From: Gemmatimonadota bacterium
Lineage (GTDB): Bacteria; Gemmatimonadota; Gemmatimonadetes; Gemmatimonadales; GWC2-71-9
Assembly (NCBI GenBank): GCA_016209985.1
Contig: JACQVB010000226.1
Span: 1 to 61,215 of the forward strand
Reading direction: 5' to 3'
Length of the DNA: 61,215 nt
Shown here: positions 1-61,215 of the stretch, piece by piece
How the letters are laid out: each line of letters starts with the position of its first letter
How positions within the stretch are numbered: the first letter of the stretch is position 1
Translations under genes and position numbers: made by a program
Notes under the pieces: model-generated
What the model was told of the DNA's origin: nothing
What the model saw: the letters and a program-made list of their open reading frames with translations, nothing else
The model's database searches: none

Positions 1-2508
1 GCCTCCCGCGAGCTGCCCGATGAGGCCCAGGATCGCGGGGAGCGCGAACTGGTTGGGCACAGGGCTTTCCCGCACCGGCACCACCACCACGGCGCCCGGC
101 TGAGGTTTGCCTTTCTTCTCGATGATCCCGTTGGGTTGCTCGACGTAGGTGCCCTTCTTATCGGCCAGCCGGGCGAATCCGCCCGCAGCATCGACGTAGT
201 AGTCGCGTCCTCTGCCCGGAACATACGTGACCGCGGTCGGCGCGTTGACGCCCCCTTCCACCAGCACGACCGGCAGGAAGCGCGGGATGTGAATCGAGTC
301 ACCGGCAGCGAGCGCCAGATTGTCCTGGTAACGGGCATCCCTGAGCACGCGCTCGAGATTCACGCCGATGCGAGTCAGTCCCGGATCGGTTTCGAAGACA
401 TTGCGCTCGAGGGCTCGCGACTCGGTCTGGTTTTGCAGGCCCTTACCCTTGGGGTGTTCATACTCTCGGCGGAAAAAACGGATGCCGTTGGCGTAGGCGC
501 GCGGGGTGAGCCCGCCCGCCCGCTCGATGAGATCCGTCAGGCGCTCGTCCTTGGTGAGCAGGGTGTAGCGCCCCGGAAACTTGACCTCGCCGGAGAGCAC
601 GATGAGCCGGGGGGACTCGAGGCCCGGCTGCCGGCGGATGAAAATGGCGTCATAAGGTTCCAGCGCGACGACGGGAGCATCGCTCGAGCCGACCGGGCGG
701 CGCACGTAGCCGGTGGCATCCAGCACGTAGGAGGAGTCCAGCGGAGCCTTGAGCACGACGGCGGTGGAGTCGCCGTCACCGGTCCCGTCCAGCCGCACGC
801 GCGAGACCTCGGCCTGGGCCAGATAGGCGTCTTCGGTCGTGCCGCCGGCGAGCAGGAGCGCGTCGCGCAGGGTCATCGAATCGGAAAAGGCCACCACGCC
901 GGGCTTCCGCACCGACCCGTAGACCGATACGTAACGCTCCGGGCGGAACTCGGTGCGGGGATAGATCGTCACGTTGTCCAGCTCAGCCAGGGGCAGGTTG
1001 CTGGAGGCGTTCGTGCTGTCCAGCACTGCGCCGAGCATGCGGCGAGTCGAGTCCGGGAGCGAGCGCACAATCTGGGCGCGGCCGGCATAGGTCTCCGGTC
1101 GCAAGCCACCGGCCATCCGGATCAGGTCCCAGAGTCGCAGGCCGGGGTCGAGCCGGTAGGTGCCGGGTTGCCACACGCTGCCGGCGATGGTGACCGAGCC
1201 GGTCCGCCCCCCGCGTACGGGAAGGACCATGATGCTGTCCTCGGCGTAGAGCGGAATCGAAGGTCGGGTACTGTCGAGCGCGGCCAGCACGGACACGCTG
1301 AGGACCGTATGCTCGCGACCCGGCACGGTGCGCTGCGAGGGCGGAAGAATGCGGTCGATGGTCACGTTTCCGGTGGACGCGCGCGGGGTGAGGCCGCCGG
1401 CCAATTGGAACAGTTCGCGGAGACCTTCGCCGGGCTGGAGCTCGTAGACCGCGGGCCGCATGACCTCGCCGGTGATCTTGACCCGGGGGCCGTGCACCGG
1501 CACGAACACCACGTCGCCGGCGGTGAGCCGGATGTCGGTGGGTACGCTGCCGGTCAACAGATAGCGGTACACGTCCACCGTGCCGATGGAATCGGCGCCG
1601 CGCAGGATCTTGATGTCGCGGAAGTTGGCCCGCTCGGTGAGTCCGCCGGCTTCGTACAGCGCGTTCAGCACGCCGCCCGTGGCGCCGACCAGATAGGCCC
1701 CCGGCCGGGCCACCTCCCCGATCACCCGCACGGCGATCGCCCGGACCTTGCTCACCGTGACGTCGAATTTGGTGCGCGAGTCCGGGCGGCGGGTGAGACC
1801 GGAATAGACCCGGCCCAGGCGGGTAAAGAGGACGCCTCGGAGCTGCTCCATGGAGAGGTTGTTGACGTAGATCTGGCCTACGTCGGGCACGAAGATCGAG
1901 CCCTCGCGAGTGACATCGAGCTGGTAGGCCGTTTCGATCTCTCCCGTGAGCACGAGTACCAAGCCGTCCCCGGGGCCGAGCCGGTAGTTCTGGTCCACCG
2001 GGCCGGAAGCGAGAGCGCGGTATTCGGTCGTCGGTCGCCGGAAGGCATCGAGCCCGAACACGTCGAGCCGCAGGTCCATCCGGCGCTGCAACTCGGTCCG
2101 GACGATCGAATCGATCCTCACCGAGTCCCGCATGCGGTGGACCGCGAGACTGTCGCCGTAGAGGAGAATCGAGTCCCGGGTGACGAAGGATGTGAGGCGG
2201 AGTGCTCGCAGGGCGGCAAGCGTCTGCTCCCCGGCGAACGGCAGGCCGGTCGTGTCACGCTTGATGAACGCGTCCAGGGCTGTGGGCGGGTACCCGGCGG
2301 CGGCGAGGCGCGCGCGGATCTCTTCCGGCGACAGCCCCGAGCTGGAGAGTTGTTGCTGGATCACCGGCCCGAGCGAGGGGTTTTGCTGGACCAGGGTCAC
2401 GGCCTGTTCGGGGGTGAGGCCGCCAGGGATTGCTCCTCCAGCCTGTTGGGCCCGGAGCGCAGGCGCGCTGAAGGCGATAGCGAGGACGAGCGGCGCGGCG
2501 AGTTTCAC
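1..2508 (-). CDS. SLBB-domain polysaccharide export protein (Wza/KpsD-like), 3' end beyond window
   Basis: Manual translation from GTG 2508 gives a signal-like start, MKLAAPLVLAIAFSAPALRAQQ. It contains YRLGPGDGLVLVLTG (poly_export) and repeated V.GEV.RP/G.Y SLBB motifs. It is absent from the ORF track because no stop lies in the window. Confidence 0.85.
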   Translation of the reverse strand, partial: MKLAAPLVLAIAFSAPALRAQQAGGAIPGGLTPEQAVTLVQQNPSLGPVIQQQLSSSGLSPEEIRARLAAAGYPPTALDAFIKRDTTGLPFAGEQTLAALRALRLTSFVTRDSILLYGDSLAVHRMRDSVRIDSIVRTELQRRMDLRLDVFGLDAFRRPTTEYRALASGPVDQNYRLGPGDGLVLVLTGEIETAYQLDVTREGSIFVPDVGQIYVNNLSMEQLRGVLFTRLGRVYSGLTRRPDSRTKFDVTVSKVRAIAVRVIGEVARPGAYLVGATGGVLNALYEAGGLTERANFRDIKILRGADSIGTVDVYRYLLTGSVPTDIRLTAGDVVFVPVHGPRVKITGEVMRPAVYELQPGEGLRELFQLAGGLTPRASTGNVTIDRILPPSQRTVPGREHTVLSVSVLAALDSTRPSIPLYAEDSIMVLPVRGGRTGSVTIAGSVWQPGTYRLDPGLRLWDLIRMAGGLRPETYAGRAQIVRSLPDSTRRMLGAVLDSTNASSNLPLAELDNVTIYPRTEFRPERYVSVYGSVRKPGVVAFSDSMTLRDALLLAGGTTEDAYLAQAEVSRVRLDGTGDGDSTAVVLKAPLDSSYVLDATGYVRRPVGSSDAPVVALEPYDAIFIRRQPGLESPRLIVLSGEVKFPGRYTLLTKDERLTDLIERAGGLTPRAYANGIRFFRREYEHPKGKGLQNQTESRALERNVFETDPGLTRIGVNLERVLRDARYQDNLALAAGDSIHIPRFLPVVLVEGGVNAPTAVTYVPGRGRDYYVDAAGGFARLADKKGTYVEQPNGIIEKKGKPQPGAVVVVPVRESPVPNQFALPAILGLIGQLAGG

Positions 2509-2568
2509 GGCGCCGTAATGTACTTTGTGATGCAAAGTAGTCAACCTGACGGTAAGGTTAGGGCGGGG

Positions 2569-2598
2569 AGTATCACTGGTTAAGTGACGGGAGGTCAA
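2569..2598 (-). promoter_or_regulatory. Putative sigma70 promoter for the SLBB gene
   Basis: Minus strand TTGACC-18nt-GATACT, about 60 nt upstream of the GTG. Confidence 0.35.
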
Positions 2599-2611
2599 GG
2601 GAATACGACAA

Positions 2612-2651
2612 TGTGAGCGGTGAGCAGCGAGCGGAACGGTCACCGCTCACA
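2612..2651. repeat. 7-mer (GTGAGCG-type) tandem array with short inverted arm
   Basis: tgtgagcggtgagcagcgagcgg...tcaccgctcaca; contains the stop codon of the upstream GT. Confidence 0.6.
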
Positions 2652-3945
2652 GCTTCGCAAATACGTCCGCGACCTTCCTGGCAAAGGCTCTCGCCGAGAA
2701 ATGGTCTTCCGCCCGCACCCGTCCCAAATGCCCAATCTGCCAAAGTTCTTCTCGCGCAAGGGACAATGCACGCCTGAGGGACGAAGACAACGACGCGGCA
2801 TCTCTTGGTGGAACCAGCCACCCGCCAACGGAAACCCCTTTTGCATTCTGCGCACTGCGCACTTGTCCCTCTGCGTTCTGCGTACTGCGCACTCCCTCCA
2901 GGATCTCCAACGGTCCGCCTTCGGCAGCCGCCAGCACCGGCACGCCGCAGGCCATCGACTCGAGAATGACCCGCCCGAATGGCTCGGGCCGAAGCGAGTA
3001 ATGCACGGTCACGTCCAGCTCGGGATAGACCAGCTCGATCCTCGGTTGAAAGCCGAGGATGTGGAATTGTGGGGCAGCGCGGCCGAGGTTCGAGAGCCGG
3101 ATACTTTCGTGCAGTGCCTCGCCGAACTCGCGTTCCGCGATCGTGTCGTAGATGCTTCCGCCCACGAAGACCAGATGTGCGTCGGGAATGCTTTCCGCGA
3201 TGGATCGGAACGCTTCGATGACGACCTCGTGTCCCTTCCACCGGGCGAAGACCGCGGGCATGCCGACCAGACGGGCCGGAGCGGGAATCCCTAGCGCTTG
3301 GTGAATCCATCCGGTGCGCTCGCGAGGCTTGAAACGATCCAGATCGACGCCGTTGGGGACGACCACCAGACGGTCGGACGGTCGGGCGGTCGGACGGTTG
3401 GTGCCGGTTTCCGCGGCTATCTGACCGTCTGACCGTCTGACCGTCTGACCGTCCCATGCCTCCGCCACCGCCTTCGAATTCGCGATGAGTGCATCCGGCA
3501 CCCGCCTCGCGAGCATCTTCCACGCGCGCCCGGTCGTCTGGGGCGGGAATTCGTGGAGATGCCACACGACCTTTTTGCCGAACGGCAAGGTCGTGGCGAG
3601 ATGGCTTTTGAATCCCACCGAGTAGAGGACGTTGGCTTCCTGGCAGAACTTGTGGCTCCGGAGCGAGCGGGCCCACAGCGGCAAAGCCATCGCGGCGGGA
3701 AGAGCGGACCAGAGCCTGCCACGCTGCTGCGACCCGCGCAACATGATTTTCGGAGCGGGCACGACTCTGGCGGGGACGCCCGATTGGTTGAGGAGCTCGA
3801 TCAGCGGTCCATCTCGCGGCACCAGGACCCGCAGCGCGATGTCGTGCTCGAAGGCCCGTTCGGCAAAATCCAACAACACGCGTTCGGTGCCGCCGAGCTG
3901 GGCCGAGGCGGCGAGGGCGGTGACCCGAAGTGGAGTGGCGGTCAT
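2647..3945 (-). CDS. Glycosyltransferase family 4
   Basis: GGTERV, VVPNGVD, RWKGH and EPFGRVILESMACGVPV motifs; start reassigned to ATG 3945; carries two repeat-derived in-frame insertions. Confidence 0.9.
   Translation of the reverse strand: MTATPLRVTALAASAQLGGTERVLLDFAERAFEHDIALRVLVPRDGPLIELLNQSGVPARVVPAPKIMLRGSQQRGRLWSALPAAMALPLWARSLRSHKFCQEANVLYSVGFKSHLATTLPFGKKVVWHLHEFPPQTTGRAWKMLARRVPDALIANSKAVAEAWDGQTVRRSDGQIAAETGTNRPTARPSDRLVVVPNGVDLDRFKPRERTGWIHQALGIPAPARLVGMPAVFARWKGHEVVIEAFRSIAESIPDAHLVFVGGSIYDTIAEREFGEALHESIRLSNLGRAAPQFHILGFQPRIELVYPELDVTVHYSLRPEPFGRVILESMACGVPVLAAAEGGPLEILEGVRSTQNAEGQVRSAQNAKGVSVGGWLVPPRDAASLSSSLRRALSLAREELWQIGHLGRVRAEDHFSARAFARKVADVFAKL
2840..2893. repeat. In-frame 7-mer (CTGCGCA-type) array inside GT4
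   Basis: Two blocks, ttgcattctgcgcactgcgcact and ctgcgttctgcgtactgcgcact, encoding VRSTQNAEGQVRSAQNAKG. Confidence 0.75.
3368..3454. repeat. In-frame 8-mer (GACGGTCR) inverted-repeat hairpin inside GT4
   Basis: (gacggtcg)x4-like arm, 19-nt loop, (ctgaccgt)x4 arm; encodes DGQTVRRSDGQIAAETGTNRPTARPSDR. Confidence 0.9.
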
Positions 3946-3958
3946 GGGGCGAGGCGGC

Positions 3959-4087
3959 AAGAGGTAAAGAGTAAGAACGAGTGAAGAGGGAAGAGTAAAG
4001 CAACCCCGCGTTGATGCGCGGAATCGGCAACCAAGCAGCCGTGGAAGAGTTTTGCTCTTCCCTCTTCCCTCTTCACTCTTCACTCTC
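3959..4087. repeat. Intergenic 7-mer (GTGAAGA/GGGAAGA) inverted-repeat pair
   Basis: gagtgaagagggaagagtaaa ... tttgctcttccctcttccctcttcactcttcactctc. Confidence 0.85.
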
Positions 4088-5242
4088 TCAATGGAGGAGT
4101 GTCCGGTACAGTTCCGCCGTCCTCCGTGCCGTTTCCACCCACCGGAATTTCTTGGCGCGCTCCAGCCCCCGCCTGACCAGTTGTTCGCGCCAGGTCGCAT
4201 TCATGGTGAGGCGGCGCAGGGCCACGACGTACGGCTCCACCTCCCGCCCGCCAACCACGATGGCCGCGTCTCCCGCCACCTCCGCCAGTCCGCCCGCGCC
4301 CGAGGTCACCACCGGTAGCCCCGACGCCATGGCCTCGAGCACCGGGAAACCGAATCCTTCGTAGTGGGAGGGGAAGAGCAGCACGTCGGCCGCGCGATAC
4401 GCGGCCCGGAGTTCGGTTTCCGCCGCTTCGCCGACGGTGCGTACCCGGGCGGCAATACCGCGGGCGGCAAGATCGACCCGCTGATCGGGCGTGAGCGTGC
4501 CACCGACCTGGAGCAGCCAGGCGTCGGTGCCGCTGGCGCGGAGGCCGTGCACCGCCGCGATGACGGCGGGGAGATTCTTTCGCGGTCCCACGCTGCCGAC
4601 GTGCAGCACCACAAACGCGCTCTGGGGGATGTCGAGGCGTTTCCGGGTTGCCTCCGGTGTCTCCCCGGTCCGGGTGAGAAATCCATCGTCCACGCCGAAG
4701 GGAATCACGTGGATCCGATCTTCGTGGCCCAGCCAGTCGGCCAGCTCGGAGCGCATCCACTCAGTGGCGACGATCCATGCGTCCGCCCGCCGGAGCGCAT
4801 TCAGCACCCATTCCAGCAGGCGGTTCCGGATCCGGTCTCGGAAGCCGGCGGCGCCACGCTCGACCGTCAAGACGGGCAGCAGGTCGTGGACGGTGACGAT
4901 GGTCGGCGCTTGCCGGCCGGCGCGCAGCACGTGCGCATAGGAATGATCCAGCACGTGGATCAGGTCCGCCCGCTGGGAACGGACTCGGCGGGGATAGCGG
5001 TAATAGCGCGCCAGGTAGCGGCGGGCTTCCTGAAATCCGGGCGCGGGAAGCAGCGGGAGCGGAATCGGGCCCGAGCGATTGCGGCGGCCGCCGTCGGTGG
5101 TGAGTCCCGCGATTTGGCCGGCGAGCCGCACCTCGAGGTCGGTGGCATAGCGGCGGAGGTGCTCGGTCAGCCGGGACGCATAGCGGTCCATCGACGGCCA
5201 GCGCTCGAGGGGGAGATCCGGCACCAGAAGAACTCTATACAC
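4088..5242 (-). CDS. Glycosyltransferase family 4
   Basis: TVHDL, PRKNL and EGFGFPVLEAMASGLPVV motifs; start reassigned to GTG 5242. Confidence 0.9.
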   Translation of the reverse strand: MYRVLLVPDLPLERWPSMDRYASRLTEHLRRYATDLEVRLAGQIAGLTTDGGRRNRSGPIPLPLLPAPGFQEARRYLARYYRYPRRVRSQRADLIHVLDHSYAHVLRAGRQAPTIVTVHDLLPVLTVERGAAGFRDRIRNRLLEWVLNALRRADAWIVATEWMRSELADWLGHEDRIHVIPFGVDDGFLTRTGETPEATRKRLDIPQSAFVVLHVGSVGPRKNLPAVIAAVHGLRASGTDAWLLQVGGTLTPDQRVDLAARGIAARVRTVGEAAETELRAAYRAADVLLFPSHYEGFGFPVLEAMASGLPVVTSGAGGLAEVAGDAAIVVGGREVEPYVVALRRLTMNATWREQLVRRGLERAKKFRWVETARRTAELYRTLLH

Positions 5243-5255
5243 TTGCACACACAAC

Positions 5256-5292
5256 GGCGTGAAGAGTGTAGAGTGAAGAGGGAAAAGTACTA
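5256..5292. repeat. 37-bp inverted repeat, left arm flanking the four-helix-bundle gene
   Basis: ggcgtgaagagtgtagagtgaagagggaaaagtacta; 32/37 match to the reverse complement of 5739-5775. Confidence 0.9.
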
Positions 5293-5649
5293 CTGTTTGC
5301 GCGTAAGCCTCTTGAGCAACCCGATGAGGAGCTTGATGAGCAGATCGGTGTCTTCTTGAAGGCGCTTCTGTTCTGTAGGATCCAGTAGCTCCATCTCGGC
5401 AGCCAGCTCGATATGCCAGGCGAGTTCGCACGCTGAGCCGAACGCAATCCGCAGGCAGCGAACCAATTGCCTGGGTGTACCGAGTGCATAGCCTTCGACA
5501 ATATTAGCTGGAATGGACGCGGCCGCGCGGCGGATTTGATCCGCGAGGCCAAAGTGCCGTCGTAACGGTTGTTGCATGGTGGCACGATAGGCTGCTCGTG
5601 CGACATCCTTAGCGTGGGTCCACGCTTTGAGAGTTCCGAGCGATTGCAT
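5290..5649 (-). CDS. Four helix bundle protein (23S rRNA intervening-sequence protein family)
   Basis: 119 aa with family motifs LKAW, FGLADQIRRAAASIPANIVEG and LRIAFGSACEL; lower GC than neighbouring genes. Confidence 0.9.
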   Translation of the reverse strand: MQSLGTLKAWTHAKDVARAAYRATMQQPLRRHFGLADQIRRAAASIPANIVEGYALGTPRQLVRCLRIAFGSACELAWHIELAAEMELLDPTEQKRLQEDTDLLIKLLIGLLKRLTRKQ

Positions 5650-5738
5650 GCACCCAATTCCGCAGCCAGCAGCGAAAGTGCATCATCATTTCCTTGCAGC
5701 TCGTGGCAAATTGTCTCACTCGGCTCTGGCCTTTCGGT

Positions 5739-5775
5739 TAGTACTCTTCCCTCTAAACTCTTCACCCTTCACGCC
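5739..5775. repeat. 37-bp inverted repeat, right arm flanking the four-helix-bundle gene
   Basis: tagtactcttccctctaaactcttcacccttcacgcc; supplies the stop codon of the upstream membrane protein. Confidence 0.9.
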
Positions 5776-7132
5776 TTTGTTCTTCTAGCATGGCAAGCTT
5801 TAAGAGCGTTCCGAGCAGATACCACCAGATAATCCCATGCGGTGCGGACGCGAATGGGGACCCGATCAATACACCCAGGCCGGTGGTAATGAGCAGCGGC
5901 GCGATGCCGAGCGCGAGGTCTTCCGCTTCCGTACCCGCCAGCACTCTCGCCGCGCGAGCGGCATAGGGCAGCAGGCCGGCGATGATGAGGAACAGGAGGA
6001 GGATGCCGATGATGCCCATTTCCACCGCGGCGCGCCCGATATCGCCGTCGCTGCCCATGAAGAATCCGGTTGGCTGAGAGGTGAAGATGCTGAAGGGGAC
6101 GCCGACGCCGCTGCGTCCCAGGCCCAGGCCGAGCGGATGCGCGAGCAGCGCGCGAATCGCGATGGTGACCGGTGCCGCGACGTAGCGCCAGAACAGGCCT
6201 TCTTCCAGCAGAATGGTCCGGAACCGCTCGAGCGCGCCTCCCGAGGTAAAGAGCGACGCCACATGGAAGGCCCCGATGAGAATGGGGAGCAGGAGAATCT
6301 GTCCGGCGCTCAACCGCCGGAACCAGGCGACCAGGACCAGGCCCGCCATCAGGATGATCAGGGCCGCCCGGGTGCCCGAGACCGTCATCCCGAAGAACAG
6401 GAGTGGGACCAGCAACGCGGCCAGCAGACGACGCTTCTTGGGGAGGAGTCGCCCCACCGCGATACCCATCGCGAGCAGGGCGCCGAAGACCATCATCATG
6501 GCGAACGGGGCAGGGAAGGTGAAGGTCGAGAACGCGCGGAACCCGGTGCGTCCGGTGCCCTCGATGAAGTAGAACGTGCTGCTCCCGTGCCGGAGCTGAG
6601 CCAATCCGCCGATGTTGAGCGCCGCTTGCGGGCCGGCCTGGTACTGGAGAATCCCGTAAATCGCGGTGCTGAAGCACAGGACGAGAATGGTGCCGATGTA
6701 GGCGCGCGCCTGGCCGGCGTTGCGAATGACGGAGAGTGCCATCAGGCAGCCCATGGGAAATTCCGCCCAGGCTCTCAACCCGGCGAGCTGCACCACCAGC
6801 GGGGCCGTGGGATAGAGCAGGTACGCCGCGGGCACGATCCCGACGGCGAGCAGGATGTAGGGGACGCGCCCCGGGCCCCGGATCGGCTCGTGCCGAACGG
6901 CGAGGGTGCCGAACCAGGCGGCAGCGGCGGCCATGAAACACGCATCGGCGAGCGCATAGGGAATGGCCCCGCCGATCCGGTCCTTGAGGTAGCCCTGGAA
7001 CGTCGCGGCCACGATGCTGCCCAGCACACCGAGGTGCACCAGTTGGTCCCGCCGGAAGATGTCGGTCCACTGATTTCGCAGCGGCGTGTCCTGGTCGCCG
7101 TATGTCGGGAGGGCATTGGGGAACGAGGTCAT
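5762..7132 (-). CDS. Wzy polymerase / O-antigen ligase-like membrane protein
   Basis: About 11-12 hydrophobic segments; RAFSTF, SGTRAAL and HPLGLGLG motifs; located in a glycan cluster. Confidence 0.75.
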   Translation of the reverse strand: MTSFPNALPTYGDQDTPLRNQWTDIFRRDQLVHLGVLGSIVAATFQGYLKDRIGGAIPYALADACFMAAAAAWFGTLAVRHEPIRGPGRVPYILLAVGIVPAAYLLYPTAPLVVQLAGLRAWAEFPMGCLMALSVIRNAGQARAYIGTILVLCFSTAIYGILQYQAGPQAALNIGGLAQLRHGSSTFYFIEGTGRTGFRAFSTFTFPAPFAMMMVFGALLAMGIAVGRLLPKKRRLLAALLVPLLFFGMTVSGTRAALIILMAGLVLVAWFRRLSAGQILLLPILIGAFHVASLFTSGGALERFRTILLEEGLFWRYVAAPVTIAIRALLAHPLGLGLGRSGVGVPFSIFTSQPTGFFMGSDGDIGRAAVEMGIIGILLLFLIIAGLLPYAARAARVLAGTEAEDLALGIAPLLITTGLGVLIGSPFASAPHGIIWWYLLGTLLKLAMLEEQRREG

Positions 7133-7986
7133 CGCGCCGAGCGCCGCGCCACGACCCGGGTCAGGTCACGCCCGAGGACGGCCCTCCGGCTCACGCCGGC
7201 GCCATCCAATCCGCAGAGCCGATACCCGGCATCATCGAGCAGGTCGAGGGTCTTGCCGGGATCGCGCCCCCGCTCGCGCAACATCGCGTTATGCAGTTCC
7301 ACAAAGAGCACCGGGGCGCGGTCCCGCGAGAGTGCCGCGCCCGCGCCGCGCAGGGCCTCGACCTCGGTGCCTTCGACATCGATCTTGACGTGCGTGGGCC
7401 AGATTCCTCGCTCCTCGGCCAGGCCATCCACGGTAACCGCGGGAACCGTGCGGCGCTCCGCCGTGCCGTACGTTTCGGTGGCCGGCGAAAAGTAGCCGGC
7501 CGCGATCACGCCGACCGGAATCATGTCGCGGGTGCCGGGTCGATCGGCGATGGCGGCCTCGACCACCGCGATCTGCGTTCCCGCTCCGTTCATCGTCGCC
7601 TGCTGTCGCAGGATCCGGCACGCGAAGGCCGACGGCTCGACCGCGACGGCGCGGGCACCGGGGCCGCCATAGTGCGCCGCGGCGAGCGAGAAGAGCCCGA
7701 AGTGCGCGCCCAGGTCGAACAGGACCATGTCGTGCTCGCAGGATCGCACGAACGCATCGAGCTCGCGCGCCTGCTCCGGGTCGTGAACGTGGGCTCGATA
7801 CCCGAGTCGATAGGCACCGGGATGGCAGCGGACGCGCCAGCCGGGCCGGATCTCCTCGACCCGGTCTCTCCCCGCATGGTGCAACAGCTCATCCCAGGCC
7901 CAGGCGGCGGTGGCGCGGGGCGAGCGCACCCAGTTGCGCGCGCTGCGCGGAAGGATCCGCCCGAACCGGCGGAGCGCATCGCTCAC
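7129..7986 (-). CDS. FkbM family methyltransferase
   Basis: FDLGAHFG, AVEPS and VKIDVEGTEVEALRG; GTG start overlaps the upstream stop (GTGA). Confidence 0.9.
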   Translation of the reverse strand: MSDALRRFGRILPRSARNWVRSPRATAAWAWDELLHHAGRDRVEEIRPGWRVRCHPGAYRLGYRAHVHDPEQARELDAFVRSCEHDMVLFDLGAHFGLFSLAAAHYGGPGARAVAVEPSAFACRILRQQATMNGAGTQIAVVEAAIADRPGTRDMIPVGVIAAGYFSPATETYGTAERRTVPAVTVDGLAEERGIWPTHVKIDVEGTEVEALRGAGAALSRDRAPVLFVELHNAMLRERGRDPGKTLDLLDDAGYRLCGLDGAGVSRRAVLGRDLTRVVARRSAR

Positions 7987-9143
7987 GCCGGCAGCCGCGA
8001 GGCGAGTGCCTGCTGCAGCCGCTCGATCTGGCGCGCAGGGTCGCACAGCAGGCGGGCGCGGGCGGGACCGGCGGCGCCCAGGGCGCTCCGCGCTGCCGGA
8101 TCGGCCAGCAGCACGCGCAGAGCGTCCGCGAGTGCGACCGGATCACCGGGCGGAAGCAGGGCGCCACAGGTGAGATCCACCACCTCGCTGGCACCGCCGA
8201 TCGCGGACGTCACGACCGGGAGTCCGGCGTACAACGCTTCGATGAACGTGATGCCGAAAGATTCCGGAGTGACGTTCGGCTGGCAATAGATGTCGGCGGC
8301 GCACATCAACTCCCGAACGTCGGTGTGTTCGCCCAGAAAGCGCACCCGGCCGGCCAGCCCGAGCCGCGCGGCGGTGATACCGAGAGAGCCGACATAGGAG
8401 ACTTCCGCCTCGCGCTGGGGCCCGCCCACTTGCCACGCGACCCATTCACGCCGGTCGTTCAAGTGGGCCAACGCCTCCAGCATGATGCGGTGTCCCTTGC
8501 CCGGCTCCATCCGGCCGACCTGCAGGATGACCACCGTTCCCTCGGGTACGCCCAGCGCGCCGCGCAATCGCCCCCGTGCCGAGGCAGCGGCGGGAGGCGG
8601 AGGCGGCACCGGTGGATGAACGACGACCTGGGGAACACTCAACCCGGTGCGTGCAACCGCAGTGGCCGTGAAGTGACTGTTACAGATCGCCAGGTCGGGG
8701 CTCGTCCGCCGGGCCCACCGGTCCAGCCAGTGCTGCTCCTGAGGCGCCGCATGAAACCACCGAAGGACCCGTACGCGAGCGGACTGCACGGCCGAGCCGA
8801 AGACCGCCTGCGACCAGCCCGAGTGAAAAACCGCGAAGTCCGGGCGTTGCTGCTGCAGCAGCGCGGCGAGGCGGCGGCGTGCGCGCCAGACCGTCCAGGG
8901 GCGACTGACCCGGGCGGGTCCGAGAAAATCCACCCGGCTGCCGAGGGCGTGGAGCTCCTCGCTCAGGCGCCCGTCGAAACAAACCGCGAAGGACGACTGC
9001 AATTGCTCCTTATCCGCGGACCGTACCAGGGTCGCGAGCATGGACTCGATGCCGCCGTACAGGTTGCCGCTATGCACATGCAGCAGTCTGATTGGCAGGT
9101 TGCCTGATGGCTGATGGCTGATGGCTGGTGGCTCCAGCGTCAT
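7983..9143 (-). CDS. Glycosyltransferase family 4
   Basis: YGGIES, GRMEPGKG and ESFGITFIEALYAGLPVV. Confidence 0.9.
   Translation of the reverse strand: MTLEPPAISHQPSGNLPIRLLHVHSGNLYGGIESMLATLVRSADKEQLQSSFAVCFDGRLSEELHALGSRVDFLGPARVSRPWTVWRARRRLAALLQQQRPDFAVFHSGWSQAVFGSAVQSARVRVLRWFHAAPQEQHWLDRWARRTSPDLAICNSHFTATAVARTGLSVPQVVVHPPVPPPPPAAASARGRLRGALGVPEGTVVILQVGRMEPGKGHRIMLEALAHLNDRREWVAWQVGGPQREAEVSYVGSLGITAARLGLAGRVRFLGEHTDVRELMCAADIYCQPNVTPESFGITFIEALYAGLPVVTSAIGGASEVVDLTCGALLPPGDPVALADALRVLLADPAARSALGAAGPARARLLCDPARQIERLQQALASRLPA
9104..9133. repeat. In-frame 7-mer (CTGATGG)x4 array at a GT N-terminus
   Basis: ctgatggctgatggctgatggctggtggct, encoding PPAISHQPSG. Confidence 0.8.
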
Positions 9144-10219
9144 GTGACCGGATCAACGACCGACCGATAGACTGCCAGCGTGTCGGCCGCGACCTGATCC
9201 CAGGTTCGATGCAACGCGATCGCGCGGCCCGCTTCCGCCAGGCGCCGCCGCATGTTTTGGTCGTCGCGCGCAACCCGTAGGGCGGCCGCAGTCCCCTCAT
9301 CGTCGGCACCCACGATCCAGCCCGACCGGCCATTCTCCATCAAATCGGCGATTCCAGCCTCCCGGGAAACGATCACCGGCACCCCGTAGGCCAACGCCTC
9401 ACCGACGACCATGGCGAACGTGTCGTAGATCGTGGGGTGCAAGAGGACGTCGGCCGCCGCGAACGCGACCCGCATGTCCGCCAAACCTCCGGCCCAGCGG
9501 ACTCGCTCGGTGATTCCCAGCGCGTGGGCCCTCGCAAGGTACTGCCCGCTGGCGGAGGTGCTCGCGACCAGCAACTGCACGCTCGGCGTCCCCGCGACCG
9601 CGCGGGCGGCGGCATCGAATCCCTTCCGTGCGTCTCCCGCATACAGCGCAACGAATGCGTCGGCTGGAAGGCCGAGTTGCCTTCGCGCCTCGGCCCGGTC
9701 GGGCAAGGGCGTGGCACCCGGAAAGCCGTGATGGATCACGGTTACCCCTACGGTCCGGCCATAGTACGACGCGATGTCGGCAGCCGCGCGCCGGCTGGGA
9801 GCGATGACGGCCCGGGCCTGACGAACCAACGCGCGCTCGCGGGCGGTGACGAACCCGCCCAGCACCCGTTCACCGATCGGGGCGATCACACCGGCCTGCC
9901 TGGCCGCGTCTCTCCACGCGTCCAGCACGATGTGGGTCGTCACTACATCCGCGGCTCGCGTCACCCAGCCTTGAGCGTGGACCACGTCATGCCGCTTCCG
10001 GACCGCGGCGAAGGCCGCGGGGAAGGTCATGATCGTGGCATAGGCGCGGCCCCGCAACGCCGGTACCTGCACCATGCGGACGCCGTCAACCGTAGTGGAC
10101 CATTCGGAGGCGTACACGGTGACTTGGTGCTCGCGGGCGAATCGCCTCGAAAGCTCGACGACATACCCACCCGTTCCGGAGGCCGGATCGAAATTGTGAA
10201 CGACGAGGGCGATGTCCAC
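9140..10219 (-). CDS. Glycosyltransferase family 4
   Basis: RKG and YDTFAMVVGEALAYGVPV motifs (WaaG-like). Confidence 0.88.
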   Translation of the reverse strand: MDIALVVHNFDPASGTGGYVVELSRRFAREHQVTVYASEWSTTVDGVRMVQVPALRGRAYATIMTFPAAFAAVRKRHDVVHAQGWVTRAADVVTTHIVLDAWRDAARQAGVIAPIGERVLGGFVTARERALVRQARAVIAPSRRAAADIASYYGRTVGVTVIHHGFPGATPLPDRAEARRQLGLPADAFVALYAGDARKGFDAAARAVAGTPSVQLLVASTSASGQYLARAHALGITERVRWAGGLADMRVAFAAADVLLHPTIYDTFAMVVGEALAYGVPVIVSREAGIADLMENGRSGWIVGADDEGTAAALRVARDDQNMRRRLAEAGRAIALHRTWDQVAADTLAVYRSVVDPVT

Positions 10220-10238
10220 CCCTATCCCCGCCCCTGAA

Positions 10239-10351
10239 AGGCGTGAAGAGGGAAGAGTGAAGAGGGAAGCGCACTGCTTTCGCAGCCGTCTTCACGGTGA
10301 TGGTGGCGTGGTCTCACTCTTCCCTCTTGACTCTACACTCTCCACTCTTTT
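10239..10351. repeat. 7-mer (GTGAAGA-type) inverted pair; right arm translated as a methyltransferase C-terminus
   Basis: aggcgtgaagagggaagagtgaagagggaagcg ... cactcttccctcttgactctacactctccactctttt. Confidence 0.85.
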
Positions 10352-11113
10352 CCCCACGAACCACACTTGGCTGGATAGCTGCGGCGGCAGCCACCGCACC
10401 GGCGACGCTCCCATCCATTCTAGGGCGAGCCGCGAGGCGAGTTTTTCCCGCAGCACCATCCAGTTGAATCCCTTGTGATCGTGAAACGTGCTGCCGTCGG
10501 CGGCCCGATGCTGCACCCGGCGCACGTGGGGGCGCGCACCCGCGAAGACGCCGGCCGCCAGCTCGGACCAGGTGTACGGGGTCGTGCCAGGATAGTGGCC
10601 GATGCCGCGCCACCCGGCAATCCGCCGCACCGTCTGTTTGACCAGCAAGGGGAGTCCGGTTTCCACCGGAACGCTGATCAGCAAGCGGCCGCCGGGCGCC
10701 AGTAACGCCGTCAGCTGGTCCAGTACCTCGTCGATTCTTACCACATGCTCGAGGACCTCCATGCAGGAGACCATATCATAGGCGCCACGGTGTTCGGGTT
10801 GCTCGAGCTCGGAAATCAGAACGAAGGAGAGATTCGGGATGCCACCCAGCCGCGTGCGGCAGTCGGTGACCAGGTCCGGGGTGATCTCCGCCCCCACCGC
10901 GTGCCGGGGCGGACTGGTTCCGCGCATGAGCAGTGCCAGAAATGTTCCATCGCCGCAGCCGTAGTCGAGCACGCGTGCGGCGTCAAACCGGCGCGCGATC
11001 TCCAGCGCCATCTCGAAACGGCGCCGGTGACTCCAGGCAATCAGCCAGCTCCGGCTGAAGATCTGTTTCGCCGCGTAATGGCCTTGAGCGATCGGATCGG
11101 ACTTTTCGCTCAT
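10292..11113 (-). CDS. Class I SAM-dependent methyltransferase
   Basis: VLDYGCGDG, MEVLEHV and LAPGGRLLISVP; start reassigned to ATG 11113. Confidence 0.88.
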   Translation of the reverse strand: MSEKSDPIAQGHYAAKQIFSRSWLIAWSHRRRFEMALEIARRFDAARVLDYGCGDGTFLALLMRGTSPPRHAVGAEITPDLVTDCRTRLGGIPNLSFVLISELEQPEHRGAYDMVSCMEVLEHVVRIDEVLDQLTALLAPGGRLLISVPVETGLPLLVKQTVRRIAGWRGIGHYPGTTPYTWSELAAGVFAGARPHVRRVQHRAADGSTFHDHKGFNWMVLREKLASRLALEWMGASPVRWLPPQLSSQVWFVGKRVESVESRGKSETTPPSP

Positions 11114-11117
11114 GTTA

Positions 11118-11223
11118 CGTGAGCCGTAAGCAGTGAGCCGGGAGGCCACGGACGGCACCGGCCGCTGGGTAACGACGGAAACATGTTCCAGCTCCCCGGC
11201 TCACGGCTCACGGCTCAGGCTCA
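11118..11223. repeat. 7-mer (GTGAGCC) inverted pair
   Basis: cgtgagccgtaagcagtgagccgggag ... ctccccggctcacggctcacggctcaggctca; contains the GT stop codon. Confidence 0.85.
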
Positions 11224-12379
11224 ATGCCTTTTCCAGTTGATCGAACACGATTGCGCGTTCATATCGCTGCTTCACCATCTCCCGGCCTGCGGCTGCCCGT
11301 CGCGCTGCCTCGTTCCGGTCGTCGAGGGCCGCTGAGACTTGCCGCGCCAATGCCTCCGCGTCGCCCACCGGATACGTCCACCCCGTCTTCCCTTCGATGA
11401 TCGTTTCTCGGAGACCTCCGACCGCGGCAGCGACCACCGGGGTGCCGCAGGCCAGGGCCTCGAGCGGCGAGAAGCCGAGTCCTTCTTCCCGGCTCGCCTG
11501 GACCAGCAGGTCGGAGGTCTGATAATCCAGCGGCAGCTCGTGCACCGGATGAACCGCGTCGGTGGCGATGACCCGCTCGGCCACTCCGGCCGCCCGGGCT
11601 GATTCGAGAAACGCGCGATATCCGCCGCTGCGATGGAGCAGCCAGAGATCCCGGCCGGAATCGAGCAGTTGGCGCGCGGCCAAGAGCAGCGTGTCGGCGT
11701 CTTTCTCCGGCGCTACCCGACTGCTGAAGAACACCACTGCCCCCTGGGGGGGAAGGCCGCGCCGTTTGCGGAGCTCGGCTTTGGATTGGGTGGCGGGGTG
11801 GAATATCGCAGTATCCACACCGTAGACGGGAATGACGTCGATTCGGGCGGCGGTGCCGTGCCCGCGAACGACCTCTGCGAGATGATGACTGAGGACGATG
11901 TAGTGTCTCGCGAGCCGCGCATTGGCGCGGGCGAGTAGCTGGAGGCCCAGCATCTCCGAGCGGTAGTAGCGCTTCGCGGGCCCCGGATGATGCCGGCGCT
12001 GGGCGTAGTAGCGTTCGACGGGGCTGCAGACGAGCAGGGCGGCGGAAATTCCGGACCGTCGCGCGGCGAGGTTCGCCGCCAGTGCCGCCGGACCGTATCC
12101 CTGGGCCAGTACGGCGTCGAAGCACCCTCGACGTGCCACTTCGCCCCACACCCGGCGCGCGAACCCGGCCCGAGAGCCGGGTCCGGTGATGACTGCTGCC
12201 GCTCCTTCGGGCGTCCGGCTGATCTCGACACCGCCCGCGATCCGCCGCGCCAGCACGGTGAGATCGAACCGCTGGGCCAGGCCGTTGACCAGGCGTACAT
12301 CGGTCCCGCTCTCCACTACGAAGCAGAGACGGAGACGACTCACGAGGCCCAGGGAAGAGGGAAGAGTACGGCTTGTCAT
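11201..12379 (-). CDS. Glycosyltransferase family 4
   Basis: SRVAPEKD and EGLGFSPLEALACGTPVV; start reassigned to ATG 12379, overlapping the upstream TAA. Confidence 0.88.
   Translation of the reverse strand: MTSRTLPSSLGLVSRLRLCFVVESGTDVRLVNGLAQRFDLTVLARRIAGGVEISRTPEGAAAVITGPGSRAGFARRVWGEVARRGCFDAVLAQGYGPAALAANLAARRSGISAALLVCSPVERYYAQRRHHPGPAKRYYRSEMLGLQLLARANARLARHYIVLSHHLAEVVRGHGTAARIDVIPVYGVDTAIFHPATQSKAELRKRRGLPPQGAVVFFSSRVAPEKDADTLLLAARQLLDSGRDLWLLHRSGGYRAFLESARAAGVAERVIATDAVHPVHELPLDYQTSDLLVQASREEGLGFSPLEALACGTPVVAAAVGGLRETIIEGKTGWTYPVGDAEALARQVSAALDDRNEAARRAAAGREMVKQRYERAIVFDQLEKALSLSREP
12351..12370. repeat. Short GGGAAGA-type arm in frame at a GT N-terminus
   Basis: agggaagagggaagagtacg encodes RTLPSSL; TLPSSL also occurs in the rsmA insert. 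Confidence 0.6.
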
Positions 12380-12969
12380 TAGCCGACGCGGCGCAACACG
12401 GTCAGGCTGTCCACCGCATCGACTTCGGTAAACCGTGGGTCTTTGAGGATGACCTCGCGGGTGAACCGGACGCTGCCCGCTTTCTCGATATCGCGTTCCG
12501 GAGTCGAGCGACTGTCGTGCAGGGCAATCACTCCGCCGGGCTCCACCAGTCCGTTCCACGCTTCCCAATCTTCCCGCAGGCCAACGTAGGTGTGGTCTCC
12601 ATCGATGAACACGAAATCCACCGGAGCTTCCTTGAGCATCACGAAAGCACGGCCGGCCTCGGCGCCGGTCGAGCGGAGCCAGCGCACATGCCCGTTTTTC
12701 GATTTGCGGACCTCGCGCCGGGCGATGTAGCGCTGCGCGCTGAATCCCAGCCGGCCGGCCGGATACGGGTCGACCGCGAAGATCTGTCCCTCGCTCGCCA
12801 TCGCGGCGCGCAGGCGGCTGGTGGTGACGCCGTGCCAGACTCCGATCTCGACCAATCGCTGCCGCCCCGCTGCGTGCCGCGCCAGACAATCGCGTTCCGC
12901 TTCGGTGGTCTGGGTCTCGGCTCGAGCGAGCCCGAGACGCCAGAGCAGGAAGTGGGGCAGGACTCTCAC
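12379..12969 (-). CDS. Class I SAM methyltransferase (Methyltransf_24-like)
   Basis: LVEIGVWHG, VDFVFIDGDHTY and PGGVIALHD; GTGA overlap at the start. Confidence 0.88.
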   Translation of the reverse strand: MRVLPHFLLWRLGLARAETQTTEAERDCLARHAAGRQRLVEIGVWHGVTTSRLRAAMASEGQIFAVDPYPAGRLGFSAQRYIARREVRKSKNGHVRWLRSTGAEAGRAFVMLKEAPVDFVFIDGDHTYVGLREDWEAWNGLVEPGGVIALHDSRSTPERDIEKAGSVRFTREVILKDPRFTEVDAVDSLTVLRRVG

Positions 12970-13682
12970 AGCTTGGTGGCCTCGACCAGCGAGTGGAGCG
13001 CCAGCCAGCGGGTGAAGCTTCGCGCGCCGTCCCAGGATCGGAGCCGGATCGGGGCGCGTCCGGGAATGGGCAGGTAATGCCCGACGCCGTCGATGGCAGA
13101 GACCTCGAGGCCCGCTCGCTTGACCCAGGCGATGGTGCGCGGAAGCATGGTCACCTGATTGATGGGCTGGCCTTCTTCCGTGTACCGGCGACCGCGAAGG
13201 CGCGCGTAGATCCGGTAGAGACCCATAGATCCCAGATAGTTCGGGGTCGTGAGCAACAGCCTGCCGCCGGACTTGAGCACCCGTGCCATCTCGCGCACGG
13301 CGCGGGGCGGATCGGGCACGTGCTCGATGGTCTCGCAGGAAATGACGGTGTCGAACGTCCCATCCGGATGCCCGATCCGCTGGATGTCTTCGACCTCCCA
13401 CTGCACACCCCGCACTCCACGCTCCCGGGCAAACGCTCGAGCCCGTTGGACAGCCGCCGGAGAGAAATCGGCGCCGGCGAGACGGAGCGGCGGTCGCGGT
13501 AATCCGGCGAGCCAGCAGGCAAACCCCCCTCGGCCGCAACCAATTTCCAGGACCCGCTTTCCTGCGATATCGCGCTCGAGGACGAGACGCTCTCGAACGA
13601 GGTCGTGCCAGGGCGTGTCCGCCCCGGCATCGACCGGGAACTGGTCGTGCCAGGCGTCGTAATCATCCCGCCAGTTGTTCAT
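12966..13682 (-). CDS. Class I SAM methyltransferase
   Basis: VLEIGCGRG, ETIEHV and VLKSGGRLLLTTPN. Confidence 0.88.
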   Translation of the reverse strand: MNNWRDDYDAWHDQFPVDAGADTPWHDLVRERLVLERDIAGKRVLEIGCGRGGFACWLAGLPRPPLRLAGADFSPAAVQRARAFARERGVRGVQWEVEDIQRIGHPDGTFDTVISCETIEHVPDPPRAVREMARVLKSGGRLLLTTPNYLGSMGLYRIYARLRGRRYTEEGQPINQVTMLPRTIAWVKRAGLEVSAIDGVGHYLPIPGRAPIRLRSWDGARSFTRWLALHSLVEATKL

Positions 13683-14799
13683 AGACCTCAATCACGGGCT
13701 CGGCAACGAGGTCCCAAGTGTATCGCTCGCGCGCGACGGCCTGGGCCGCGCGACCCAGCCGCCCACGGTCGTCCGCGTGATCCAGCAGTCGGCTCACGGC
13801 CGCCACGATCGCGTCGGGAGAACGCCGCGGTACCAACAACCCGGTGCGGTCGTGCTGAATCACGTCTTTCATGCCGCAGGTGTCGGTCGTGACGATGGGC
13901 AGCCCACTCATCATCGCTTCCATCAGCGTGAGGGGCGTACCCTCGAAGAGGCTGGGCAGGACGTACAGGTCTGCCCCCGCATACACCGCGGCCGTTTCCG
14001 CATCGGTCTTCGTGTCCCAGAAAGAGATGCGGGAGCGCAAGGCCACAGGAAATGCTTCCCGGACTACGTCCGGCGAGACGCCGCCGCCGGCCACGGTGAG
14101 CTCGAGGTCCGGACGCTGCTGAGCGAGGCGGACGAACGCCGGCACCAGATCTTCGATGCCCTTGTTCTTTCGCCAGGTTCCGGCGAACAGGATCCGCGTG
14201 ACCGCCCGGTAATTCCGGTCTGATGCGCGGTCGGCAAAAATGGATGCGGCGCCGGGATCGATCCGGGTGATGCGCTCGCGTGGTACGCCCAGGCGCTGGG
14301 TGAGATAGTCGCGATCCTCGTTGCTCAGGCAAAAAATCCGATCGGCCCGCCGCAGCCCGAGCTGAGACTGCCACAAACTGGTGAGGGGATAGATGAGGCG
14401 GGTGGCCCATCCCGGGCCGTCGCGCCCCAGTCGCTTCTCTTCCAGCGCCAGGTCCCACGCCCGGCGTTCGACCCCATGACTGGTCACGACCACCGCCGGT
14501 TTCCCCGATCCCGATCGTCCGGCCGCGACCGCGGCCGAGCTGGGCTCATGCACGTTCACGATGTCGTAGGCGCGGCCCGCGCGGCTCGCTTCCGCCACCT
14601 TGCGACGAACCAGCAGGGGAAAAGAGAATCGGGCCCATCGGCCCTGGGCTGCGCGCCCGGCATGCTCGGAGCAGAGATACTCGACCCGATGCCCCCGCCG
14701 CTCCACCCGGTCGTGAATCATCCGCATGATGCGACTCATGCCGCCCGGCCGGTCGCAACGAACGTTATGTGCGACCAGAATGCGGAGCGCGCGACTCAT
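13663..14799 (-). CDS. Glycosyltransferase family 4
   Basis: KNKGI and EGTPLTLMEAMMSGLPIV. Confidence 0.9.
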   Translation of the reverse strand: MSRALRILVAHNVRCDRPGGMSRIMRMIHDRVERRGHRVEYLCSEHAGRAAQGRWARFSFPLLVRRKVAEASRAGRAYDIVNVHEPSSAAVAAGRSGSGKPAVVVTSHGVERRAWDLALEEKRLGRDGPGWATRLIYPLTSLWQSQLGLRRADRIFCLSNEDRDYLTQRLGVPRERITRIDPGAASIFADRASDRNYRAVTRILFAGTWRKNKGIEDLVPAFVRLAQQRPDLELTVAGGGVSPDVVREAFPVALRSRISFWDTKTDAETAAVYAGADLYVLPSLFEGTPLTLMEAMMSGLPIVTTDTCGMKDVIQHDRTGLLVPRRSPDAIVAAVSRLLDHADDRGRLGRAAQAVARERYTWDLVAEPVIEVYEQLAG

Positions 14800-16013
14800 T
14801 CCGCGCTACCCGCGGCGCGCTCCAGGATAGGCAAGAGATCGGCGAGGTGACCCGCCATCGTATAGCGCCGGGCAGCGGCGAGCGCGCCTTGGCGGAGACG
14901 GGTGTGTACCGACGGGTCGCGCAGACAACGCACGATGGCCTCGGCAAGTTCGGTGGCCCGGGGCGGGTCGGCCGGGGCGGTGAAACCGTTGACACCGTCT
15001 TCCAGCCAGTCGGGGATCCCGCCCGAAGCGAACGCCGCCACCGGAACGCCGCGCAATCCTGCCTCCGGCCCCACCTGTCCGAACGGCTCGGGCCAGATGC
15101 TGGGAAAGACCAGCAGGTCCGCGGATGCGAGGACGGCGTCGAGCGCGGTTCGCTCGAGCCAACCGGTAAAATTGATGGAGATGTCGTGATCCTCGACCTC
15201 CAAGCGCACTGCCAGGCGCTCCCATTCGGCCCGTTGAGGGCCATCGCCGGCAAACGTCACCTCGATGGGCGCGTTGAGGTCTCGCCGGACATGGGGCAGT
15301 GCGTCGATCAGAAACTGGCCACCCTTGAGGTGATTCATGCGGCCCGTGAAAACCAGCCGCCAGGCACCGCGTCTTTCCGTTGGTTGAGCAGCCGGGGACG
15401 CCTCCTCCGCGCCGGCCACGGGATACCTCACCCGATGAACGCACTCGGGTGAGAAATCGTGTCGCAGATACTCGTGCTGCATCCTCCGCGAATGCGTGAC
15501 GATCGCGGCATATCGGGAAAGGAGACCAAGTCGCGCGCCCTGCAGGCGGTATTGGCGTGCCATGACGAACGGGTTGAGACCCCCGCAGCGATGCGGATAA
15601 AAATGCACCAGGCAGGGCCACCCGAACCGCCGGCGGCAGGGGTGCACCACGGGGAACTTCCAGGTCTTGTCGCCGCTGATGCAGGTGCCGTAGAAGCCGT
15701 GCGCAAAAAACACGGCTGGCGCCATGTCCAGGACTCTCCGCTCGAGACGCGGTTCGAGAATCCCGTGGCAGTAGAGCAGGTCGGGTGCCCATTCGCGAAG
15801 CGCCGATAGGGATTTGTCGGGCCCCATCGCTTCGGCGCCAAACGTCGGAGCACCGTTTTCCGGAACGATGAGCTCGCGCGCTACCGGGCGGTCGAGCTCG
15901 TGCCACATCGCGACCGAATGTCCTGCGTTTTCCAATGCAGGTATGACCGCGGCGAGATAGTACTCGGCGCCGCCAGCGCGGCGCCGGCTCCAGTTGGCGA
16001 CCGCGATTCTCAT
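14796..16013 (-). CDS. Glycosyltransferase family 4
   Basis: GGAEYY, GRMNHLKG and EPFGQVGPEAGLRGVPV. Confidence 0.9.
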   Translation of the reverse strand: MRIAVANWSRRRAGGAEYYLAAVIPALENAGHSVAMWHELDRPVARELIVPENGAPTFGAEAMGPDKSLSALREWAPDLLYCHGILEPRLERRVLDMAPAVFFAHGFYGTCISGDKTWKFPVVHPCRRRFGWPCLVHFYPHRCGGLNPFVMARQYRLQGARLGLLSRYAAIVTHSRRMQHEYLRHDFSPECVHRVRYPVAGAEEASPAAQPTERRGAWRLVFTGRMNHLKGGQFLIDALPHVRRDLNAPIEVTFAGDGPQRAEWERLAVRLEVEDHDISINFTGWLERTALDAVLASADLLVFPSIWPEPFGQVGPEAGLRGVPVAAFASGGIPDWLEDGVNGFTAPADPPRATELAEAIVRCLRDPSVHTRLRQGALAAARRYTMAGHLADLLPILERAAGSAE

Positions 16014-16837
16014 GGTTGCGGTCTCAGCCAGACGTGGGCGTGGCTGGCGAGCGGGTCGCGTTCTCCCGACAGCGATTCGGGCACGACGCCCAACTCCTTG
16101 AAGAGCGCTTCCGCGTCGGCGCGTGATGTGCCCGCCACCTCCCAGGCATCGGGATGCATTTCCACGATCACACCGACCCGCCGACCCCGTTGGGCGATCG
16201 TGCGCCGCGCGCCGGAGAGTGCCGCGATCTCAAAGCCCTCGATGTCCAGAAACAGCCAGTCGGGATCCAGAGCACGAGACTCACAAAGATCGTCCAGGGT
16301 GATGACTGGAACGCTGATCGGGATGGTGCGACCTTCGAGCGCCGGGTTCGGCGCGCCGAGCCGGCTCATCCCATCGGTGTCTGCCGCGAACAAGGCCGCT
16401 TCGCCCGCCTCCGCTCCCACCGCCGCTGCGACGACCTCGATCCTGGGCCCGAGTCCATTCAGGCGGACATGCTTTTCCAATACGGTTCGGGCGCCAGGAT
16501 TCGGCTCGACGGCGATGACGCGACCGTCGGGGCGGGTCCAATGAGCGAATTGGAGCACATATACGCCCACATTGGCACCGACATCGATTGCCGTCTGTCC
16601 CGGCCGGACCCTCGCCGACAGCCATTGCGCCACGCGCGCGTCGTAGGCGCCCCCCATCTGGTGACGGTGCCTCGGGTCGACCCGATAGGTGACATCGTTG
16701 ATGGTCCACGGGATGCCGTGTCCTCCCGTGGTCCAGTCCAGGACCGTCTCGTACCATGGCCGGAAGAACCGGATGATTCCGGAATCGCGGCCCAGAAGGT
16801 CCGCCAGTGCGCGAGCACTTCGAGTCAGGACGCTCAC
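16010..16837 (-). CDS. FkbM family methyltransferase
   Basis: IDVGANVG, AVEPNP and DIEGFEIAALSG; GTGA overlap at the start. Confidence 0.9.
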   Translation of the reverse strand: MSVLTRSARALADLLGRDSGIIRFFRPWYETVLDWTTGGHGIPWTINDVTYRVDPRHRHQMGGAYDARVAQWLSARVRPGQTAIDVGANVGVYVLQFAHWTRPDGRVIAVEPNPGARTVLEKHVRLNGLGPRIEVVAAAVGAEAGEAALFAADTDGMSRLGAPNPALEGRTIPISVPVITLDDLCESRALDPDWLFLDIEGFEIAALSGARRTIAQRGRRVGVIVEMHPDAWEVAGTSRADAEALFKELGVVPESLSGERDPLASHAHVWLRPQP

Positions 16838-17916
16838 GAGCGGTAGATCGCCAGGCAGCGCCGCACCACGGCGGGCCAGGTGAAGCGCTCCAGTACGCGG
16901 CGCCGCCCGGCCGCTCCCATCGCGCGTGATTCCTCCGGGTGTTGGTGAATCCAGCGGAGTTTCTCCCCCAGCGCCGCCGGATCGTTGGGGGGAACCACGA
17001 ATCCGGTGCTGCCGGCTTCCACTACTTCCGGCATGCTGGCCACGTCGGTGCAGATGACCGGCACTCCGCAGGCCATCCCTTCCAGCAGCGTTTGCCCGAG
17101 CAATTCCGGTACCCGGGTGTCGTAACCGTGGACCGTGTGATAGACGCTCGGCAGAACCACGCACATGGCCCTTCGGTAGGCCCGAACCAGCGTGGCGTCA
17201 TCGGCGTCGTGAACGAACGTCACCCGTTTCCCCGACGCGAGACCGTGCAGCTCGGCGAGGTAGCGATCGTCGCCGGAACGACCGATGATTTCCAGGGCCA
17301 GGTCTGCGGGTAATCCTTCGATCAGGTAGTTGACTCCTTTGTGCGGCAGCACCCGACCGACGAAGAGCGCGGTGTCGGTGGGCGCGATGGCATCGCTGGG
17401 AGAGAACCTTGCCGCGTCGACCCCACCCAGAATGACGTGGGCGCGGGGATTCGCTTGGTGTCCGAAGATCTTGCGGCTGTATTCGCTGATGTGCAGGTGA
17501 CCGTGGTACCAGGTGTCGGTGGATACATACCCTGAAATATCCCAGCCCCCGCCGCCGAGGTCGGTCACGAACACGCGCCTCCCGGTCAGCCGTGCGTAGA
17601 TGGCCGAGAAGCTGCTGGCCAGCACGTGCTGCTGGTGGCAATGCACCACGTTCACGTCCCGCAGCGCGCCGACCAGCCGTAGAGAGATCGGATTTGAGCG
17701 CAGGCCCCGGATGTGCTTCGACCCGCCCAGCACGCGCACCCGAAGGTCGCCGTGCATCTCTCGACGCTCTTCCGGACCGAACGTCACCAGCTTGGTGGGG
17801 ACCTCCGCGGCCATGTGGCGCGCCAGCTCGAAGGCATACCGTTCGGCTCCGCCCACGATGCCGCCGCTCGCGCCGAACGGCGCGGGGACGACGTGTGCTA
17901 CCCGCAGCTCACGCAT
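16834..17916 (-). CDS. Glycosyltransferase family 4
   Basis: GGAERY, GRVLPHKG and ELLGQTLLEGMACGVPV. Confidence 0.9.
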   Translation of the reverse strand: MRELRVAHVVPAPFGASGGIVGGAERYAFELARHMAAEVPTKLVTFGPEERREMHGDLRVRVLGGSKHIRGLRSNPISLRLVGALRDVNVVHCHQQHVLASSFSAIYARLTGRRVFVTDLGGGGWDISGYVSTDTWYHGHLHISEYSRKIFGHQANPRAHVILGGVDAARFSPSDAIAPTDTALFVGRVLPHKGVNYLIEGLPADLALEIIGRSGDDRYLAELHGLASGKRVTFVHDADDATLVRAYRRAMCVVLPSVYHTVHGYDTRVPELLGQTLLEGMACGVPVICTDVASMPEVVEAGSTGFVVPPNDPAALGEKLRWIHQHPEESRAMGAAGRRRVLERFTWPAVVRRCLAIYRS

Positions 17917-19447
17917 CGGCGCGTCCTGCCGACGGCTTGAGCCAGCGGGTGCGCAGCGCATCGAGTCGCGGACGAACGTAGCTGCCGAGGGGATCTCTCA
18001 ACGCGAGTGGTACCATGAGGGTGGCGTAGAGTAATCCAATCGCCAGCGTGCCGGCGACCAGCGCGTAGAGCTTTCCCGGTGCCACGAACGGTGATATTGC
18101 CTTGGCGACCGCCAGCGCCAGCAGGAACCGCCACAGCCAGTGACGCAACTGGGCAATGAGTTTCAGTGCGGGAAGCCCGGTTTCCCGCGCCAGGGCGGCC
18201 AGGTTGGCGGGCAGGCTCACCAGGCAGACCCCGGTGAGCGAGGCGATGGGAGCGCCGATCACGCCGAATCGCGGAATCAGCAGTACCGCAACCGCGATCG
18301 TCAGCAGGCCGTCGGCCAGGGTGGTGAGAGAGATTCGCCGCTCGTACCCGAAGGCGAAAATGGCGTAGACTGCGGTCGTGTTCCAATGTCGCAGCAGCAT
18401 GAGGGCGACCAGGGCGGCGGTGAGCGCGAAGCCGCCGTATTGTCCGGCGCCTACCCACCAGCGGACGAACCCCTGATTCACCGCGATCACCACACACGCC
18501 ACCGCTCCGCTGACCATGAGCATTGCCTCGGTGAGCGCGGTGCACACGCGAAGCAGGCGCTCGCGGGACTCACCGGTCCGCAGCTCGCTCAGCGCGGGCG
18601 CGGCGGACTGCATCACCATCTGCGGCTGGTTCGCCAGCACCGTCACCAGCTTGGCGGTGCAGAAATAGGGAACGGCGGCCGCGGGTCCCAGCACCTTGCC
18701 GATGATCAACACGTCGCTGCCGTTCAGAAATACCTGCGCCACCTGGGCTAGGCTGACCCAGATGCTGCGCGAGAGATAGGCGCGTGCCTGGGCCAACGAC
18801 ACCCGGGGCAACTTCCTGGGCAGCACCTGCGGGAAGGTGGTGCGGACCCGCCACCAGGAGATCGCGACCGAGAGAATCTGATTCACGATCCAGCCGACGA
18901 TCAGGGCGTAGAGCCCGAATCCCGCCATGGCCAGCAGGACCGTCGCGGTCGTGCCCGCCGCCCAGACGACCATCTGCGCCGCGCCCAGGAACGTGAGATC
19001 CTGCAGGCCTTGAAGGACCGCTTGCAGGAGGCGCAGCGGGAAGGTGGCCACGAACACGGCGAACACCAGCGCGAGCGGCTTCCGGAGCGGCTGCCATTCC
19101 ACCGGCAGCAGCATCCATATGAGTGCCGCAGCCACCGCGACGACCGGCAACTGCCAGCCAACCAGGCGCGCGGTCTGGCCCACCAGGTCCGGGAGTTCGG
19201 CCGCCTCGCGCGAACCGCCCGCGCGTCCCGTGGCATACGCGGTCTCGCGGGGCAGCATGGCGACCACTCCGAGATCTGCGAGCAGGAGATAGCCCAGGAT
19301 CTGGGTCGCGACCAGCCAGAGTCCATAGTCTCGCTGGCCGAGTGTGCGCAGAAGAAACGCGGTGAGCCAGAGACCAACCAGCGTGACCAATGCCTGGTTG
19401 GCGTAGCCGAGGGTGAGCCCCCCCAGGAATCGCTGAGTGCGCGTCAC
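17909..19447 (-). CDS. Wzx-type oligosaccharide flippase (MOP family)
   Basis: About 12-14 TM segments; LGQRDYGLW...LADLG pattern; start reassigned to GTG 19447. Confidence 0.85.
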   Translation of the reverse strand: MTRTQRFLGGLTLGYANQALVTLVGLWLTAFLLRTLGQRDYGLWLVATQILGYLLLADLGVVAMLPRETAYATGRAGGSREAAELPDLVGQTARLVGWQLPVVAVAAALIWMLLPVEWQPLRKPLALVFAVFVATFPLRLLQAVLQGLQDLTFLGAAQMVVWAAGTTATVLLAMAGFGLYALIVGWIVNQILSVAISWWRVRTTFPQVLPRKLPRVSLAQARAYLSRSIWVSLAQVAQVFLNGSDVLIIGKVLGPAAAVPYFCTAKLVTVLANQPQMVMQSAAPALSELRTGESRERLLRVCTALTEAMLMVSGAVACVVIAVNQGFVRWWVGAGQYGGFALTAALVALMLLRHWNTTAVYAIFAFGYERRISLTTLADGLLTIAVAVLLIPRFGVIGAPIASLTGVCLVSLPANLAALARETGLPALKLIAQLRHWLWRFLLALAVAKAISPFVAPGKLYALVAGTLAIGLLYATLMVPLALRDPLGSYVRPRLDALRTRWLKPSAGRADA

Positions 19448-19704
19448 GGTATCGTTGCCGCCGCGCGGCGGTCCGGTAGGGGAAGGGCGGCCCGCAGCAC
19501 GCCGGTTCGAAGGACCTGGGGCATGCCTTCGTAGGTCAGCAGCGGCCTGGTCCGTTCCGGGTAGTGCCTCGCGACCAGGGAGGCGAGCGCGGCCGGGCCC
19601 AGGCGCGCGAGTGTGAAGCGTGGCCCGTCTGCTTTCGCGCGGCGGAGAGATCGCCAGACGGCCGACTGCGTGACGGATCGGGGGAAGAAGGTACTCCACC
19701 TCAT
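19444..19704 (-). CDS. Small hypothetical protein (86 aa)
   Basis: ATG overlaps the upstream GT stop (ATGA) and its stop overlaps the wzx start (GTGA); fills the gap exactly. Confidence 0.55.
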   Translation of the reverse strand: MRWSTFFPRSVTQSAVWRSLRRAKADGPRFTLARLGPAALASLVARHYPERTRPLLTYEGMPQVLRTGVLRAALPLPDRRAAATIP

Positions 19705-20837
19705 CCGGCGGTCTCGCCGAGGAGGATCCCGAGCAGCCGCCGGTCGAGCAAGCGGGGGTCGAGGGTCCGCGCATACCACTCGAGACGACGGGCCCGCGCC
19801 GGCTCGGAGTCGGTATCGGCCCACAATCGCGTGGCGAGCTGAACGAATTCATGCTCGGAGGCCGCTGCGGGCACGGCTTCCGGGAACGACGGGTCGAACA
19901 GGGGACCGGAAGATGAGAGCACCCGCGCGCCGGTGCTGAGCGCCGCGCAGGCGGACGTGCGCCGACCGGTGAGTCCATCGATGAACGGCGCCAGGACGAG
20001 TCGCGCGCGCCCGAGAAGCGAAAGGACCTCTCCGGCGTCTGGCCGACCACGCCAGGTCCATCCGCTTTCCATATATCTGCTCACGGTCGGGTGATGCGCG
20101 GCTTCTTCCTGAGTGGCGCCGATCACGATGAGCCCCGGCGTAGCGTTGACGGCACGAGCAGCCGCGACGATCCACGGCCAATTGAGGCCAGAGGCGAATG
20201 GCGAGAAGACTACTGGCGCCGGAAGCCTCACCCCTGTCCCCTCTCCCTCACGGGCGAGGGGGACGGAAGAGTGAGGGGAAGGGTCGAGGGTGCTGCCTAC
20301 ATACACGAGTTCCGCTCCGGGACGCACCAACCGCTGCCACGCGGGCACCGCCGTGACGGCGGCTGTGACCTGCCGCATCAAACGATGGAGCTGGAGGCGC
20401 TGAAGGGGTCCCAGCACCCACCACTGCGGCCGGGTGAGGGGCACCCAGGGTTCATGTATGAACACCACGACCCGCATGCCGTCCTGCCGCGCGAGCCGGG
20501 CGAGCTGTTCGGGATAGCGCGACAACCCCCTGCGGCCGTAGAGAAACGGCACGTACTGAATGAGAATCGCTTCGACTCTTGCCGCGGCGCAGCGCGATGC
20601 GACTGTCTCGGCGGGGTCCTGAAGATCGCCGGCCACCAAGACGTCGTGACCCAGCTGGCTCCAGTGGCGCACCAGCCGCGCGGTATGATCCGCGACCCCG
20701 CTCGAACCGGCTGACATTGCTCCGGAGCTCTCTGGGCGCGCTCCCGTTCCCCTCTCCCGTACGGGAGAGAGCCTGCCCTGAGCGAAGCGAAGGGGGACAG
20801 GGGTGAGGCCGGGCGAGAGGATCGCGAGTGAAGGCAT
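19701..20837 (-). CDS. GT4-like glycosyltransferase with two in-frame REP-like inserts
   Basis: SGVADHTARL, IQYVPFLYG, FIHE and PFIDGLTGRRTS; real start at ATG 20837, as the rest of the 885-aa ORF is antisense to wecA. Confidence 0.75.
   Translation of the reverse strand: MPSLAILSPGLTPVPLRFAQGRLSPVRERGTGARPESSGAMSAGSSGVADHTARLVRHWSQLGHDVLVAGDLQDPAETVASRCAAARVEAILIQYVPFLYGRRGLSRYPEQLARLARQDGMRVVVFIHEPWVPLTRPQWWVLGPLQRLQLHRLMRQVTAAVTAVPAWQRLVRPGAELVYVGSTLDPSPHSSVPLAREGEGTGVRLPAPVVFSPFASGLNWPWIVAAARAVNATPGLIVIGATQEEAAHHPTVSRYMESGWTWRGRPDAGEVLSLLGRARLVLAPFIDGLTGRRTSACAALSTGARVLSSSGPLFDPSFPEAVPAAASEHEFVQLATRLWADTDSEPARARRLEWYARTLDPRLLDRRLLGILLGETAG
20226..20278. repeat. REP-like palindrome, in frame in GT
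   Basis: cctcacccctgtcccctctccctcacgggcgagggggacggaagagtgagggg. Confidence 0.85.
20741..20810. repeat. REP-like palindrome with nested sub-element, in frame in GT
   Basis: cccctctcccgtacgggagaga-[gcctgccctgagcgaagcgaaggg]-ggacaggggtgagg. Confidence 0.85.
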
Positions 20838-20921
20838 CCAGGGGTGGCGGAGCGTGCCTTGGTCCTTAGAATTGGTGGCCACTCGGGCGTACATATTACA
20901 GCGAAACGGACGGCCTAGCGC

Positions 20922-22388
20922 GTGGGCTCTTACCTCGTCGTGTTCTTCCTGGCCGCCGCCGCGGTCGTCCTGGCGCTTCCGCCGCTCATGCGGATCGCGC
21001 ACCGCGTGGGCGCGCTGGACAACACTCGCCAGCCTCCCATGCCCCGGATCGGCGGCTGGGGACTTGCTTTTGGGGTCACGGCGGCCCTCCTCCTCGTGGG
21101 GGTCGTGTTCGAGCCGGCCGGTCTCACCCTCGCCGGCGAGAAGCATTCGTTCGTCGCCGTGGCTGGCGGCGCCATCGCCATTCTGCTGCTGGGAACCGTC
21201 GACGATATCCGGCCACTCGCGGCCGCCCCCAAGTTCCTGCTTCAGATTCTCATCGCTGCCGGGGTCTACGCCCTCGGCGTGCGGGTGCAAGCCGTCTCGT
21301 TTCCCTTCGGGTCCTTGCATCTCATAGGCGTCGTCTCGCTCGCCGTCACGATTCTCTGGCTGGTCGGCCTGTCCAACGCCTTCAACCTTCTCGACGGGGC
21401 GGACGGCGTGGCGGCGGGATCGGCCTTCTTCTCGGCGACGGCCGTCTTCATCATGTCGGTCGCACTGGGCCACCCGGCGATCGGCCTGGTCGCGGCCGCC
21501 CTCGCCGGCGCGCTCCTCGGATTTCTGCCGTTCAACTTTCCGCCGGCCCGCGCCTTTCTGGGCGACGCCGGCAGCCTGCTCACCGGCTTCCTCCTTGCCG
21601 CCCTGGGCGTCCAGGGCTCGACCAAGGGGCCCACCCTGGTCGCGATCGCGGTTCCGCTGCTCGCGTTCGCGGTTCCCGTGTTCGATACCACCACCTCCTT
21701 CCTCCGGAGAATCGTGCGGGGCGAGTCGCCCTTCGCCGGGGATCACGATCACCTGCATCACCGGCTGATCCGCGCCGGACTTTCTCCCCGGCAGGTCCTG
21801 GCGGTGGTCTACGGGACGAGCGCGGTATTCGCGCTGGTCTCGATGCTCTTCATCAACCCGGGCGTGCGTTCGTACGCCGTGGTCCTGGTGGTCGTCGGCA
21901 CGGCCGTGTGGCTCGTAGTCCGCTTCCTGCGGCTGCATGAGCTGAACGAGCTTGCCCGGGTGGCCAAGCACGGGCTGCTGAAGCCCCGCTCTATTGCGGT
22001 CAACGTCCAGCTTCGGCGTGCCGCCGAGACGCTGGAAGGGGCGCACACCCTGGAGGAGTTGCGGAACGCGCTGGCGACGTTGCTCAGCCGGTCCGAATTC
22101 GATGAGGTCCTGCTTCGGGTCGCTCCCGCGTCGGATCGCCGCGGCACTACCAGCACCTGGCGCCTGAGCGATGGCGGATTCGTGGCCGAGACCATCCGCC
22201 GGCGGATCGACGAATGGGAAGTGATCTGCCCCTTTCAGGGGAACGGCTGGAATGGTGAGCTGCGACTGCGGCGGCGCTTCGGCCGGCCTTCGCTCCTGCT
22301 CGATCTCAATCTCCTGCTCGAAGTGGTGCAACCGGCACTGGCGCATGCGGCGGGGCAAATCGACTCCGTCGCGACCTCCTCGAATTGA
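20922..22388 (+). CDS. WecA/TagO-like undecaprenyl-phosphate sugar-1-phosphate transferase with C-terminal extension
   Basis: PRIGG, GTVDD, NAFNLLDGADG, FLGDAGS and DHDHLHH motifs. Confidence 0.92.
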   Translation: MGSYLVVFFLAAAAVVLALPPLMRIAHRVGALDNTRQPPMPRIGGWGLAFGVTAALLLVGVVFEPAGLTLAGEKHSFVAVAGGAIAILLLGTVDDIRPLAAAPKFLLQILIAAGVYALGVRVQAVSFPFGSLHLIGVVSLAVTILWLVGLSNAFNLLDGADGVAAGSAFFSATAVFIMSVALGHPAIGLVAAALAGALLGFLPFNFPPARAFLGDAGSLLTGFLLAALGVQGSTKGPTLVAIAVPLLAFAVPVFDTTTSFLRRIVRGESPFAGDHDHLHHRLIRAGLSPRQVLAVVYGTSAVFALVSMLFINPGVRSYAVVLVVVGTAVWLVVRFLRLHELNELARVAKHGLLKPRSIAVNVQLRRAAETLEGAHTLEELRNALATLLSRSEFDEVLLRVAPASDRRGTTSTWRLSDGGFVAETIRRRIDEWEVICPFQGNGWNGELRLRRRFGRPSLLLDLNLLLEVVQPALAHAAGQIDSVATSSN

Positions 22389-23509
22389 AGATCCTCCATC
22401 TCAGCAAGTTCTACCCGCCCGACAAGGGCGGCCTGGAGCACGTGGTCGCTCGCCTGGCCGAAGGAGCCGCCGCCGCCGGCCACGAAGTCCGCGTGGTGTC
22501 CGCCACCGGGTCCAGTTGGGTACGTCCTCCGGGCAAGCGCATTACCGAAGTTCCCCGTGCCGGCGTCACCGTGGTACGTCTCCCGACCCACGGCGTCGTG
22601 TGGTCCCAGCCTATCGCGCCGGGCTATCTCTCGGCGGTGCGCTGGCCGGCCGACGTGGTACACGTCCATCATCCTCATCCATTGGCCGACCTCGCCGTGA
22701 TCCTGAATGTTCGCGCGCCCGTCGTGATCACCCATCACTCCGATGTGCGGCGGCAGACGTTGGCAAAACCGTTTTACTGGCCGCTCGCCCGCGCCGTCCT
22801 CTCCCGCGCTCGCGCGATCGTCGTGCCCACTCGTGCGCACCTGGGAGCCTCGAACGAGGTTCGCGGGTTCGAGGAAAAGGTCCGTGTCATCCCCTTTGGT
22901 GTCGACCAGGTGCGGTTCCATCCGCGCGAGCCCGACCGGAAGCCCCCGGTCTTCGCCTCGGACGGGCCGGTCGGGTTGTTCGCCGGAAGGCTGGTGGGCT
23001 ACAAGGGGCTCGACGTGCTGATCCGCGCGGTGGAGGGCACCACGCTGACGGTGGTCATCGTAGGCGACGGCCCCCTGCGCCGATCGCTCGAGCGGCAGGT
23101 CGGCGCGGCCGGCCTCGCCCGGCAGATCCGGTTTGCGGGCGAGCTGCCCGACGACGATATCCCGGCTTATTTCCGCAGCGCCGATTACCTGGTCCTTCCC
23201 AGCACCTCACCGGCCGAGATGTTCGGCATCGTCCTGATCGAGGCGATGGCGAGCGGCAAGCCGGTCATCTCGACCGCACTGCCCACCGGGGTCCGCGAAG
23301 TGAACGAGCGGGACGTGACGGGACTGGAAGTCCCGCCCGGCGACCCCGTGGCCCTGCGCCAGGCCATGCAGCGGCTGGCGGGCGATGCCGGCTTGCGGCG
23401 CCGGCTGGGCGCGGCGGGACGGAAGCGCGTGGAGGAGCGCTTTACGCTGAAGCAAATGGTGGACGACCATCTCAAACTTTATTCGGAGCTGATCTCTCGC
23501 CCTTCATAA
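22385..23509 (+). CDS. Glycosyltransferase family 4
   Basis: KFYPPDKGGLE, GRLVGYKG and EMFGIVLIEAMASGKPV. Confidence 0.92.
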   Translation: MKILHLSKFYPPDKGGLEHVVARLAEGAAAAGHEVRVVSATGSSWVRPPGKRITEVPRAGVTVVRLPTHGVVWSQPIAPGYLSAVRWPADVVHVHHPHPLADLAVILNVRAPVVITHHSDVRRQTLAKPFYWPLARAVLSRARAIVVPTRAHLGASNEVRGFEEKVRVIPFGVDQVRFHPREPDRKPPVFASDGPVGLFAGRLVGYKGLDVLIRAVEGTTLTVVIVGDGPLRRSLERQVGAAGLARQIRFAGELPDDDIPAYFRSADYLVLPSTSPAEMFGIVLIEAMASGKPVISTALPTGVREVNERDVTGLEVPPGDPVALRQAMQRLAGDAGLRRRLGAAGRKRVEERFTLKQMVDDHLKLYSELISRPS

Positions 23510-23511
23510 GG

Positions 23512-23588
23512 GTGGAGGAGCCGAGCCGAAGCTCTCTGCTGGAAGCCACGGCTCCCTCCCGCTCGCTTCGGTCGGGGTCGGGATGACA
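23512..23588. repeat. REP-like element (TGTCATCCCG-type end) between convergent genes
   Basis: Minus strand tgtcatcccgaccccgaccgaagcgagcgggagggagccg...; contains internal hairpins. Confidence 0.5.
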
Positions 23589-23603
23589 AACGCCGCACTC
23601 TGG

Positions 23604-24461
23604 TTAGAAAACCCCCACCTCCACCCCGCCACCGCGGATTCGCAGCCCCGGCATGGGCAGGTGCCCCTGATCGAGGACGGCGGAGAACGTTTTCCACCAG
23701 GCGGCTTTGATGGGGAGACCCCGCAGATCCAGATCGAGCAGGAGGTACCAATCATTGATCGGCGGAACCGTTACCCAGTAGGGCACGCCGTGACCCAAGG
23801 CGATTCCCAACCAGCGTGGCCACGGCCCCCCGGCGCCGGAAGCCCGCGCTGGGTTGAATGAAAGGAAATAGCGTTGCCCCGCATAGTCGTTTTCGAGTTG
23901 AGGCAGCGCTCCGGTGCGATTCGCATATTCGGGCGACGGCCAGTAGAAGACTTTCAGCGCCACCGCGCGCGAGACGGGCCATTGGCGGTGCAGGGCGGGC
24001 AAGACCGCCCCGGCGGCGGTCCACAGCATGTCCGGAGCGGAAAATCCGTTCTGGTGAAATCCGTCACCCAGTTCCTTCGGGATCGCTACGCCGAGCCCCA
24101 CCGCGGCGCCTAGCCAGGCGGAGGCGGTGCGGGGAAGACAGGCCCAATCCCAGGCGAGGGCGGCCAGCTGCGAGGTCTGATACGCGATCGCCGCGTGGAG
24201 CAGTCCGTCCTGTCCCTTACTGGGCGATCCTCCCCAGATGACGTGGAACGACCGCTGCGGCGGCTCCCACCAATCCGAATGGCGGAGGGCAACGGCCGCT
24301 GCCTCGCCCCCGGCAAAGGCGCCACCGATCACGGCAACCCGGCCGCCATTGACCCCCCGACACGGGGCCACAGCCTGCGCCGGCCGCGCCGCGGCCAGGG
24401 TGAACAAAAGCATCAGTGTCACCAGCGGCCGCTGGTTGAATTGCAGTCGATTGCGCGTCAT
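23604..24461 (-). CDS. Exported DUF2279/YfiM-like protein
   Basis: Signal-like N-terminus; KELGDGF, FSAPD and LENDYAGQRYFLSFN; start uncertain. Confidence 0.7.
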   Translation of the reverse strand: MTRNRLQFNQRPLVTLMLLFTLAAARPAQAVAPCRGVNGGRVAVIGGAFAGGEAAAVALRHSDWWEPPQRSFHVIWGGSPSKGQDGLLHAAIAYQTSQLAALAWDWACLPRTASAWLGAAVGLGVAIPKELGDGFHQNGFSAPDMLWTAAGAVLPALHRQWPVSRAVALKVFYWPSPEYANRTGALPQLENDYAGQRYFLSFNPARASGAGGPWPRWLGIALGHGVPYWVTVPPINDWYLLLDLDLRGLPIKAAWWKTFSAVLDQGHLPMPGLRIRGGGVEVGVF

Positions 24462-24475
24462 TATTCGTCGCAACA

Positions 24476-24549
<74 letters not shown>

Positions 24550-24552
24550 CGG

Positions 24553-24625
24553 CGGCGGACATAGCGGCACGGCGGCATGGCGGCAGTAACCTATGCCGCT
24601 ATCCCGCGATGCCGCTATGCCGCTG
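24553..24625. repeat. 8-mer (GCGGCATA-type) inverted pair in the tRNA spacer
   Basis: catagcggcacggcggcatggcggca ... tgccgctatcccgcgatgccgctatgccgctg. Confidence 0.85.
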
Positions 24626-24632
24626 CAGGTCT

Positions 24633-24706
24633 GGGTGGTTAGCTCAGCTGGTTAGAGCGCCGGTCTCACATACCGGAGGTCACTGGTTCGAGTCCAGTAC
24701 CGCCCA
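24633..24706 (+). tRNA. tRNA-Val(CAC)
   Basis: Cloverleaf with anticodon arm CCGGT-CTCACAT-ACCGG and T arm GGTTCGAGTCC. Confidence 0.95.
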
Positions 24707-24713
24707 CTGAACG

Positions 24714-24741
24714 GCCCCGCATGTGAGCGCGGGGCTTTTTT
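24714..24741 (+). terminator. Rho-independent terminator after the tRNA pair
   Basis: GCCCCGC-loop-GCGGGGC followed by TTTTTT. Confidence 0.85.
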
Positions 24742-25004
24742 CGTTTGCGCCTCAGCACGGCCACGCCATCAGGAAGGGCGTGGGTCTGGCGCTACGGCCG
24801 CCCCGCCACATCAGGAACCGATCTGCCAACCACGGGGTACCCACACAAGCCGCGACAAACGCGGCCTTCGGGGCCGGGACACACGCCACTACCACGCTCC
24901 CTTAAAGGGAGCGAAGCCCGCAAAGGGCCAGAGGGGCGGTTGCTTTCCGGCCTCGTCGTTCCCGCGCCACTTTGACCTGCCGTTTTGGAAACCTTCGATC
25001 GGCT

Positions 25005-25034
25005 CTTGACGTTGTCAAGCAAGGATGGTATTTC
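25005..25034 (+). promoter_or_regulatory. Putative promoter with palindromic operator
   Basis: TTGACG-17-TATTTC with a TG extension; CTTGAC-N3-GTCAAG overlaps the -35. Confidence 0.5.
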
Positions 25035-25070
25035 GGTCTCTCTCATTGCCACCGGGACTCACCGAGCCCC

Positions 25071-25478
25071 ATGACGTGGATCTACGACGCGACCAGAGAC
25101 GTCCTCACGATTACCTACGGACGTCAGGACCGGCGTGCGGCCCGGATCGTCCGGAGCCCGGAGGTCCAGCTCTACCTCGACGATCGCGGTGACTGCATGC
25201 GTGCCGAGGTGATCCGGGCATCGGCCCGGCACCCGGTCGAGGAGTTGAATGCGCTCGATGCCAAGCCGGACGATTGGTGCGGTCTCGCGAGTGCGGCCAA
25301 GCGGTTCGGGGTCAAGCAGTTTGCTCTGCGGGAGGAGATCCTGTCCGGCGGAATGCCGGCGGTCAAGAGCGGGCCGACCTGGCTGATCCGCGACATCGTC
25401 CTGGCGGTGTATGCCGAAATCCTGAAAGCACGCCGTGCCGCGCATCCGGGCGGCAGGGATAACGGCTCAGGGTTGTAG
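25071..25478 (+). CDS. DUF2283-like domain fused to an excisionase-type HTH
   Basis: N-terminal YDATRDVLTI...LDDRG...EV; C-terminal GLASAAKRFGV...GMPAVKSGPTWLI (HTH_17-like). Confidence 0.6.
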   Translation: MTWIYDATRDVLTITYGRQDRRAARIVRSPEVQLYLDDRGDCMRAEVIRASARHPVEELNALDAKPDDWCGLASAAKRFGVKQFALREEILSGGMPAVKSGPTWLIRDIVLAVYAEILKARRAAHPGGRDNGSGL

Positions 25479-25489
25479 ACGGCGGGGTC

Positions 25490-25792
25490 CTAGCGGGTCG
25501 CGCCGCTCTCGCGTTGTTCGATCTGTGCATCCCATTCGCGCACCAGTCGCTCGCAGGTGTCGCGGATGGAGTTGGGCACCGAGGGCGGGTTCTTCCGGAG
25601 CAGAGGCTCGAGCGTGAGCAGCAGGAGCTGCGCGAGCTGACGGAGCTCCGGTTCGGTGCGGGACGGCCAATACCGGAACGCGAGCAGAAGCGCGCGTTGC
25701 ACCGGTAGCCCCGGCGCCGCGAGGAACTCCTCGGGCAGCCGGCGCGCGACCGCAGACGTATTGGGTGGGTTGATGTGACTGGTCGGGATCAT
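25490..25792 (-). CDS. Hypothetical protein
   Basis: Helical-looking ORF of about 100 aa convergent on the HTH gene; no motif recognised. Confidence 0.4.
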   Translation of the reverse strand: MIPTSHINPPNTSAVARRLPEEFLAAPGLPVQRALLLAFRYWPSRTEPELRQLAQLLLLTLEPLLRKNPPSVPNSIRDTCERLVREWDAQIEQRESGATR

Positions 25793-25837
25793 GCTCGCTG
25801 CCCCCGGGAACAACCTGTCTCTGTGATGCCGCGCGCG

Positions 25838-27235
25838 CTATCGGGTCTTTTGCCTATGTTGAGCGCCCGCTACAGGTTGCCCGGCCATTGAGGAGTGCCA
25901 TATAGTGGCACTTTGATAGCCCGCTGCCGCGGTGAATACCAGATCTTCCCGCCCGCGGGCCGCCATCACCTGCAGCCCAATCGGCAGCCCGTCGGAGGAC
26001 CGTCCGCAGGGAAGGGTCGCCGCGGGGATGCCCGCGAGATTCGCCGGAGACGTCAGTCGGGGGAATTCGGCGAGCAGGGTCGTTTCGCGTCCGTTTAGGT
26101 TGAATGCGGCCGTTCCGATGGGAGTCGGAAGCGCGGGGAGCGTGGCGCCGACGATGACGTCCACCTCGCGGAACGCGTCGTCGAACGAGCGGGAAATGAC
26201 CTCCCGCTGGCGTTCGGCGCGCACCAGTTCCAGCGCCGAAAGCTGGTAACCCCTTTCCAGCCGTTCTCGCACCGCTTTTCCAAAGCCCCCCGGTCGCTCC
26301 TTCAATGCCTGGTCGTGATACGTGACGGCTTCGGCCAGCGTGATCGTGGCCGATGCGCCGTGAGAGTTTTCGATCCCGGAGACCTCGATTTCCTGTATTG
26401 CCGCACCCGCGTCGCGAAAGGTCTGAATGGCCTCGCGGACCGCTCGCTCGATTTCCGGCGCGAGGTCGTGCAGGAAGTACTCGCAGATCCCGATCCGGAT
26501 CTCGCGCACTGGCCGCTCGAGCGCTTTGGCGTATCGATCGCCGGTCCGGCCGCCGACCATCGCCGCCAGCATCATGGCCGCGTCTTCGATGGTTCGGGCA
26601 ATTGGGCCCACATGGTCCAGCGACCAGGAAAGGGGAATGACGTCCTCGGTGGATACCAGGCCGTAGGTCGGCTTGAGTCCGGTGACGCCGCAGCAGGCGG
26701 CCGGAATCCGGATCGAGCCGCGAGTATCCGTCCCCACCGCCAGCGGGCACAGGCCCGCTGCGACCGCGACGGCCGACCCCCCGCTGGAGCCACCCGGCAC
26801 CCGCGAGAGGTCCCACGGGTTTCTCACGGCGCCGAAATGCTCGTTCTCGTTGGTGACGCCGAGGGCGATCTCGTGCAGGTTGGTGCGCCCGACGATGACC
26901 GCCCCCGCCCGCTGCAGCCGGCGGATGACCGGTGCGTCATGGTCGCTGATCAAACCATCGCCGAAGATCCTGGACCCGGCAGTGGTCGGCGCATCCCGGC
27001 CGAGGACCAGGTCCTTGACGGCGATGGGAACGCCGAGCAGCGGTGCCCGCACTCCGCGCGCCAGCCGCCGGTCGGCGGCGCGAGCCTCGTCCAGCGCGCC
27101 GGGATTGATTCCGATGAAGGCGTTGAGCCGGGGGTTGAGCTTCTCGATGCGATCGATCGCTTGCTGGGTCGCTTCCACCGCCGAGATCCGGCCGTCGGCG
27201 ATCGCGCGCGCTAGCTCGATCGCGGAGGTCGTCAT
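25838..27235 (-). CDS. Amidase (amidase signature family)
   Basis: GVPIAVKD, PGGSSGGSA and GTDTRGSIRIPA. Confidence 0.93.
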   Translation of the reverse strand: MTTSAIELARAIADGRISAVEATQQAIDRIEKLNPRLNAFIGINPGALDEARAADRRLARGVRAPLLGVPIAVKDLVLGRDAPTTAGSRIFGDGLISDHDAPVIRRLQRAGAVIVGRTNLHEIALGVTNENEHFGAVRNPWDLSRVPGGSSGGSAVAVAAGLCPLAVGTDTRGSIRIPAACCGVTGLKPTYGLVSTEDVIPLSWSLDHVGPIARTIEDAAMMLAAMVGGRTGDRYAKALERPVREIRIGICEYFLHDLAPEIERAVREAIQTFRDAGAAIQEIEVSGIENSHGASATITLAEAVTYHDQALKERPGGFGKAVRERLERGYQLSALELVRAERQREVISRSFDDAFREVDVIVGATLPALPTPIGTAAFNLNGRETTLLAEFPRLTSPANLAGIPAATLPCGRSSDGLPIGLQVMAARGREDLVFTAAAGYQSATIWHSSMAGQPVAGAQHRQKTR

Positions 27236-28737
27236 GGGGCCTTGAACTCCCCGCCGAAACGATAGTTGACCGTGAGCGCGCCCACCAACCGGGTGTCCGA
27301 GGCGCCAGCCACGTTTCCGCGATTGGCGATGAAGTGCAGGCCCGCGTTCCCGCTCACGTCGAGTTGTTTCGCGATCTGGGTCCGGCCGGCGAATCCGAGC
27401 CGAACGGTCCGTTCGGTCGTACCCACCAACAGGAAGGGATACTTGGGGATGGGAAGCTCGGGCGTCGGCTTGCGCAGGTCTCCTTCACCTTGGAGCAGGA
27501 GCGTCAGCTCGGGTGTCACGACGGTGTGGGGCGCGGGCATCATCGTCGCCGATAGAGTCCACTGGGAGTAGTCGTCGAAATTGCGGGCCAGGCCGATGCC
27601 ATGCCGCGCCCAATAGGTGACCGGTCCTTCGAAGGTGCGATAGGTGATGCTGCTGACCACCGTCCACAGCGCCCGCACGCCCGCGGTTTTCCCCACCGGT
27701 ACGTCCACCAGCAGCGTGCCGGCCAGCCGGTTGGGTGCGGTCTTTGTATGGAACAGCGACAAGTCGTCGATCAGGCCCTGGGCCTGCACCACCACTCCGC
27801 TCGGGAGGCGGAGCCAGAGATCACCGGAGACGACGGTATTGGCGGAATCCGCGAGTTGATCGTCCTCGCGGCTGAACACGGCGAGCCGGGTCGGATTCAG
27901 GAACCAGGTCGCCCCGGTGGGACCGTCCCTCCTCCAGAGCGTCCCCTGACCTAGCACCCCGGTCATCCAGGGCCAGATCTTGAACACGAACCGGTGTGCG
28001 GACCACCAGCGATGTTGCAGGGTGCCAGCGGCGCCCGGGAGGTCGTCGAGCTGGCCGATGACCGACTCAACCCGGAAGTGAGGCACGCCGAGTCGCAGAT
28101 AGAAGTGATCGTAGGAGTAGGGGCTGGAAGAGAGCACCAGGCCCTCGATTCCGGGCGGGCCCCAGTTGCGATCCACCGATCCGTAAGCCACCTGGGCGTA
28201 TTTCGGTTCGAGGCTCACATACGCGTTGGTGAACCGGAACGCGAACGGCTGGGTCTTGTCGCCGGGGTAGTCGGGGTCGAAGCGGAGGCGGCGATCGAAA
28301 AACGGCTCGCTCGACATGCTGAGCGGGCCCATGGCCGTCCAGATCTCCATGCCGGTTTGCCAACTCACATACTTGTTGCCGTCTTCTCGCAGCGGATCGC
28401 GGCGGGCAAAGGTGCCGGCCGACGGTCCCGCATAGAAATGGAGTCCGACCACGGGGCCGTCGTGTTTTGGCGAGAGGGCCCGGTCGAGCTTCCGCACGGT
28501 GGCGCGGATCGACCGGGGCGCCTCGCTGGTGTCGGCGGCGCGGACGGCGGAAAGCACGTCGGCGCGGCGAAGGGGGCGGGTGAGCGGGTCTGGATCGCGA
28601 ATGATGCCCGCGCGGATCAAGTGCTCCACGTAGGGCATTTCCCAGGCCCCGAGCGGCAGGTATGCCGATCCTTGCTGGGCCGACGCCGGCCGCGGCAGCA
28701 ACCCGATCGCTAAGAGTAGGGCGACAAAAGTTCGCAC
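27232..28737 (-). CDS. Outer-membrane protein, capsule assembly Wzi-like
   Basis: Signal peptide, GSVDRNWGP...LVLS motif and beta-strand-rich C-terminus. Confidence 0.6.
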   Translation of the reverse strand: MRTFVALLLAIGLLPRPASAQQGSAYLPLGAWEMPYVEHLIRAGIIRDPDPLTRPLRRADVLSAVRAADTSEAPRSIRATVRKLDRALSPKHDGPVVGLHFYAGPSAGTFARRDPLREDGNKYVSWQTGMEIWTAMGPLSMSSEPFFDRRLRFDPDYPGDKTQPFAFRFTNAYVSLEPKYAQVAYGSVDRNWGPPGIEGLVLSSSPYSYDHFYLRLGVPHFRVESVIGQLDDLPGAAGTLQHRWWSAHRFVFKIWPWMTGVLGQGTLWRRDGPTGATWFLNPTRLAVFSREDDQLADSANTVVSGDLWLRLPSGVVVQAQGLIDDLSLFHTKTAPNRLAGTLLVDVPVGKTAGVRALWTVVSSITYRTFEGPVTYWARHGIGLARNFDDYSQWTLSATMMPAPHTVVTPELTLLLQGEGDLRKPTPELPIPKYPFLLVGTTERTVRLGFAGRTQIAKQLDVSGNAGLHFIANRGNVAGASDTRLVGALTVNYRFGGEFKAP

Positions 28738-28800
28738 GATGCCCCAATCTAAGCAGGGCTACCATCGGTTCTTCAACCGGGCTACTGTTCCGCCGCATCG

Positions 28801-29796
28801 GTGGCCACGCTGCGCATAGAATCGTTTCGCGGCTCCCACATGGAGTCGGTACACGCAGTATCGGCGGTCGTCGTCGACGCCGCGGGTCCCCTCGTGGCTC
28901 ATGCGGGTGATACCGCGTTTCCCACCTTTCTCCGTTCCGCCGCAAAACCCTTTCAGGCTCTGCCGCTGGTGCAGGACGGCGTCGTCGATCGTTTCCACCT
29001 GACGACCGCGGAGCTTGCGCTCTGCTGCGCGTCACACAACTCGGAGTCCGGGCACATCGCGGGAGTGCGGCGGCTGCTCGAAAAGATCGGTTGCCGCGAA
29101 GCCGATCTGGCCTGCGGTCCGCACCGGCCACTGTGGCGGGACATGGCGCTGGCTTCGCGGGTGGCCGATCTCACCGAAGCGCCGCGTACATCGATCGCCA
29201 GCAATTGTTCGGGAAAACACGCGGGGATGCTGGCCCTGGCGCGGCACCATGGATGGCCGACCGCCGGCTATCACGCCGACGGCCATCCGGTTCAGGAGCG
29301 TTGTCACCAGGAGGTCGCGCGCTGGGCCAGCCTGCCGCCCGGAGCAGTCGGGGTCGCGGTAGACGGTTGTGGCGTGAATTGCTTCTCCATCCCGCTCGAC
29401 CGGATGGCGCTCGCCTTTGCGCGACTGGCGACCTCCGAGGAACCGGCGGCGCGGGCCGTCGTGCAAGCCATGACCAACCATCCCGGTCTGGTCGCCGGCC
29501 GGGGACGGCTCTGTACCGAGTTGATGGCCGCCTATCCGGGCCGGGTGCTGGCCAAGGTCGGCGCGGAGGGTGTCTACGGCGCCGCGCTGCTCGAGCAAGG
29601 ACTGGGTATCGCGATCAAGGTGGAGGACGGCGACTCCTGGGCGTCGGCCGTCGCCCTCATTGCCGTACTCGATGCGCTGAAACTCGATCCCTCGCCCCGG
29701 TCGACCCTGTCCGATTTTGCCGAGCTCCCCATCCGGAACACCCGAGGGGAAACCACCGGCGCAATCCGTGCTACCGGATCGCTCACGTTCAAATGA
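28801..29796 (+). CDS. L-asparaginase II (Rhizobium AnsA-type)
   Basis: RSAAKPFQA, CASH, NCSGKHAGML, DGCG and AKVGAEGV. Confidence 0.92.
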   Translation: MATLRIESFRGSHMESVHAVSAVVVDAAGPLVAHAGDTAFPTFLRSAAKPFQALPLVQDGVVDRFHLTTAELALCCASHNSESGHIAGVRRLLEKIGCREADLACGPHRPLWRDMALASRVADLTEAPRTSIASNCSGKHAGMLALARHHGWPTAGYHADGHPVQERCHQEVARWASLPPGAVGVAVDGCGVNCFSIPLDRMALAFARLATSEEPAARAVVQAMTNHPGLVAGRGRLCTELMAAYPGRVLAKVGAEGVYGAALLEQGLGIAIKVEDGDSWASAVALIAVLDALKLDPSPRSTLSDFAELPIRNTRGETTGAIRATGSLTFK

Positions 29797-29885
29797 TCCT
29801 CCGCGCGACGATTTGATCCGTCGGGCCTGTCCGCTCGGTAATAACTTTCATTCCGAATGAATGCCATCCGGAATGTCAGGACCGC

Positions 29886-29931
29886 TCTCTCGTCCCCCTC
29901 TCCCGTAAGGGAGAGGGGACAGGGGTGAGGG
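29886..29931. repeat. REP-like palindrome abutting the obgE start
   Basis: gtccccctctcccgtaagggagaggggacaggggtgagggg followed by the GTG. Confidence 0.85.
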
Positions 29932-30951
29932 GTGACGTTCATCGATCGCGCCGTCATCCGCGTCACCGCGGGAACCGGTGGGTCAGGCGCCGAGTCTTTC
30001 CGGCGGGAGATGTTCGTTCCTCGGGGTGGCCCCGACGGCGGTGATGGCGGCCATGGCGGCAGCATCTACGTGCGCGCCGATTCCCAACTCTCCACCCTGC
30101 TGGACTACCAGTACCGCACCCACTTCAAGGCGCCGCGCGGCCAACATGGGCAGGGATCCAACCGCACCGGCCGCTCGGGTGAGGATATCTACCTGCCCGT
30201 TCCGCTGGGTACTGAAGTGCGCGACCACGCCAGCGGCGAGCTCTTGAAGGAAGTGCTCAGGCCTGCCGACGTCGTGCTGGTCGCCAAAGGCGGGCGCGGG
30301 GGCCGGGGCAACGCGCGGTTTGCCACGCCCACGCATCAAGCACCGCGCGAGTGGGAGCGCGGGGAAGAAGGTCAGGATCGCACCATCGAGCTGGTCCTCA
30401 AACTGATCGCGGACGTCGGCTTGCTGGGCCAGCCCAATGCGGGAAAGAGCACGCTGCTCTCCGTCGTCTCGGCGGCCCGGCCAAAAATCGCCGACTACCC
30501 CTTCACCACGCTCGAACCCCAGCTCGGCGTGGTGGCGTTGCCCGATAGCCGGAGCTTCGTGATGGCCGACATACCCGGCATCATCGAGGGAGCCCATCGG
30601 GGAAAGGGGCTGGGAGACAAGTTTTTGCAACATGTGGAGCGCACCCGGGTGCTCGCGCTTCTCGTCCCGCTCGACGCCGATGACCCGCAGGCCGTCTACG
30701 ATCTGCTGCGGCGCGAGGCCGCAGCCTACGATCCAGCGCTCGCGGGCAAGCCCCATATCGTCGTCTTCACCAAGCTCGATCTTCTGCCGTCCGCTGCGAC
30801 GGTTCCCCTACTCCACGCACCCGAGGCCCTGGACGTGTTGGCGATCTCGGCCGTAGCTCGCCGCGGCCTGGACGAGATCAAGGAACGCCTGTGGCAGCTG
30901 GTGACCGAGGCAAGAACGCTTGCCGCCGACTTCGACGCCGGTGTGCCGTAG
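29932..30951 (+). CDS. obgE: GTPase ObgE/CgtA
   Basis: FIDRA, GGPDGGDGG, GQPNAGKST, DYPFTT and DIPG. Confidence 0.97.
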   Translation: MTFIDRAVIRVTAGTGGSGAESFRREMFVPRGGPDGGDGGHGGSIYVRADSQLSTLLDYQYRTHFKAPRGQHGQGSNRTGRSGEDIYLPVPLGTEVRDHASGELLKEVLRPADVVLVAKGGRGGRGNARFATPTHQAPREWERGEEGQDRTIELVLKLIADVGLLGQPNAGKSTLLSVVSAARPKIADYPFTTLEPQLGVVALPDSRSFVMADIPGIIEGAHRGKGLGDKFLQHVERTRVLALLVPLDADDPQAVYDLLRREAAAYDPALAGKPHIVVFTKLDLLPSAATVPLLHAPEALDVLAISAVARRGLDEIKERLWQLVTEARTLAADFDAGVP

Positions 30952-30952
30952 C

Positions 30953-32059
30953 ATGGATTCGGACGCCGCCGCGTACGTTTCGCTCGCCCTGGTCCCCGGG
31001 GTGGGAAGGGCTCGTCTGCAGGCGCTGCTCGCCGCGTTCGAGACTGCCCCGGCGGTGCTCGCGGCCGATCGAGCAGCGCTCAGCCGCATACCCGGAATCA
31101 GCCCGGCATGTGCCACGGCCATCACCTGCGCCACGCCCGCCGCGGGGGGACGGATCCTATCCCAGGCTGCCGAGCAGGGAGCGGTCACCCTGATCCCGGA
31201 CGATTCGCGATTCCCTGGAGCGCTGCGGGAAATCCCCGACGCGCCGACGTTGTTGTTCGGCCTTGGCAACCTGGCCCTGCTGGATTCTCCCGGCGTGGCG
31301 ATCGTCGGAAGCAGAGTACACAGCCGCTATGGTGCGGAGGTCTGCCGGCACTTCGCCGCGGGCGCGGCGCGCCGCGGTGTCACCGTCGTTTCCGGCATGG
31401 CTCGGGGTCTCGATGCCGTGGCGCACACAGCCGCGCTCGATGCTGGCGGCGGCACGATCGGGGTTCTGGGCAACGGTATCGGCGTCATCTATCCATCCGC
31501 CAACCGCGAGCTCTACCGGCGCATGAGCGCGGAAGGATGCCTGCTGACCGAGTTCCCACCGGGCGAACGACCCAACGCCGGAAGCTTCCCCCGTCGCAAC
31601 CGCCTGATCAGCGGTCTCGCGCGCGCTACGGTGGTCGTGGAGGCTCGCGATGGATCCGGTGCGCTGATCACGGCTGATTGCGCGCTCGCCCAGGGCCGCG
31701 AGGTCCTCGCCGTCCCGGGCCCCATCACCAGTCCCACCTCCAACGGTTGCAACCGCCTCATTCAGATGGGCGCCAAGCCCGCGCTCGGCTTGCGCGACGT
31801 ATTCGAAGAGCTGGGAATGACGTATGACGACTCCGCGCCTTCCATCAGCCTTCCCGGTGGCCTCACCGATCCCGAGCGCCGGGCGCTCGATGCGCTGAGC
31901 GTCGAGGCAGAGCATGTGGATGACCTGGCGGCGCGCCTGAAGATGGGCGCGTCCGAAGTCCTGGCGGTGCTGACGTCATTGGAGATCCGCGGGTTGGTCA
32001 CTCAGCTTCCCGGAAAGACCTTCCGGCGTGCGGACGGCTCGTTCCAGCTGGCGGAATAG
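30953..32059 (+). CDS. dprA: DNA-processing protein DprA
   Basis: AIVGSR, VSGMARGLD, FPRRNRLISGL and SGALITA. Confidence 0.95.
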   Translation: MDSDAAAYVSLALVPGVGRARLQALLAAFETAPAVLAADRAALSRIPGISPACATAITCATPAAGGRILSQAAEQGAVTLIPDDSRFPGALREIPDAPTLLFGLGNLALLDSPGVAIVGSRVHSRYGAEVCRHFAAGAARRGVTVVSGMARGLDAVAHTAALDAGGGTIGVLGNGIGVIYPSANRELYRRMSAEGCLLTEFPPGERPNAGSFPRRNRLISGLARATVVVEARDGSGALITADCALAQGREVLAVPGPITSPTSNGCNRLIQMGAKPALGLRDVFEELGMTYDDSAPSISLPGGLTDPERRALDALSVEAEHVDDLAARLKMGASEVLAVLTSLEIRGLVTQLPGKTFRRADGSFQLAE

Positions 32060-32060
32060 G

Positions 32061-32094
32061 CTTTTCTCTTTTCCCTTTTCTCGTTTCCCGCTTT
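32061..32094. repeat. Unpaired 7-mer (CTTTTCY) array
   Basis: cttttct cttttcc cttttct cgtttcc cgcttt. Confidence 0.7.
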
Positions 32095-32104
32095 GTTTCG
32101 TGTT

Positions 32105-33244
32105 GTGAAACACATCTACATCCACGTTCCCTTCTGCACTCGCCGCTGCAGCTACTGCGATTTCTCCATCGCGGTTCGCAAGAGCGTGCCGGCCAATCGC
32201 TATGTCGCGGCGATCACGGCGGAGCTCGAACACCACCGCACCGGTGGAACCTGGGAAGAAGCGCCGATGGAAACGCTCTATTTCGGTGGCGGAACACCCT
32301 CATTGTTACCCTCGGACCAGGTTGCGGCTCTCATCGGGCTTCTTGCACCCGGTGCCCGACGGCCGACGGCCGGTAGCTCCGTTCCGGAGATCACCCTCGA
32401 GGCAAATCCCGACGACGTGACCGCCGCTGCCGCCGCTGCGTGGGCTGCAGCTGGCGTGACCCGCATATCCCTGGGCGCCCAGTCATTTGATCCCCGGGTC
32501 CTGCAGTGGATGCACCGCACCCATGACGTCGCCGCGATATCGCGAGCGGCTCAGACCCTGCGCTCTGCCGGCATCCGGGAAATCTCCCTCGACCTCATTT
32601 TCGGTCTGCCGGAAGAGCTTGCTCCCGAGGTCCGGCGTGATCTGGAGGCCGCGCTTGAGTTGCAGCCGGATCACCTCTCGGTGTATGGCCTCTCGATCGA
32701 GTCGCGCACCCCCTTGGCGCGTTGGGTCTCCCGGGGAGCGACATCGGTGCCGTCCGATGAGCGCTACGCGCGGGAGTTCCTGCTGGCACATGAGGTCCTC
32801 ACCGCCGCGGGATTCGAGCACTACGAGGTTTCCAACTACGCTCGTCCAGGTCACCGCAGCCGCCATAACAGCATGTACTGGACGGGAAGTGAATTCGTGG
32901 GGTTGGGACCCGCCGCGCACTCCTACCGGCACGGGGAGCGAAGCTGGAACCTGCCGGCCTGGGCAGCTTACGAGCGAGCCCTTGCCGCCGGAGCCAATCC
33001 CACCGCTGACCGGGAACGCCTGACGGATGCTCAGCGAGCGGTCGAGCGCATCTATCTCGGTTTGCGTACGACCGAAGGCCTCGAGAAGCCCCACTGGCGG
33101 GTTGCGAACCCGCGGCTCGAGGGCCGGTGGAAAGACCAGGGCTGGGTGGTGGAGACTGCCGACCGGTACCGTCTCAGCGCCGAGGGCTGGCTTCGGCTCG
33201 ATGAGATCGCCTCGGTCTTGACCACCTCGGTCGATGGTGGCTAA
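32105..33244 (+). CDS. hemW: Radical SAM heme chaperone HemW
   Basis: HIYIHVPFCTRRCSYCDF, FGGGTPS and HYEVSNYA; lies upstream of hrcA. Confidence 0.92.
   Translation: MKHIYIHVPFCTRRCSYCDFSIAVRKSVPANRYVAAITAELEHHRTGGTWEEAPMETLYFGGGTPSLLPSDQVAALIGLLAPGARRPTAGSSVPEITLEANPDDVTAAAAAAWAAAGVTRISLGAQSFDPRVLQWMHRTHDVAAISRAAQTLRSAGIREISLDLIFGLPEELAPEVRRDLEAALELQPDHLSVYGLSIESRTPLARWVSRGATSVPSDERYAREFLLAHEVLTAAGFEHYEVSNYARPGHRSRHNSMYWTGSEFVGLGPAAHSYRHGERSWNLPAWAAYERALAAGANPTADRERLTDAQRAVERIYLGLRTTEGLEKPHWRVANPRLEGRWKDQGWVVETADRYRLSAEGWLRLDEIASVLTTSVDGG
32349..32376. repeat. In-frame 7-mer (CCGACGG-type) array in hemW
   Basis: ccggtgc ccgacgg ccgacgg ccggtag, encoding PGARRPTAGS before EITLEANP. Confidence 0.55.
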
Positions 33245-33247
33245 ATT
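33218..33247 (+). promoter_or_regulatory. hrcA promoter with CIRCE-like inverted repeat
   Basis: TTGACC-18-TAAATT; TTGACCACC-N9-GGTGGCTAA has CIRCE geometry but a divergent sequence. Confidence 0.5.
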
Positions 33248-33270
33248 GCTGTCACACCGAGAGTTGGGGC

Positions 33271-34305
33271 ATGACAAACGTAGAACTTACTGAACGCGAA
33301 CGAAAGGTCCTGGAAGCGGTTATCGAGTCGTACGTCCTGACCGCAGAACCGGCAGGCTCCCGCACGATTGCCCGCCGTTTTCCCCTGGGCGTCTCTGCCG
33401 CGACGATCCGTAACACGATGAGCGACCTCGAGGAGCGCGGTTACCTCTACCATCCGCACACCTCGGCCGGTCGTATCCCTACGGATCGCGCCTATCGGGT
33501 CTATGTCGACGGCCTGGTGCCCACCCGGCCGCATCCCGAGGACGAGTCTGCCCTGCATCGGGAGCTTCGGGTCGAGAACACCCCGATCGAGGAAATCCTG
33601 CAGAAGGCGGCACAGGTCCTGGGCGTGCTGACGCATGAGCTCGGACTCGCGGTCGGGCCTTCGTTGGATCATGCGGTCCTCGAGCGTCTCGAGCTCATTC
33701 AGGTTTCCAGCGAGCGACTCCTGCTCGTGCTCGCGTTATCGGGCGGCCTGGCGCGTACGATCTTCGTGGAAGTCGCGAGTGTGCTCCCCCGCGAGGCGGT
33801 CGCCAGCGTCGGAGCCGTGCTGCACGACCGGCTGGCGGGTCTCTCCCTGCGCGAGATCCGAACTACATTGCGCGAGCGGCTGCGCGACAGTGGCGGCGCC
33901 CGGGGCGAGACCGAGCTGCTGAACATCTTCATTGAAGAGGCGGACCATCTGTTCGATCTGCCGGATGGCAGTGACAAGCCGGTGCTTCTCGGAAGCGCCG
34001 CGCTGCTCGCCGAGCAGCCGGAATTCAGCTCCAACGAGCAGATGCGAACTCTCCTCGAGCTCACCGAACGCCGCGATTTGTTGCGCGATGCCCTCCGCGC
34101 GCGTCGAGGTCCCGGGCTCACGGTGAGCATCGGCGGGGAGAACATGGATCCGCGGTTGAATGCGTTTACGATCGTGACGTCGAGCTACGTGTACGGTGCA
34201 GTGGCGGGCGTGATTGGCGTGATGGGTCCCACCCGCATGCCGTATCAGAAGATCGTTGCGCTGGTGGAGCATACCAGTCGCCTCATGGGCGACCTCCTGC
34301 GGTAG
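33271..34305 (+). CDS. hrcA: Heat-inducible transcription repressor HrcA
   Basis: SAATIRNTMSDLE, PHTSAGRIPT and GPTRMPY. Confidence 0.96.
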   Translation: MTNVELTERERKVLEAVIESYVLTAEPAGSRTIARRFPLGVSAATIRNTMSDLEERGYLYHPHTSAGRIPTDRAYRVYVDGLVPTRPHPEDESALHRELRVENTPIEEILQKAAQVLGVLTHELGLAVGPSLDHAVLERLELIQVSSERLLLVLALSGGLARTIFVEVASVLPREAVASVGAVLHDRLAGLSLREIRTTLRERLRDSGGARGETELLNIFIEEADHLFDLPDGSDKPVLLGSAALLAEQPEFSSNEQMRTLLELTERRDLLRDALRARRGPGLTVSIGGENMDPRLNAFTIVTSSYVYGAVAGVIGVMGPTRMPYQKIVALVEHTSRLMGDLLR

Positions 34306-34323
34306 CGGCGACGCCGCACCCAT

Positions 34324-35466
34324 ATGGCGCGCGACTTCTACGACGTCCTCGGCGTCCCCCGCGACGCGACGGAAGGCGACCTCAAGAAAGCCTACCGCAA
34401 GCTGGCTATGCAGTACCACCCCGACCGCAACAACGGTGACCGGACCGCGGAAGAGCGCTTCAAGGAAGTCACCGAGGCTTACGAGGTGCTGCGCGATGCC
34501 GACAAGCGGGCCCGCTACGACCGCTACGGCACCGCCGGGTTGAGTGGCCCGTCGGCCGGTTGGCACCACTTCGATCTTTCCGAAGCGTTGTCGGTGTTCA
34601 TGCGCGACTTCGGCGGCATGGGTGGCTTCGACGGGATCTTCGGAGGCGGGGAGCGGGCCCGGCGGGCGCGGCAGCGGGGGCAAGACGTGCAGATCGTTCT
34701 GCGACTCACCTTGGCGGAGGTGGCGAAGGGCGTAACCCGCAAGGTCAAGCTCAAGACGATCGACACCTGCCAGCGCTGCAAGGGTCGCGGCACCGCCGAT
34801 GGCAGCACCCCCGAGCGCTGCGGCACGTGCGGCGGGTCGGGCGAAGTGCGCCGGGCCACCCAGTCGTTCTTCGGCCAGTTCGTCTCCGTCGTGCCTTGTC
34901 CCGGTTGTGGCGGAGAAGGAACCGTCATCCGGAAACCGTGCCCAGACTGCCGCGGTGAGGGGCGGGTAAGGGTCGACAAGACGGTGGAGGTCGAAGTCCC
35001 GGGGGGCATTTCCTCCAACAATTATCTAACGCTCCGCGGCCAGGGCGCCGTTGGGCCGCGTGGGGGGCCCCGGGGCGACCTGTTGGTGGGCATCGAGGTG
35101 GAGGACGATCCCCGCTTCGAGCGTAGCGGCGACGACGTCATTTACGAGCTGCTGATTTCTTTCAGCCAGGCCGCGTTGGGCGGCGCATTTGCGGTGCCGA
35201 CGCCCGAAGGGGAAGCGGCCGAGGTCCAGGTGCGCGCGGGAATGCAGTCGGGAAGCGTCATTACGTTGCGCGGGAAGGGACTTCCCAGCGTGAGCCATGG
35301 CCGCCGGGGCGACTTGCATGTGCGCCTGCATGTCTGGACTCCCACCGAGCTCTCGCCCGAACAGGAAGAGCTGTTCCGCCGGCTGGCGTCCCTGGAAGGC
35401 AAGCCGCCCCAGACCGACGGCAGCGCGCGCCGGCTGTGGGATCGCATGAAGGAAGCCTTGGGGTGA
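34324..35466 (+). CDS. dnaJ: Chaperone DnaJ
   Basis: J domain HPD and four CxxCxGxG repeats. Confidence 0.97.
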   Translation: MARDFYDVLGVPRDATEGDLKKAYRKLAMQYHPDRNNGDRTAEERFKEVTEAYEVLRDADKRARYDRYGTAGLSGPSAGWHHFDLSEALSVFMRDFGGMGGFDGIFGGGERARRARQRGQDVQIVLRLTLAEVAKGVTRKVKLKTIDTCQRCKGRGTADGSTPERCGTCGGSGEVRRATQSFFGQFVSVVPCPGCGGEGTVIRKPCPDCRGEGRVRVDKTVEVEVPGGISSNNYLTLRGQGAVGPRGGPRGDLLVGIEVEDDPRFERSGDDVIYELLISFSQAALGGAFAVPTPEGEAAEVQVRAGMQSGSVITLRGKGLPSVSHGRRGDLHVRLHVWTPTELSPEQEELFRRLASLEGKPPQTDGSARRLWDRMKEALG

Positions 35467-35804
35467 TGACCGGCTGCCTGTTCTGCCGCATCGCCGGGGG
35501 GGAGATTCCTTCCACGGTCGTCCAGCAGGACGACCGTTTCTATGCGTTCCGCGACATCGATCCCAAGGCCCCGGTCCACGTCCTGGCCATTCCCCGGGAA
35601 CACATCGCCTCGCTCAACGATGTGCGTGGCGTGGACCAGGTCGGCGGCCTGTTGTTGTTCGCCCGCGACGTCGCCCGGTCCCTCGGGCTCTCGGAGCGCG
35701 GCTATCGCGTGGTCTTGAACACCAACGCGGACGGCGGGCAGACCGTTTTCCACTTGCATGTCCACGTTCTTGGTGGCAGGGCCATGCAATGGCCGCCGGG
35801 GTAG
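35466..35804 (+). CDS. Histidine triad nucleotide-binding protein
   Basis: CLFCRI and GQTVFHLHVHVLGG. Confidence 0.93.
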   Translation: MTGCLFCRIAGGEIPSTVVQQDDRFYAFRDIDPKAPVHVLAIPREHIASLNDVRGVDQVGGLLLFARDVARSLGLSERGYRVVLNTNADGGQTVFHLHVHVLGGRAMQWPPG

Positions 35805-35865
35805 CGCCTCTACCAGCAAGATTGTTCGCGACCTAGCTTCCGGGACCCCCAGGAGGCTGTCGCAC

Positions 35866-36819
35866 ATGAGCGTGTCCGTGGCGTCCCTTCTGCCCGGTTA
35901 TTCGGAACACGAAGACATCGAGCAAGCGGCAATACGGGCTGTCGCGTACGCCGACATTTTCGACTATCCCCTGAGCGGCGTCGAAGTCCATCATTACCTC
36001 CACGGCGTTCCCTCGACCCCTGAAGCCACGGCCGTGGCGCTGCGCCAGTGCGCCGCTCTGGGCGGGCCGTTGGGGGAGCGAGACGGCTTTTACACCTTGC
36101 CCGGTCGCGAAGGGTTGGTGGAGCTGCGCCGCGATCGCCTCACCAGCGCCCAAAGGCGTTGGCCGACGGCGATCAGGTGGGGCAGGGTACTGGGTGGTGT
36201 GCCGTTTGTGCGCATGGTCGCCGTCACCGGATCGCTGGCCTGGGATAATGTCGATAAGGCTGCCGATATCGACTACCTCATCGTCACCGAGCCGGGTCGC
36301 CTGTGGCTCTGCCGCTGGATGGTGACGCTGGTCACGCGCGCGGCCCGTGCGATCGGCATCCCCCTGTGCCCTAACTATCTCATCTCCACCCGTGCGCTCT
36401 CGCTGTCCGACCGCAACATCTACACGGCCCACGAGCTGGTGCGCATGACGCCCATTGTCGGCTTCGGCACTTATCGTCGCCTGCGCAAGCTCAACGCCTG
36501 GTGCTATGATTTCCTGCCGAATGCGCCGGGTCCATCCCTGGTGCCGAGTCGCCGGAAGGAAACGATGCGGGGATGGTGGGACCGGGTGCTCACGCGCCTG
36601 GCGCGACTGAGTGAGGATGCGTTCCGTTCGGAGGCCGGCGCGTTGCTGGAGTGCTGGGAAATGCGCTATCGCATCCGGAAGCGGTTGCGACAGAGTATCG
36701 ACCAGGGCGATTCGGCATACGGTGTCGATCGGTTCAAGTGTCACACCGCAGGGTATCAGCGGCGGATTCTCACGATCTTCGCCCAGCGTCTGCGAAGCCT
36801 GGGAGCACGCGCGCGGTGA
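35866..36819 (+). CDS. Uncharacterised nucleotidyltransferase-fold protein
   Basis: VAVTGSLA...ADIDYLIV (Pol-beta GS/DxD motif), YADIFDYPL and CPNY. Confidence 0.7.
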   Translation: MSVSVASLLPGYSEHEDIEQAAIRAVAYADIFDYPLSGVEVHHYLHGVPSTPEATAVALRQCAALGGPLGERDGFYTLPGREGLVELRRDRLTSAQRRWPTAIRWGRVLGGVPFVRMVAVTGSLAWDNVDKAADIDYLIVTEPGRLWLCRWMVTLVTRAARAIGIPLCPNYLISTRALSLSDRNIYTAHELVRMTPIVGFGTYRRLRKLNAWCYDFLPNAPGPSLVPSRRKETMRGWWDRVLTRLARLSEDAFRSEAGALLECWEMRYRIRKRLRQSIDQGDSAYGVDRFKCHTAGYQRRILTIFAQRLRSLGARAR

Positions 36820-38369
36820 GCGACGTCCTGTTGGGTCAGTCGTACTACCTGCGTTTCGACCCCAAGCTGTGGCAGGCGATGCAGCCCTACCCTCCGCTGG
36901 GCACGATGTACGCCGCTAGCTACCTGCGCCACCGGGGCTATGATGTCGCCCTCTACGATGCGATGCTCGCCGATTCCGTGGAGCAATGGGACGAAGCGCT
37001 GGCGCGCCACCGCCCCCGCTTCGCCGTCCTGTACGAAGACAATTTCAACTATCTGTCCAAGATGTGCCTGCTGCGCATGCGCCAGGCGGCGTTCACCATG
37101 ATCGAATCGGCCCGGCGGGTCGGCTGTACCGTAATCGTGGGTGGCGCCGATCCCACCGATCAAGCAGAGCTTTATTTGTCCCGCGGTGCCCATTTTGTTC
37201 TCCTCGGCGAGGGCGAGGAGACGCTCGCGGACCTGCTCGATCAGTTGGCGGGAGGTCGGCGGGACGCGGCCCAGGCGGTCCCCGGGCTTTCGTGGGCGGG
37301 GACCAATGGAATTCGCTCGAGCGGCCTCCGCGATCCGATCAGGGACCTGGACGCCCTGCCGTTTCCCGCGTGGGACCTGATCGACGTTAATCGCTACCGT
37401 GCCGCGTGGCTCGGACGGCACGGCTATTTCTCGTTGAACATGGTCACGACGCGAGGATGCCCCTACCACTGCAACTGGTGCGCCAATCCGATCTGGGGCC
37501 AGCGCTATAGCGTGCGGAGCCCGGCGAACGTCGTGGCGGAACTGAAATTCTTGAAGGAAACGTACCGGCCTGACCATATCTGGTTCATGGATGACATCAT
37601 GGGCCTGAAGCCGGGTTGGCTCTCGCAGTTCGCGGACCTGGTCGCGGCCCACCAGGTGCCGGTACCGTTCAAGAGTCTCAGCCGCGCCGATCTGCTGTTG
37701 CGGGATGGCGCGATTGACGCATTGCGGCGCGCGGGCTGCCGTACGGTCTGGATCGGCGCGGAGTCGGGCTCGCAGGCGGTTCTGGACGCGATGGAGAAGG
37801 GCACCAGGGTCGAGCAGATTCGCGCCGCGGCCGCCCGGTTGCGGGGCGCGGGCGTCGAGCCGGCGTTCTTTCTGCAATTCGGCTATCCGGGAGAGAGCTG
37901 GGGCGACATCCGAAAGACATTCCGGCTGGTCTGGGACTGCATGCCTGACGACATCGGGGTATCGGTGTCCTATCCCCTGCCGGGTACCAAATTCCATCAA
38001 CGGGTGTCTCATGAGCTGGGCCAGAAGCACAATTGGCAGGACTCCGACGATCTGGCCATGCTCTACCGGGGCCCGTTCTCCACGTCGTTTTATCGCACTC
38101 TCCACCTCGCGCTGCATCGAGAGTATCGTCTGCGTCGCGCCTGGCTCGGTCTCACGCGCGCGCTCTCCAGCCCGCGAACGATGCGGCCAGGCCACCTGCG
38201 CGCGCTGGCGGCAACGACCTTGCGGGCCTTCACCCTTCCACTGTTGTGGTTGCGGCTCTGGTGGTTGCGCTCCCGGCGCCAGGCAGGCGTGGGACCGCTG
38301 CGTCCCGCGCTCTCACCCACCGAGGCGGCCCGGCCGACCCGCGAGGATCCGCCGGTGGTGGCGGCCTGA
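36816..38369 (+). CDS. B12-binding radical SAM protein
   Basis: PPLGTMYAAS, GEGEETL, TRGCPYHCNWC, GAESGS and PLPGT; GTGA overlap at the start. Confidence 0.92.
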   Translation: MSDVLLGQSYYLRFDPKLWQAMQPYPPLGTMYAASYLRHRGYDVALYDAMLADSVEQWDEALARHRPRFAVLYEDNFNYLSKMCLLRMRQAAFTMIESARRVGCTVIVGGADPTDQAELYLSRGAHFVLLGEGEETLADLLDQLAGGRRDAAQAVPGLSWAGTNGIRSSGLRDPIRDLDALPFPAWDLIDVNRYRAAWLGRHGYFSLNMVTTRGCPYHCNWCANPIWGQRYSVRSPANVVAELKFLKETYRPDHIWFMDDIMGLKPGWLSQFADLVAAHQVPVPFKSLSRADLLLRDGAIDALRRAGCRTVWIGAESGSQAVLDAMEKGTRVEQIRAAAARLRGAGVEPAFFLQFGYPGESWGDIRKTFRLVWDCMPDDIGVSVSYPLPGTKFHQRVSHELGQKHNWQDSDDLAMLYRGPFSTSFYRTLHLALHREYRLRRAWLGLTRALSSPRTMRPGHLRALAATTLRAFTLPLLWLRLWWLRSRRQAGVGPLRPALSPTEAARPTREDPPVVAA

Positions 38370-39211
38370 TGAGAGCCGAAGAAATCACCACTGGTCGGGA
38401 AGGGTCCGCGGAGCATTGGCGTCTCGTCGCCGATGGGTTTTCCCAGAAGGCGCTGGAATACGAGGCGTTTTGGACCGACCATCCGAACTTCACGCGCATG
38501 CGCGAGCGGGTTCAGGCCCACTTCGACGGGCTGCTCGCCCCCGCATCGAGAATTCTGGAGCTGAACGCTGGCACGGGCATTGACGCACTGCGTCTCGCCC
38601 GCCGAGGGCACCGGGTTCATGCCACCGACCTCGCCCCGGGCATGATCGCCGCGATTGAAGCAAAGATGCGCACCGCCGGTCTCGGGGACCGACTTAGCGT
38701 CCAGCGCTGCTCCTACCTGGACCTCGAACTGGTGTCGGTCGGACCATTCGATGCGGTGTTCTCGAACTTCGGCGGACTCAACTGCGTCGAGGATCTTGGC
38801 CGGGTGACTCGGCTGCTCAAGAAGCTTCTGGTGCCGGGAGGCCTGGTAACGTGGGTGATCATGCCTCCAATCTGTCCCTGGGAATGGCTTGCCCTGCGGC
38901 GGGGCGATTGGGGCACGGCGGTCCGCCGGCTGCGGCCGGGTGGTGTGATCGCGCACGTTGGTGGCGCACACTTCCGCACCTATTACTTCACTCCTCGCCA
39001 GGTCATCGGGTCCTTCGGCTCGGAGTTTCGGCCCATCAAGCTCGAGGGGCTTTCGTTGTTTGCCCCGCCCGGCGACCGCAAGGAGTTTGCCCACCGGCAC
39101 CCGCATTGGTACCGGACGTTGGTGCGCTTGGACGACTGGCTCTGCACCCTGCCTCCATTTCGGAATTGGGGAGATTTCTTCATCCTCAGCCTGCGCTATC
39201 GGCGGACTTGA
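38369..39211 (+). CDS. Class I SAM methyltransferase
   Basis: ILELNAGTGID and FDAVFSNFGGLNC; TGATG overlap at the start. Confidence 0.88.
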   Translation: MRAEEITTGREGSAEHWRLVADGFSQKALEYEAFWTDHPNFTRMRERVQAHFDGLLAPASRILELNAGTGIDALRLARRGHRVHATDLAPGMIAAIEAKMRTAGLGDRLSVQRCSYLDLELVSVGPFDAVFSNFGGLNCVEDLGRVTRLLKKLLVPGGLVTWVIMPPICPWEWLALRRGDWGTAVRRLRPGGVIAHVGGAHFRTYYFTPRQVIGSFGSEFRPIKLEGLSLFAPPGDRKEFAHRHPHWYRTLVRLDDWLCTLPPFRNWGDFFILSLRYRRT

Positions 39212-39249
39212 GCAGTGCGGCCTCCGGGTCGTATGGCGCGACGGGCCCT

Positions 39250-40014
39250 GTGAACGACGACGAGCTGCTGCACGCCCGAGACGTGCTCACGCACCGCTGG
39301 ACCGGCGGAGCTGGTCCTCGCGGCGAGCCACCGCAGGGCGTGATCCTGTGCCACCAGGCAGGCATGCTGGGATCTGCGTTGGCTCGATGGCGCACCCGGC
39401 GAGTAGGGGGGTTCGAGGCCGATCTCCGGATGCTGCGGCGCACCGGCGGGCGCATTGCAGTTGCTACTCGCTTCGGGGTCGGTGGACCGGCGGCGGTCGC
39501 GCTCCTCGAGGAGCTGGTGGCTTTTGGCGTGCCGCGCTTCATCTCGATCGGAATGGCCGGTGGGCTGCGCGAGCGATCGCGGGCCGGTGATCTGATTGTG
39601 GCGAAATCGGCGCTCCGCGCCGATGGCACGTCGGCCCATTATCTGCCGGCAGGAAGGGCGGCAGAGCCATCGGCCGGAGTTACCCGCCAGTTGGCCAGCG
39701 CTCTCGAGCGCCGTGGCCACCCCTACCTGGCCGCTCCGGTCTGCACCACCGACGCCCCGTACCGGACCACCCGGGCGGCGGTGGAGCACTGGACCCGTGC
39801 CGGAGGAGTGGCGGTCGAGATGGAGGCCGCCGGGCTCTTCGCCGCGGGTCAGCTACGCGGTGTAGAAGTGGCTGCGGCATGCTGTGTCGCCGACGGCCTG
39901 TCGCAGGCTGGATGGCGTTTGGACTTCAACCACGCCGCTGTCGCTGCGGGAATGCGTTGTCTGCTCGCTGCCGCGATCGAGGCGCTGGATCAGCCGCGAA
40001 ACACCGTAGCGTGA
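39250..40014 (+). CDS. Nucleoside phosphorylase (PNP/UDP family)
   Basis: GVGGP...EEL, IGMAGGL, GTSAHY, TTDAPYR and VEMEAAG; start may instead be TTG 39208. Confidence 0.85.
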   Translation: MNDDELLHARDVLTHRWTGGAGPRGEPPQGVILCHQAGMLGSALARWRTRRVGGFEADLRMLRRTGGRIAVATRFGVGGPAAVALLEELVAFGVPRFISIGMAGGLRERSRAGDLIVAKSALRADGTSAHYLPAGRAAEPSAGVTRQLASALERRGHPYLAAPVCTTDAPYRTTRAAVEHWTRAGGVAVEMEAAGLFAAGQLRGVEVAAACCVADGLSQAGWRLDFNHAAVAAGMRCLLAAAIEALDQPRNTVA

Positions 40015-41177
40015 ATCCCGCCATTGTGGTTCTCGCGTACAACCGGCCGGCGCCGCTCCAACGTCTGCTCGATTCCATCGCCAGAGGACTGTATCCGCCC
40101 GGAAGCCAGGTGCCGCTGGTCCTGTCTATCGATTCAGGCGGGAATCCAGAAGTGTTGCGCATCGCCCGGCGGTTCCAGTGGCCGCACGGCGAGAAGAACA
40201 TCGTTGTGGCGCAGGCGCATCTTGGTCTGGTCGAACACTTTCACCGAGCCGGAGACCTGACCAGCGAATTCGGCTCGGTCGTGCTGCTGGAGGACGATGT
40301 GGTCGTCTCCCCGGCGTTCTACCAGTATGCATCCGGAGCGTTGGCGTTTTATGCCGATGATGACCGTATCGCCGGCGTGTCGCTCTATGCGCTCTGGTTC
40401 AACGGGTACAACCACCTCCCATTTGTGCCGCTTCTCGACGTCTCGGATATCTTCTTCCTGCAGATTCCGTACACCCAGGGCCAGGCCTTTACCTCGGGAC
40501 AGTGGGCGCGTTACCTCGCGTGGCGAGCCGCGAACGACCCGAAACCGGCGCGGGGCGATCCGCTTCACCCACTCCTTTTTCAGTTCGGGCCCGAAGAGTG
40601 GTTTCCCGAGCGGGTGAAATTCCTGGGGACGACCGCCCGGTACTTCGTCTATCCCCGAGAATCCCTCAGCACTGGATTTGGAGATCCCGGCACCCATTTC
40701 GCGCACGGCAGTCGCTGGTTCCAGGTTCCGGTTCAGGCGTTCAAAATGCAGCATCGGTTCATCCCCCTCGATGAGTCCCCGGCGGTCTACGACACGTTCT
40801 TTGAAATCCTGCCGGATCGCCTGCGCCGCCTGGCGCCCAGCTTGCCCGAGGCCGGTTTTGACGTCGACCTGTACGCGAGCAAGCCGCCAGGCGCTCTGCG
40901 ACAGGATCTCGTGCTGTCGTCGCGTCGCTCCCGCGCTCCACTGGGGAGCTGGGGACGGGTGATGTGGCCGCAGGAGGCCAACGTCGCTCAGGAGGTGCCG
41001 GGCGACGATATTGCGCTGTCGCCGCGCGCGGACCTCCGGTGGAGCCGGTGGGAGGAGCTGCGACTGCAGAAGGCCTTGCACGACTACTTCACCCGCGGGC
41101 GCGGGCTCCCTCGGCGATTCCGGCTCTTCTCCGGCATGGTGGACCTGTGGTCGAAGATCGGGTCCCCGGGCAGATGA
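40011..41177 (+). CDS. GT-A fold glycosyltransferase-like protein
   Basis: IVVLAYNRP, LSID, LLEDDVVVSP and IAGVSLY. Confidence 0.75.
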   Translation: MNPAIVVLAYNRPAPLQRLLDSIARGLYPPGSQVPLVLSIDSGGNPEVLRIARRFQWPHGEKNIVVAQAHLGLVEHFHRAGDLTSEFGSVVLLEDDVVVSPAFYQYASGALAFYADDDRIAGVSLYALWFNGYNHLPFVPLLDVSDIFFLQIPYTQGQAFTSGQWARYLAWRAANDPKPARGDPLHPLLFQFGPEEWFPERVKFLGTTARYFVYPRESLSTGFGDPGTHFAHGSRWFQVPVQAFKMQHRFIPLDESPAVYDTFFEILPDRLRRLAPSLPEAGFDVDLYASKPPGALRQDLVLSSRRSRAPLGSWGRVMWPQEANVAQEVPGDDIALSPRADLRWSRWEELRLQKALHDYFTRGRGLPRRFRLFSGMVDLWSKIGSPGR

Positions 41178-42142
41178 AGCCTGCCGACCTGAGTCGCGTG
41201 ATTCGGCACGTGCCGGTGCTGTTGTTCGGGCGGCCGCTGCATGGTCAGGAACGGTACCGGCCGTTCTTCATTGTCGGCTCGGGCCGGTGTGGTTCGACAC
41301 TACTGCGCGCCATGCTGGAGGCGCACCCCGACATCCATGTCCCGCCGGAGACCCACGCCCTCGGCTGTGCGCTGCGAGCCTACCGGCGGTATTCCCGGTT
41401 GCCGTGGGCCACGTTGCTGCGAGTGGTGCTGACGCACTTCCAGTACCATCGGCACTGGGACACCTTCGAGATGGACCTCGGACTGCTGTACCGCGAGCTC
41501 GCTGTCAGTCCCCCGGAGGCCCGCAATCTCGCGACGGTGCTCAACGCCCTCTATCGAGCCCACGCTGCCCTTCACAAGCCATCGGCTATCCGTTGGGGCG
41601 ACAAAACTCCGGCCAACACTTACTGGCTGCCGCAGTTGCGATCGGCTTTTCCGGACTTGCGAGTGATCCATATGGTCCGGGATGGCCGGGACGTGGTAGG
41701 CTCGTTTCTTCGGCTCAATCAGTTGGATCTGATTCCTGCGTCGGAGTTTTGGAGCCGGGCGGTGCGTACCGCCCAGACGTTCGGCGTCCGGCATCCCGCG
41801 CAGTATCTCGAGGTCCGCTACGAACGCCTGGTTACCGAGCCCCGGGCAGTCGTCCAGCAAGTGGCCGGCTTCCTGGATTTTTCCCTCGATGAGCGGATGT
41901 TGCGCCACCACGAACTCGGGCTCCGGCTTGGCGACGTCGAACGCATGCCGCACCTTCAGGGAGTGCGGCAACCGATTTACCGTACCGCGGCCGGACGCTG
42001 GCGGAGCGAGCTCAATGCGGGGCAGATCGTCCAGATTGAGCGCCTTTTGGGACCCATGCTTGCCAGCCTCGGCTACCTGGAGGGCGACGCCCACGCCGAG
42101 CACGGCGCGGACATGGTAGACCATGGGGCCGCGAGGTCCTGA
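41174..42142 (+). CDS. Sulfotransferase
   Basis: FIVGSGRCGSTLL (PAPS loop), WGDKTP, VRDGRDV and VRYERLV. Confidence 0.9.
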   Translation: MKPADLSRVIRHVPVLLFGRPLHGQERYRPFFIVGSGRCGSTLLRAMLEAHPDIHVPPETHALGCALRAYRRYSRLPWATLLRVVLTHFQYHRHWDTFEMDLGLLYRELAVSPPEARNLATVLNALYRAHAALHKPSAIRWGDKTPANTYWLPQLRSAFPDLRVIHMVRDGRDVVGSFLRLNQLDLIPASEFWSRAVRTAQTFGVRHPAQYLEVRYERLVTEPRAVVQQVAGFLDFSLDERMLRHHELGLRLGDVERMPHLQGVRQPIYRTAAGRWRSELNAGQIVQIERLLGPMLASLGYLEGDAHAEHGADMVDHGAARS

Positions 42143-42210
42143 GTCTGCGTATGTGGTCCAGCCGCCACTCCCCGGCATGGTCCGGGAACGACCGCGGAGT
42201 ACGGCTAAAG

Positions 42211-42239
42211 TTGAGATTTCTCATTGTGCCACCTATCTT
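42211..42239 (+). promoter_or_regulatory. Putative sigma70 promoter of rpsU
   Basis: TTGAGA-17-TATCTT. Confidence 0.55.
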
Positions 42240-42281
42240 TACGGCCTCTATGCCGACGGGATCTGAGAGGGCGAGCATAGC

Positions 42282-42473
42282 ATGCCGGAAGTGATCATCC
42301 ACGACGACGAAAGTTTCGAGCGGGCCTTGAAGCGCTTCAAGAAAAAGTGCGAAAAGGCCGGCATCCTGTCTGACCTTCGCAAGCACCGCCACTATGAAAA
42401 ACCCAGCGAACGCCGGAAGCGGAAGATAAACGCGGCCCGTCGCAAGAATCGCAGGGAGCACTACGCGACGTGA
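42282..42473 (+). CDS. rpsU: 30S ribosomal protein S21
   Basis: [10 protein letters not shown]...YEKPSERRK. Confidence 0.96.
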
Positions 42474-42641
42474 TCGACCAGCCGTTGGAGGGAGTGGACG
42501 TTAGAGGTGAGCAGTGAGCGGTTCGCAGAGAGGCCGGAAGCAGCCTTCCGCCGTGATCCCACCAGACAATCGAGAAACGGTAGCCCGGAGAAGAACCCTC
42601 CCCGTGGCGCGCGTTGCGTGCCGAACGGCGTGGGTGGGTGA

Positions 42642-45008
42642 GTGATGGTGGATCTCTCGGAATATCCGACAGAAGGGGTGCAGGTGACCGCGTTCACCGG
42701 CACCCCTTCCGCTTTTCGGGAGGTGGCGGACCGACCGGCGCTCGCGCAGCTCGAGTTGGCCGCGGCGCTGGAATGCGTCGCGGCGTTCGCCGCAGGTCCC
42801 CACGGTGCGGAGCGGGTCCGCGCCCGCCGCCCGGTCGCCGACCTCCAATGGATTCGCTCGGAGCTCGACCGAGTGCGGCAGCTTTCGGACCTACTCGGCC
42901 GTGGTGATGGCTTCCGGCCGGAGGCGGTCGCGTCGGTCGAACGGGTACTGAGCGTGCTGGCCGCCGACGGCGCGGTGCTCGAAGGCCCCGAGCTCGCCGA
43001 GCTGCGGCGGACGCTCGAGGCCATGCACCTGGTGTCTGCCGAGCTGCGCCGCATCGCGAAAGAGGCGCCGGCCGTCGCGGCCCTGGCGGTGGAGCTTCCA
43101 CCGCGCGAGTTGACGCGTCTCCTTGCGGGCGCACTGGAGCCCGATGGAGCGGTGCGGGACGGCGCGTCGCCCCAGCTCGCGCGCGCGCGCCGCAAGGTGC
43201 GAGACACCCGCGCGCGCCTGGTCGCGCTCCTCGACGGGCTGCTCCGCTCGCTGGGCCCGCAACACGCGCCACCCGAAGGCACCGTCACCGTGCGTGGCGG
43301 TCGCTACGTGATCCCGGTATTTCGGGAGTCGCGCACCCGGGCGGGGGGCATCGTGCACGGAGAGTCGGGGTCCGGGGCGACGCTGTTCGTGGAGCCGGCC
43401 GCCGCGGTAGAGGTGGGCAATGAGCTGGCCGAGGCCGAGGCGGAGGAGGCACGGGCGGTGCTGGCGGTGCTCCGCGACCTCACCGCAACGCTGCGTCCGG
43501 AGGCGGACCGGATCGCGAGCGGCTGGGAAATGTGCGTCGCGGCGGATGACGTGTATGCGCGTGCGCGCTATGGCTCCGAAGTGAAAGGAAGCGCGCCTCG
43601 CCTCGCACCGGCGCCGGCCGCTCTCGGGATCCGGAACTGCCGCCACCCCCTGCTGCTCGCCGAGCTGGGCCATGCCGTGCCCTTCGATCTCGAGCTGACC
43701 GATGCGGAAACTGCGGTCATCATCAGCGGGCCCAACACCGGCGGCAAAACCGTTCTGCTCAAGGCGATCGGGCTGGTCGCCGCGCTGACCCAATCGGGCG
43801 TGATCCCGCCGGTGGGCGAAGGGACCGAGCTCCCAGTGTTCCAGCGGATCTTCTCTGATATCGGTGACCGGCAATCGATTGCCGAAAGCCTCTCTACCTT
43901 CAGCGGTCACCTGCAAAACCTGAAAGCGATGCTCCAGGGCGCCGATGCCGCGAGCCTGGTCCTGCTGGACGAGCTGGGAAGCGGAACCGATCCCTTCGAG
44001 GGCGGAGCCCTCGCTGCCGCCGTCATCGTGGCGTTGGTGGCGCGGCACAGTCTCACCATTGCCACCACGCACCTGAGCCAGCTCAAGGAGCTGGCGACCA
44101 CTTCCACCGGTGTGGTCAACGCCTCGCTCCGCTTCGATGGCGAGGAGATGCGGCCCACCTATGAGCTGGTCAAAGGCGTGCCCGGCCGCTCCTATGGCCT
44201 GGCCATCGCCCGCCGCCTGGGGCTGCCCGATGACGTGCTGGCGGAAGCGGAATCCCGCCGGCCGGCTCAGGAGCGCTCGCTCGACGAGCTGTTGGCGCAG
44301 GTCGAAGCCACCAGCGCGGCGCTCGCATTGCGCGAGCGCGAGGTGGCGGAGCGGGAAGAAAGCATCCAGGGAGCGAGAGGGGATCTCGAAGCCTTGAGAG
44401 AAGAGCTGGAAACTCGCGCCGCCGGCCTGTCTGAGCGCGAACGGGAGCTCCAGCGTTCCGCCCGTGAGCAGGCGCGAGCGTTCCTCCTGCAGGCCAGAAA
44501 ACGGGTGGAAGAAGCACTGGGGATGGCGCGGGCCGCCGTCAGCGAAGCGTCCGCCAAGGAGGCCCGCCGGTTGGTCGAAGAGGGCGTGAAGTCCGAAAGC
44601 GAGGCGGTGAAGAAGCTGAAAGAAGCGGCAGAGAAGAAAGGCTGGAAGGTGAGTGGTGAGTGGGACATGGTACGTGGTGGTTCTGGCGCGCCGACACCCA
44701 CCGCGTCTCAGAAACCATCCACGCACCGCGCACCACGCACTAGTCACCGGGAAAGCGCCGCCCCTGCCTCGGAAGTCGACCTCCGCGGCATGACCGGTGA
44801 CGAAGCCGAGGTCGTTCTGCTCCGCGCACTCGACGATGCGATCCTGGCCGAGCTCCCTCATCTCCGCATCATCCATGGCAAGGGAACCGGTGCGCTGCGG
44901 GTTCGGGTGGGGCAGCTCCTGAAAGCGGACCGGCGGGTGAGAAGCTTCGCTCTCGCGCCGGCGCAGCAAGGCGGGTCCGGCGTCACCATTGCGGAATTCC
45001 AGCCGTGA
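42642..45008 (+). CDS. mutS2: Endonuclease MutS2
   Basis: SGPNTGGKT, DIGDRQSI, DELGSGTDP and Smr domain IIHGKGTG; start uncertain. Confidence 0.93.
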   Translation: MMVDLSEYPTEGVQVTAFTGTPSAFREVADRPALAQLELAAALECVAAFAAGPHGAERVRARRPVADLQWIRSELDRVRQLSDLLGRGDGFRPEAVASVERVLSVLAADGAVLEGPELAELRRTLEAMHLVSAELRRIAKEAPAVAALAVELPPRELTRLLAGALEPDGAVRDGASPQLARARRKVRDTRARLVALLDGLLRSLGPQHAPPEGTVTVRGGRYVIPVFRESRTRAGGIVHGESGSGATLFVEPAAAVEVGNELAEAEAEEARAVLAVLRDLTATLRPEADRIASGWEMCVAADDVYARARYGSEVKGSAPRLAPAPAALGIRNCRHPLLLAELGHAVPFDLELTDAETAVIISGPNTGGKTVLLKAIGLVAALTQSGVIPPVGEGTELPVFQRIFSDIGDRQSIAESLSTFSGHLQNLKAMLQGADAASLVLLDELGSGTDPFEGGALAAAVIVALVARHSLTIATTHLSQLKELATTSTGVVNASLRFDGEEMRPTYELVKGVPGRSYGLAIARRLGLPDDVLAEAESRRPAQERSLDELLAQVEATSAALALREREVAEREESIQGARGDLEALREELETRAAGLSERERELQRSAREQARAFLLQARKRVEEALGMARAAVSEASAKEARRLVEEGVKSESEAVKKLKEAAEKKGWKVSGEWDMVRGGSGAPTPTASQKPSTHRAPRTSHRESAAPASEVDLRGMTGDEAEVVLLRALDDAILAELPHLRIIHGKGTGALRVRVGQLLKADRRVRSFALAPAQQGGSGVTIAEFQP
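44648..44748. repeat. In-frame 7-mer (GGTGAGT/GGTGCGT) inverted pair in the mutS2 linker
   Basis: ggtgagtggtgagtgggacatggtacgtgg ... ccacgcaccgcgcaccacgcactagtcacc. Confidence 0.7.
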
Positions 45009-46801
45009 GTGCCATTCCCGAAGAGGTCATCGAGCGCGTCCGCGACGCCGCCGACCTGGTGACCGTCATCGGGGAGTTCGTGCCGCTGCGGCGCACCGGC
45101 GCGGACTATCGCGGCGCCTGTCCGTTCCACGGTGGCACCCACCGCAACTTCGCCGTGATACCGAAAAAGGGGATGTACTACTGCTTCGTCTGTCACGAGG
45201 GTGGCGACGTCTTCACGTTCTACATGAAGAAGTTCGGCATGGAGTACCCCACCGCGGTGCGGGAAGTGGCGCGCAAGATGGGAATCGAAATTCCGGATCG
45301 TCCTACCGGAGGCCCCGACCGCCGCGAGCCGCTGTTTTCCGCCGTGGGGGTGGCGGCCGAATGGTACGCATCGCGCCTGCGGGAGGCGGACGATGCGGCC
45401 GACGCGCGCAGCTACCTGAAAACCCGGGGCTTCGATCCCGAAGCACTGCAGCCCCTGTCTCTCGGATTCGCGCCGCGGGGCGACGGGTTCCTCAACGGGA
45501 TGCACGCGCTGGGGATCAAGGATGAGGTGCTATTCGAGGCGGGATTGCTGGTCAAGCGCGAGGACGGATCGTTGCGCCCGCGCTTCTGGGGCCGCCTGCT
45601 GTTTCCCATTCACGACCTCCGCGGCCGCATCGTGGGATTCGGGGGCCGGGTGATCGGTGAAGGCGAGCCCAAGTATCTCAACTCGCCCGATTCGGAAGTG
45701 TTTCATAAAGGGCAGTTGCTCTATAACCTGCACGACGCCAAGCATGCCGTTCGTAAGGCCGATCGCGCGATCGTGGTCGAAGGCTATTTCGATGTCCTCC
45801 GCCTCGTCGGGGCCGGAGTGGAGAACGTCGTGGCCCCTCTGGGCACCGGTTTCACGGCCGAGCAGGCGCAGCTCCTCAAGCGCTACACCGCCAATGTCAC
45901 TTTGCTCTACGACAGCGATACCGCCGGTCTGCGCGCCACCTTCCGGTCCGGTGACGCGCTGCTGTCGGCCCCGCTCCGGGTGACGGTGGCGACCCTCCCC
46001 CTGGGTGAAGACCCGGACACCCTGGTGGCCAAGGGGGGGGCTGCGGCCATCCAGTCCGTCCTCGACGACGCGATCGACATCCTGGAGCGGAAAATCCAGC
46101 TGCTGGATCGCAAGGGATGGCTGGGGTCCTTGTCCGGGCGACGGAAGGCGCTGGACCGCTTGCTGCCGACGTTGCGAGCCGCTGCCGACCCGGTGACGCG
46201 CGATCTATATGTTTCCCGCGTCTCCGAAGTGCTGGGCGTCTCCCGGCAGTCGGTGCTTCGGGAGATCGAATTGGGCGGCGGCGCGGCCGTTCCCCGCCGG
46301 CCGGACGGTACGGCTTCCCGTTCGGCCCCGGTGAAGGAGCCGCCCGGCCCTCGGCGGCCGGTGCCGGAGCGCAATCTGCTGCGGGTCATGGTCCATCGCC
46401 CCGAATGGCGGGGACGGGTGATCGAGCAGATAGCCGATCCCTCACAGCTCGGGGAGCCCGAGCGTCGGCTGATGGCCCTTCTGGGAGCCACTCCCGAGTC
46501 GACTCCCGCGTCCGACGTGCTCGGCTCGGTGGACGGCGAGGCCCGCATGCTGCTCGCCGATCTGCTCGAAGAGCCCTGGGGCGCGGTGGACGTGGATGCG
46601 ATTGTGACGAGTGCGGTGAATCAGCTCGACAGTCGCCGCCTCGAAGCCGAATACCGAGATCTCTCCCGCCGGCTCCCGTTGGCCGCCGACGACGAGAAGC
46701 CGATCCTGGCCAGCCGGGTCCAGGAGCTCGGCCGACAGATTGCCAAGCTCAACCCGGGACGCTGGAATGTCATTCGTAAGGGAGGTCGCGTTGGATTCTG
46801 A
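45005..46801 (+). CDS. dnaG: DNA primase
   Basis: CPFH...CFVC zinc finger, PKYLNSP, VEGYFD and YDSD. Confidence 0.96.
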   Translation: MSAIPEEVIERVRDAADLVTVIGEFVPLRRTGADYRGACPFHGGTHRNFAVIPKKGMYYCFVCHEGGDVFTFYMKKFGMEYPTAVREVARKMGIEIPDRPTGGPDRREPLFSAVGVAAEWYASRLREADDAADARSYLKTRGFDPEALQPLSLGFAPRGDGFLNGMHALGIKDEVLFEAGLLVKREDGSLRPRFWGRLLFPIHDLRGRIVGFGGRVIGEGEPKYLNSPDSEVFHKGQLLYNLHDAKHAVRKADRAIVVEGYFDVLRLVGAGVENVVAPLGTGFTAEQAQLLKRYTANVTLLYDSDTAGLRATFRSGDALLSAPLRVTVATLPLGEDPDTLVAKGGAAAIQSVLDDAIDILERKIQLLDRKGWLGSLSGRRKALDRLLPTLRAAADPVTRDLYVSRVSEVLGVSRQSVLREIELGGGAAVPRRPDGTASRSAPVKEPPGPRRPVPERNLLRVMVHRPEWRGRVIEQIADPSQLGEPERRLMALLGATPESTPASDVLGSVDGEARMLLADLLEEPWGAVDVDAIVTSAVNQLDSRRLEAEYRDLSRRLPLAADDEKPILASRVQELGRQIAKLNPGRWNVIRKGGRVGF

Positions 46802-47498
46802 TCTGGTCGCACTACTGGCGTTGCAGGAACGAGACCAAGCCGTCGCCGCGCTGGAGGCGGAGCTCAACTCGTTCGACCCGGAGCTAGCGCAGTTGGATGC
46901 CAATCTTGCCAGGGCGGAGTCCGAGCTCGCCGGCGCGCGCAAAGGCGTGGAAGAGGCCGGCAACCGGCGGGTGGAGCTAGAGGGGAAAATCGAGGGCTAC
47001 CGCTTGATGCAGGAACGCCGCCGCCAGCGGCTGGAATGGGTCAAGGGCGCCAAAGAGGCGGCCACCCTCATGGCCGAACTCGATCTCGCGCGATCGGTGC
47101 TGGCGAAGGAGGAAGCGGAGTGGATGCGCTCCGCGGACAAAGTGGAAGAGGCCGAGAAGCGCGCCGCTGAGGTCGAGCGCGCGCTCGAAGAAGCCCGCAC
47201 CGCGCAGGCTCCCCGGCGGGAGCAGATCGCCGCGCTCCGCGCCGAATGCACCGAGCGGCTCAATGCGGCGCGCCAGGAGCGGGAGGAAACGGCGAAACGG
47301 GTGAAGAAGCCGATCCTCACGCGCTACGACCGGATCCGCAAAGGAAACACCCCGCTGGCCATGTACCCGCTCAAAGGCTCGGCGTGCGGTCATTGCTATA
47401 CCGCGGTCCCCATTCACCGCCGGCAGGAGATTCAGGGAGGGCGGGGCGTTACCTCGTGCGAGGGGTGCGGTGTCTTGGTCTACGATCCCGGCACGTGA
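46791..47498 (+). CDS. Coiled-coil C4 zinc-ribbon protein (CT398/DUF164-like)
   Basis: LLALQERD start, long coiled coil and CGHC...CEGC; TTG start with GGAGG. Confidence 0.85.
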   Translation: MDSDLVALLALQERDQAVAALEAELNSFDPELAQLDANLARAESELAGARKGVEEAGNRRVELEGKIEGYRLMQERRRQRLEWVKGAKEAATLMAELDLARSVLAKEEAEWMRSADKVEEAEKRAAEVERALEEARTAQAPRREQIAALRAECTERLNAARQEREETAKRVKKPILTRYDRIRKGNTPLAMYPLKGSACGHCYTAVPIHRRQEIQGGRGVTSCEGCGVLVYDPGT

Positions 47499-49201
47499 TC
47501 CGTCTCTCGTCACGTTGGCGGGTGGCCGCGGAGCCGGCGGCCGATCGGGTGGCGGCGCTCGCCGTCTCCCTGACCATCCCGCCGCTTCTCGCACGGCTAC
47601 TGGTCCAGCGGGGCTACGACCTGCCCAATGCCGCCAAGACGTTCCTGCGGCCTTCGCTCGATGCCCTGACTGACCCGTTTGCCATCCGCGACATGGACGT
47701 CGCCGTAGACCTGGTCGCCAGCGCCGTGCGCTCCCGGCGAACCATCATGGTCCACGGGGACTACGACGTGGACGGCCAGTGCGCCACAGCGTTGCTGACC
47801 CGGGTGCTCCGCGCGGCGGGTGCCAGCGTCGTGCCGTTCGTGCCCCACCGCATTCGTGATGGTTACGATTTTGGGCCCGCCGGCCTCGCCGCGGCGCAGG
47901 CGTGCGGGGCCACTCTAATCATCACCTGCGATTGCGGAACCACGGCACACCAGCCGGTCGCGCAGGCCCGGGCGGCCGGCATGGGCGTGATCGTGACCGA
48001 TCACCATTTGCCTGGGGTGCTGCCCGCGGCGAACGCCGTCCTCAACCCGCAGCGGCCCGATGGCTCCGGCGTGGGTCGCGAGCTCTGCGGCACCGGTGTG
48101 GCCTTCAAGCTCGCTCAGGCGCTCTGCGCGCCGCTGGGCCTCCCGCAGAATCTCCCGCTGCATCTTCTCGATCTCGTCGCGCTGGCTACCGTCGCCGACA
48201 TCGTGCCGCTGACCGGTGAGAACCGCGTCCTCACCCGCCACGGGCTCCGGGTGCTGGCGTCCTCCCGCTGGCTTGGCGTCCGCGCCTTGATCGAGGCGGC
48301 CGGGCTGGGAGGGCGCCCGATTCGCTCGGGCCACGTGGGATTCGTGCTGGGGCCGCGACTCAACGCCGCCGGCCGGGTAGGCGATGCCATGGACGGCGTC
48401 CGTCTGCTGCTGAGCGATGACGAAAACGAGGCCCGAGCGCTGGCGCTGCGTCTCGAAGCGCTGAACGAGCGGCGGCAAGCCATGGATCAGGAAATCCTCG
48501 AGCAGGCCGCCGAAGACGTCGAGAAGATGCTCGACCCGGATCGGGATTACACCCTGGTCGTCGCTCGCGAAGGCTGGCACCCCGGGGTCATCGGCATCGT
48601 GGCTTCGCGTATCGTCGAGCGCTACGGCCGGCCGGCCATCCTGCTGGCCATCGAGGGCGAACATGCCAAGGGGTCCGGGCGCAGCATCTCGCGGTTCAAC
48701 TTGCACGAGGCGCTCCAGCGCTGTGCGGATCACCTCACCCGGTTCGGCGGACACCGCATGGCTGCCGGTCTTACCTTGCGGCGCGACCGGTTGGAATCGT
48801 TCCGCGAGGCATTCAACGCGTGCGCCCGGGAATGTCTCACGCCGGAAGACCTGGTTCCCACTCAGCACGTCGATCTGGTGGTGACCCTTCGCGATCTCGA
48901 CTTCGATCTGGAAAAATTGTTGCGCCATCTGGAGCCGTGCGGTGCAGGCAATCCGTCGCCCGTCTTCGGCGTGTCGGGGGCGGTGGCGCGCGATCCGCGC
49001 ACGGTCGGTGACAACCACATCAAGTTCACCCTGGACGACTCCACTGGTATCCTGGGAGCCATCGGGTTCGACTGGGCGGACCGGGTCGGGGAAGGGTGGC
49101 TCCAGAACCGGGTGGATGTGGCCTTCCGTCTCGAACTCAACGAGTTTCGCGGCGTTCCCGACCTTCAGGGGCGGGTGGTGCAGCTACGGCCTGCCGGATG
49201 A
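47495..49201 (+). CDS. recJ: ssDNA exonuclease RecJ
   Basis: GDYDVDG, TCDCG, TDHH, GPRLNAAGR, GSGRS and GGH. Confidence 0.96.
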   Translation: MIRLSSRWRVAAEPAADRVAALAVSLTIPPLLARLLVQRGYDLPNAAKTFLRPSLDALTDPFAIRDMDVAVDLVASAVRSRRTIMVHGDYDVDGQCATALLTRVLRAAGASVVPFVPHRIRDGYDFGPAGLAAAQACGATLIITCDCGTTAHQPVAQARAAGMGVIVTDHHLPGVLPAANAVLNPQRPDGSGVGRELCGTGVAFKLAQALCAPLGLPQNLPLHLLDLVALATVADIVPLTGENRVLTRHGLRVLASSRWLGVRALIEAAGLGGRPIRSGHVGFVLGPRLNAAGRVGDAMDGVRLLLSDDENEARALALRLEALNERRQAMDQEILEQAAEDVEKMLDPDRDYTLVVAREGWHPGVIGIVASRIVERYGRPAILLAIEGEHAKGSGRSISRFNLHEALQRCADHLTRFGGHRMAAGLTLRRDRLESFREAFNACARECLTPEDLVPTQHVDLVVTLRDLDFDLEKLLRHLEPCGAGNPSPVFGVSGAVARDPRTVGDNHIKFTLDDSTGILGAIGFDWADRVGEGWLQNRVDVAFRLELNEFRGVPDLQGRVVQLRPAG

Positions 49202-49214
49202 GCGGGCGCCGGGC

Positions 49215-49297
49215 AACGGCACAACGGCATAACGGCACCACGGCATTCGTACGTGTCGGGAATTCGTGCCGTCATGCCGTTATCCCGTCGTGCCGTC
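49215..49297. repeat. 8-mer (ACGGCAYR) inverted pair between recJ and rsmD
   Basis: 31-nt arms at 49215-49245 and 49267-49297, 26/31 complementary. Confidence 0.9.
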
Positions 49298-49319
49298 GCG
49301 GCCCGCCTGGGCCGCGCTG

Positions 49320-49835
49320 ATGCGCATCATCGCGGGCGAGTTCCGCGGGCGGACGCTGCGGCCGCCCAGTGACCGGCGGGTGCGTCCCACCGCCGATCGA
49401 GTGCGTGAAGCCTGGTTCAGCATTCTCGGTCCCTATCTCCCTGGGGCGAACGTGCTCGATCTCTTCGCCGTATCCGGCGCGCTCGGGCTCGAGGCGCTCT
49501 CGCGGGGTGCTCGGCACGTCGACTTCGTCGAGATCTCGAAAGCGTCTCTCGACGCGCTCCGCGCCAACGTGGCGGCGCTCGATGCCGAAGAGCGGGTCCG
49601 GGTCCACCGCGCCGACGCGCTTCGGTTTGTGTCGCGCCTGGCGCCCCGCTCCTACGACGTCGCGCTGGCCGACCCTCCCTACACCACCGATCAGGCGGCG
49701 CGGCTGGTGGAGAGCTTCCGCGAACGGCCGTTCGCCGCCATCCTCGGCATCGAGCACCGCGGTGCCGTGACGTTGCCCGGCGACGATACTCGCCGGTATG
49801 GTGATACCGCCCTCACCTTCTGTTACGCGCCATGA
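49320..49835 (+). CDS. rsmD: 16S rRNA m2G966 methyltransferase RsmD
   Basis: MRIIAG, RPTADRVRE and DPPY; motif I reads DLFAVSG. Confidence 0.92.
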   Translation: MRIIAGEFRGRTLRPPSDRRVRPTADRVREAWFSILGPYLPGANVLDLFAVSGALGLEALSRGARHVDFVEISKASLDALRANVAALDAEERVRVHRADALRFVSRLAPRSYDVALADPPYTTDQAARLVESFRERPFAAILGIEHRGAVTLPGDDTRRYGDTALTFCYAP

Positions 49836-50323
49836 CTCGTATCGCGATCTATCCCGGATCCTTCGACCCGATCACCCACGGGCACGTGGACCTCATCCAC
49901 CGCAGCCTGCAGTTCGTCGACCGCCTGATCGTCGCCGTTGCCACCAACTCTTCCAAGACGCCGATGTTCACGCTCGAGGAACGGCTGGAGATGATGGGCG
50001 AAGTCCTGCAGGACGAGCCCCGGGCGGACGTCCGTTCATTCGGCGGATTGCTGGCGGACTATGCGCGCCAGTCGGGCGCGAGCATGGTGGTGAGGGGCCT
50101 GCGCGCGGTGAGCGACTTCGAGTACGAGTTCCACATGGCGCTGATTAACCGTCAGCTGCACTGCGTTCTGGAGAACGTGTTCATGGTGCCGGCTGTCCAC
50201 CTGAACTATCTCTCGTCGAGCCTGGTGCGGGAAGTCGCCCGGCTGGGCGGTGACGTCAGCGCCTTTGTGCCGGCGGCCGTCCTGCGGGCATTCAACGCGA
50301 AACTCAAGAAAAGTGAGATGTAA
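49832..50323 (+). CDS. coaD: Phosphopantetheine adenylyltransferase
   Basis: YPGSFDPITHGH, RGLRAVSDFEYE and SSSLVRE. Confidence 0.96.
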   Translation: MTRIAIYPGSFDPITHGHVDLIHRSLQFVDRLIVAVATNSSKTPMFTLEERLEMMGEVLQDEPRADVRSFGGLLADYARQSGASMVVRGLRAVSDFEYEFHMALINRQLHCVLENVFMVPAVHLNYLSSSLVREVARLGGDVSAFVPAAVLRAFNAKLKKSEM

Positions 50324-50345
50324 GAAGTGAGAAGTGAGAAGTTCC
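50311..50345. repeat. 7-mer (AAGTGAG) array forming the coaD-pta junction
   Basis: aagtgag atgtaag aagtgag aagtgag aagttcc; holds the coaD TAA and the pta GTG. Confidence 0.8.
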
Positions 50346-51298
50346 GGACTGCCCTCCACCGTCGCGCCGCGGCGCTCCAGCGGAGCGTGGTGCTAGCGGA
50401 AGGATGGGACCCCCGGATCCAGAACGCCGCACGCATTCTCGAGCGGGAGAAAATCGCCCGGGTGGTGGTGCTGGGTCGCCGGATCGAATCGGATCCGAGA
50501 TTGGAGCAGGTGGCGGCACATTTGCACCAGCGAAAACCGGACCGGACCGGCACCCTGGAAAAGGCCCTGGAGCTTGCCCGCGATCCCCTCCGCTTTGCGG
50601 GCGGTCTGGTGGGACTGGGCCTGGCCGACGCCGCGGTCGGTGGGGCCACTTGTCCCACCGCCGACGTCCTCCGCGCGGCGCTTTGGGCCATCGGTCCGGC
50701 AGCGGGAGTCACGACCGTGAGCAGCGCTTTCTACATGGTGACGAAGCGACCCGCCGACCCGCCGACCCGCCGGGGTGGGCGGCGCGGTGGGGAGGCGGTG
50801 CTCACCTTCACCGACTGCGGCGTCGTTCCCGACCCGACGGCTATGCAGCTGGCGGACATCGGCATGGCGGCGGCGCGGGATCGGCGCAACATTGTGGGGG
50901 ACGAACCGGTCGTCGCCTTCTTGTCCTACAGCACGAGAGGCAGTGCGGAAGGCCCCCGGGTCGATAAGGTCCGGGACGCCGTCCGCCGCTTCCGGGAGCG
51001 CGAGCCGTCGGTGCGGTGCGATGGCGAGCTGCAGGGGGACGCCGCCCTGGTCCCCGAGATCGCCCGTGTCAAGGCGGCGGACTCCCCGGTTGCCGGGGCG
51101 GCCAACGTTCTGGTGTTTCCCGACCTTGACAGCGGGAACATCGCGTACAAACTGGTACAGCGGCTGGCCGGCGCGGATGCGATCGGCCCCATCATGCAGG
51201 GCCTGGCCCGTCCCATGGCGGATCTCTCCCGGGGAGCGACCGCCGAAGACGTGGTCGATGTGGCAGCCGTCACGGTGCTTCAGTCTGCGGGAGCGTAG
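50327..51298 (+). CDS. pta: Phosphate acetyltransferase
   Basis: [35 protein letters not shown] and DLSRG. Confidence 0.9.
50747..50791. repeat. In-frame 8-mer (CGACCCGC)x3 array in pta
   Basis: Encodes [15 protein letters not shown] between SAFYMV and VLTFTDC. Confidence 0.7.
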
Positions 51299-51299
51299 A

Positions 51300-51635
51300 A
51301 TGAGCTTTTCGGTAAAGAAAGACCCGAAGGGTGTCGTGGTGGTCACGGTGGACGGCCAGCTCATCGTCGGGAACCGGCAGGAGCTCAAACAGAAGATCAC
51401 CGAGGCACTCGAGGCAGGAGAACGCAAGTTCCTCATCGACTTTACCAACACCGGCTACATCGATTCCTCCGGGCTCGGCGTGCTGGTATCGCTTTCGCGC
51501 AAGATTCGCGAGGCGGACGGCGAGCTTCGGCTGGCGGGACTCAATGAAGATCTCCGCACGTTGTTCGAGCTGACCAAACTCGACTCCCTCTTCAGCATTG
51601 CCGACTCCCCCGCTGCCGCCCTCGCCGGATTCTGA
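51300..51635 (+). CDS. STAS anti-sigma-factor antagonist (RsbV/SpoIIAA-like)
   Basis: YIDSSGLGVLV and FELTKLD. Confidence 0.93.
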   Translation: MSFSVKKDPKGVVVVTVDGQLIVGNRQELKQKITEALEAGERKFLIDFTNTGYIDSSGLGVLVSLSRKIREADGELRLAGLNEDLRTLFELTKLDSLFSIADSPAAALAGF

Positions 51636-51639
51636 AGCG

Positions 51640-51813
51640 GGCTTCGCCCTGAAGGGCTTCAGCCCTGAAGGGTTCGCCTCCCTCAGACTCTGTGTGCGCC
51701 GCTCACCCAGCGGTGCCTGGCGCGCCTCGTCCCCCTCTCCCGAAGGCGCCGCCCTGAGCGGAGTGGGAGCCTGCCCCGCGCGAAGCGAGGGGGAGAAAGG
51801 GGACCGGGGAGAG
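51640..51813. repeat. Composite REP-like region
   Basis: gccctgaaggg twice; gtccccctctccc...ggggaccggggagagg with nested gcctgccccgcgcgaagcgagg. Confidence 0.7.
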
Positions 51814-52212
51814 GTGATCTCGATGCGCGTTCCGTCCAACCTCGAGGTAGTGGAAGAAGCGGTGGATGTCGTCGCTCGTCACTGCCTCGCCTCCGGCCTG
51901 GCGCCGCGGGCGGCTCGCTTCAATTTGCGGGTCGCGCTCTCGGAGGCGCTCTCCAACGCCATCGTGTACGGCAACGGGCTCGATCCTTCCAAGTCGGTCG
52001 ATGTCTGGATCGAGGTCGCTGATCAGGGCATCGCGGTCCACGTGTGCGATCAGGGAGCAGGGTTCGACCCCGGCGCCATACCGGATCCGACTCTTCCCGA
52101 GCGCCTCGAGCGGCCGGATGGGCGGGGCTTGTTCCTCATCCGCCAGCTGGTTGACGATGTCTCCTTCAATGACCGAGGAAACTCCATCTGCATGATCCTG
52201 CGCCGCGCCTAG
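51814..52212 (+). CDS. Anti-sigma factor / Ser kinase (RsbW-like)
   Basis: EALSNAIVYGN, DQGAGFD and GRGLFLI; start uncertain. Confidence 0.9.
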   Translation: MISMRVPSNLEVVEEAVDVVARHCLASGLAPRAARFNLRVALSEALSNAIVYGNGLDPSKSVDVWIEVADQGIAVHVCDQGAGFDPGAIPDPTLPERLERPDGRGLFLIRQLVDDVSFNDRGNSICMILRRA

Positions 52213-52262
52213 ACCGGCTCGACGCACTCCTCCAATCGCTCGGTTCGCTGGTCGGCTCGCGC

Positions 52263-53789
52263 GTGCGCCTCTGGCGTTACGCCCGGGGGCGACTGCGGCC
52301 GGTGGCCGGTTGTCAGGGAGCCACGCCTCCGCGAGTGCGCGTCGGGCCCGAAGGTCTCGAAGCGCAGCCGAGTGAAGGCCGGTGGATCGCGCCGCTCAGT
52401 GGCCTGGACGGATACTGGTACGAAGTGGTCGCGGGTGCGGAACAGGCCGCCGCCGCGGCCCAGCGCCTCGCTCCCATCCTGTCCCAGCTGCTCTCCGCCG
52501 AAGTCGACACCCTCCGGCTGGCCGAGGATCTGGCCGACCGCCTCGAAGAAATCGAGCTGCTGTATTCGATCAGTGAAGTGCTGGGCCGCACCATCCGCCT
52601 CGAGGAGGCGGCCCAGAAGATCGTGCGCGAGGTGAGCGACGTGGTGGGAGCCCGCCGCTCGTCCATCCTGGTGGCGGATGAGAGCGGGCGGACGCTGCGT
52701 CCGGTCGCGGGATACGGGCTGGACGTCACCCGCGTGGCCCCGGTCCCGGTGGACGACGCCGAGTCCATTGCCGCGCGGGTCTTCCGGGAACGCCGCATGA
52801 TCGGCTACGACCCGGCTGATCCCGCGTGGAGTACTCCGGGGCGGGGCATCGACCCGACCTATCGCGGCACCGCGTTTCTCTCGGCTCCCATCCTGTATCC
52901 CACCCCGGAAGGCGCGCCCCGTCCGGTGGGAGTCATCAACCTCACGGACCGGGTGGGAGCCGACGCCTTCACCCAAGGTGAGCGGCGGTTGGTCGCGGCC
53001 ATCGCCGGGCAGATCGCGGCGGCGATCGAAAACGCCCGGCTGGTCGATCGGGATCGCCAGCAACTGCGAGTGCGCCGGGAGCTCGAGCTGGCGCACGATC
53101 TCCAGATGCGCCTGTTGCCTCGCCCCGCCGCCATCGGAATGGAGGCATCGATCGGCGCGCGGTGCGAGTCCGCCGAGAGCGTCGGCGGGGACTTCTACGA
53201 GTTCTTCCGACTGGCGGAGCACCGGGTCGGCATCATGCTCGGCGACGTCTCGTCGCACGGTTTCGCCGCGGCGCTCATCATGGCGCTCACCTTGTCGGCC
53301 GCGGGCATTCACGCCTCGGCGGCAGACACACCGGAAGAAACCCTGCAGCGGCTGCTCGAATCCATCACGGCCGAGTTGGCGAGGACCGAAATGCACCTGG
53401 CCCTCTTCTACGGTGTGGTCGACGGCACGCGCGGAAGGTTGCGCTACGCCAACGCGGGACACCCCCATGCGTTTCGGGTCACCGGCACCGGCATCGCGGA
53501 ACGCCTCGGCGCCACCTCACCGCCGCTGGGTCTCGCCCGCTCCGACACGATCAAGGGCGCGGAGATCAGCTGGCATCCCGGGACCGATCTCCTGGTCCTG
53601 GTGTCCGACGGCATCGTCGACGCGCGCAACGCGGCGGGCGACCGCTTCGGCGAATCGCGGGTGCTGGAGCTGGTCCAGCGCCATTCCGGTGAGTCGCCCG
53701 CCAGCATCGTGAACGCGGTATTCACTGCCGTCTCCGCGCACTCGCCGAGCGCCGCGGACGACCGCACCTTCCTCGTTCTCCTCGGCTGA
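52263..53789 (+). CDS. GAF + PP2C (SpoIIE/RsbU-like) phosphatase
   Basis: GAF region ending AIENARL; VGGDFY, GDVSSHG, SDG and DDRT; may start at CTG 52188. Confidence 0.92.
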   Translation: MRLWRYARGRLRPVAGCQGATPPRVRVGPEGLEAQPSEGRWIAPLSGLDGYWYEVVAGAEQAAAAAQRLAPILSQLLSAEVDTLRLAEDLADRLEEIELLYSISEVLGRTIRLEEAAQKIVREVSDVVGARRSSILVADESGRTLRPVAGYGLDVTRVAPVPVDDAESIAARVFRERRMIGYDPADPAWSTPGRGIDPTYRGTAFLSAPILYPTPEGAPRPVGVINLTDRVGADAFTQGERRLVAAIAGQIAAAIENARLVDRDRQQLRVRRELELAHDLQMRLLPRPAAIGMEASIGARCESAESVGGDFYEFFRLAEHRVGIMLGDVSSHGFAAALIMALTLSAAGIHASAADTPEETLQRLLESITAELARTEMHLALFYGVVDGTRGRLRYANAGHPHAFRVTGTGIAERLGATSPPLGLARSDTIKGAEISWHPGTDLLVLVSDGIVDARNAAGDRFGESRVLELVQRHSGESPASIVNAVFTAVSAHSPSAADDRTFLVLLG

Positions 53790-54638
53790 GTGGGGCGGCG
53801 CCTCGGCCAGCACTTCCTCACCGATCCGGCAATTCTGGACCGGATCGTCGATGCGATCGATCCCGGTCCGGACGACGTGGTGATCGAAATCGGGCCGGGG
53901 AAGGGAACGCTGACTCGCCGGCTTGCGCCGCGGGTGGGGCACGTCGTCGCGATAGAAAAGGACGCGGCGCTCGCCCAGCAACTGCGTGAAGAGTGTAGAG
54001 TGAAGAGGGAAGAGTACGGCCACGCCCAGGTGACGATCGTCGAAGGTGACGCGCTCACGCTCGACTGGACCAGGCTCACGGCGGCGCCCACTCTTCCCTC
54101 TTCACTCTACACTCTTCACGCCTTCAAGGTCATCGGCAACATCCCCTACTACATCACCTCACCCCTCATCGAGAAGGCGCTCACGACGCCACTTCCTTCG
54201 GTGATCGTGTTTCTGGTGCAGCGGGAGTTCGCTGGCCGGCTCACGGCGGCCCCCGGTGGAAAGGAATACGGCGCGCTCTCCGCAGGGGTCCAGGCGATTG
54301 CACGAGTCGAGAAACTGTTCGTGGTGCGTGCCGGTGCGTTCCATCCGCCACCCAAAGTGGATTCGGCGGTGGTCCGCCTTACCCCACGGAAGGACCCCAC
54401 CGTGAGGGGTGACGAGCACCCCCGGTTCCGGGCATTCCTGGCGGCGGTTTTTTCCCAAAGGAGAAAACAACTGGGTCGTGCGCTACGCGGGGTGACCGGC
54501 ATGAGTAAGGAGGACGTCCTGGCGGTGCTGGACGGAATCGGCATCGATCCCGCATCGAGGGCGGAGGTCCTCACCGTCGACCAGCTCACCAGTCTGTTTC
54601 GGCGAACCCAATTGTTCCCGGACTCGGTGACTGAGTAA
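53790..54638 (+). CDS. rsmA: 16S rRNA dimethyladenosine transferase RsmA/KsgA
   Basis: LGQHFL, EIGPGKG, GDAL, GNIPYYITSP and FHPPPKVDSA. Confidence 0.96.
   Translation: MGRRLGQHFLTDPAILDRIVDAIDPGPDDVVIEIGPGKGTLTRRLAPRVGHVVAIEKDAALAQQLREECRVKREEYGHAQVTIVEGDALTLDWTRLTAAPTLPSSLYTLHAFKVIGNIPYYITSPLIEKALTTPLPSVIVFLVQREFAGRLTAAPGGKEYGALSAGVQAIARVEKLFVVRAGAFHPPPKVDSAVVRLTPRKDPTVRGDEHPRFRAFLAAVFSQRRKQLGRALRGVTGMSKEDVLAVLDGIGIDPASRAEVLTVDQLTSLFRRTQLFPDSVTE
53984..54121. repeat. Perfect 32-bp inverted repeat inside rsmA
   Basis: gcgtgaagagtgtagagtgaagagggaagagt (53984-54015) is the exact reverse complement of 54090-54121; 74-nt loop. Confidence 0.95.
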
Positions 54639-54668
54639 GATCCGGTCCATGCCCTTCGTTCGTTCCCC

Positions 54669-55520
54669 GTGACCGGTCTGGCCGTGCACCCGGAAGGGAG
54701 GTTGGTCGACCGGGCGCTCCAGTACCTCTCCAGCGGCCCGGCCGACAGCAGCGTGCTCACCCATCAGGTCCTCGGCATCCCGATGGCGACTCCCTTCGTG
54801 GCCGAGCGGCTGGTGGCGGCGCTTCTGGGTGCCGACCCCCGCGTCGGCCGCCTCGGGGATGGGCGCTGGATGCTGGTCGCGCCTGCCACCGCGTCGCCGG
54901 CGCTATCCGATTCTGCCTTCGCAGTCGTGGACGTCGAGACCACCGGCGGAATGGCGGGGCGCGGCGATCGCATCACCGAGATCGCGATCGTCGTCGTGTG
55001 CGGTGAACAGGTCGAGCTGCTGTATGAGTCTCTGGTGAATCCCGGCCGGCCCATTCCGCGTGCGGTTACCCAGGTCACGAACATCACCGATGAGATGGTC
55101 CGCGACCGCCCGGCCTTTGCCGAAATCGCCGATGAAGTGCTCGCCGTCCTTGCCGGACGGATCTTCGTGGCTCACAACATGAGCTTCGACTGGCGGTTCG
55201 TATCGAGCGAGCTGCGGCTGGTGCATGGCGTGGGGCTCGAGGGGCCGAAACTCTGCACCATCAAGCTCGCGCGGCGATTCCTTCCCGGTCTCAAGTCACG
55301 CAGCCTCGACAGTTTGGCCTACTACTTCGGGATGGAAATCGAGCGCCGCCACCGCGCCGGTCCCGACGCGCTGGCTACCGGGCACATACTCCAGCGGCTG
55401 CTCCGACTGGCGCAAGAGTCAGGCGCGTCCACGCTGAACGATCTTTGGGAGCTGAGCCGCCGCCGCGCCCGTCGCCGCCGACGTCGTCGGGCCCGTCCTG
55501 AGTCCATGGGAGAGCTATGA
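54669..55520 (+). CDS. DEDDh 3'-5' exonuclease (DnaQ-like)
   Basis: VVDVETTG, AHNMSFD and HRAGPDA. Confidence 0.92.
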   Translation: MTGLAVHPEGRLVDRALQYLSSGPADSSVLTHQVLGIPMATPFVAERLVAALLGADPRVGRLGDGRWMLVAPATASPALSDSAFAVVDVETTGGMAGRGDRITEIAIVVVCGEQVELLYESLVNPGRPIPRAVTQVTNITDEMVRDRPAFAEIADEVLAVLAGRIFVAHNMSFDWRFVSSELRLVHGVGLEGPKLCTIKLARRFLPGLKSRSLDSLAYYFGMEIERRHRAGPDALATGHILQRLLRLAQESGASTLNDLWELSRRRARRRRRRRARPESMGEL

Positions 55521-55533
55521 CGCCCGCCGAGAA

Positions 55534-55567
55534 GTCATGCCGTCAAGCCGTCATGCCGTCATGCCGT
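55534..55567. repeat. 8-mer (GTCATGCC)x4 array
   Basis: gtcatgcc gtcaagcc gtcatgcc gtcatgcc gt. Confidence 0.85.
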
Positions 55568-55575
55568 GACCCTGC

Positions 55576-56472
55576 ATGATCCTCACCTACACGTTCCGCG
55601 TCGGTCGCCTCACTTGTCACACCCTTGAGGGTGGCCGGCAGCATCTCGACGGCGGCGCAATGTTCGGTGTCGTCCCTAAGCCCCTCTGGGAACAACAGAT
55701 CAAGCCGGACGCGCAGAATCGGATTCCCCTGGCGTTGCGCTGCCTCCTGATCGAGCATGACGCCGGTTTGGTGCTGGTCGACAACGGGATTGGCAATAAG
55801 GAGTCGGACAAGTTTCGTCGCATCTATGGCGTGGAAAACGCCGGGCGCCAGGGAGTGACCCAGCTGCACGACGCCTTGCACGAATTGGGCTTCGCCCCCT
55901 CCGACATACGCTACGTGATCGACACCCATTTGCATTTCGATCATGCGGGCGGTAACACCCACGTCGAAGAAGAGGAGGGCAAGGAGCCGCAGGATCGCCG
56001 GGCGGTTATTTCCTTCCCCAACGCCACCTACGTGGTCCAGGGACGGGAGCTGGAATTCGCCAGTCACACCAACGAGCGGACGGCGGCGAGCTACCTGCGA
56101 CGCAATTTCGATCCCATCACCCAAGCGGGGCGATGGAAGCTGGTGGAAGGGGACCTCGAGTTCTTGCCCGGAATCCGCCTGATGCGGACGCCGGGCCACG
56201 TCCCGCATCTCCAGTCGGTCGTGGTCCACGATGGGCCGGACACGGCATGTTTCGTGGCGGACCTGATCCCGACCACCGCCCACCTGCCGCTTCCCTGGAT
56301 CATGGGGTACGACCTGGAGCCGCTGGTCACGCTGGAATCCAAGCGCCGGCTGCTCAACCAGGCCCATCGGGAAGGCTGGATCCTGATCTTCGAGCACGAT
56401 CCGGAGCGTGCGGTCGGAAGGGTCGTGCAAGATGGTAAATCGTTTATCTACCAGCGACTTGACACTCCGTGA
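55576..56472 (+). CDS. MBL-fold metallo-hydrolase (YtnP-like)
   Basis: DGGAMFGVVPKPLW, THLHFDHAGG and TPGH. Confidence 0.92.
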   Translation: MILTYTFRVGRLTCHTLEGGRQHLDGGAMFGVVPKPLWEQQIKPDAQNRIPLALRCLLIEHDAGLVLVDNGIGNKESDKFRRIYGVENAGRQGVTQLHDALHELGFAPSDIRYVIDTHLHFDHAGGNTHVEEEEGKEPQDRRAVISFPNATYVVQGRELEFASHTNERTAASYLRRNFDPITQAGRWKLVEGDLEFLPGIRLMRTPGHVPHLQSVVVHDGPDTACFVADLIPTTAHLPLPWIMGYDLEPLVTLESKRRLLNQAHREGWILIFEHDPERAVGRVVQDGKSFIYQRLDTP

Positions 56473-56487
56473 AGGGCGGCATACGTT
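56459..56487 (+). promoter_or_regulatory. sigma70 promoter of the infC operon
   Basis: TTGACA-17-TACGTT. Confidence 0.7.
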
Positions 56488-56494
56488 CGGTCAG

Positions 56495-56629
56495 ACAAAC
56501 GAGCCAAGCAAGCGCGAGTCGCTTCACCCTCTTGCCGCCACTGGGCGTGCGTTCAGGGTTCCGATGAGAGAGCGGGCGGGAGATGGCCGCCCGAGTCAGC
56601 GGATTCCGGAAGAGGCGGGTCCGCTTTTT
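56495..56629 (+). ncRNA. Putative L20-responsive leader RNA
   Basis: AAGCG-loop-CGCTT hairpin, then an ACCCT/AGGGT stem, then a terminator, upstream of infC-rpmI-rplT. Confidence 0.5.
56598..56629 (+). terminator. Leader terminator/attenuator
   Basis: AGCGGATTC...GGGTCCGCT followed by a T tract. Confidence 0.65.
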
Positions 56630-56635
56630 AATTGC

Positions 56636-56706
56636 TGAACGCGGAGCGTGGAACGCGGAGGTGTGGTATTTCTGCGTTCGCTCCGCGTTCCGAGTTCCGC
56701 GCTCCA
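56636..56706. repeat. 7-mer (GGAACGC-type) inverted pair before the infC RBS
   Basis: tgaacgcggagcgtggaacgcggag ... ctccgcgttccgagttccgcgctcca. Confidence 0.8.
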
Positions 56707-56728
56707 CACTCGGGAGGCATCACTGACA

Positions 56729-57250
56729 ATTCAGAATGAAAAACAAGAACAACGAGTTCGGGTCAACCGGCAAATACGCATCAGTCCGGTCCGACTCATC
56801 GGGGCCGACGGATCACAGCTCGGCATCGTGCAGCTGGAAGAAGCGTTTCGGATAGCCGCGGAAAGCGGTCATGATCTGGTCGAAGTCGCCCCGCTGGCTC
56901 GTCCGCCGGTGGTCAAGGTGATGGACTACGGGAAGTACCGTTTCGAGCAAGCCAAGGCGGCCCGCGCGGCAAAGAAAAAACAGCATGTGATACAGATGAA
57001 GGAAGTGAAGTACCGGCCGGGCATCGACGACCACGACTTCGATTTCAAAACCCGGCACGCGCGCAACTTCCTCCAAGAAGGCAACAAGGTGAAGCTCACC
57101 ATGATGTTCCGCGGCCGGCAGGTCGCCCATCCCGAGCTCGGGCGTGAGGTCCTCCAGCGAGTGGTCGATGCGCTCCAGGATGTCGGGAAGGTCGAAATGG
57201 AGCCGAAGCTCGAGGGGCGGAACATGACCATGGTGGTGGGACCCAAGTGA
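56729..57250 (+). CDS. infC: Translation initiation factor IF-3 (ATT start)
   Basis: RVNRQIR, DLVEVAP, DYGKYRFE and MFRGRQ; in-frame ATT 11 nt after GGAGG. Confidence 0.95.
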   Translation: MQNEKQEQRVRVNRQIRISPVRLIGADGSQLGIVQLEEAFRIAAESGHDLVEVAPLARPPVVKVMDYGKYRFEQAKAARAAKKKQHVIQMKEVKYRPGIDDHDFDFKTRHARNFLQEGNKVKLTMMFRGRQVAHPELGREVLQRVVDALQDVGKVEMEPKLEGRNMTMVVGPK

Positions 57251-57351
57251 CGGCATGACGGGATAGACGGCATGACGGCATGCCGTTATGCCGTGGAGGG
57301 TGGTGGAGGGGAGAGGGGATGCCGTTGGGGCTGGGCGGTTGGGCGGCGGGT
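57248..57351. repeat. Mixed 8-mer (ACGGCATG) and G-rich arrays between infC and rpmI
   Basis: tgacggcatgacgggatagacggcatgacggcatgccgttatgccgt, then tggaggg and gggcggtt units. Confidence 0.8.
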
Positions 57352-57395
57352 GCCGTCGCGCCGCGGAGCTACGCGATTTTACCGAGGACGCACGA

Positions 57396-57587
57396 ATGCC
57401 AAAGAAGAAGTCCAAGCGCATGGCTCGCCGGCGGTTCAAGATCACCGGCACCGGAAAACTGAAGCGGCGCCACGCCTATAAGGGCCACATTCTCACCAAG
57501 AAACATCCCAAGAGAAAGCGCCGCTTGCGGCAGGCCGCGATGGTGTCGCACGCGGATCGGCGCCTCAAGCACCTGCTGGAGGTCTAG
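57396..57587 (+). CDS. rpmI: 50S ribosomal protein L35
   Basis: MPKKKS...RFKITGTGK...HILTKK. Confidence 0.95.
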
Positions 57588-57596
57588 GAGCGGACT

Positions 57597-57950
57597 ATGC
57601 CACGAGTCAAGAGCAACGTCGCCGGCCACAAGCGCAAGAAGAAGATCATGAAGCTGGCCAAGGGTGCGCGCGGTGGCCGTAGCAAGCTGTTCAAGGCGGC
57701 CAAAGAAACGGTCGAGCGCGCCTGGCGCTATGGCTATCGGGACCGCCGCAAGAAGAAGGCGGAGTTCCGGCAGCTTTGGATCGTCCGCATCAACGCGGCC
57801 GCGCGGTTGCATGACCTGTCGTATAACCGGTTCATGTCCGGGCTCAAGGCCGCAGGTGTGGAGATCAACCGCAAACAGCTTGCCGACCTGGCCGTGCGCG
57901 ATCCGGTGGCGTTCGGGGAGCTCGCGGAGGTCGCGAAGAAGACACCGTAG
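57597..57950 (+). CDS. rplT: 50S ribosomal protein L20
   Basis: [19 protein letters not shown] and [10 protein letters not shown]. Confidence 0.97.
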
Positions 57951-58975
57951 TGCCCGGCGCCTCCCTCCAGAATCAGCTCGAGGAGATCGCGTCGGCCGCG
58001 GCGGCAATCGCAACGGCTCCCGCTGCTCGTCTGGCCGAGCTCAAGGTCGAGCTCCTGGGCCGCAAAGCGGGGCGCCTCACCGAAGTCCTGCGGGGACTGC
58101 CCGCGCTTGATCCCGCCGAGCGGCGCGAAGTTGGCGCCCGCGCCAATCAGATCAAGCAGGATATCGAGACCGCCATCGAGCGGCGCGAGCGGCAGCTGGC
58201 CCAGGAAGCCGTGCGCGCCGTCACGATGGACGGCACCATGCCGGCTCGAGCCGTCTGGCGTGGCGCGCTGCATCCGGTGACCCAGGTCATCGATGAGATT
58301 TGCGAGATCTTCCGCGAGATCGGCTTCACCCGAATCACCGGCCCGGAAGTCGAGACCGAGGAATACAACTTCACCAAGCTCAACATCCCCCTCGATCACC
58401 CCGCGGCGGACGCCCACGACACCTTCTATCTCTCGCCCGGTGTCCTGTTGCGAACCCATACCTCGCCGATGCAGGCGCGCACCATGGAACGCTACCCGCC
58501 GCCGATCCGCGTGCTGGTCCCCGGTCTCGCGTACCGGCGAGATCCCTTCGACCCGTCCCATTCCCCCGCGTTCGAGCAGATCGAAGGTCTCGCGGTGGAC
58601 GAAGGAATCAGTTTCGTCGATTTCAAGGCGGCCATCGACTTCTTCGTGAAACGGTTCTTCGCTCCCGACACCGCCGTGCGTTTCCGGCCGTCCTACTTCC
58701 CATTTGTGGAGCCCGGGGCGGAAGTCGACATCCAATGCCAGGTGTGCAAGGGCAGTGGGTGCAGCACCTGCAAACGCACCGGCTTTCTCGAAATCATGGG
58801 TGCCGGTATGGTGCACCCGGCGGTGTTCGAGCGCTGCGACCTCGACTCCGAGCGCTACACCGGCTACGCCTTCGGCATGGGCCCGGCGCGGATTGCGATG
58901 CTGCGCTACGGCATTCCGGACATGCGGCTGCTGTTTCAGGGGGACATGCGGTTTCTGGGGCAATTCGTCGAATGA
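57950..58975 (+). CDS. pheS: Phenylalanine-tRNA ligase alpha subunit
   Basis: LRTHTSP, FEQIEGL, FRPSYFPFVEP and GYAFGMG. Confidence 0.97.
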   Translation: MPGASLQNQLEEIASAAAAIATAPAARLAELKVELLGRKAGRLTEVLRGLPALDPAERREVGARANQIKQDIETAIERRERQLAQEAVRAVTMDGTMPARAVWRGALHPVTQVIDEICEIFREIGFTRITGPEVETEEYNFTKLNIPLDHPAADAHDTFYLSPGVLLRTHTSPMQARTMERYPPPIRVLVPGLAYRRDPFDPSHSPAFEQIEGLAVDEGISFVDFKAAIDFFVKRFFAPDTAVRFRPSYFPFVEPGAEVDIQCQVCKGSGCSTCKRTGFLEIMGAGMVHPAVFERCDLDSERYTGYAFGMGPARIAMLRYGIPDMRLLFQGDMRFLGQFVE

Positions 58976-58977
58976 GA

Positions 58978-59122
58978 CCTCACCCCTGTCCCCTCTCCCT
59001 GTGGGAGAGGGGGACGGAAGAGCGCCCATGGAAGTGCTGAGGGCTTTCCCCGGGGCTTTCAAGCGTTCACGTCACGCTGGCGTTTCCTTCTCCCGTAAGG
59101 GAGAGGGGACAGGGGTGAGGGG
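58978..59122. repeat. Two oppositely oriented REP-like palindromes between pheS and pheT
   Basis: cctcacccctgtcccctctccctgtgggagagggggac ... ctcccgtaagggagaggggacaggggtgagggg. Confidence 0.9.
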
Positions 59123-61215
59123 ATGAACATCTCCCTCAACTGGCTCTCCGCCATGCTCGGCCGGTCCCTCGACCCGGCCGATACCGCGTACCGTCTCACG
59201 ATGCTCGGCGCCGCGGTGGACGCGGTCGAGCCGCTCCACCAGGACCTGGGCGATGTCATCGTGGCCCAGGTGGAGAGCGTCGGGAAGCACCCCAACGCGG
59301 ATCGCCTGTCGCTCTGCCTGGTGAACGACGGCAAGAATGTGGTGGAGGTCGTCTGCGGCGCACCCAACGTGACGGCGGGCAAGAAATATCCGTACGCGCC
59401 GGTCGGCTCCGTTCTTCCCGGCGGTCTCAAGCTCGAGGCGCGCAAGATCCGCGGCGTCTCCTCCAATGGAATGCTCTGCTCCGCCAAGGAGCTGGGCCTC
59501 GGCGCCGACCATTCCGGCATCCTCGAATTGAACACCGACGCCGCGCCGGGAACCCCGTTTGTGAAAGCGGTGCCGGTAGCAGATCATCGGTTGGTCCTGG
59601 ACGTGACGGCCAACCGGCCGGATCTGCTTTGCCACAAGGGAGTCGCCCGGGAATTGGCCGTGCTGGACGGCGGAATGGTCCGCCTGGTCCCGATTCCCGG
59701 CGACGGGCACGCCGCCGAACCCGCTCGGGTGGGCGCTCGAGGCACGGTCGATGGAGTCGAGATCCTCATCGAGGACGTGGACGGATGCCCCCGCTATGCC
59801 GCGGCCGTGATCCGCGGCGTGCACGTGGGTCCCTCACCGGAGTGGCTGCAGGCCCCGCTCCGAAGCGTGGGTGCCGGGCCCATCAACAATGTGGTGGACG
59901 CCACCAACTTCATCCTCCACGAGCTCAATCAGCCGCTTCACGCGTTCGATCTTCGAAAACTGGCGGGGCAAAAGATCATCGTGCGCCGCGCCCGCGCCGG
60001 GGAGAACATCACGACACTCGATGGGACGGCGCGAACGCTGACGACTGAGATGACCGCTATCTGCGATGCCGACCGTCCCGTAGCGGTGGCCGGCGTCATG
60101 GGTGGCGCCGATTCCGAGGTCTCTCCCGATACGGTTGACATCGTGCTGGAGTGCGCCCACTTCAATCCCAAGCGCATCCGGGCCACCCGGACCGCGCTCA
60201 AGCTGAGTACGGAGGCGTCCTACCGGTTCGAGCGGGGGATCGACCTCCAGGCGCTGCCGTTCGCGCTGCGCCGCGCCGTGAGCCTCATCGTCGCTACCGC
60301 TGGTGGACGCGCCACCGGGGCCACCGATCTCTATCCCTCTCCCACCCAGGAGCCGCTGATTTTCCTCCGTCCCGAGCGCGTTCAGCATCTGCTCGGAACA
60401 GCGGTCCCGCGAGCGGAGATCGAGCGCTATCTCACCAGCGTCGGCTTTACGGTGGCGCCTCGGGAAGAGCGGCTGGCCGTCCAGGTGCCTGGCTGGCGGC
60501 CCGATGTGACCCGCGAAGTGGATCTCATCGAGGAAGTCGCCCGGCTCAAGGGGTACGGTGCTTTCCCGGTCGAGCTGGGCGCCTTCCGGCCGAGCACGGT
60601 TCCCGACGACCCGGTAGAAGACCTGAAGGCGCGGCTTCGTCGGGTGTTTTGCGCGCTGGGACTGCACGAAGCCCGATCCTACCCTCTGGGCCGAGCGGGT
60701 GACGAGAGCGCGGTCGCACTCGCCAATCCGCTCTCGGCGGATGACGCCTATCTCCGCTCGGATCTGATCGCCGGATTGACCCGGGCTGCGGAACACAACT
60801 GGTCGGTCCGCGAGCGGAATATTCGACTGTTCGAGGTTGGTGCGGTCTTCCGCCGGCTGGGCCGAGCCCCGGGCGCCACGCCGAAAGACGGAAGACCGGA
60901 CGAGCAACTGCATCTCGCGGCCGTGATCAGCGGAGCGCGAGTGCCACCGCATTGGTCCACGGCCGGAAAGTCCCCCGATGCCGATCTGTGGGACCTCAAG
61001 CATCTGCTTGAAGAAGCAGTGCGGATCGGACGGCCGGGCTCCATGGTTTCGCCCGAGGGTGTGGGCTGGGTGATCCGTGACGCCTCGGGGGAAACTCGCG
61101 GGTGGGCGCGGCAACTCGAAGCAGACCGGCCGGCATGGGCTGCTCCCTTATTCGGGCTGGAAGTCGAGCTTGCGGGTACCGTCTCCCTCTCCCGTAAGGA
61201 GCCTGCCCTGAGCGC
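59123..61215 (+). CDS. pheT: Phenylalanine-tRNA ligase beta subunit (3' end beyond window)
   Basis: MNISLNWL, HPNADRL, VCGAPNV, GMLCS, TANRPD, SYRFERG and DLIEEVAR by manual translation. Confidence 0.96.
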   Translation, partial: MNISLNWLSAMLGRSLDPADTAYRLTMLGAAVDAVEPLHQDLGDVIVAQVESVGKHPNADRLSLCLVNDGKNVVEVVCGAPNVTAGKKYPYAPVGSVLPGGLKLEARKIRGVSSNGMLCSAKELGLGADHSGILELNTDAAPGTPFVKAVPVADHRLVLDVTANRPDLLCHKGVARELAVLDGGMVRLVPIPGDGHAAEPARVGARGTVDGVEILIEDVDGCPRYAAAVIRGVHVGPSPEWLQAPLRSVGAGPINNVVDATNFILHELNQPLHAFDLRKLAGQKIIVRRARAGENITTLDGTARTLTTEMTAICDADRPVAVAGVMGGADSEVSPDTVDIVLECAHFNPKRIRATRTALKLSTEASYRFERGIDLQALPFALRRAVSLIVATAGGRATGATDLYPSPTQEPLIFLRPERVQHLLGTAVPRAEIERYLTSVGFTVAPREERLAVQVPGWRPDVTREVDLIEEVARLKGYGAFPVELGAFRPSTVPDDPVEDLKARLRRVFCALGLHEARSYPLGRAGDESAVALANPLSADDAYLRSDLIAGLTRAAEHNWSVRERNIRLFEVGAVFRRLGRAPGATPKDGRPDEQLHLAAVISGARVPPHWSTAGKSPDADLWDLKHLLEEAVRIGRPGSMVSPEGVGWVIRDASGETRGWARQLEADRPAWAAPLFGLEVELAGTVSLSRKEPALS
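61181..61215. repeat. REP-like element starting within pheT (cut by window edge)
   Basis: gtctccctctcccgtaagga-gcctgccctgagcg, matching the 20741-20810 element. Confidence 0.75.

Follow-up and report, generated by a model that had tools for sequence, protein, structure and literature searches.

Results

Tandem heptamer and octamer arrays in the window

The window, by which we mean the whole 61,215-nt stretch of DNA analysed, carries GT4, methyltransferase, tRNA, mutS2, ksgA, infC and pheS/pheT genes interspersed with 22 arrays of period 7 or 8 (TRF score of at least 36), as compared to a mean of 0.43 and a maximum of 2 in 100 order-2 Markov simulations. A preceding sequence-only reading had put their number at about 20, a fair estimate, and all of the period-7 and period-8 units that it named were recovered in place by TRF and an inverted-repeat search. 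Coordinates confirmed its placement of arrays at gene junctions and in a tRNA spacer, and in-frame arrays were indeed found in the genes for GT4 (2647-3945), MutS2 (42642-45008), KsgA (53790-54638) and a PTA-like protein. The features are listed below, with the strand where one is assigned.

2613-2657: GTGAGCG array (2613-2634) with weak inverted half, Wza-like/GT4 gene junction; partner identity only 0.64
2848-2893, minus strand: solo array of 6.3 CTGCGCA units, in frame in GT4 gene 2647-3945; partner not above null
3367-3454, minus strand: GACGGTCR octamer hairpin, in frame in GT4 gene 2647-3945; dG -73.2, z -10.3
3971-4086: GTGAAGA-family hairpin between two GT4 genes, flanked by the start of gene 2647-3945 and the stop of the gene ending at 4088; dG -59.9, z -8.7
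5257-5775, minus strand: complete foldback cassette, GTGAAGA-type arms bracketing a four-helix-bundle gene
9104-9133: solo CTGATGG array of the AGCCATC family, where two GT4 genes meet
10236-10352: GTGAAGA-family hairpin between GT4 gene 9140-10219 and methyltransferase gene 10292-11158; z -5.8
11114-11223: GTGAGCC hairpin upstream of the methyltransferase gene; dG -57.1, z -6.8
20222-20810: CCTCACCCCTGTCCCCTCTCCC-family arms around a loop of about 540 nt without recognisable gene
24553-24624, plus strand: GCGGCAYR octamer hairpin filling the tRNA-Met/tRNA-Val spacer; z -7.7
29907-29934: solo arm of the GGGAGAGGGGACAGGGGTGAGG family (TRF)
32061-32089: solo CTTTTCT array, gene junction; partner not above null
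44648-44740, plus strand: GGTGAGT/CCACGCA hairpin, in frame in mutS2, linker residues 670-700; z -3.6
49213-49299: ACGGCAYR octamer hairpin, recJ/rsmD junction; z -5.5
50311-50342: solo AAGTGAG array, coaD/PTA-like gene junction; partner not above null
50747-50772, plus strand: solo CGACCCGC array within the PTA-like gene; partner not above null
53984-54121, plus strand: ksgA arm pair, perfect 32-nt arms, in frame; dG -82.5, z -9.1
55534-55567: solo GTCATGCC array, RNase-T-like/MBL gene junction; partner not above null
56637-56704: GGAACGC hairpin directly upstream of infC; dG -42.4, z -4.8
57248-57294: TGACGGCA array (ACGGCAYR) running into its own inverse with near-zero loop, junction after infC
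58975-59123: CCTCTCC/GGGAGAG hairpin, pheS/pheT junction, arms 23/23 perfect, loop 97 nt; dG -104.9, z -14.1

Across the whole genome (G000), 532 period-7 arrays reached a TRF score of at least 40, versus 1, 1 and 0 in order-1, order-3 and order-5 simulations, respectively; the corresponding counts for period 8 were 219 versus 5, 2 and 1. An inverted partner, defined by at least 70% ungapped identity within 400 nt, accompanied 551 of 918 arrays, as compared to 13 of 918 in a control that scanned these arms at random places. Arrays and inverted pairing, for which the sequence-only reading had proposed a genome scan against control, thus both lie far above the simulated or random level, and a chance origin of the arrays is excluded. 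Pairing is nevertheless not universal: the window arrays at 2848, 7621, 9104, 32061, 50311, 50747 and 55534 lacked a partner scoring higher than the null, also when gaps were allowed. At 20222-20810 pairing is borderline because the partner score of 32 falls just short of the 99% null (33); this feature may be a decayed cassette.

The arms share geometry rather than sequence

Arms have a median length of 29 nt in heptamer and octamer arrays alike, typically 4-5 units. Copies per period-7 array peak at 4 (251 arrays), followed by 5 (149) and then only 18 at 6, and some arrays reach 8-15 copies. Units fall into about 15 main families; counted individually, 54 types are heptamers and 33 are octamers. 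Loops within one family are unrelated to each other, which argues that the hairpins were not copied as whole units in the manner of MITEs. The description of one system defined by periodicity and geometry rather than by sequence therefore holds, with the same periods, arm length and inverted layout recurring across many units and unrelated loops.

Between genes on the same strand, hairpins start a median of 4 nt past the stop codon (IQR 0-7). Spacers between divergent genes are depleted of hairpins, holding 26 of 214 classified hairpins while making up 549 of all 2339 spacers. Array density is patchy among related genera, with values of 0-4.5 per 10 kb, and target-site duplications were not found above control (at k=3, 6/261 versus 3.5 in the shifted control).

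Inverted arms bracket a four-helix-bundle gene

The window cassette consists of a left arm (5257-5289), a gene (5290-5649) and a right arm (5742-5775), with an arm complementarity of 0.83-0.85. Its gene product matches PF05635 (E 3.7e-25) and TIGR02436, "four helix bundle protein", and its best relative in the PDB is 2GSC, XCC0516 of Xanthomonas campestris (E 2e-13). This 119-aa helical bundle is not known to have a catalytic activity. PF05635 is also the family of the 23S-rRNA-IVS ("intervening-sequence") proteins, and corresponds to the Avd family (PMC10053308).

Six PF05635 genes are present in G000, of which five could be scored, one (C99) being left out as too close to the contig start; four of the five have inverted flank matches of at least 21/24, and the exception (C33) scored 19/24. 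Across G000 and 24 relatives, arms bracket 72 of 81 scored PF05635 loci at 20/24 or better, a level reached by 1% of 200 random flank pairs. These cassettes span a median of 538 nt; the arm preceding the domain lies about 46 nt from it, and the one following it about 56 nt. The same arrangement was found at 39 of 56 metagenome PF05635 loci with enough flank, on contigs of GC 0.30-0.66 (at least 20/24; null 2%; median span 466 nt). Cassette pairs with matching arms (at least 15/16; 12 pairs) have a protein identity of 0.548 versus 0.310, a difference that gene-arm linkage alone would yield.

Gene-less arrays match cassette arms of their own genome

In random 12-40 kb samples, 17 of 60 gene-less arrays matched a cassette arm of their own genome at 15/16 or better, as compared to 16 of 1440 for cassettes of other genomes. 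Within the window, the hairpins at 3971-4086 and 10236-10352 each match an arm of the window's own cassette at 15/16. Matches to relatives were also found: the array at 9104-9133 (16/16, four-helix-bundle cassette L211 of G014), that at 50311-50342 (16/16, cassette L274 of the same-genus relative G002) and the pheS/pheT hairpin (15/16, cassette L251 of G009). Since PF05635 genes are bracketed by arms and gene-less arrays match the arms of their own genome, the arrays are best read as gene-less cassette derivatives.

Some observations count against this reading, among them the unrelated loops, the lack of target-site duplications and the lack of a known catalytic activity of the protein. Of 914 G000 arrays, 90 match the genome's own cassettes and a further 278 those of other genomes in the order, but 546 match none of the 72 sampled cassettes (four of them G000's own). 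The largest G000 families, CAGGTGT (53 hairpins), ACCACGC, ACCCGCCG and AGCCATC, have no resident cassette in the assembly, which is 95% complete and in 289 contigs. The suggested tie to the four-helix-bundle gene stands for architecture and arm sequence and fails in its copy-number form: PF05635 copy number did not correlate with array density across 26 genomes (Spearman rho 0.25, p 0.21), and G017 and G025, with 12 and 8 PF05635 genes, had zero arrays in the 40 kb sampled.

Arms in ksgA and in the tRNA spacer

The two ksgA arms (53984-54015 and 54090-54121; GTGAAGA units) are complementary at 32/32 positions and enclose 74 nt of native, conserved ksgA codons, VTIVEGDALTLDW. The RrnaAD Pfam match spans this region, and aligning the protein with B. 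subtilis KsgA (structure 6ifs) places both arms at gaps and shows the loop between them to be native. The ksgA arms are identical to the left arm of cassette 5257 at 33/34 nt. Arms with different units occupy the same two sites in eight other Gemmatimonadales ksgA sequences, and the ksgA-arm family was that of a resident cassette in three of five genomes checked (G000, G005 and G012). In relatives, the tRNA-Met/tRNA-Val spacer is variously occupied by other unit families or by a solo arm, or lacks arms altogether.

Discussion

The cassette architecture is that of the Coxiella 23S IVS, which measures 428-444 nt and has a 28-bp terminal inverted-repeat stem with an S23p gene in the loop (PMC4990558). 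More broadly, the IVSs of Coxiella burnetii and Leptospira resemble the cassettes in size (about 430-540 nt), stem (about 28 bp), PF05635 gene in the loop and a sporadic, selfish distribution in which sites are reused by unrelated sequences across lineages (PMC4990558). The cassettes described here, in contrast, lie outside rRNA between ordinary genes, have arms of tandem 7/8-mers, and occur several per genome with differing arms, alongside hundreds of gene-less copies, some in protein-coding frames. RNase III, which excises classical IVSs, was not found in the 31 genomes searched, and the 23S genes of G012 and G020, both matched at full length, had no arrays inside.

Cyanobacterial STRR heptamers were reportedly described by Mazel in 1990 and Vioque in 1997. 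Intergenic tandem heptamers of few units are known as GGGAATC in Xanthomonas and GGGGA(C/T)T in Nostoc (Rehm et al. 2015, PMC4692102). In that paper, the Xanthomonas heptamers form 70-75 convergent pairs capable of stem-loops, with presence conserved at orthologous sites, and a single G-rich unit is treated as a G-quadruplex motif; PF05635 is unmentioned in that text, and the terms "S23", "intervening" and "four helix" are absent from it (0 occurrences each). The likeness extends to our elements in all these respects of unit number, convergent pairing and orthologous sites; in addition, relative G012 uses GGGGATT/GGGATTC units, and the best PDB relative of the window protein comes from Xanthomonas. 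Our elements differ in having about 15 main families, octamers as well, arms capped near 29 nt and a gene-bearing cassette.

REP/BIME/REPIN elements, associated with RAYT, are likewise short hairpin repeats that number in the hundreds and lie immediately downstream of genes within operons, but here a conserved head tetranucleotide is not evident, arms are tandem repeats, loops are unrelated and the Y1 genes examined do not have arms on both sides. As with MITEs, gene-less derivatives outnumber the gene-bearing form. Eukaryotic foldback (FB) transposons have inverted arms of short tandem repeats and heterogeneous loops, as do our elements, and host DNA may lie between the arms; unlike MITEs and FB elements, however, those described here show no target-site duplications, and the gene-bearing form has no known transposase. 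Rickettsia palindromic elements are single 100-150-nt inserts of defined sequence, in frame in conserved genes and translated. They share with our elements the presence of hairpin repeats in frame within conserved protein genes, whereas our elements can place two separate 30-nt arms on either side of native codons.

Drawing on the observed geometry, excess over chance, cassette architecture and own-genome sequence link, we propose that the arrays are probably the terminal inverted arms of IVS-like foldback elements, whose full-length form carries a PF05635 gene. This form is a cassette of about 500-600 nt with arms, each about 29 nt long and built of 4-5 tandem heptamers or octamers, around the gene for an Avd relative. 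Far commoner are the gene-less forms, namely arm-loop-arm hairpins, solo arms and arm pairs around host sequence, which share these arm sequences and may derive from cassettes or be installed by them. They would collect where insertion is tolerated, past stop codons in operons or in the tRNA spacer, while in-frame copies would settle in surface loops or linkers of proteins. The arms presumably base-pair in RNA or single-stranded DNA to give a stem of about 30 bp, and a matched pair might be placed around sequence already present, possibly through template switching that starts from a first arm. The element would be a selfish hairpin; a transposase link to it was not found.

The hairpins could instead be selected RNA structures (intercistronic stabilisers, terminators or processing sites) that evolved in place as useful stems of about 30 bp. 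Their start just past stop codons, their relative rarity between divergent genes, very strong folding (z -3.6 to -14) and the occupation of the same sites across genera (ksgA, the tRNA spacer and, in G012, the 5S rRNA end) are all in keeping with this, but a position close to stop codons is also open to any insert in a compact genome. Sense-strand G:U-compatible mismatches are not in excess (162 versus 186 intergenic, 50 versus 84 genic), and variable units show no covariation between arms (0.313 within versus 0.310 between, for the 53 CAGGTGT hairpins). Evolution in place also leaves shared unit families and cassette arms unexplained, and some arms are found within coding regions, enclosing native codons. 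With the patchiness among related genera and no RNase III found in the 31 genomes searched, the RNA hairpin or processing-signal role raised by the sequence-only reading therefore seems unlikely.

A copying mechanism in the style of DGRs, in which the Avd-like four-helix-bundle protein and a reverse transcriptase replace the sequence of existing arms by that of the resident cassette's arms, strikes us as quite improbable. It would suit the Avd family membership of PF05635, the different unit families at the same two ksgA sites, with the resident family in three of five, the single RT gene of G000 and the fact that arms are always a matched pair; RT is not beside the cassettes, however, where the small gene stands alone, unit variation is by eye mostly ordinary transitions and not adenine-specific, and a template/variable repeat pair with end homology is absent. 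Movement of REP/REPIN-like elements by a RAYT-type Y1 (IS200-like) transposase acting on single-stranded hairpins is very improbable. G000 has two PF01797 matches, five of six sampled genomes with at least two such matches (G000 included) have at least 1.75 arrays per 10 kb, and the genomic niche is that of REPs, but the correlation between Y1 and density is not significant (rho 0.29, p 0.15) and G011 has 3.5 arrays per 10 kb without a Y1 match. Arrays lie within 350 nt of only 4 of 18 Y1 loci (L169, L171, L173 and L178) and on one side only, unlike the two-sided REP flanks of RAYT genes; about 15 main unit families face one or two enzymes, and the GTAG/CGTC head motif conserved in REPs is not evident in the arms inspected. 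Plain microsatellites made by replication slippage, with inverted pairs by chance, are scarcely credible: the units are tandem and degenerate and some arrays are long, but the frequency of inverted pairing, the length cap at 4-5 units and the recurrence of unit families, which are found at tens of loci and also among the cassette arms of other genomes, contradict them. The earlier exclusion of CRISPR, classical REP and simple slippage is upheld.

If the arrays are gene-less derivatives of PF05635 cassettes, long-unexplained bacterial heptamer repeats may connect to one gene family.

Period-7 and period-8 arrays exceed chance and pair as inverted arms

All the arrays named in the sequence-only reading of this DNA were recovered by TRF, and their partners by an inverted-repeat scan. 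The shuffled-type control proposed there was run and came out in its favour: at a TRF score of at least 36 the window holds 22 period-7/8 arrays, against a mean of 0.43 and a maximum of 2 in 100 order-2 Markov simulations. Across the window's own genome (G000; 4.64 Mb in 289 contigs, 65% GC), 532 period-7 arrays score at least 40, compared with 1, 1 and 0 in genomes simulated at orders 1, 3 and 5, and 219 period-8 arrays do so, compared with 5, 2 and 1; with overlaps merged, the total at a score of at least 36 is 918. An inverted partner at most 400 nt away, with at least 70% ungapped identity, was found for 551 of these 918 arrays, and for 13 of 918 when the same arm was scanned at a random place. 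Neighbouring arrays form 265 inverted and 11 direct pairs, 21 nt apart at the median. Inverted arms, two to a locus, agree with the earlier judgement that this is not CRISPR, whose many direct repeats of 24-48 nt with regular unique spacers are not seen here. Seven solo arrays in the window (at 2848, 7621, 9104, 32061, 50311, 50747 and 55534) have no partner above the null, gapped search included; partners up to 3 kb away were set aside, as they mostly looked like separate same-family hairpins at both ends of a gene.

The units sort into a limited set of families, with 54 canonical heptamers and 33 octamers, the largest being ACACCTG, AAGAGGG, ACCACGC, AAGTGAG, AGCCATC, ACTCCGC and ACCCGCCG. 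Period-7 copy number peaks at 4 (251 arrays), followed by 5 (149), with only 18 arrays at 6, and the median arm is 29 nt long in both periods; therefore length, not unit number, looks constrained. Each family joins a fixed core of 4-6 nt to 2-3 variable positions (NNN+CAGG, for example), and unit variants occur in shuffled order within arms. If arm pairs were born recently as palindromes, the two arms of a hairpin should share variants, and they do not: in 53 CAGGTGT hairpins sharing is 0.313 within and 0.310 between hairpins (permutation p 0.44), variable-unit agreement is likewise no higher within than between hairpins for GGTGCGT, and a cruder arm-identity test gives the same answer. A seeming within-hairpin excess for the cores AGAG and GAAG is an artefact of mixed sub-families. 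Mobility of whole hairpins was rejected on account of the loops, which are unrelated within families: likeness above 0.3 was seen in 1.6% of 1344 within-family pairs and 0% of 4221 between-family pairs. Codon-position GC gives no signal in short in-gene loops (0.58/0.58/0.60) and an intermediate one in long loops. If single-stranded, the window hairpins would form very stable stems (z -3.6 to -14).

Hairpins lie at gene junctions and within conserved proteins

By Pfam, the window carries a polysaccharide cluster at 1-11 kb, with a Wza-like exporter and several GT4 glycosyltransferases, together with mutS2, recJ, rsmD, coaD, a PTA-like gene, a SpoIIE/GAF phosphatase, ksgA, an RNase-T-like exonuclease and a run from infC through pheS-pheT. 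Rfam reports two tRNAs only, and a third call is probably false because Rfam does not confirm it:

26180-26267, minus strand: ARAGORN tRNA-Arg of 88 nt (anticodon position 29) within a long ORF

Over the coaD region (49874-50407), depth in the contigs of three groundwater runs spikes to 450-660x, compared with about 10-50x elsewhere; the spike presumably reflects conserved sequence pooled from many organisms rather than copy number.

A crude GC3-based gene caller, which scores 87.5% of the genome as coding, places 226 of its 362 hairpins between genes. Between same-strand genes, hairpins start a median of 4 nt past the upstream stop codon and end a median of 25.5 nt ahead of the next start; tandem spacers hold 132 hairpins, convergent 56 and divergent 26. 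Housekeeping-operon junctions are occupied in the window before and after infC and at pheS/pheT, recJ/rsmD and coaD/PTA, and the tRNA-Met/tRNA-Val spacer is filled by one hairpin. Given the crude gene calls, under which many hairpins scored as in-gene are close to the end of a called gene and could be intergenic, we relied only on in-gene cases checked against Pfam or the PDB. These are in-frame hairpins in GT4, MutS2 and KsgA in the window and, elsewhere in the genome, in the MutL linker, the interdomain NadE linker, the HflX GTPase domain and Nnr. An MFS case (contig C244) was left out of the count, its left "arm" being weak (0.78). Each arm adds 7-12 residues in KsgA, Nnr, HflX, MutL, MutS2 and NadE, and the following translated hairpins add about 25-40 residues each:

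Contig C188: HflX
Contig C75: MutL
Contig C174: NadE
Contig C249: Nnr
Contig C162: one further protein

No sense-strand G:U bias was found in the arms, which weighs against selection of the hairpins at the RNA level.

A four-helix-bundle gene sits inside the same kind of foldback

Between a GT4 gene and the next gene, on the minus strand, the window holds a small cassette whose arms are 0.83-0.85 complementary:

5257-5289: GTGAAGA-type arm
5290-5649: PF05635/TIGR02436 four-helix-bundle gene
5742-5775: GTGAAGA-type arm

The closest solved relative of its protein is XCC0516 of Xanthomonas campestris (2GSC, E 2e-13), an entry with five chains. We surveyed 84 PF05635 loci from this genome and 24 relatives; an ORF is present at all 84, and 72 of the 81 long enough to score have flanking inverted 24-mers matching at 20/24 or better, compared with 1% of 200 random flank pairs. 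The median span is 538 nt; the arms precede the domain by about 46 nt and follow it by about 56 nt, and cassettes of 480-600 nt contain the small gene alone. Tandem 7- or 8-mers can be seen in most arms (37 of the 72 pass a crude autocorrelation cut); those of two relatives, G025 and G027, are non-periodic. Within one genome, every copy of the gene has its own unit family. The architecture also reaches beyond this order. Among metagenome loci, fetched with four cassette proteins as the best 80 of 592 relatives and without assigned taxa, 39 of the 56 with at least 300 nt on both sides have arms matching at 20/24 or better (null 2%), with a GC content of 0.30-0.66 and a median span of 466 nt.

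One further pair of arms encloses a longer spacer, and may be a decayed cassette or carry other cargo:

20222-20810: CCTCACCCCTGTCCCCTCTCCC-family arms around about 540 nt in a divergent spacer, lacking both a PF05635 match and a clear ORF

Gene-less arrays and cassettes share arms

The arms of dispersed hairpins and of PF05635 cassettes belong to the same sequence families. Among 60 gene-less arrays drawn from random genome samples, 17 match a cassette arm of their own genome at 15/16 or better, compared with 16 of 1440 comparisons with cassettes of other genomes; seven genomes contribute to the 17, only part of each genome's cassettes was compared, and arrays of one family are non-independent. 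Of 914 arrays in the window's genome, 90 match cassettes of that genome (58 the cassette on contig C7, 32 that of the window), 278 more match cassettes known only from other genomes (CAGGTGT in relative G017, AGCCATC in G014 and AGTGCGR in G012), and 546 match no sampled cassette. The arms in ksgA differ from the left arm of the window cassette at 1 of 34 nt, and the ksgA arms of relatives G005 and G012 are built from units of cassettes from those same genomes. Cassette proteins are 0.548 identical when their arms match and 0.310 otherwise, a result that simple linkage of gene and arm would also give.

The earlier interpretation is partly supported and made sharper: the arrays are one system, tied to the four-helix-bundle gene by their shared arms. 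The suggested tie to that gene stood on this side and failed by copy number: the genome has only 6 PF05635 genes, therefore a numerical link does not hold, and PF05635 count did not correlate significantly with array density across 26 genomes (rho 0.25, p 0.21), although with 12-40 kb sampled per genome and related genomes this neither proves nor excludes a link. We infer that the dispersed hairpins are gene-less relatives of PF05635 cassettes.

Arms flank native sequence and recur at the same sites in relatives

In ksgA, perfect 32-nt arms at 53984-54015 and 54090-54121 enclose 74 nt coding for the conserved VTIVEGDALTLDW segment; in an alignment to solved KsgA structures both arms fall at gaps and the loop falls on native residues. 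Weaker arms (0.73) surround the conserved VLTPHPGEF motif of Nnr on contig C249, and whole genes are bracketed too, namely the window's four-helix-bundle gene and an ArsC-like gene on contig C269. As the arms surround native codons and whole genes, they are not simply the ends of a unit pasted in whole.

Nine distinct ksgA sequences, the relatives in named public contigs being Gemmatimonadales MAGs, have heptamer arms at these two positions; in every one the arms form a matched inverted pair, built from differing units.

Table. Arm units in nine ksgA sequences (L, loci; G, relatives).
Window: GTGAAGA
L001: ACGTGCA
L002 and L005: CAGGTGT
L003: CGGCGCA
L004: GGGCGTG
G002: GGGAAAA
G005: GAATGCG
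G012: GGGGATT

Relative G001 has the right arm alone, G010 a left arm without a complementary right arm, and six sequences (L006, L007, G003, G004, G006 and G015) have no arms at either site; G011 and G026, unreadable with the search pattern, were outside the comparison. The tRNA-Met/Val spacer likewise holds other unit families in G001, G011, G030, G019 and G027 and a solo arm in G012, with no array evident in G010, G021 and G023; the two tRNAs of G005 and G025 lie 0.7-1.2 kb apart and were not compared. In random 12-40 kb samples of 25 relatives, array density is 0 in 7 genomes and reaches 4.5 per 10 kb at most; so patchy a distribution is more readily expected of a proliferating element than of a conserved function.

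No empty-site allele turned up among the window-matching contigs of four DNA runs; one joint links 54018 to 54090 through 16 other letters and is probably another locus of the same arm family. Contigs from public runs (X1-X3) often stop at arms within window 44000-60000 (at 50770, 54013, 55555, 57283 and 59118); the arms therefore break assemblies, which may explain both the 289 contigs and why the assembly could lack some cassettes.

Two loci elsewhere were also observed. In an Acidobacteriota MAG (L071), AGGTGCG x8 and GCCCCCA x3.7 arrays lie beside and inside ksgA (2942-2996 and 3285-3310). In G012, an AGTGCGG hairpin (L213, 1246-1306) lies about 10 nt from the apparent end of a 5S rRNA gene at the close of an rrn operon, and the same family brackets a four-helix-bundle gene of that genome (L272).

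Comparison with known repeat systems

The closest known systems are the S23p-type intervening sequences (IVSs) of 23S rRNA and the heptamer repeats of Xanthomonas and Nostoc. S23p-type IVSs have a 28-bp terminal stem, a length of 428-444 nt and a gene in the loop, and are described as selfish and horizontally acquired (PMC4990558). The cassettes resemble them in their terminal inverted repeats with a stem of about 28 bp, seen in the window arms and at the 72 of 81 surveyed loci, and in the PF05635/TIGR02436 gene inside the loop. They differ in setting, since S23p IVSs occupy helix 25 or 45 of the 23S rRNA gene whereas the window cassette lies between ordinary genes; the window's assembly contains no 23S gene, and no arrays were found inside the 23S genes of G012 and G020. 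IVSs are also excised from the transcript by RNase III, whose gene we did not find among 31 Gemmatimonadales genomes (the window's and 30 relatives, several 99-100% complete in 3-10 contigs) with PF00636, nor with PF14622 in one genome or TIGR02191 in five at E <= 0.1; of 14 control genomes, 4 are archaeal and 10 bacterial, and 8-9 of the bacterial ones were matched. With heptamer SSR/STRR repeats the arrays share tandem 7-nt units, few copies and enrichment between genes; a 2015 study by Rehm on the Xanthomonas and Nostoc heptamers makes no mention of the PF05635 family (PMC4692102). We rate the system as an IVS-like foldback element that lies outside rRNA and whose gene-less copies are abundant.

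REP/RAYT, MITEs, CRISPR and diversity-generating retroelements each part from the arrays in a defining feature that was checked. A MITE would share terminal inverted repeats; however, loops are not common to copies, and no target-site duplication is apparent, 261 hairpins having a 3-nt direct repeat in 6 cases against 3.5 in a shifted control and a 4-nt repeat in 1 against 2, with arm boundaries fuzzy enough that short duplications could escape. Moreover, the gene-bearing parent codes for a four-helix bundle only, not a transposase. REPs are imperfect palindromes of 20-40 nt with a conserved GTAG/CGTC head; unlike them, the arms are tandem 7/8-mers in many families with no common head, and Y1 (RAYT-type) transposase genes are not flanked by them on both sides. 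The sequence-only reading had also set classical REP aside. Of 18 Y1 loci, only 4 (L169, L171, L173 and L178) have arrays within 350 nt of the gene, always on one side, and Y1_Tnp count against array density gave rho 0.29, p 0.15 in 26 genomes (12-40 kb samples of related genomes). Diversity-generating retroelements (DGRs) pair an RT with Avd beside it, carry a template/variable repeat pair and make adenine-specific changes; the 480-600-nt cassettes have no RT, and unit variants are mainly transitions.

A separate repeat of 16-nt period, with palindromic GGCTGAAGCC-like units, occupies window 51632-51678; GGCTGAAGCC occurs 25 times in the genome, and in G008 a Y1 transposase gene has a similar array (L174, 1395-1443) 143 nt upstream. 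This may be a true REP-RAYT system of its own.

A possible mechanism and its significance

Template switching during replication is a known source of mutation. By such a switch, for example, a first arm could give rise to an inverted partner nearby, which would explain both matched arms around native or unrelated loops and solo arms; gene-less hairpins would persist wherever inserts are tolerated. A broader joint reading, which we put forward tentatively and think somewhat doubtful as a whole, takes the stand-alone PF05635 gene as the core of a widespread self-propagating foldback element. Its pentameric four-helix-bundle ring would be a putative binder of its own arms, each subunit taking one of the 4-5 tandem units, with the constant 4-5-nt core read and the 2-3-nt spacer ignored, much as TRAP reads GAG repeats, and would promote copying of arms around other sequences. 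The STRR heptamers of cyanobacteria, those of Xanthomonas, gene-less rRNA IVSs and the hairpins described here would be footprints of one element class, and the apparent lack of RNase III in Gemmatimonadales may let 30-bp stems build up, within mRNAs as well.

An excess of heptamer tandem repeats has been known in bacteria for decades. To our knowledge neither an origin nor a function has been established for them; we likewise know of no function for the very common TIGR02436/PF05635 protein outside DGRs, and of no established account of how rRNA intervening sequences spread. In the literature consulted, mostly outside subscription journals and supplements, so that an earlier description is possible, no paper ties heptamer or STRR repeats to PF05635 and none describes such repeats in Gemmatimonadota. 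These data tie the three puzzles together, since the PF05635 gene lies in a repeat-armed foldback cassette at most loci examined, over a GC range of 0.30-0.66, and the genome's dispersed heptamer and octamer hairpins bear the arms of its cassettes. The question thereby becomes testable, through binding of the repeats by the pentamer, installation of matched arms and the handling of stems without an RNase III gene. It matters for annotation as well, as arms lengthen conserved proteins and break assemblies. If RNase III is truly absent, long mRNA stems would be less harmful in these organisms than in most bacteria.

Follow-up and report, generated by a model that had tools for sequence, protein, structure and literature searches.

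Inverted tandem-repeat arrays around a PF05635 gene in a glycan operon of a Gemmatimonadota bacterium and around the gene family across phyla: a candidate protein-plus-repeat element

Introduction

Proteins of the PF05635 family were first found inside ribosomal RNA genes, and the function of these proteins of intervening sequences (IVSs) has been a question since that discovery. The abundance of stand-alone relatives of the DGR accessory protein Avd outside DGRs is a further question. For the IVS of Coxiella, the available sections of Warrier et al. (PMC4990558) describe a 5' end with two or three tandem GACAGAT heptamers and an RNase III cut at the first repeat, a number of heptamers that varies between strains, and a protein, S23p, which is probably not made in vivo. 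Avd, in the accessible portion of a preprint (bioRxiv 10.1101/2023.10.23.563531), is a positively charged pentamer whose five protomers all bind an RNA stem-loop, with flipped-out bases in crevices between protomers, and PF05635 is given as the commonest Pfam family beside DGR RTs in the part available of a further article (PMC10053308). The REPIN-RAYT system, as presented in the sections available of two papers (PMC3337134, PMC3116915), shows a single-copy protein gene bracketed by inverted repeat copies, which are also dispersed as hairpin doublets, mostly extragenic. In addition, a figure legend lists '23S rRNA IVP' among CRISPR-array-associated proteins (PMC10910872, legend only).

Results

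Organisation of the cassette

The window, that is, the whole stretch of 61,215 nt analysed (contig JACQVB010000226.1, assembly GCA_016209985.1), shows a self-contained cassette of approximately 530 bp, which contains one Avd-like gene and its leader between inverted arms. A repeat search placed the arms at 5251-5292 and 5739-5780, with 42 nt each, 86% complementarity (36 of 42 positions) and 446 nt between them; the somewhat shorter arms of the sequence-only reading (5256-5292 and 5739-5775, with 32 matches in 37 positions) were confirmed by direct reading. Each arm is built of four GTGAAGA-like heptamers followed by GTACTA, and TRF found a period of 7 with 4.3 copies at 5259-5288. In the gene sense, the upstream (5') arm (5739-5780, minus strand) shows the heptamers GTGAAGG, GTGAAGA, GTTTAGA and GGGAAGA before GTACTA, and includes the final four codons of the membrane-protein gene upstream, together with its stop codon (5762-5764). 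It is followed by a leader of 89 nt (5650-5738, minus strand), delimited by sequence reading from the arm to the ATG, with one weak sigma-70-like match (TTGCCA-16-GATGAT, 5709 to 5682), which is a consensus match only. The PF05635/TIGR02436 gene (5290-5649, minus strand), identified by profile searches, is intact and encodes an Avd-like four-helix-bundle protein of 119 aa. The downstream (3') arm (5251-5292, minus strand), complementary to 5739-5780, overlaps the TAG stop codon of this gene (5290-5292) and is 6 nt from the GTG start of the next gene. As previously stated, the arms enclose only the 119-aa gene and its leader, and the interior shows a lower GC content, 0.525-0.60 over 5200-5799 versus 0.64-0.735 in the flanks. 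An Rfam search over 3800-6200 showed no rRNA, only sub-threshold microRNA/snoRNA noise.

With up to three mismatches, (GTGAAGA)3 has 15 matches in the window versus 0 in 100 shuffles, and the inverted-repeat score of the cassette locus is 54, versus a maximum of 40 among 1000 random 330-bp slots of the genome, 1.2% of which reach 30. Since both the shuffles and the random slots fall short of the cassette locus, a chance origin of its inverted repeat is excluded.

The 119-aa protein matches PF05635 (E 3.7e-25, 88.6 bits with a cut-off of 33.8, residues 7-109 on positions 3-105 of the 106-position profile) and TIGR02436 (E 5e-26, 91 bits with a cut-off of 24), and keeps the family motif RRAAxSxxxNIxEG. 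Residues Q38, R41, A42, A43, S45, N49, E52 and G53 are invariant among five paralogues. When a profile of the paralogues was searched against PDB sequences, it matched 2GSC (E 3.2e-31) and 2RLD (E 1.7e-10), two entries with five chains each, and did not match 4DWL, the Bordetella phage bAvd.

Insertion between two glycan genes

The genes flanking the cassette are all on the minus strand and encode GT4 glycosyltransferases, an FkbM methyltransferase and a 456-aa membrane protein without a Pfam match, in agreement with the glycan-operon setting proposed from the sequence. The gene encoding the membrane protein, which is polytopic, lies upstream in the operon (5762-7132, minus strand; Pfam and alignment with the related genome G010) and has orthologues in three of 41 related genomes, with 55% identity in G010. 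Downstream of the cassette is a GT4 glycosyltransferase gene (4088-5245, minus strand; Pfam), whose GTG start at 5245 was set by alignment with its G010 orthologue, 61% identical and aligned from residue 1.

A comparison with related clusters for an empty site had been proposed, and such a site was found: in G010 the orthologues of these two glycan genes overlap by 4 nt at GTGA and the cassette is absent, whereas in the window the gap between them measures 516 nt. Because of this 4-nt overlap, sequence comparison indicates that the entire cassette was inserted where two glycan genes used to overlap. The description of a gene lying in the loop of a hairpin, which implies that the hairpin was there before, is not supported, as the empty site of G010 shows no hairpin. 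The C-terminus of the membrane protein reads ...EEQRREG* in the window and ...EYDRQVAAQPEPAPA* in G010, an altered tail that is due to the gene now stopping inside the arm. No target-site duplication was found, there being no direct repeat of at least 4 nt beside the arms (5241-5250 is ACTTGCACAC and 5781-5790 is TCTTCTAGCA). Neither was a near-identical copy of the cassette found in another context, the best protein matches showing 55% identity in genome contigs and 63% in metagenome contigs. Four DNA read sets contained no allele without the cassette; they showed only other hairpins of the same family, joined by their arms, whose sides measure 22-32 nt and are separated by 18-21 further letters.

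Inverted arrays around PF05635 genes

The inverted-array layout is a general rule for the PF05635 family across phyla. The host genome (289 contigs totalling 4.64 Mb, 95% complete) contains six PF05635 matches, and the inspection of paralogue flanks called for by the earlier reading showed that inverted tandem arrays bracket five of the six, with a different unit at each: 7-mers at contigs C180, C7 and C99, a 9-mer at C154 and a 10-mer at C134. The paralogue at C33 shows weak 19-mer arrays (score 27). The flanking inverted-repeat score is 54-68 in four of the six paralogues, versus the maximum of 40 in the random slots. At C134 the arms are 836 nt apart and a Phage_holin_4_2 gene is also enclosed. 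The Y1-transposase and RT genes of the same genome do not show such flanks (scores 21-24).

Within the same order, flanking inverted repeats, mostly with 7-9-nt units, are present at 27 of 29 loci, taken as one per genome; the 27 include one from the unpublished genome G016, and the two exceptions are a contig end and locus L019. A score threshold of 30, calibrated only on the GC-rich host genome and on matched slots, is reached by 82 and missed by 29 of the 111 loci collected from 13 phylum-level groups; two of 110 control slots within these loci reach it. Periodic arms are present at 70 of the 111 loci: 54 with period 7, 11 with period 8 and five with period 9. A separate set of metagenome contigs contained 80 loci, of which eight were dropped for short flanks; 53 of the remaining 72 score at least 30, and 52 are periodic. 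The plasmid PF05635 genes of Nostoc punctiforme and Calothrix are bracketed by GGGTGTA/GGGTGTG arrays, and the copy on the gamma plasmid of Nostoc PCC 7120 shows arrays on both sides which are not complementary. In Azospirillum lipoferum 4B (NC_016586.1, replicon AZO_p2), a PF05635 ORF, unannotated and found by tblastn, is located between inverted CAGAGGA/CGGATGA arrays inside a stretch that reads as 23S rRNA from end to end (Rfam, model positions 572-1926).

A FastTree phylogeny was constructed with the 70 proteins that have periodic arms, and their units were assigned to three classes: TCAG-type (Acidobacteriota, Verrucomicrobiota, Gemmatimonadota and others), GACAAG-type (candidate phyla radiation and Gammaproteobacteria) and other. 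Unit class requires nine changes on this tree, whereas 300 shuffles required 26.5 on average and never fewer than 20. Period (7 versus 8-9) also requires nine changes, the shuffled average being 14.6 and the lowest shuffled value 11. The nearest relative of the 119-aa protein (63% identity) has (GGGAAGA)4 arms, and in relatives that are 52-55% identical the unit is GGGATTG or GGGGAAN. Unit sequence and period thus follow the protein tree, which indicates co-inheritance and is only compatible with recognition, since kin share labels. Among the gene-less hairpins described below, the arms contain a median of 4.3, 3.9, 3.9 and 3.9 units for periods 7, 8, 9 and 10, respectively, while their length increases from 30 to 39 nt; this value of about four units is partly shaped by the TRF score threshold.

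Gene-less hairpins

Besides the arrays around PF05635 genes, the host genome contains 349 gene-less hairpins, defined as inverted arrays with a loop of at most 130 nt and collected by TRF and pairing: 248 have period 7, 63 period 8, 21 period 9 and 13 period 10. Three empty hairpins had been reported in the window near 3959, 10239 and 53984; motif search and TRF showed that they are real, and located them at 3981-4083, 10243-10349 and 53984-54121. The first is a periodic hairpin of the GTGAAGA/GGGAAGA family with a 54-nt loop. The second, of the same family, lies between a GT4 gene and a methyltransferase gene, and its 3' arm shares sequence with the end of the methyltransferase ORF. In the third, which is of the same sub-family, one arm matches the left arm of the cassette at 33 of 34 positions, the order of unit variants included. 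Since these gene-less hairpins share its arms, the cassette is the gene-bearing member of the repeat family, as had been suggested. The same sharing of units between gene and hairpins was observed for five of the six paralogues, with matching families of 44, 36, 25, 13 and 11 copies. For six other large hairpin families (56, 39, 27, 22, 16 and 13 copies), the 95%-complete assembly contains no cognate gene.

The hairpins show a fixed polarity: in 11 of 12 families, every 5' arm carries one and the same unit version (for example, 56/56, 39/39, 40/40, 27/27, 26/26, 22/22, 16/16, 13/13, 13/13 and 11/11); the exception, with 40/44, is a family mixed with a different element. Separate loci repeat the same 33-nt succession of unit variants. 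Loops are not conserved, with 18 non-self hit rows (approximately nine pairs) among the 152 loops of at least 30 nt. Approximately 23 of the 349 hairpins lie inside long open frames, and ordinary genes (LMWPc, DUF559, cytochrome c and PALP) are also enclosed by distant arm pairs. Some loops are intrinsic terminators, for example that at C289:4379.

Two general origins were considered for the hairpins and abandoned. That they are deletion derivatives of cassettes was rejected, the loops having no meaningful similarity to cassette interiors, and that arms wrap pre-existing hairpins was dropped as a general rule: loops have only a small folding advantage over control segments taken close by (mean z -0.51 versus -0.05; 15% versus 5% below -2; Mann-Whitney p = 0.09).

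Hairpin density is 7.5 per 100 kb in the host genome versus 0-1.2 doubtful hairpins per 100 kb in five genomes without PF05635, from samples of 67-171 kb. In sampled sequence, G026 shows 6.0 per 100 kb, with units that match the TAGGGGN unit of its cassette, and the PF05635-rich genomes G031 (eight genes) and G022 (six genes) show 0 and 0.5 per 100 kb, respectively. A PF05635 gene therefore looks necessary but not sufficient for the hairpins, insufficient because these last two genomes are nearly free of them.

Hairpin arms inside ksgA

The hairpin at 53984-54121 is inside the ksgA/rsmA ORF (53790-54638, PF00398), where in-frame reading and an alignment of orthologues defined its parts. Both arms read in frame, as REECRVKREEY and TLPSSLYTLHA, and the loop is the conserved V.GDAL..DW segment, that is, native coding sequence; it also holds a native palindrome. 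The alignment contains 14 of 40 orthologues found: six show arms at the same two points, the first arm starting from nt 191-197, and the other eight show none. The units of these arms belong to the families GTGAAGA/GGGAAGA, ATGCGGA, GGAACGC and GGGATTC, with different families at one site in different genera, and the loop is the V.GDAL..DW segment in all the aligned orthologues, with or without arms. Therefore, arms can bracket native DNA, which transposition of a whole element does not explain.

RNA folding and RNase III

In the predicted folds of a 561-nt sense RNA, both the MFE and the centroid structure close the arms (z = -4.6). Searches with PF14622, PF00636 and TIGR02191 found no RNase III gene in the 95%-complete host genome, and PF14622 found none in any of 21 genomes of the order (the host and 20 relatives), 18 of which are at least 90% complete. 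The proposal of an IVS-like cassette in an mRNA therefore stands in part: the anatomy is that of a genuine 23S IVS, but excision by RNase III cannot be assumed, and with no RNase III gene found in the host or its 20 relatives it appears doubtful in this host. In 87 hairpins read on their inferred sense strand (from crude strand calls), G.U mismatches (68) do not outnumber A.C mismatches (92), so selection for RNA pairing is not shown among the gene-less hairpins. Nor is selection for pairing evident from the arms, since in five of seven families the two arms of a hairpin resemble each other no more closely than arms taken from different hairpins.

Comparison with described systems

Like the cassette, the 23S IVSs of Leptospira, Coxiella and Azospirillum show a PF05635/S23p ORF flanked by inverted arms, which pair into one long stem, and in Coxiella, as far as the available sections on its IVS go, and in Azospirillum the arms are also tandem heptamers. 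Because of these heptamer arms, sequence comparison indicates that the rRNA IVS and the operon cassette are one kind of element. Unlike the 23S IVSs, which take the place of the tip of helix 9, 25 or 45, the cassette is between protein-coding genes and its flanks are not rRNA; moreover, no RNase III gene was found in its host, the PF05635 gene looks intact, and the same unit forms dozens of gene-less hairpins. Avd of DGRs is a homologous small four-helix bundle, but the cassette locus shows no RT, and neither a template repeat nor a variable repeat is apparent there. The only RT of the host genome is an RVT_1 match on contig C157, which covers the C-terminal half of a group II intron RT model.

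The likeness to REPIN-RAYT, in the sections available on that system, is a gene bracketed by inverted repeats which are also dispersed as hairpins, with its own repeat family for each protein lineage. The differences are that the cassette protein belongs to PF05635 and is not a Y1 transposase, that a tandem array takes the place of a fixed palindrome, and that, unlike in REPIN doublets, hairpin loops are not conserved between copies and some enclose native coding sequence. A RAYT or an RT was considered as the partner of the hairpins and rejected, as the Y1 and RT genes are unflanked and the RT is of a partial group II intron type. Unlike a MITE or a transposon with TIRs, the cassette has no target-site duplication, and the hairpin loops are unrelated to cassette interiors. 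Rickettsia palindromic elements are tolerated in frame inside protein-coding genes, each being one element inserted at one point; ksgA differs from this in showing two separate arms of approximately 11 codons that flank native protein. STRR tandem heptamers, reportedly described by Mazel and colleagues in 1990 as dispersed in Nostoc and Calothrix genomes, are linked to the PF05635 arrays as a lead only, as three known STRR units are not among the units observed.

In the literature searched, supplements being outside its reach, no paper described periodic arrays around PF05635 genes in general; it contained the Coxiella heptamers only. The protein-plus-repeat element thus seems to be new to the literature: the cassette may be filed as a new variant of the IVS kind, and the wider system may be new in kind.

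Discussion

The reading that we favour, to which we give about an even chance of being correct, is that the cassette and the hairpins are a two-component system in which an Avd-like protein recognises its own periodic arrays, in the manner of RAYT and REPIN and without a transposase. Each PF05635 lineage would travel with its own periodic unit, and the same unit would form the dispersed gene-less hairpins. The protein, by homology a pentameric nucleic-acid-binding barrel, would bind tandem units with approximately one unit per protomer, its targets being the flanks of its own cassette and the dispersed hairpins of its family; it would act by binding and would not be a transposase. Within the transcript of the operon, the arms could pair into a stem of approximately 38 bp, and on closure of this stem the stop codon of the upstream gene would meet the start codon of the downstream gene at its base. 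A protein with a cognate array is favoured because a ring of equivalent sites would fit four to five equivalent units. By analogy with Avd, the PF05635 protein would bind the arrays; RNA may also be processed at the arms. The installation of arms does not look like cut-and-paste of whole hairpins. Several results weigh against a two-component system: the co-variation of unit and protein is also expected from plain co-inheritance of the cassette without recognition; G031 and G022 are rich in PF05635 genes and yet have 0 and 0.5 hairpins per 100 kb; six large hairpin families have no cognate gene, and the C33 arrays are weak (27); no G.U excess was found, and in five of seven families a hairpin's two arms resemble each other no more than they resemble arms of other hairpins; and 29 of 111 cross-phylum loci score below 30.

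The alternatives differ in what they make of the protein and of the stem. The main one is that the classical IVS logic could operate in an mRNA, a dsRNA-specific RNase cutting the stem, splitting the glycan mRNA and releasing the cassette RNA, with the protein as dispensable cargo, a role also argued for the Coxiella protein. The architecture as in true 23S IVSs and the predicted stem (z = -4.6) argue for it, as do, in the available sections of PMC4990558, the Coxiella excision that starts at the first heptamer and the S23p that is probably not made in vivo. We consider it distinctly improbable nonetheless, given that RNase III was found in none of the 21 genomes of the order, the host included, that the PF05635 gene is intact and conserved, that gene-less hairpins show no sense-strand G.U bias, and that the 33-bp stem in ksgA would be harmful if cut. 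If instead the hairpins were terminators, mRNA stabilisers or attenuators of the host, the PF05635 proteins would be trans-acting, TRAP-like regulators, host-kept rather than selfish, and the arms a means of autoregulation. Such a role would agree with the large excess of hairpins between convergent genes (31) over those between divergent genes (nine), a further 63 lying between co-directional genes (all from crude gene calls), with the loops that are intrinsic terminators, such as C289:4379, with the approximately four units per arm at any period, and with an Avd that binds a stem-loop with five protomers, as reported in the accessible portion of bioRxiv 10.1101/2023.10.23.563531. It is unlikely, however, because sister genomes have no hairpins or very few, so that these are not a conserved regulatory layer; in addition, approximately 23 of the 349 hairpins are in frame inside genes, different unit families occupy one ksgA site in different genera, and the insertion of the cassette broke a translational overlap.

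An unrelated transposase could also move REPIN- or MITE-like hairpins, which PF05635 genes would attract or with which they would share permissive sites. The genome does contain two Y1_Tnp matches, one with an AGCCATC hairpin 65 nt from its end, and ordinary genes also lie between distant arms, but the Y1_Tnp and RT genes are not bracketed (scores 21-24) and the single RT matches just part of a group II intron RT. Moreover, the loops are neither conserved nor related to cassette interiors, that of ksgA is native coding sequence, and the bracketing spans phyla and tracks the PF05635 tree, all of which leaves a foreign transposase with a small probability. Short tandem repeats expand by slippage, and the arrays could have arisen by chance or by local replication slippage with no link to the gene; the variation of repeat number between Coxiella strains (PMC4990558, sections available) is in line with slippage. 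This origin has a negligible probability, given that one 33-nt order of unit variants is shared by separate loci, that the version of the 5' arm is fixed in all families but one mixed family, and that only 1.2% of random slots and two of 110 matched slots reach the score.

A broader proposal, which we put forward tentatively and rate below an even chance, is that Avd-like pentamers are the protein half of widespread and so far unrecognised two-component elements, whose lineage-specific arrays of approximately four units are installed as inverted pairs of fixed polarity around host DNA. If this were true, installation would be possible in frame in essential genes and repeatedly at one site by different families, as in ksgA, and neither a transposase nor a reverse transcriptase would be needed. 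The classical 23S rRNA IVSs, and possibly the cyanobacterial heptamer repeats, would be special cases, and the largest expansions would be tolerated where a lineage lacks RNase III, as this one appears to. The native loops of the gene-less hairpins, together with their fixed polarity and their in-frame copies, would point to a mode of spreading outside known transposition.

The bracketing rule across phyla offers a concrete and testable ligand for the whole PF05635 family, and unites the rRNA IVSs with cassettes in ordinary operons. The arrays may also explain why the family is scored as CRISPR-array-associated, as in the figure legend of PMC10910872. Finally, they break assemblies and extend ORF calls, and for this reason they matter for genome annotation.

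Hairpin Arrays Inside Coding Genes and RNase III

The ksgA/rsmA gene (PF00398; 53790-54638 in the window) contains a GTGAAGA hairpin at 53984-54121. Each of its two arms is an in-frame insert some 11 codons long, one on either side of the conserved V.GDAL..DW segment. In the aligned set of orthologues, six of 14 show arms at the same two points, and four different unit families are represented among them. An octamer hairpin also falls within an open frame, that of the glycosyltransferase ORF 2647-4200(-), in the part aligned by Pfam to Glyco_transf_4. This hairpin, at 3369-3453, is formed by inverted arrays of GACGGTCG (3.8 copies) and TCTGACCG (4.2 copies) with a 21-nt loop, and has an energy of -77.5 kcal/mol.

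No RNase III gene was found in the genome holding the window with the profile models PF14622, PF00636 and TIGR02191, and PF14622 found none in any of 21 genomes of the order (this genome and 20 relatives), 18 of which are at least 90% complete. Judged from these genome sequences, canonical RNase III may be absent from the lineage, and this absence could be the reason why long stems are tolerated inside genes.

PF05635 Genes and Their Arms

The sixth paralogue in this genome of PF05635, the 23S rRNA IVS-protein family, is at 277-579 of contig C99. Its match is limited to profile positions 37-104, and the gene shows no in-frame start codon. It looks truncated or frameshifted, but strong inverted arrays (inverted-repeat score 68) are still present around it. 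The paralogue of contig C134 (18980-19922) has 10-mer arms separated by 836 nt, which enclose the PF05635 gene and a convergent gene encoding a Phage_holin_4_2 membrane protein.

In other organisms, plasmids pNPUN01 of Nostoc punctiforme and plasmid1 of Calothrix brevissima each contain a PF05635 cassette with GGGTGTA arms, and both show a tyrosine recombinase/integrase gene immediately upstream of it. In Azospirillum lipoferum 4B, a 23S rRNA gene in the stretch 13698-15394 of AZO_p2 (NC_016586.1) harbours a PF05635 ORF that lacks annotation and is bracketed by heptamer arms. This element is a classical IVS, left unannotated by the record as it stands in the collection analysed.

Other Repeats of the Window

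Further inverted octamer arrays, of the GCGGCACG, CAACGGCA and GTCATGCC families, are found at 24553-24624, 49214-49298, 55534-55567 and 57248-57282, and in the assembly of this genome none of these hairpin families shows a PF05635 gene. The repeat at 58978-59123 differs from the array hairpins, since its inverted ends, one C-rich and one G-rich, are 22 nt long and have the opposite polarity. Further copies are at C147:4645-4788, C269:11262-11398 and C70:13668-13797 of the same genome. The ends enclose loops of about 100 nt, which show partial homology between copies (87% over 78 nt), and the repeat has the look of either an RNA gene or a small dispersed element of conventional type. The 16-nt tandem repeat at 51632-51678 (unit CTGAAGGGGCTTCAGCC, 2.5-2.7 copies) bears no relation to the heptamer families, and its unit is palindromic in itself.

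What the first reader, a model, noticed from the sequence alone, without database searches (positions are those of the whole stretch)
53984..54121. Perfect 32-bp inverted repeat inserted as two separate in-frame pieces in rsmA, 31/32 identical to the four-helix-bundle arm 48 kb away
Seen: the arms encode REECRVKREE and TLPSSLYTLHA and flank a 74-nt loop encoding the conserved VTIVEGDAL SAM-binding strand. Removing the whole hairpin would destroy the enzyme, so this is not one simple insertion. Two complementary arms were acquired at two tolerant loop positions while keeping the frame. Perfect complementarity suggests recent origin or selection. Inference: it could be an RNase III-type dsRNA control site, a translation-gated hairpin, or the ends of an intragenic inverton that switches rsmA off.
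Basis: partly seen in the sequence, partly recalled or inferred. Interest (0 to 1): 0.88.

Follow-up and report, generated by a model that had tools for sequence, protein, structure and literature searches.

The report
Split repeat hairpin inside rsmA gene
A perfect 32-bp hairpin whose two arms sit at two separate tolerant spots of the rRNA methyltransferase gene rsmA is one copy of a genome-wide family of tandem-heptamer hairpin repeats in a Gemmatimonadales bacterium, and related species keep a hairpin at the same two spots with quite different but still complementary arm sequences.

Summary
Arms 53984-54015 and 54090-54121 are 32/32 complementary. They lie in frame in rsmA and flank 74 nt that encode the conserved beta3 'VTIVEGDAL' strand.

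It is not an rsmA-specific device. Each arm is a tandem heptamer array, (GTGAAGA)n. The genome (a Gemmatimonadales MAG) holds about 220-300 such hairpins, in several unit families of 7-10 nt. Nearly all have the G-rich arm first, and most start within 40 nt of a stop codon. Other copies lie in frame in mutL, hflX, dinB, nadE and a penicillin amidase gene; the amidase is a second 'split' case.

Of 42 RsmA orthologues, 21 carry arms or arm remnants at the same two sites. All 21 fall in one clade of 24, and none of the 18 outside has them. The heptamer unit differs between species, yet the arms stay complementary.

Best reading (0.55): an old, tolerated member of a self-homogenising foldback-like repeat family, kept paired by slippage, arm-to-arm templated repair and copying between loci. 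A selected RNase III or translation-gated role remains possible. The inverton idea is untested and unlikely.

Side finding: nearly all Avd-like (PF05635) genes are enclosed by such arms.

The parts
53790..54638 (+). rsmA (ksgA), 16S rRNA dimethyladenosine transferase, 282 aa
   Evidence: ORF. KsgA chains of the PDB match at E 1e-37 over residues 3-269. AlphaFold model: mean pLDDT 91.5.
53984..54015 (+). G-rich arm A: GC + (GTGAAGA GTGTAGA GTGAAGA GGGAAGA) + GT. Encodes residues 65-76, LREECRVKREEY.
   Evidence: Only one of the three sense frames of this arm lacks a stop, and that frame is the one used (read from the sequence). Modelled as the end of helix 59-76.
54016..54089 (+). 74-nt 'loop': native rsmA sequence encoding GHAQ-VTIVEGDAL-TLDWTRLTAAP (strand beta3 with the GDAL motif, plus a short helix)
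   Evidence: Aligns with orthologues that lack arms. D87 and L89 are invariant. Strand 80-85 and helix 93-97 in the model.
54090..54121 (+). C-rich arm B, exact reverse complement of arm A. Encodes residues 101-111, TLPSSLYTLHA.
   Evidence: Lies in the irregular stretch 98-111; pLDDT for the residue block 101-110 is 55.
5257..5288 (+). G-arm of the same subfamily, 31/32 identical to the rsmA arm. Left arm of a pair that encloses 454 nt.
5290..5649 (-). Avd-like / 23S rRNA-IVS-protein four-helix-bundle gene (PF05635), enclosed by the arm pair 5259-5288 / 5743-5772
   Evidence: ORF. Pfam E 3.6e-25. Best solved relative is 2gsc, 'XCC0516', E 2.2e-13.
5743..5772 (-). Right (C-rich on +) arm of the pair around the PF05635 gene; 4 mismatches to the 30-nt core
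10243..10345 (.). Another hairpin of the same family: arms 10243-10272 and 10316-10345, loop 43 nt
4054..4083 (-). C-rich arm of the same family, with a degenerate partner upstream

Best explanation
The rsmA inverted repeat is one copy of a genome-wide family of foldback-like hairpin repeats. In this family each arm is a short array of tandem 7-10-nt units with family-specific end sequences. The G-rich arm always comes first, and the sequence between the arms is unrelated from copy to copy.

Most copies sit just after stop codons. A minority survive inside genes where the added peptides are tolerated and the frame is kept.

In RsmA the two arms occupy two permissive positions at the N-terminal ends of strands beta3 and beta4. 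This arrangement arose once in an ancestor of a Gemmatimonadales clade (shown).

Since then the arms have turned over quickly while staying complementary. Three processes are inferred: slippage within each array (period kept, 21-nt in-frame steps), templated correction of one arm from the other when the DNA folds back, and copying of arm sequence between dispersed copies. The likely route for the last is ectopic repair after hairpin breakage.

The hairpin is therefore a tolerated, self-maintaining structure, not a device evolved to control rsmA. A 32-bp duplex in the mRNA may still lower expression as a side effect.
For: (1) Family. A census of G000 finds 333 non-redundant inverted repeats with arms of 20 nt or more. 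Of these, 221 have tandem-repeat arms: period 7 in 161, period 8 in 36, period 10 in 12, period 9 in 11, period 6 in 1. The G-rich arm is first in 194, the C-rich arm in 26, and 1 is tied. Median arm is 26 nt and median loop 40 nt. An independent TRF census gives 1306 arrays. Neighbouring pairs within 300 nt are 300 G->C against 43 C->G, 18 C-C and 11 G-G.

(2) The rsmA arm belongs to this family. There are 35 matches to the 30-nt core at up to 3 mismatches, including one 30/30 match on contig C230 and six one-mismatch copies that share the same irregular order of units. Copies share outer (AAAGGC / GCCTTT) and inner (GTAAAAC / GTTTTAC) ends, but their loops are unrelated and range from 0 to 454 nt.

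(3) Usual location. 140 of 221 hairpins have the stop codon of a gene reading towards them within 40 nt, against 5.6% of 5000 random intervals (gene calls are my own).

(4) Other in-frame copies. I tested 10 ORFs with Pfam. Seven have domains on both sides of, or spanning, the hairpin: BlaR1-HEAT, NadE, penicillin amidase, a PMT_2 transferase, MutL, HflX and DinB. One has a domain on one side only. Two gave no hit.

(5) Second split case. The penicillin amidase arms flank the conserved SNNW...WYEAHL segment in G000 (stem 31, 2 mismatches, 8-mer GGCGGGTC) and in G002 (stem 34, 3 mismatches, 8-mer GGCGGATG). The 9 other relatives have best stems of 15-19.

(6) One origin. Of 42 RsmA orthologues, 16 (14 distinct) have stems of 23-35 nt with at most 3 mismatches and period 7. 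Five more have remnants. All 21 lie in one clade of 24 (support 97/94 with the insert region masked), and 0 of 18 lie outside. Among 500 label shuffles, 0 needed as few changes.

(7) Concerted turnover. Sister sequences L039 and L163 differ by GCGGAAT versus GCGGATT in the first three units, with matching changes in the other arm. L161 lacks exactly 21 nt (3 units) of the C-arm of L159. L154 and L164 are 90-97% identical in most of the 3' two-thirds of the gene but only 61-69% identical across arm-loop-arm.

(8) Each genome tested uses one of its own dispersed families in rsmA: G002 13 matches, G005 13, G012 16.

(9) Dispensability. Within the clade, 3 of 24 lack arms and 5 of 24 have one arm or decayed arms, with the gene still intact.
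Against: No simple insertion event yields two complementary arms around native sequence, so the origin step is unexplained.

The strong G-first bias (about 7:1) is not predicted by slippage or arm-to-arm repair.

Typical family members carry 2-3 mismatches, and only 11 of 221 are perfect. Homogenisation is therefore not continuous, and the perfect 32-bp rsmA stem sits at the clean end of the range, as selection for pairing would also predict.

Retention in 21 of 24 clade members, with wholesale compensatory change, is what a selected RNA structure would show.

The loop also diverges fast between L154 and L164. That could instead reflect recombination with foreign alleles.

Gene calls for the location statistics are my own crude ones. 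The five 'partial' labels were assigned by eye.

No expression, cleavage or raw-read data exist for this organism here.
Confidence: 0.55

Rival explanations
1. The pairing is kept by selection because the hairpin acts on rsmA mRNA. One version is a long duplex cut by RNase III. Another is a structure that forms only when the message is not being translated. Either would tune the RsmA level.
For: The duplex is perfect over 32 bp and very stable (-96.7 kcal/mol, z = -8). It is the second longest of the 11 perfect stems among 221. Pairing is kept through complete changes of arm sequence in 14 distinct orthologues of one clade. PF05635 genes, known from RNase III-processed 23S rRNA intervening sequences (a passage of PMC10053308; the RNase III part is recalled), are enclosed by the same kind of arms.
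Against: The same architecture occurs at hundreds of unrelated sites and inside at least 7 other genes. A gene-specific role is therefore not needed to explain it. Arms are lost, one-sided or decayed in 8 of 24 clade members. The penicillin amidase shows the same split pattern. No RNA run holds the locus.
Confidence: 0.2
2. The arms are ends of an active mobile or copying system, possibly tied to the PF05635 (Avd-like) cassettes. This system writes paired inverted arms around target segments, or overwrites existing arms from a master copy. The rsmA sites were re-armed repeatedly.
For: Arms have defined family-specific termini and identical irregular unit orders at many loci. Arm families differ even between near-identical genes (L154 and L164). 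Non-complementary mixed pairs exist, still G-first: the gene at C281:9368-10717 (GGGAAGA array with a CCTCGCA array) and C278. Among non-complementary neighbouring pairs there are 39 G->C against 12 C->G, 15 C-C and 11 G-G. PF05635 genes are enclosed by inverted arms in 27 of 28 cases in five relatives (stem 21 nt or more). Twenty of the 28 exceed the maximum of 24 seen in 466 controls. In G000, 4 of 6 reach 21. In G000, G005 and G012 one such cassette carries the family used in rsmA.
Against: No enzyme candidate was found. The two Y1-transposase genes are not specially flanked by arrays, and the only reverse transcriptase is a group II intron type. A four-helix-bundle protein is not a known nuclease or transposase. 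With 6-10 cassettes and about 10 families per genome, sharing a family with rsmA is expected by chance about half the time (my estimate). No target-site duplications were seen, though I did not look systematically.
Confidence: 0.17
3. The repeat pair is the boundary of an intragenic inverton that switches rsmA off by flipping the 74-nt segment.
For: The inverted repeats are perfect. The flipped segment would place two stop codons in frame.
Against: The repeat is a member of a family of hundreds of hairpins with loops down to 0 nt. The assembled orientation is the functional one in all 14 distinct orthologues. No reads of the other orientation could be sought, because only contigs were available.
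Confidence: 0.03
4. Assembly artefact: repeat arms wrongly threaded into rsmA by the assembler.
For: The genome is a 289-contig MAG. Unitigs break inside the arms.
Against: Unitigs join each arm to unique rsmA sequence on both sides with 0 differences, at the depth of the flanks, in two to three runs. The frame is intact. Independent assemblies of other species have the same layout.
Confidence: 0.01

Closest known systems
Paired inverted G-rich heptamer repeats of Xanthomonas, (GGGAATC)n (Rehm et al. 2015, PMC4692102; I read section 10 in full and passages of the introduction and sections 11 and 13)
   Same: Both are tandem G-rich heptamers, most often about 4 units long. In Xanthomonas, 70-75 pairs per genome lie in convergent orientation on opposite strands, 89-93% are intergenic, and they sit about 28 nt after the upstream ORF. 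They were not found with IS or transposons. A minority (7-11%) overlap ORFs.
   Different: Here several unit families of 7-10 nt coexist, and most cannot form G-quadruplexes. Copies lie in frame inside housekeeping genes. Two cases have arms split around conserved coding sequence, kept across species with changed arms. The Xanthomonas paper reports no conservation of repeats at the same genes between two species.
Rickettsia palindromic elements, RPEs (Ogata et al. 2000 and 2002, seen only as passages in the review PMC10969869)
   Same: Both are palindromic repeats inserted in frame into many unrelated protein genes at positions compatible with the fold.
   Different: An RPE is a single unit of about 150 bp inserted whole. 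Here the rsmA and amidase arms are at two sites, with native coding sequence as the loop, and the arms are tandem short repeats.
REP / REPIN elements mobilised by RAYT transposases (PMC3116915 and PMC3733652, abstracts only)
   Same: Both are short dispersed repeats, often in inverted pairs that form hairpins, and mostly extragenic near gene ends.
   Different: A REP is itself a palindrome with a GTAG or CGTC head. These arms are not self-complementary: arm A contains no C. REPIN spacers are conserved, whereas these loops are unrelated. A separate, truly REP-like family also exists in this genome.
Foldback transposable elements of Drosophila (recalled, not read)
   Same: Both have long inverted terminal arms built from tandem short repeats, with a variable middle segment.
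   Different: The Drosophila elements are eukaryotic and kilobase-scale. No transposase link is shown here.
23S rRNA intervening sequences that carry a PF05635 ORF, and DGR Avd proteins (passages of PMC10053308; the IVS stem and RNase III processing are recalled)
   Same: The architecture is an inverted-repeat stem, a four-helix-bundle ORF, then the other half of the stem. It is seen around 4 of 6 (G000) and 27 of 28 (relatives) PF05635 genes.
   Different: The cassettes here are not in rRNA genes. The arms are tandem repeats. No DGR reverse transcriptase was found in G000.
Coding palindromes in Nematomorpha mitochondrial genes (PMC6649704, abstract only)
   Same: Both are long perfect inverted repeats kept inside functional protein genes.
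   Different: There both arms encode conserved protein regions. Here the arms encode unconserved added peptides and the loop carries the conserved part.

Membership tests
Paired inverted heptamer SSRs (Xanthomonas type) | Arm is a tandem array of a G-rich heptamer, about 4 units | tested here: met
   GTGAAGA GTGTAGA GTGAAGA GGGAAGA. Self-identity at period 7 is 0.8.
Paired inverted heptamer SSRs (Xanthomonas type) | Two arrays in convergent orientation close together (G-rich strand first on both strands) | tested here: met
   Family-wide, 194 of 221 are G-first, and there are 300 G->C against 43 C->G neighbouring pairs.
Paired inverted heptamer SSRs (Xanthomonas type) | Intergenic, just downstream of an ORF | tested here: not met
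   Met by the family: 140 of 221 lie within 40 nt of a stop codon. This copy, however, is in the middle of rsmA.
Paired inverted heptamer SSRs (Xanthomonas type) | GGG tracts able to form a G-quadruplex | tested here: not met
   Arm A has a single GGG. Several families (AGGTGTC, GTGAGAA, GGTGCGT) have none.
REP/REPIN | Each repeat unit is itself an imperfect palindrome | tested here: not met
   Arm A contains no C, so it cannot pair with itself by G-C.
REP/REPIN | Cognate RAYT (Y1 transposase) gene flanked by the repeats | tested here: not met
   Two PF01797 matches. No arrays lie around the C6 gene. Only one ordinary hairpin (arrays 984-1013 and 1061-1090) lies beside the C37 gene.
MITE | Terminal inverted repeats with a homologous internal sequence in all copies | tested here: not met
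   Loops of family members are unrelated and range from 0 to 454 nt. In rsmA the loop is native coding sequence.
MITE | Target-site duplication | not tested
   Flanks were read by eye only. The shared outer AAAGGC / GCCTTT are complementary, not direct.
In-frame palindromic insertion (RPE-like) | The whole palindrome is one insertion relative to orthologues | tested here: not met
   There are two separate length differences with conserved beta3 between them. Other copies in this genome have short, unconserved loops between or within Pfam domains (for example HflX and MutL), which suits whole-element insertion; their orthologues were not aligned.
Intragenic inverton | Both orientations of the segment present in reads | not testable with these tools
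   Only Logan contigs were available, and they cannot fix orientation across a 32-nt repeat at k = 31.
Intragenic inverton | Inverted repeats flanking a segment whose flip changes the product | tested here: met
   The flipped loop gives two in-frame stops.
RNase III processing stem | Uninterrupted RNA duplex of about two helical turns or more (criterion recalled) | tested here: met
   32 consecutive pairs in the MFE and centroid folds.
RNase III processing stem | Cleavage in vivo | not testable with these tools
   No RNA holder listed.
Intrinsic terminator | Short-loop GC-rich stem followed by a U tract | tested here: not met
   The scan finds no terminator-like site at the hairpin. The loop is 74 nt and the tail is GCCUUCAAGG.
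Any Rfam family | Score at or above the gathering threshold | tested here: not met
   Only plant miRNA-precursor models match, far below threshold (41.6 against 168 bits and the like). These are generic long-hairpin matches.
RsmA/KsgA (the host gene) | Sequence homology to KsgA, with the GxGxG, GDAL and NIPY motifs and an intact frame | tested here: met

The most novel reading that the evidence does not exclude
Gemmatimonadales, and perhaps other bacteria with heptamer repeats such as Xanthomonas and Nostoc, may carry an undescribed sequence-copying system. In it, cassettes of the form 'inverted tandem-repeat arms + Avd-like four-helix-bundle gene' (the architecture of 23S rRNA intervening sequences) would act as master copies. 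Their arm sequence would be written onto, or paired arms created around, other sites genome-wide, including inside essential genes. That would explain the G-first polarity, the family-specific arm ends, the unrelated loops, the replacement of one arm at a time and the split arms in rsmA.
Probability: 0.15. Interest if true: 0.9.

Novelty: new variant of a known kind. Interest (0 to 1): 0.72.

Why it matters
Three things would matter if confirmed.

1. A hairpin's two arms can be lodged at separate tolerant positions of a conserved enzyme, with a catalytic-core strand serving as the loop, and this can persist over genus-level divergence. That is a clean natural case of nucleic-acid structure and protein structure being maintained together.

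2. The arms change wholesale between close relatives yet stay complementary and heptameric. Some fast homogenising process must therefore act on dispersed hairpins. Such a process would mimic 'covariation' and could mislead RNA-structure discovery.

3. The near-universal enclosure of Avd-like / IVS-protein genes by such arms gives a testable lead on two long-unexplained items: the function of the widespread PF05635 proteins outside DGRs, and the origin of bacterial heptamer repeats.

Tried and rejected
- No RNA holder was listed for the locus.
- Only contigs were available. They break inside the arms, so inversion and expression could not be examined. X3 has no cover over 54036-54083, which proves nothing. 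The 'joints' have other letters between the sides, which points to family members elsewhere with different loops. One of them (23 letters between) is the reverse complement of the C117 hairpin loop.
- The Rfam evalue search gave only sub-threshold plant miRNA hairpin models.
- The terminator scan found nothing at the hairpin.
- The RAYT idea: two Y1_Tnp genes, not specially associated with arrays.
- The DGR-like reverse transcriptase idea: the single RT is a group II intron type with a GIIM domain.
- The metagenome and genome-collection scans returned no relative closer than 61-63% identity. No strain-level snapshot of arm change was obtained for G000 itself.
- Eight of 50 orthologue loci (L042, L056, L060, L079, L080, L160, L165, L166) were dropped because my motif pattern did not find the gene. 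They were not examined for arms.
- Literature searches listed no paper that describes these repeats in Gemmatimonadota, or PF05635 cassettes with tandem-repeat arms. That is a statement about those six searches only. Supplementary tables of Rehm et al. could not be seen and may list repeats next to the Xanthomonas PF05635 gene.
- The idea that the heptamers mimic the RsmA substrate loop of 16S helix 45 was dropped, because the same arms occur genome-wide.
Full report
OBSERVATION.
The repeat is exactly as described. Arms 53984-54015 and 54090-54121 are 32 nt long, 100% complementary and 74 nt apart. They lie inside a 282-aa ORF at 53790-54638(+). The ORF is RsmA/KsgA: its best solved relatives are KsgA chains at E 1e-37, and an AlphaFold model has mean pLDDT 91.5.

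A 32-mer match at up to 3 mismatches never appeared in 100 shuffles of the window, against 4 observed. The RNA fold is -96.7 kcal/mol, z = -8.0.

THE TWO SITES.
I aligned 27 RsmA orthologues, from 30 loci of relatives; three were dropped because my motif search did not find the gene. Arm-free proteins are shorter at two places. One is before strand beta3 ('VxIVxGDAL'). The other is before strand beta4 ('KVIGNIPY'). The segment between them is conserved, and D87 and L89 are invariant in 38 sequences.

In the model, arm A (residues 65-76) extends helix 59-76. Arm B (101-111) lies in an irregular stretch, with pLDDT 55 for the residue block 101-110, ahead of strand 112-117. By general knowledge of Rossmann-like methyltransferases, both additions sit at the N-terminal ends of parallel strands. 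That is the face opposite the SAM site.

Only one of the three frames of arm A is open, and it is the frame used (sequence).

WHAT THE ARM IS.
Arm A reads GC-GTGAAGA-GTGTAGA-GTGAAGA-GGGAAGA-GT, a tandem heptamer array. The window's genome (G000; 289 contigs, 4.64 Mb, 65% G+C) holds 35 matches to the 30-nt core at up to 3 mismatches. Many come as +/- pairs.

My census found 333 non-redundant inverted repeats with arms of 20 nt or more. Of these, 221 have tandem-repeat arms: period 7 in 161, period 8 in 36, period 10 in 12, period 9 in 11, period 6 in 1. There are at least ten unit families, including GGGAAGA/GTGAAGA, GGTGCGT, AGGTGTC, GGCGGGTC, GTGAGAA, AGCCATC, GCGGAGC, GGGTCGGTAA and GGGTTGTAA. 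The G-rich arm comes first in 194, the C-rich arm in 26, and 1 is tied. Median arm is 26 nt, median loop 40 nt, and only 11 are perfect.

TRF independently gives 1306 arrays of period 7, 8 or 10. There are 300 G->C neighbouring pairs against 43 C->G, 18 C-C and 11 G-G.

Copies of the rsmA subfamily share outer ends (AAAGGC...GCCTTT) and inner ends (GTAAAAC...GTTTTAC). Their loops are unrelated and range from 0 to 454 nt. Other families also end in family-specific inner sequences, for example ...CAGGG and ...GTGGGGGCTGAC. The arms are therefore copies of defined sequences, not independent local expansions.

Of the 221 hairpins, 140 have the stop codon of a gene reading towards them within 40 nt, against 5.6% of 5000 random intervals (gene calls are my own GC3-based ones).

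The organism is an uncultured Gemmatimonadales bacterium (titles of the nearest records). The runs that hold the locus are labelled groundwater metagenomes.

OTHER GENES.
I tested 10 ORFs with mid-gene hairpins against Pfam. Seven have domains on both sides of, or spanning, the hairpin:
- a BlaR1-HEAT protein;
- NadE;
- penicillin amidase;
- a PMT_2 transferase;
- MutL, in its linker;
- HflX, inside the G domain;
- DinB.
One has a domain on one side only, and two gave no hit.

The amidase is a second split case. Its arms lie at residues 264-274 and 340-350, flanking the conserved SNNW...WYEAHL segment. G002, of the same genus, has arms at the same two places with another 8-mer: stem 34 with 3 mismatches, against stem 31 with 2 mismatches in G000. 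Nine other relatives have only chance-level stems of 15-19.

A gene at C281:9368-10717 carries a (GGGAAGA)4 array and, about 100 nt downstream, a C-rich array of a different family. I take it for rarA from its sequence by eye; no family search was run. C278 has another such mixed pair.

EVOLUTION IN rsmA.
I examined 42 orthologues: 27 from relatives, 5 from genome contigs and 10 from metagenome contigs. Eight of 50 loci were dropped as stated above.

Sixteen orthologues (14 distinct) have stems of 23-35 nt with at most 3 mismatches and period-7 self-identity of 0.69-0.92. Those without arms have best stems of 11-16. Five more have remnants, labelled by eye:
- L032 has only a C-type array at site B.
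- L034 has a G-arm at site A and a non-complementary G-rich stretch at site B.
- L155, L158 and L161 have short or decayed arms.

All 21 lie in one clade of 24. Support is 97/92, or 97/94 with the insert region masked. None of the 18 outside has arms. The minimum is 4 changes, for example one gain and three losses, and 0 of 500 label shuffles needed as few.

The units differ widely: GTGAAGA (G000), GGGAAAA (G002), GCGGATT/GCGGAAT (G011, G005, L154, L163), GCGGAAC (G021), GGGGATT (G012), GGGGAAT/GGGGAAA (L164), GGGGAGC (L156), GGGCGTG (L077), GTGCAAC (L074), GTACGCC/GTGCGCA (L076) and AGGTGTC (L075).

Three comparisons show how the arms change:
- Sisters L039 and L163 differ by the same A/T change in the first three units, with the compensating change in the other arm.
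- L161 lacks exactly 21 nt (three units, seven codons) of the C-arm of L159.
- L154 and L164 are 90-97% identical in most of the 3' two-thirds of the gene but 61-69% identical across arm-loop-arm, loop included.

In each of three relatives tested, the rsmA arm matches a dispersed family of that genome: G002 13 matches, G005 13 and G012 16 at up to 3 mismatches. Reversed-pattern controls gave 7, 0 and 0.

Avd-LIKE CASSETTES.
The 31/32 copy at 5259-5288 pairs with 5743-5772 around a PF05635 gene at 5290-5649(-). Its best solved relative is 2gsc, 'XCC0516'. From memory, that locus tag denotes Xanthomonas campestris, the organism of the published heptamer pairs.

All six PF05635 genes of G000 lie next to tandem arrays, and five are enclosed by a G-first pair, each of a different unit family. 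By a uniform test, the best gapless inverted repeat (up to 4 mismatches) between the two flanks is 41, 39, 29, 25, 20 and 17 nt.

In five relatives, 27 of 28 PF05635 genes reach 21 nt and 20 of 28 reach 25 nt. Loops are mostly 420-520 nt. Seventeen of the 28 pass my periodicity criterion. In controls, 8 of 216 small genes and 18 of 250 random windows reached 21 nt, and the maximum was 24.

This is the architecture recalled for 23S rRNA intervening sequences that encode this protein family. The family is also that of DGR Avd (passages of PMC10053308).

READS.
Unitigs in runs X1 and X2 (possibly the source) and partly in X3 join each arm to unique rsmA sequence with no differences, at the depth of the flanks. 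They break inside the arms, as expected at k = 31. No raw reads and no RNA runs were available.

HOW IT MOST LIKELY WORKS.
Shown: the repeat is a member of a large hairpin family; the arms occupy two tolerant sites; there was a single old origin in rsmA; the arms turn over quickly and in concert; arm sequence is shared between loci; the arms are dispensable.

Inferred: within-array slippage keeps the period and gives 21-nt in-frame steps. Fold-back (quasi-palindrome) templated repair copies one arm onto the other. Hairpin breakage followed by ectopic repair spreads arm variants between loci. These mechanisms are recalled from the literature on palindrome instability and were not tested here.

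Unexplained: how paired arms first arise around native sequence; why the G-rich arm is first about 7:1, even among non-complementary pairs (39 against 12, 15 and 11); and why the unit is usually 7 nt.

RIVALS.
Selection on an RNA duplex (RNase III or translation-gated decay) fits the perfect stem and the compensatory change. It is not needed, given the family, and it sits poorly with 8 of 24 lineages having lost pairing.

An active arm-writing system linked to the PF05635 cassettes fits the defined arm ends, arm-wise replacement and polarity. It lacks an enzyme: no RAYT association was found, and the only reverse transcriptase is a group II intron type.

The inverton is untested. Flipping would give two in-frame stops.

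COMPARISON AND NOVELTY.
The nearest described thing is the paired inverted (GGGAATC)n repeats of Xanthomonas (PMC4692102). Those share the heptamer, the length of about 4 units, the convergent pairing and the position after ORFs.

Four features are not described there, nor in any paper listed by my six searches:
- several coexisting unit families;
- in-frame copies in housekeeping genes;
- arms split around conserved coding sequence and kept across genera with changed arms;
- enclosure of PF05635 genes.

RPEs, REP/REPINs, MITEs, foldback elements and the Nematomorpha coding palindromes each share some features and fail others (see the membership table). I rate it a new variant of a known kind.

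Noticed in passing
window 5259-5772; G000 C154:5671-6200, C7:10393-10925, C99:~250-800, C33:~3600-4220, C134:18980-19401; loci L255-L282: Nearly every PF05635 (Avd-like / 23S rRNA IVS protein) gene is enclosed by an inverted pair of tandem-repeat arms, each cassette with its own unit, and loops of about 420-520 nt. A stem of 21 nt or more is reached by 27 of 28 genes in five relatives and 4 of 6 in G000. Controls: 8 of 216 and 18 of 250, maximum 24.
   Followed up: partly
window 58978-59120, also 20226, 20787, 29909; 96 copies in G000: A second, REP-like repeat family. Its unit, CCTCACCCCTGTCCCCTCTCCC-(4 nt)-GGGAGAGGGG..., is itself a palindrome. Some units come in inverted pairs (REPIN-like), with the C-rich side first. 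It may belong with the two Y1-transposase genes at C6:17601-17852 and C37:1155-1433.
   Followed up: partly
G000 C76:1-1896(-) = L063/L234; G002 L235: In the penicillin amidase gene the first arm lies in the variable stretch just ahead of the conserved SNNW segment. From memory, that stretch is the spacer removed when the enzyme matures. The second arm is a 16-aa addition after WYEAHLVV. The layout is shared by two species of the genus with different 8-mers.
   Followed up: yes
G000 C281:9906-10069; C278:354-498: Mixed pairs inside genes: a G-rich array of one family followed about 90-100 nt later by a C-rich array of another, non-complementary family.
   Followed up: no
G000 C75:39495-41276(-), C188:1200-2519(-), C162:1793-3106(+), C174:24771-26723(+): In-frame hairpins in the mutL linker, the hflX G domain, dinB between palm and thumb, and the nadE interdomain linker.
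   Followed up: partly
L154 vs L164 (metagenome contigs), rsmA: Two near-identical rsmA genes (90-97% in most of the 3' part) drop to 61-69% identity across arm-loop-arm. L164 reads VADAL where others have EGDAL. This is either a local hot spot of change or an imported segment.
   Followed up: partly
G000 C157:545-1510(+) = L073: The only reverse-transcriptase match in the genome is a group II intron type (RVT_1 C-terminal part plus GIIM), near a contig end.
   Followed up: partly
G000 C40:12338-14089(+): A PMT_2-family glycosyltransferase carries a short-loop in-frame hairpin (aa 156-178). It also carries a third, G-rich array of the same 8-mer family at aa 311-320.
   Followed up: no
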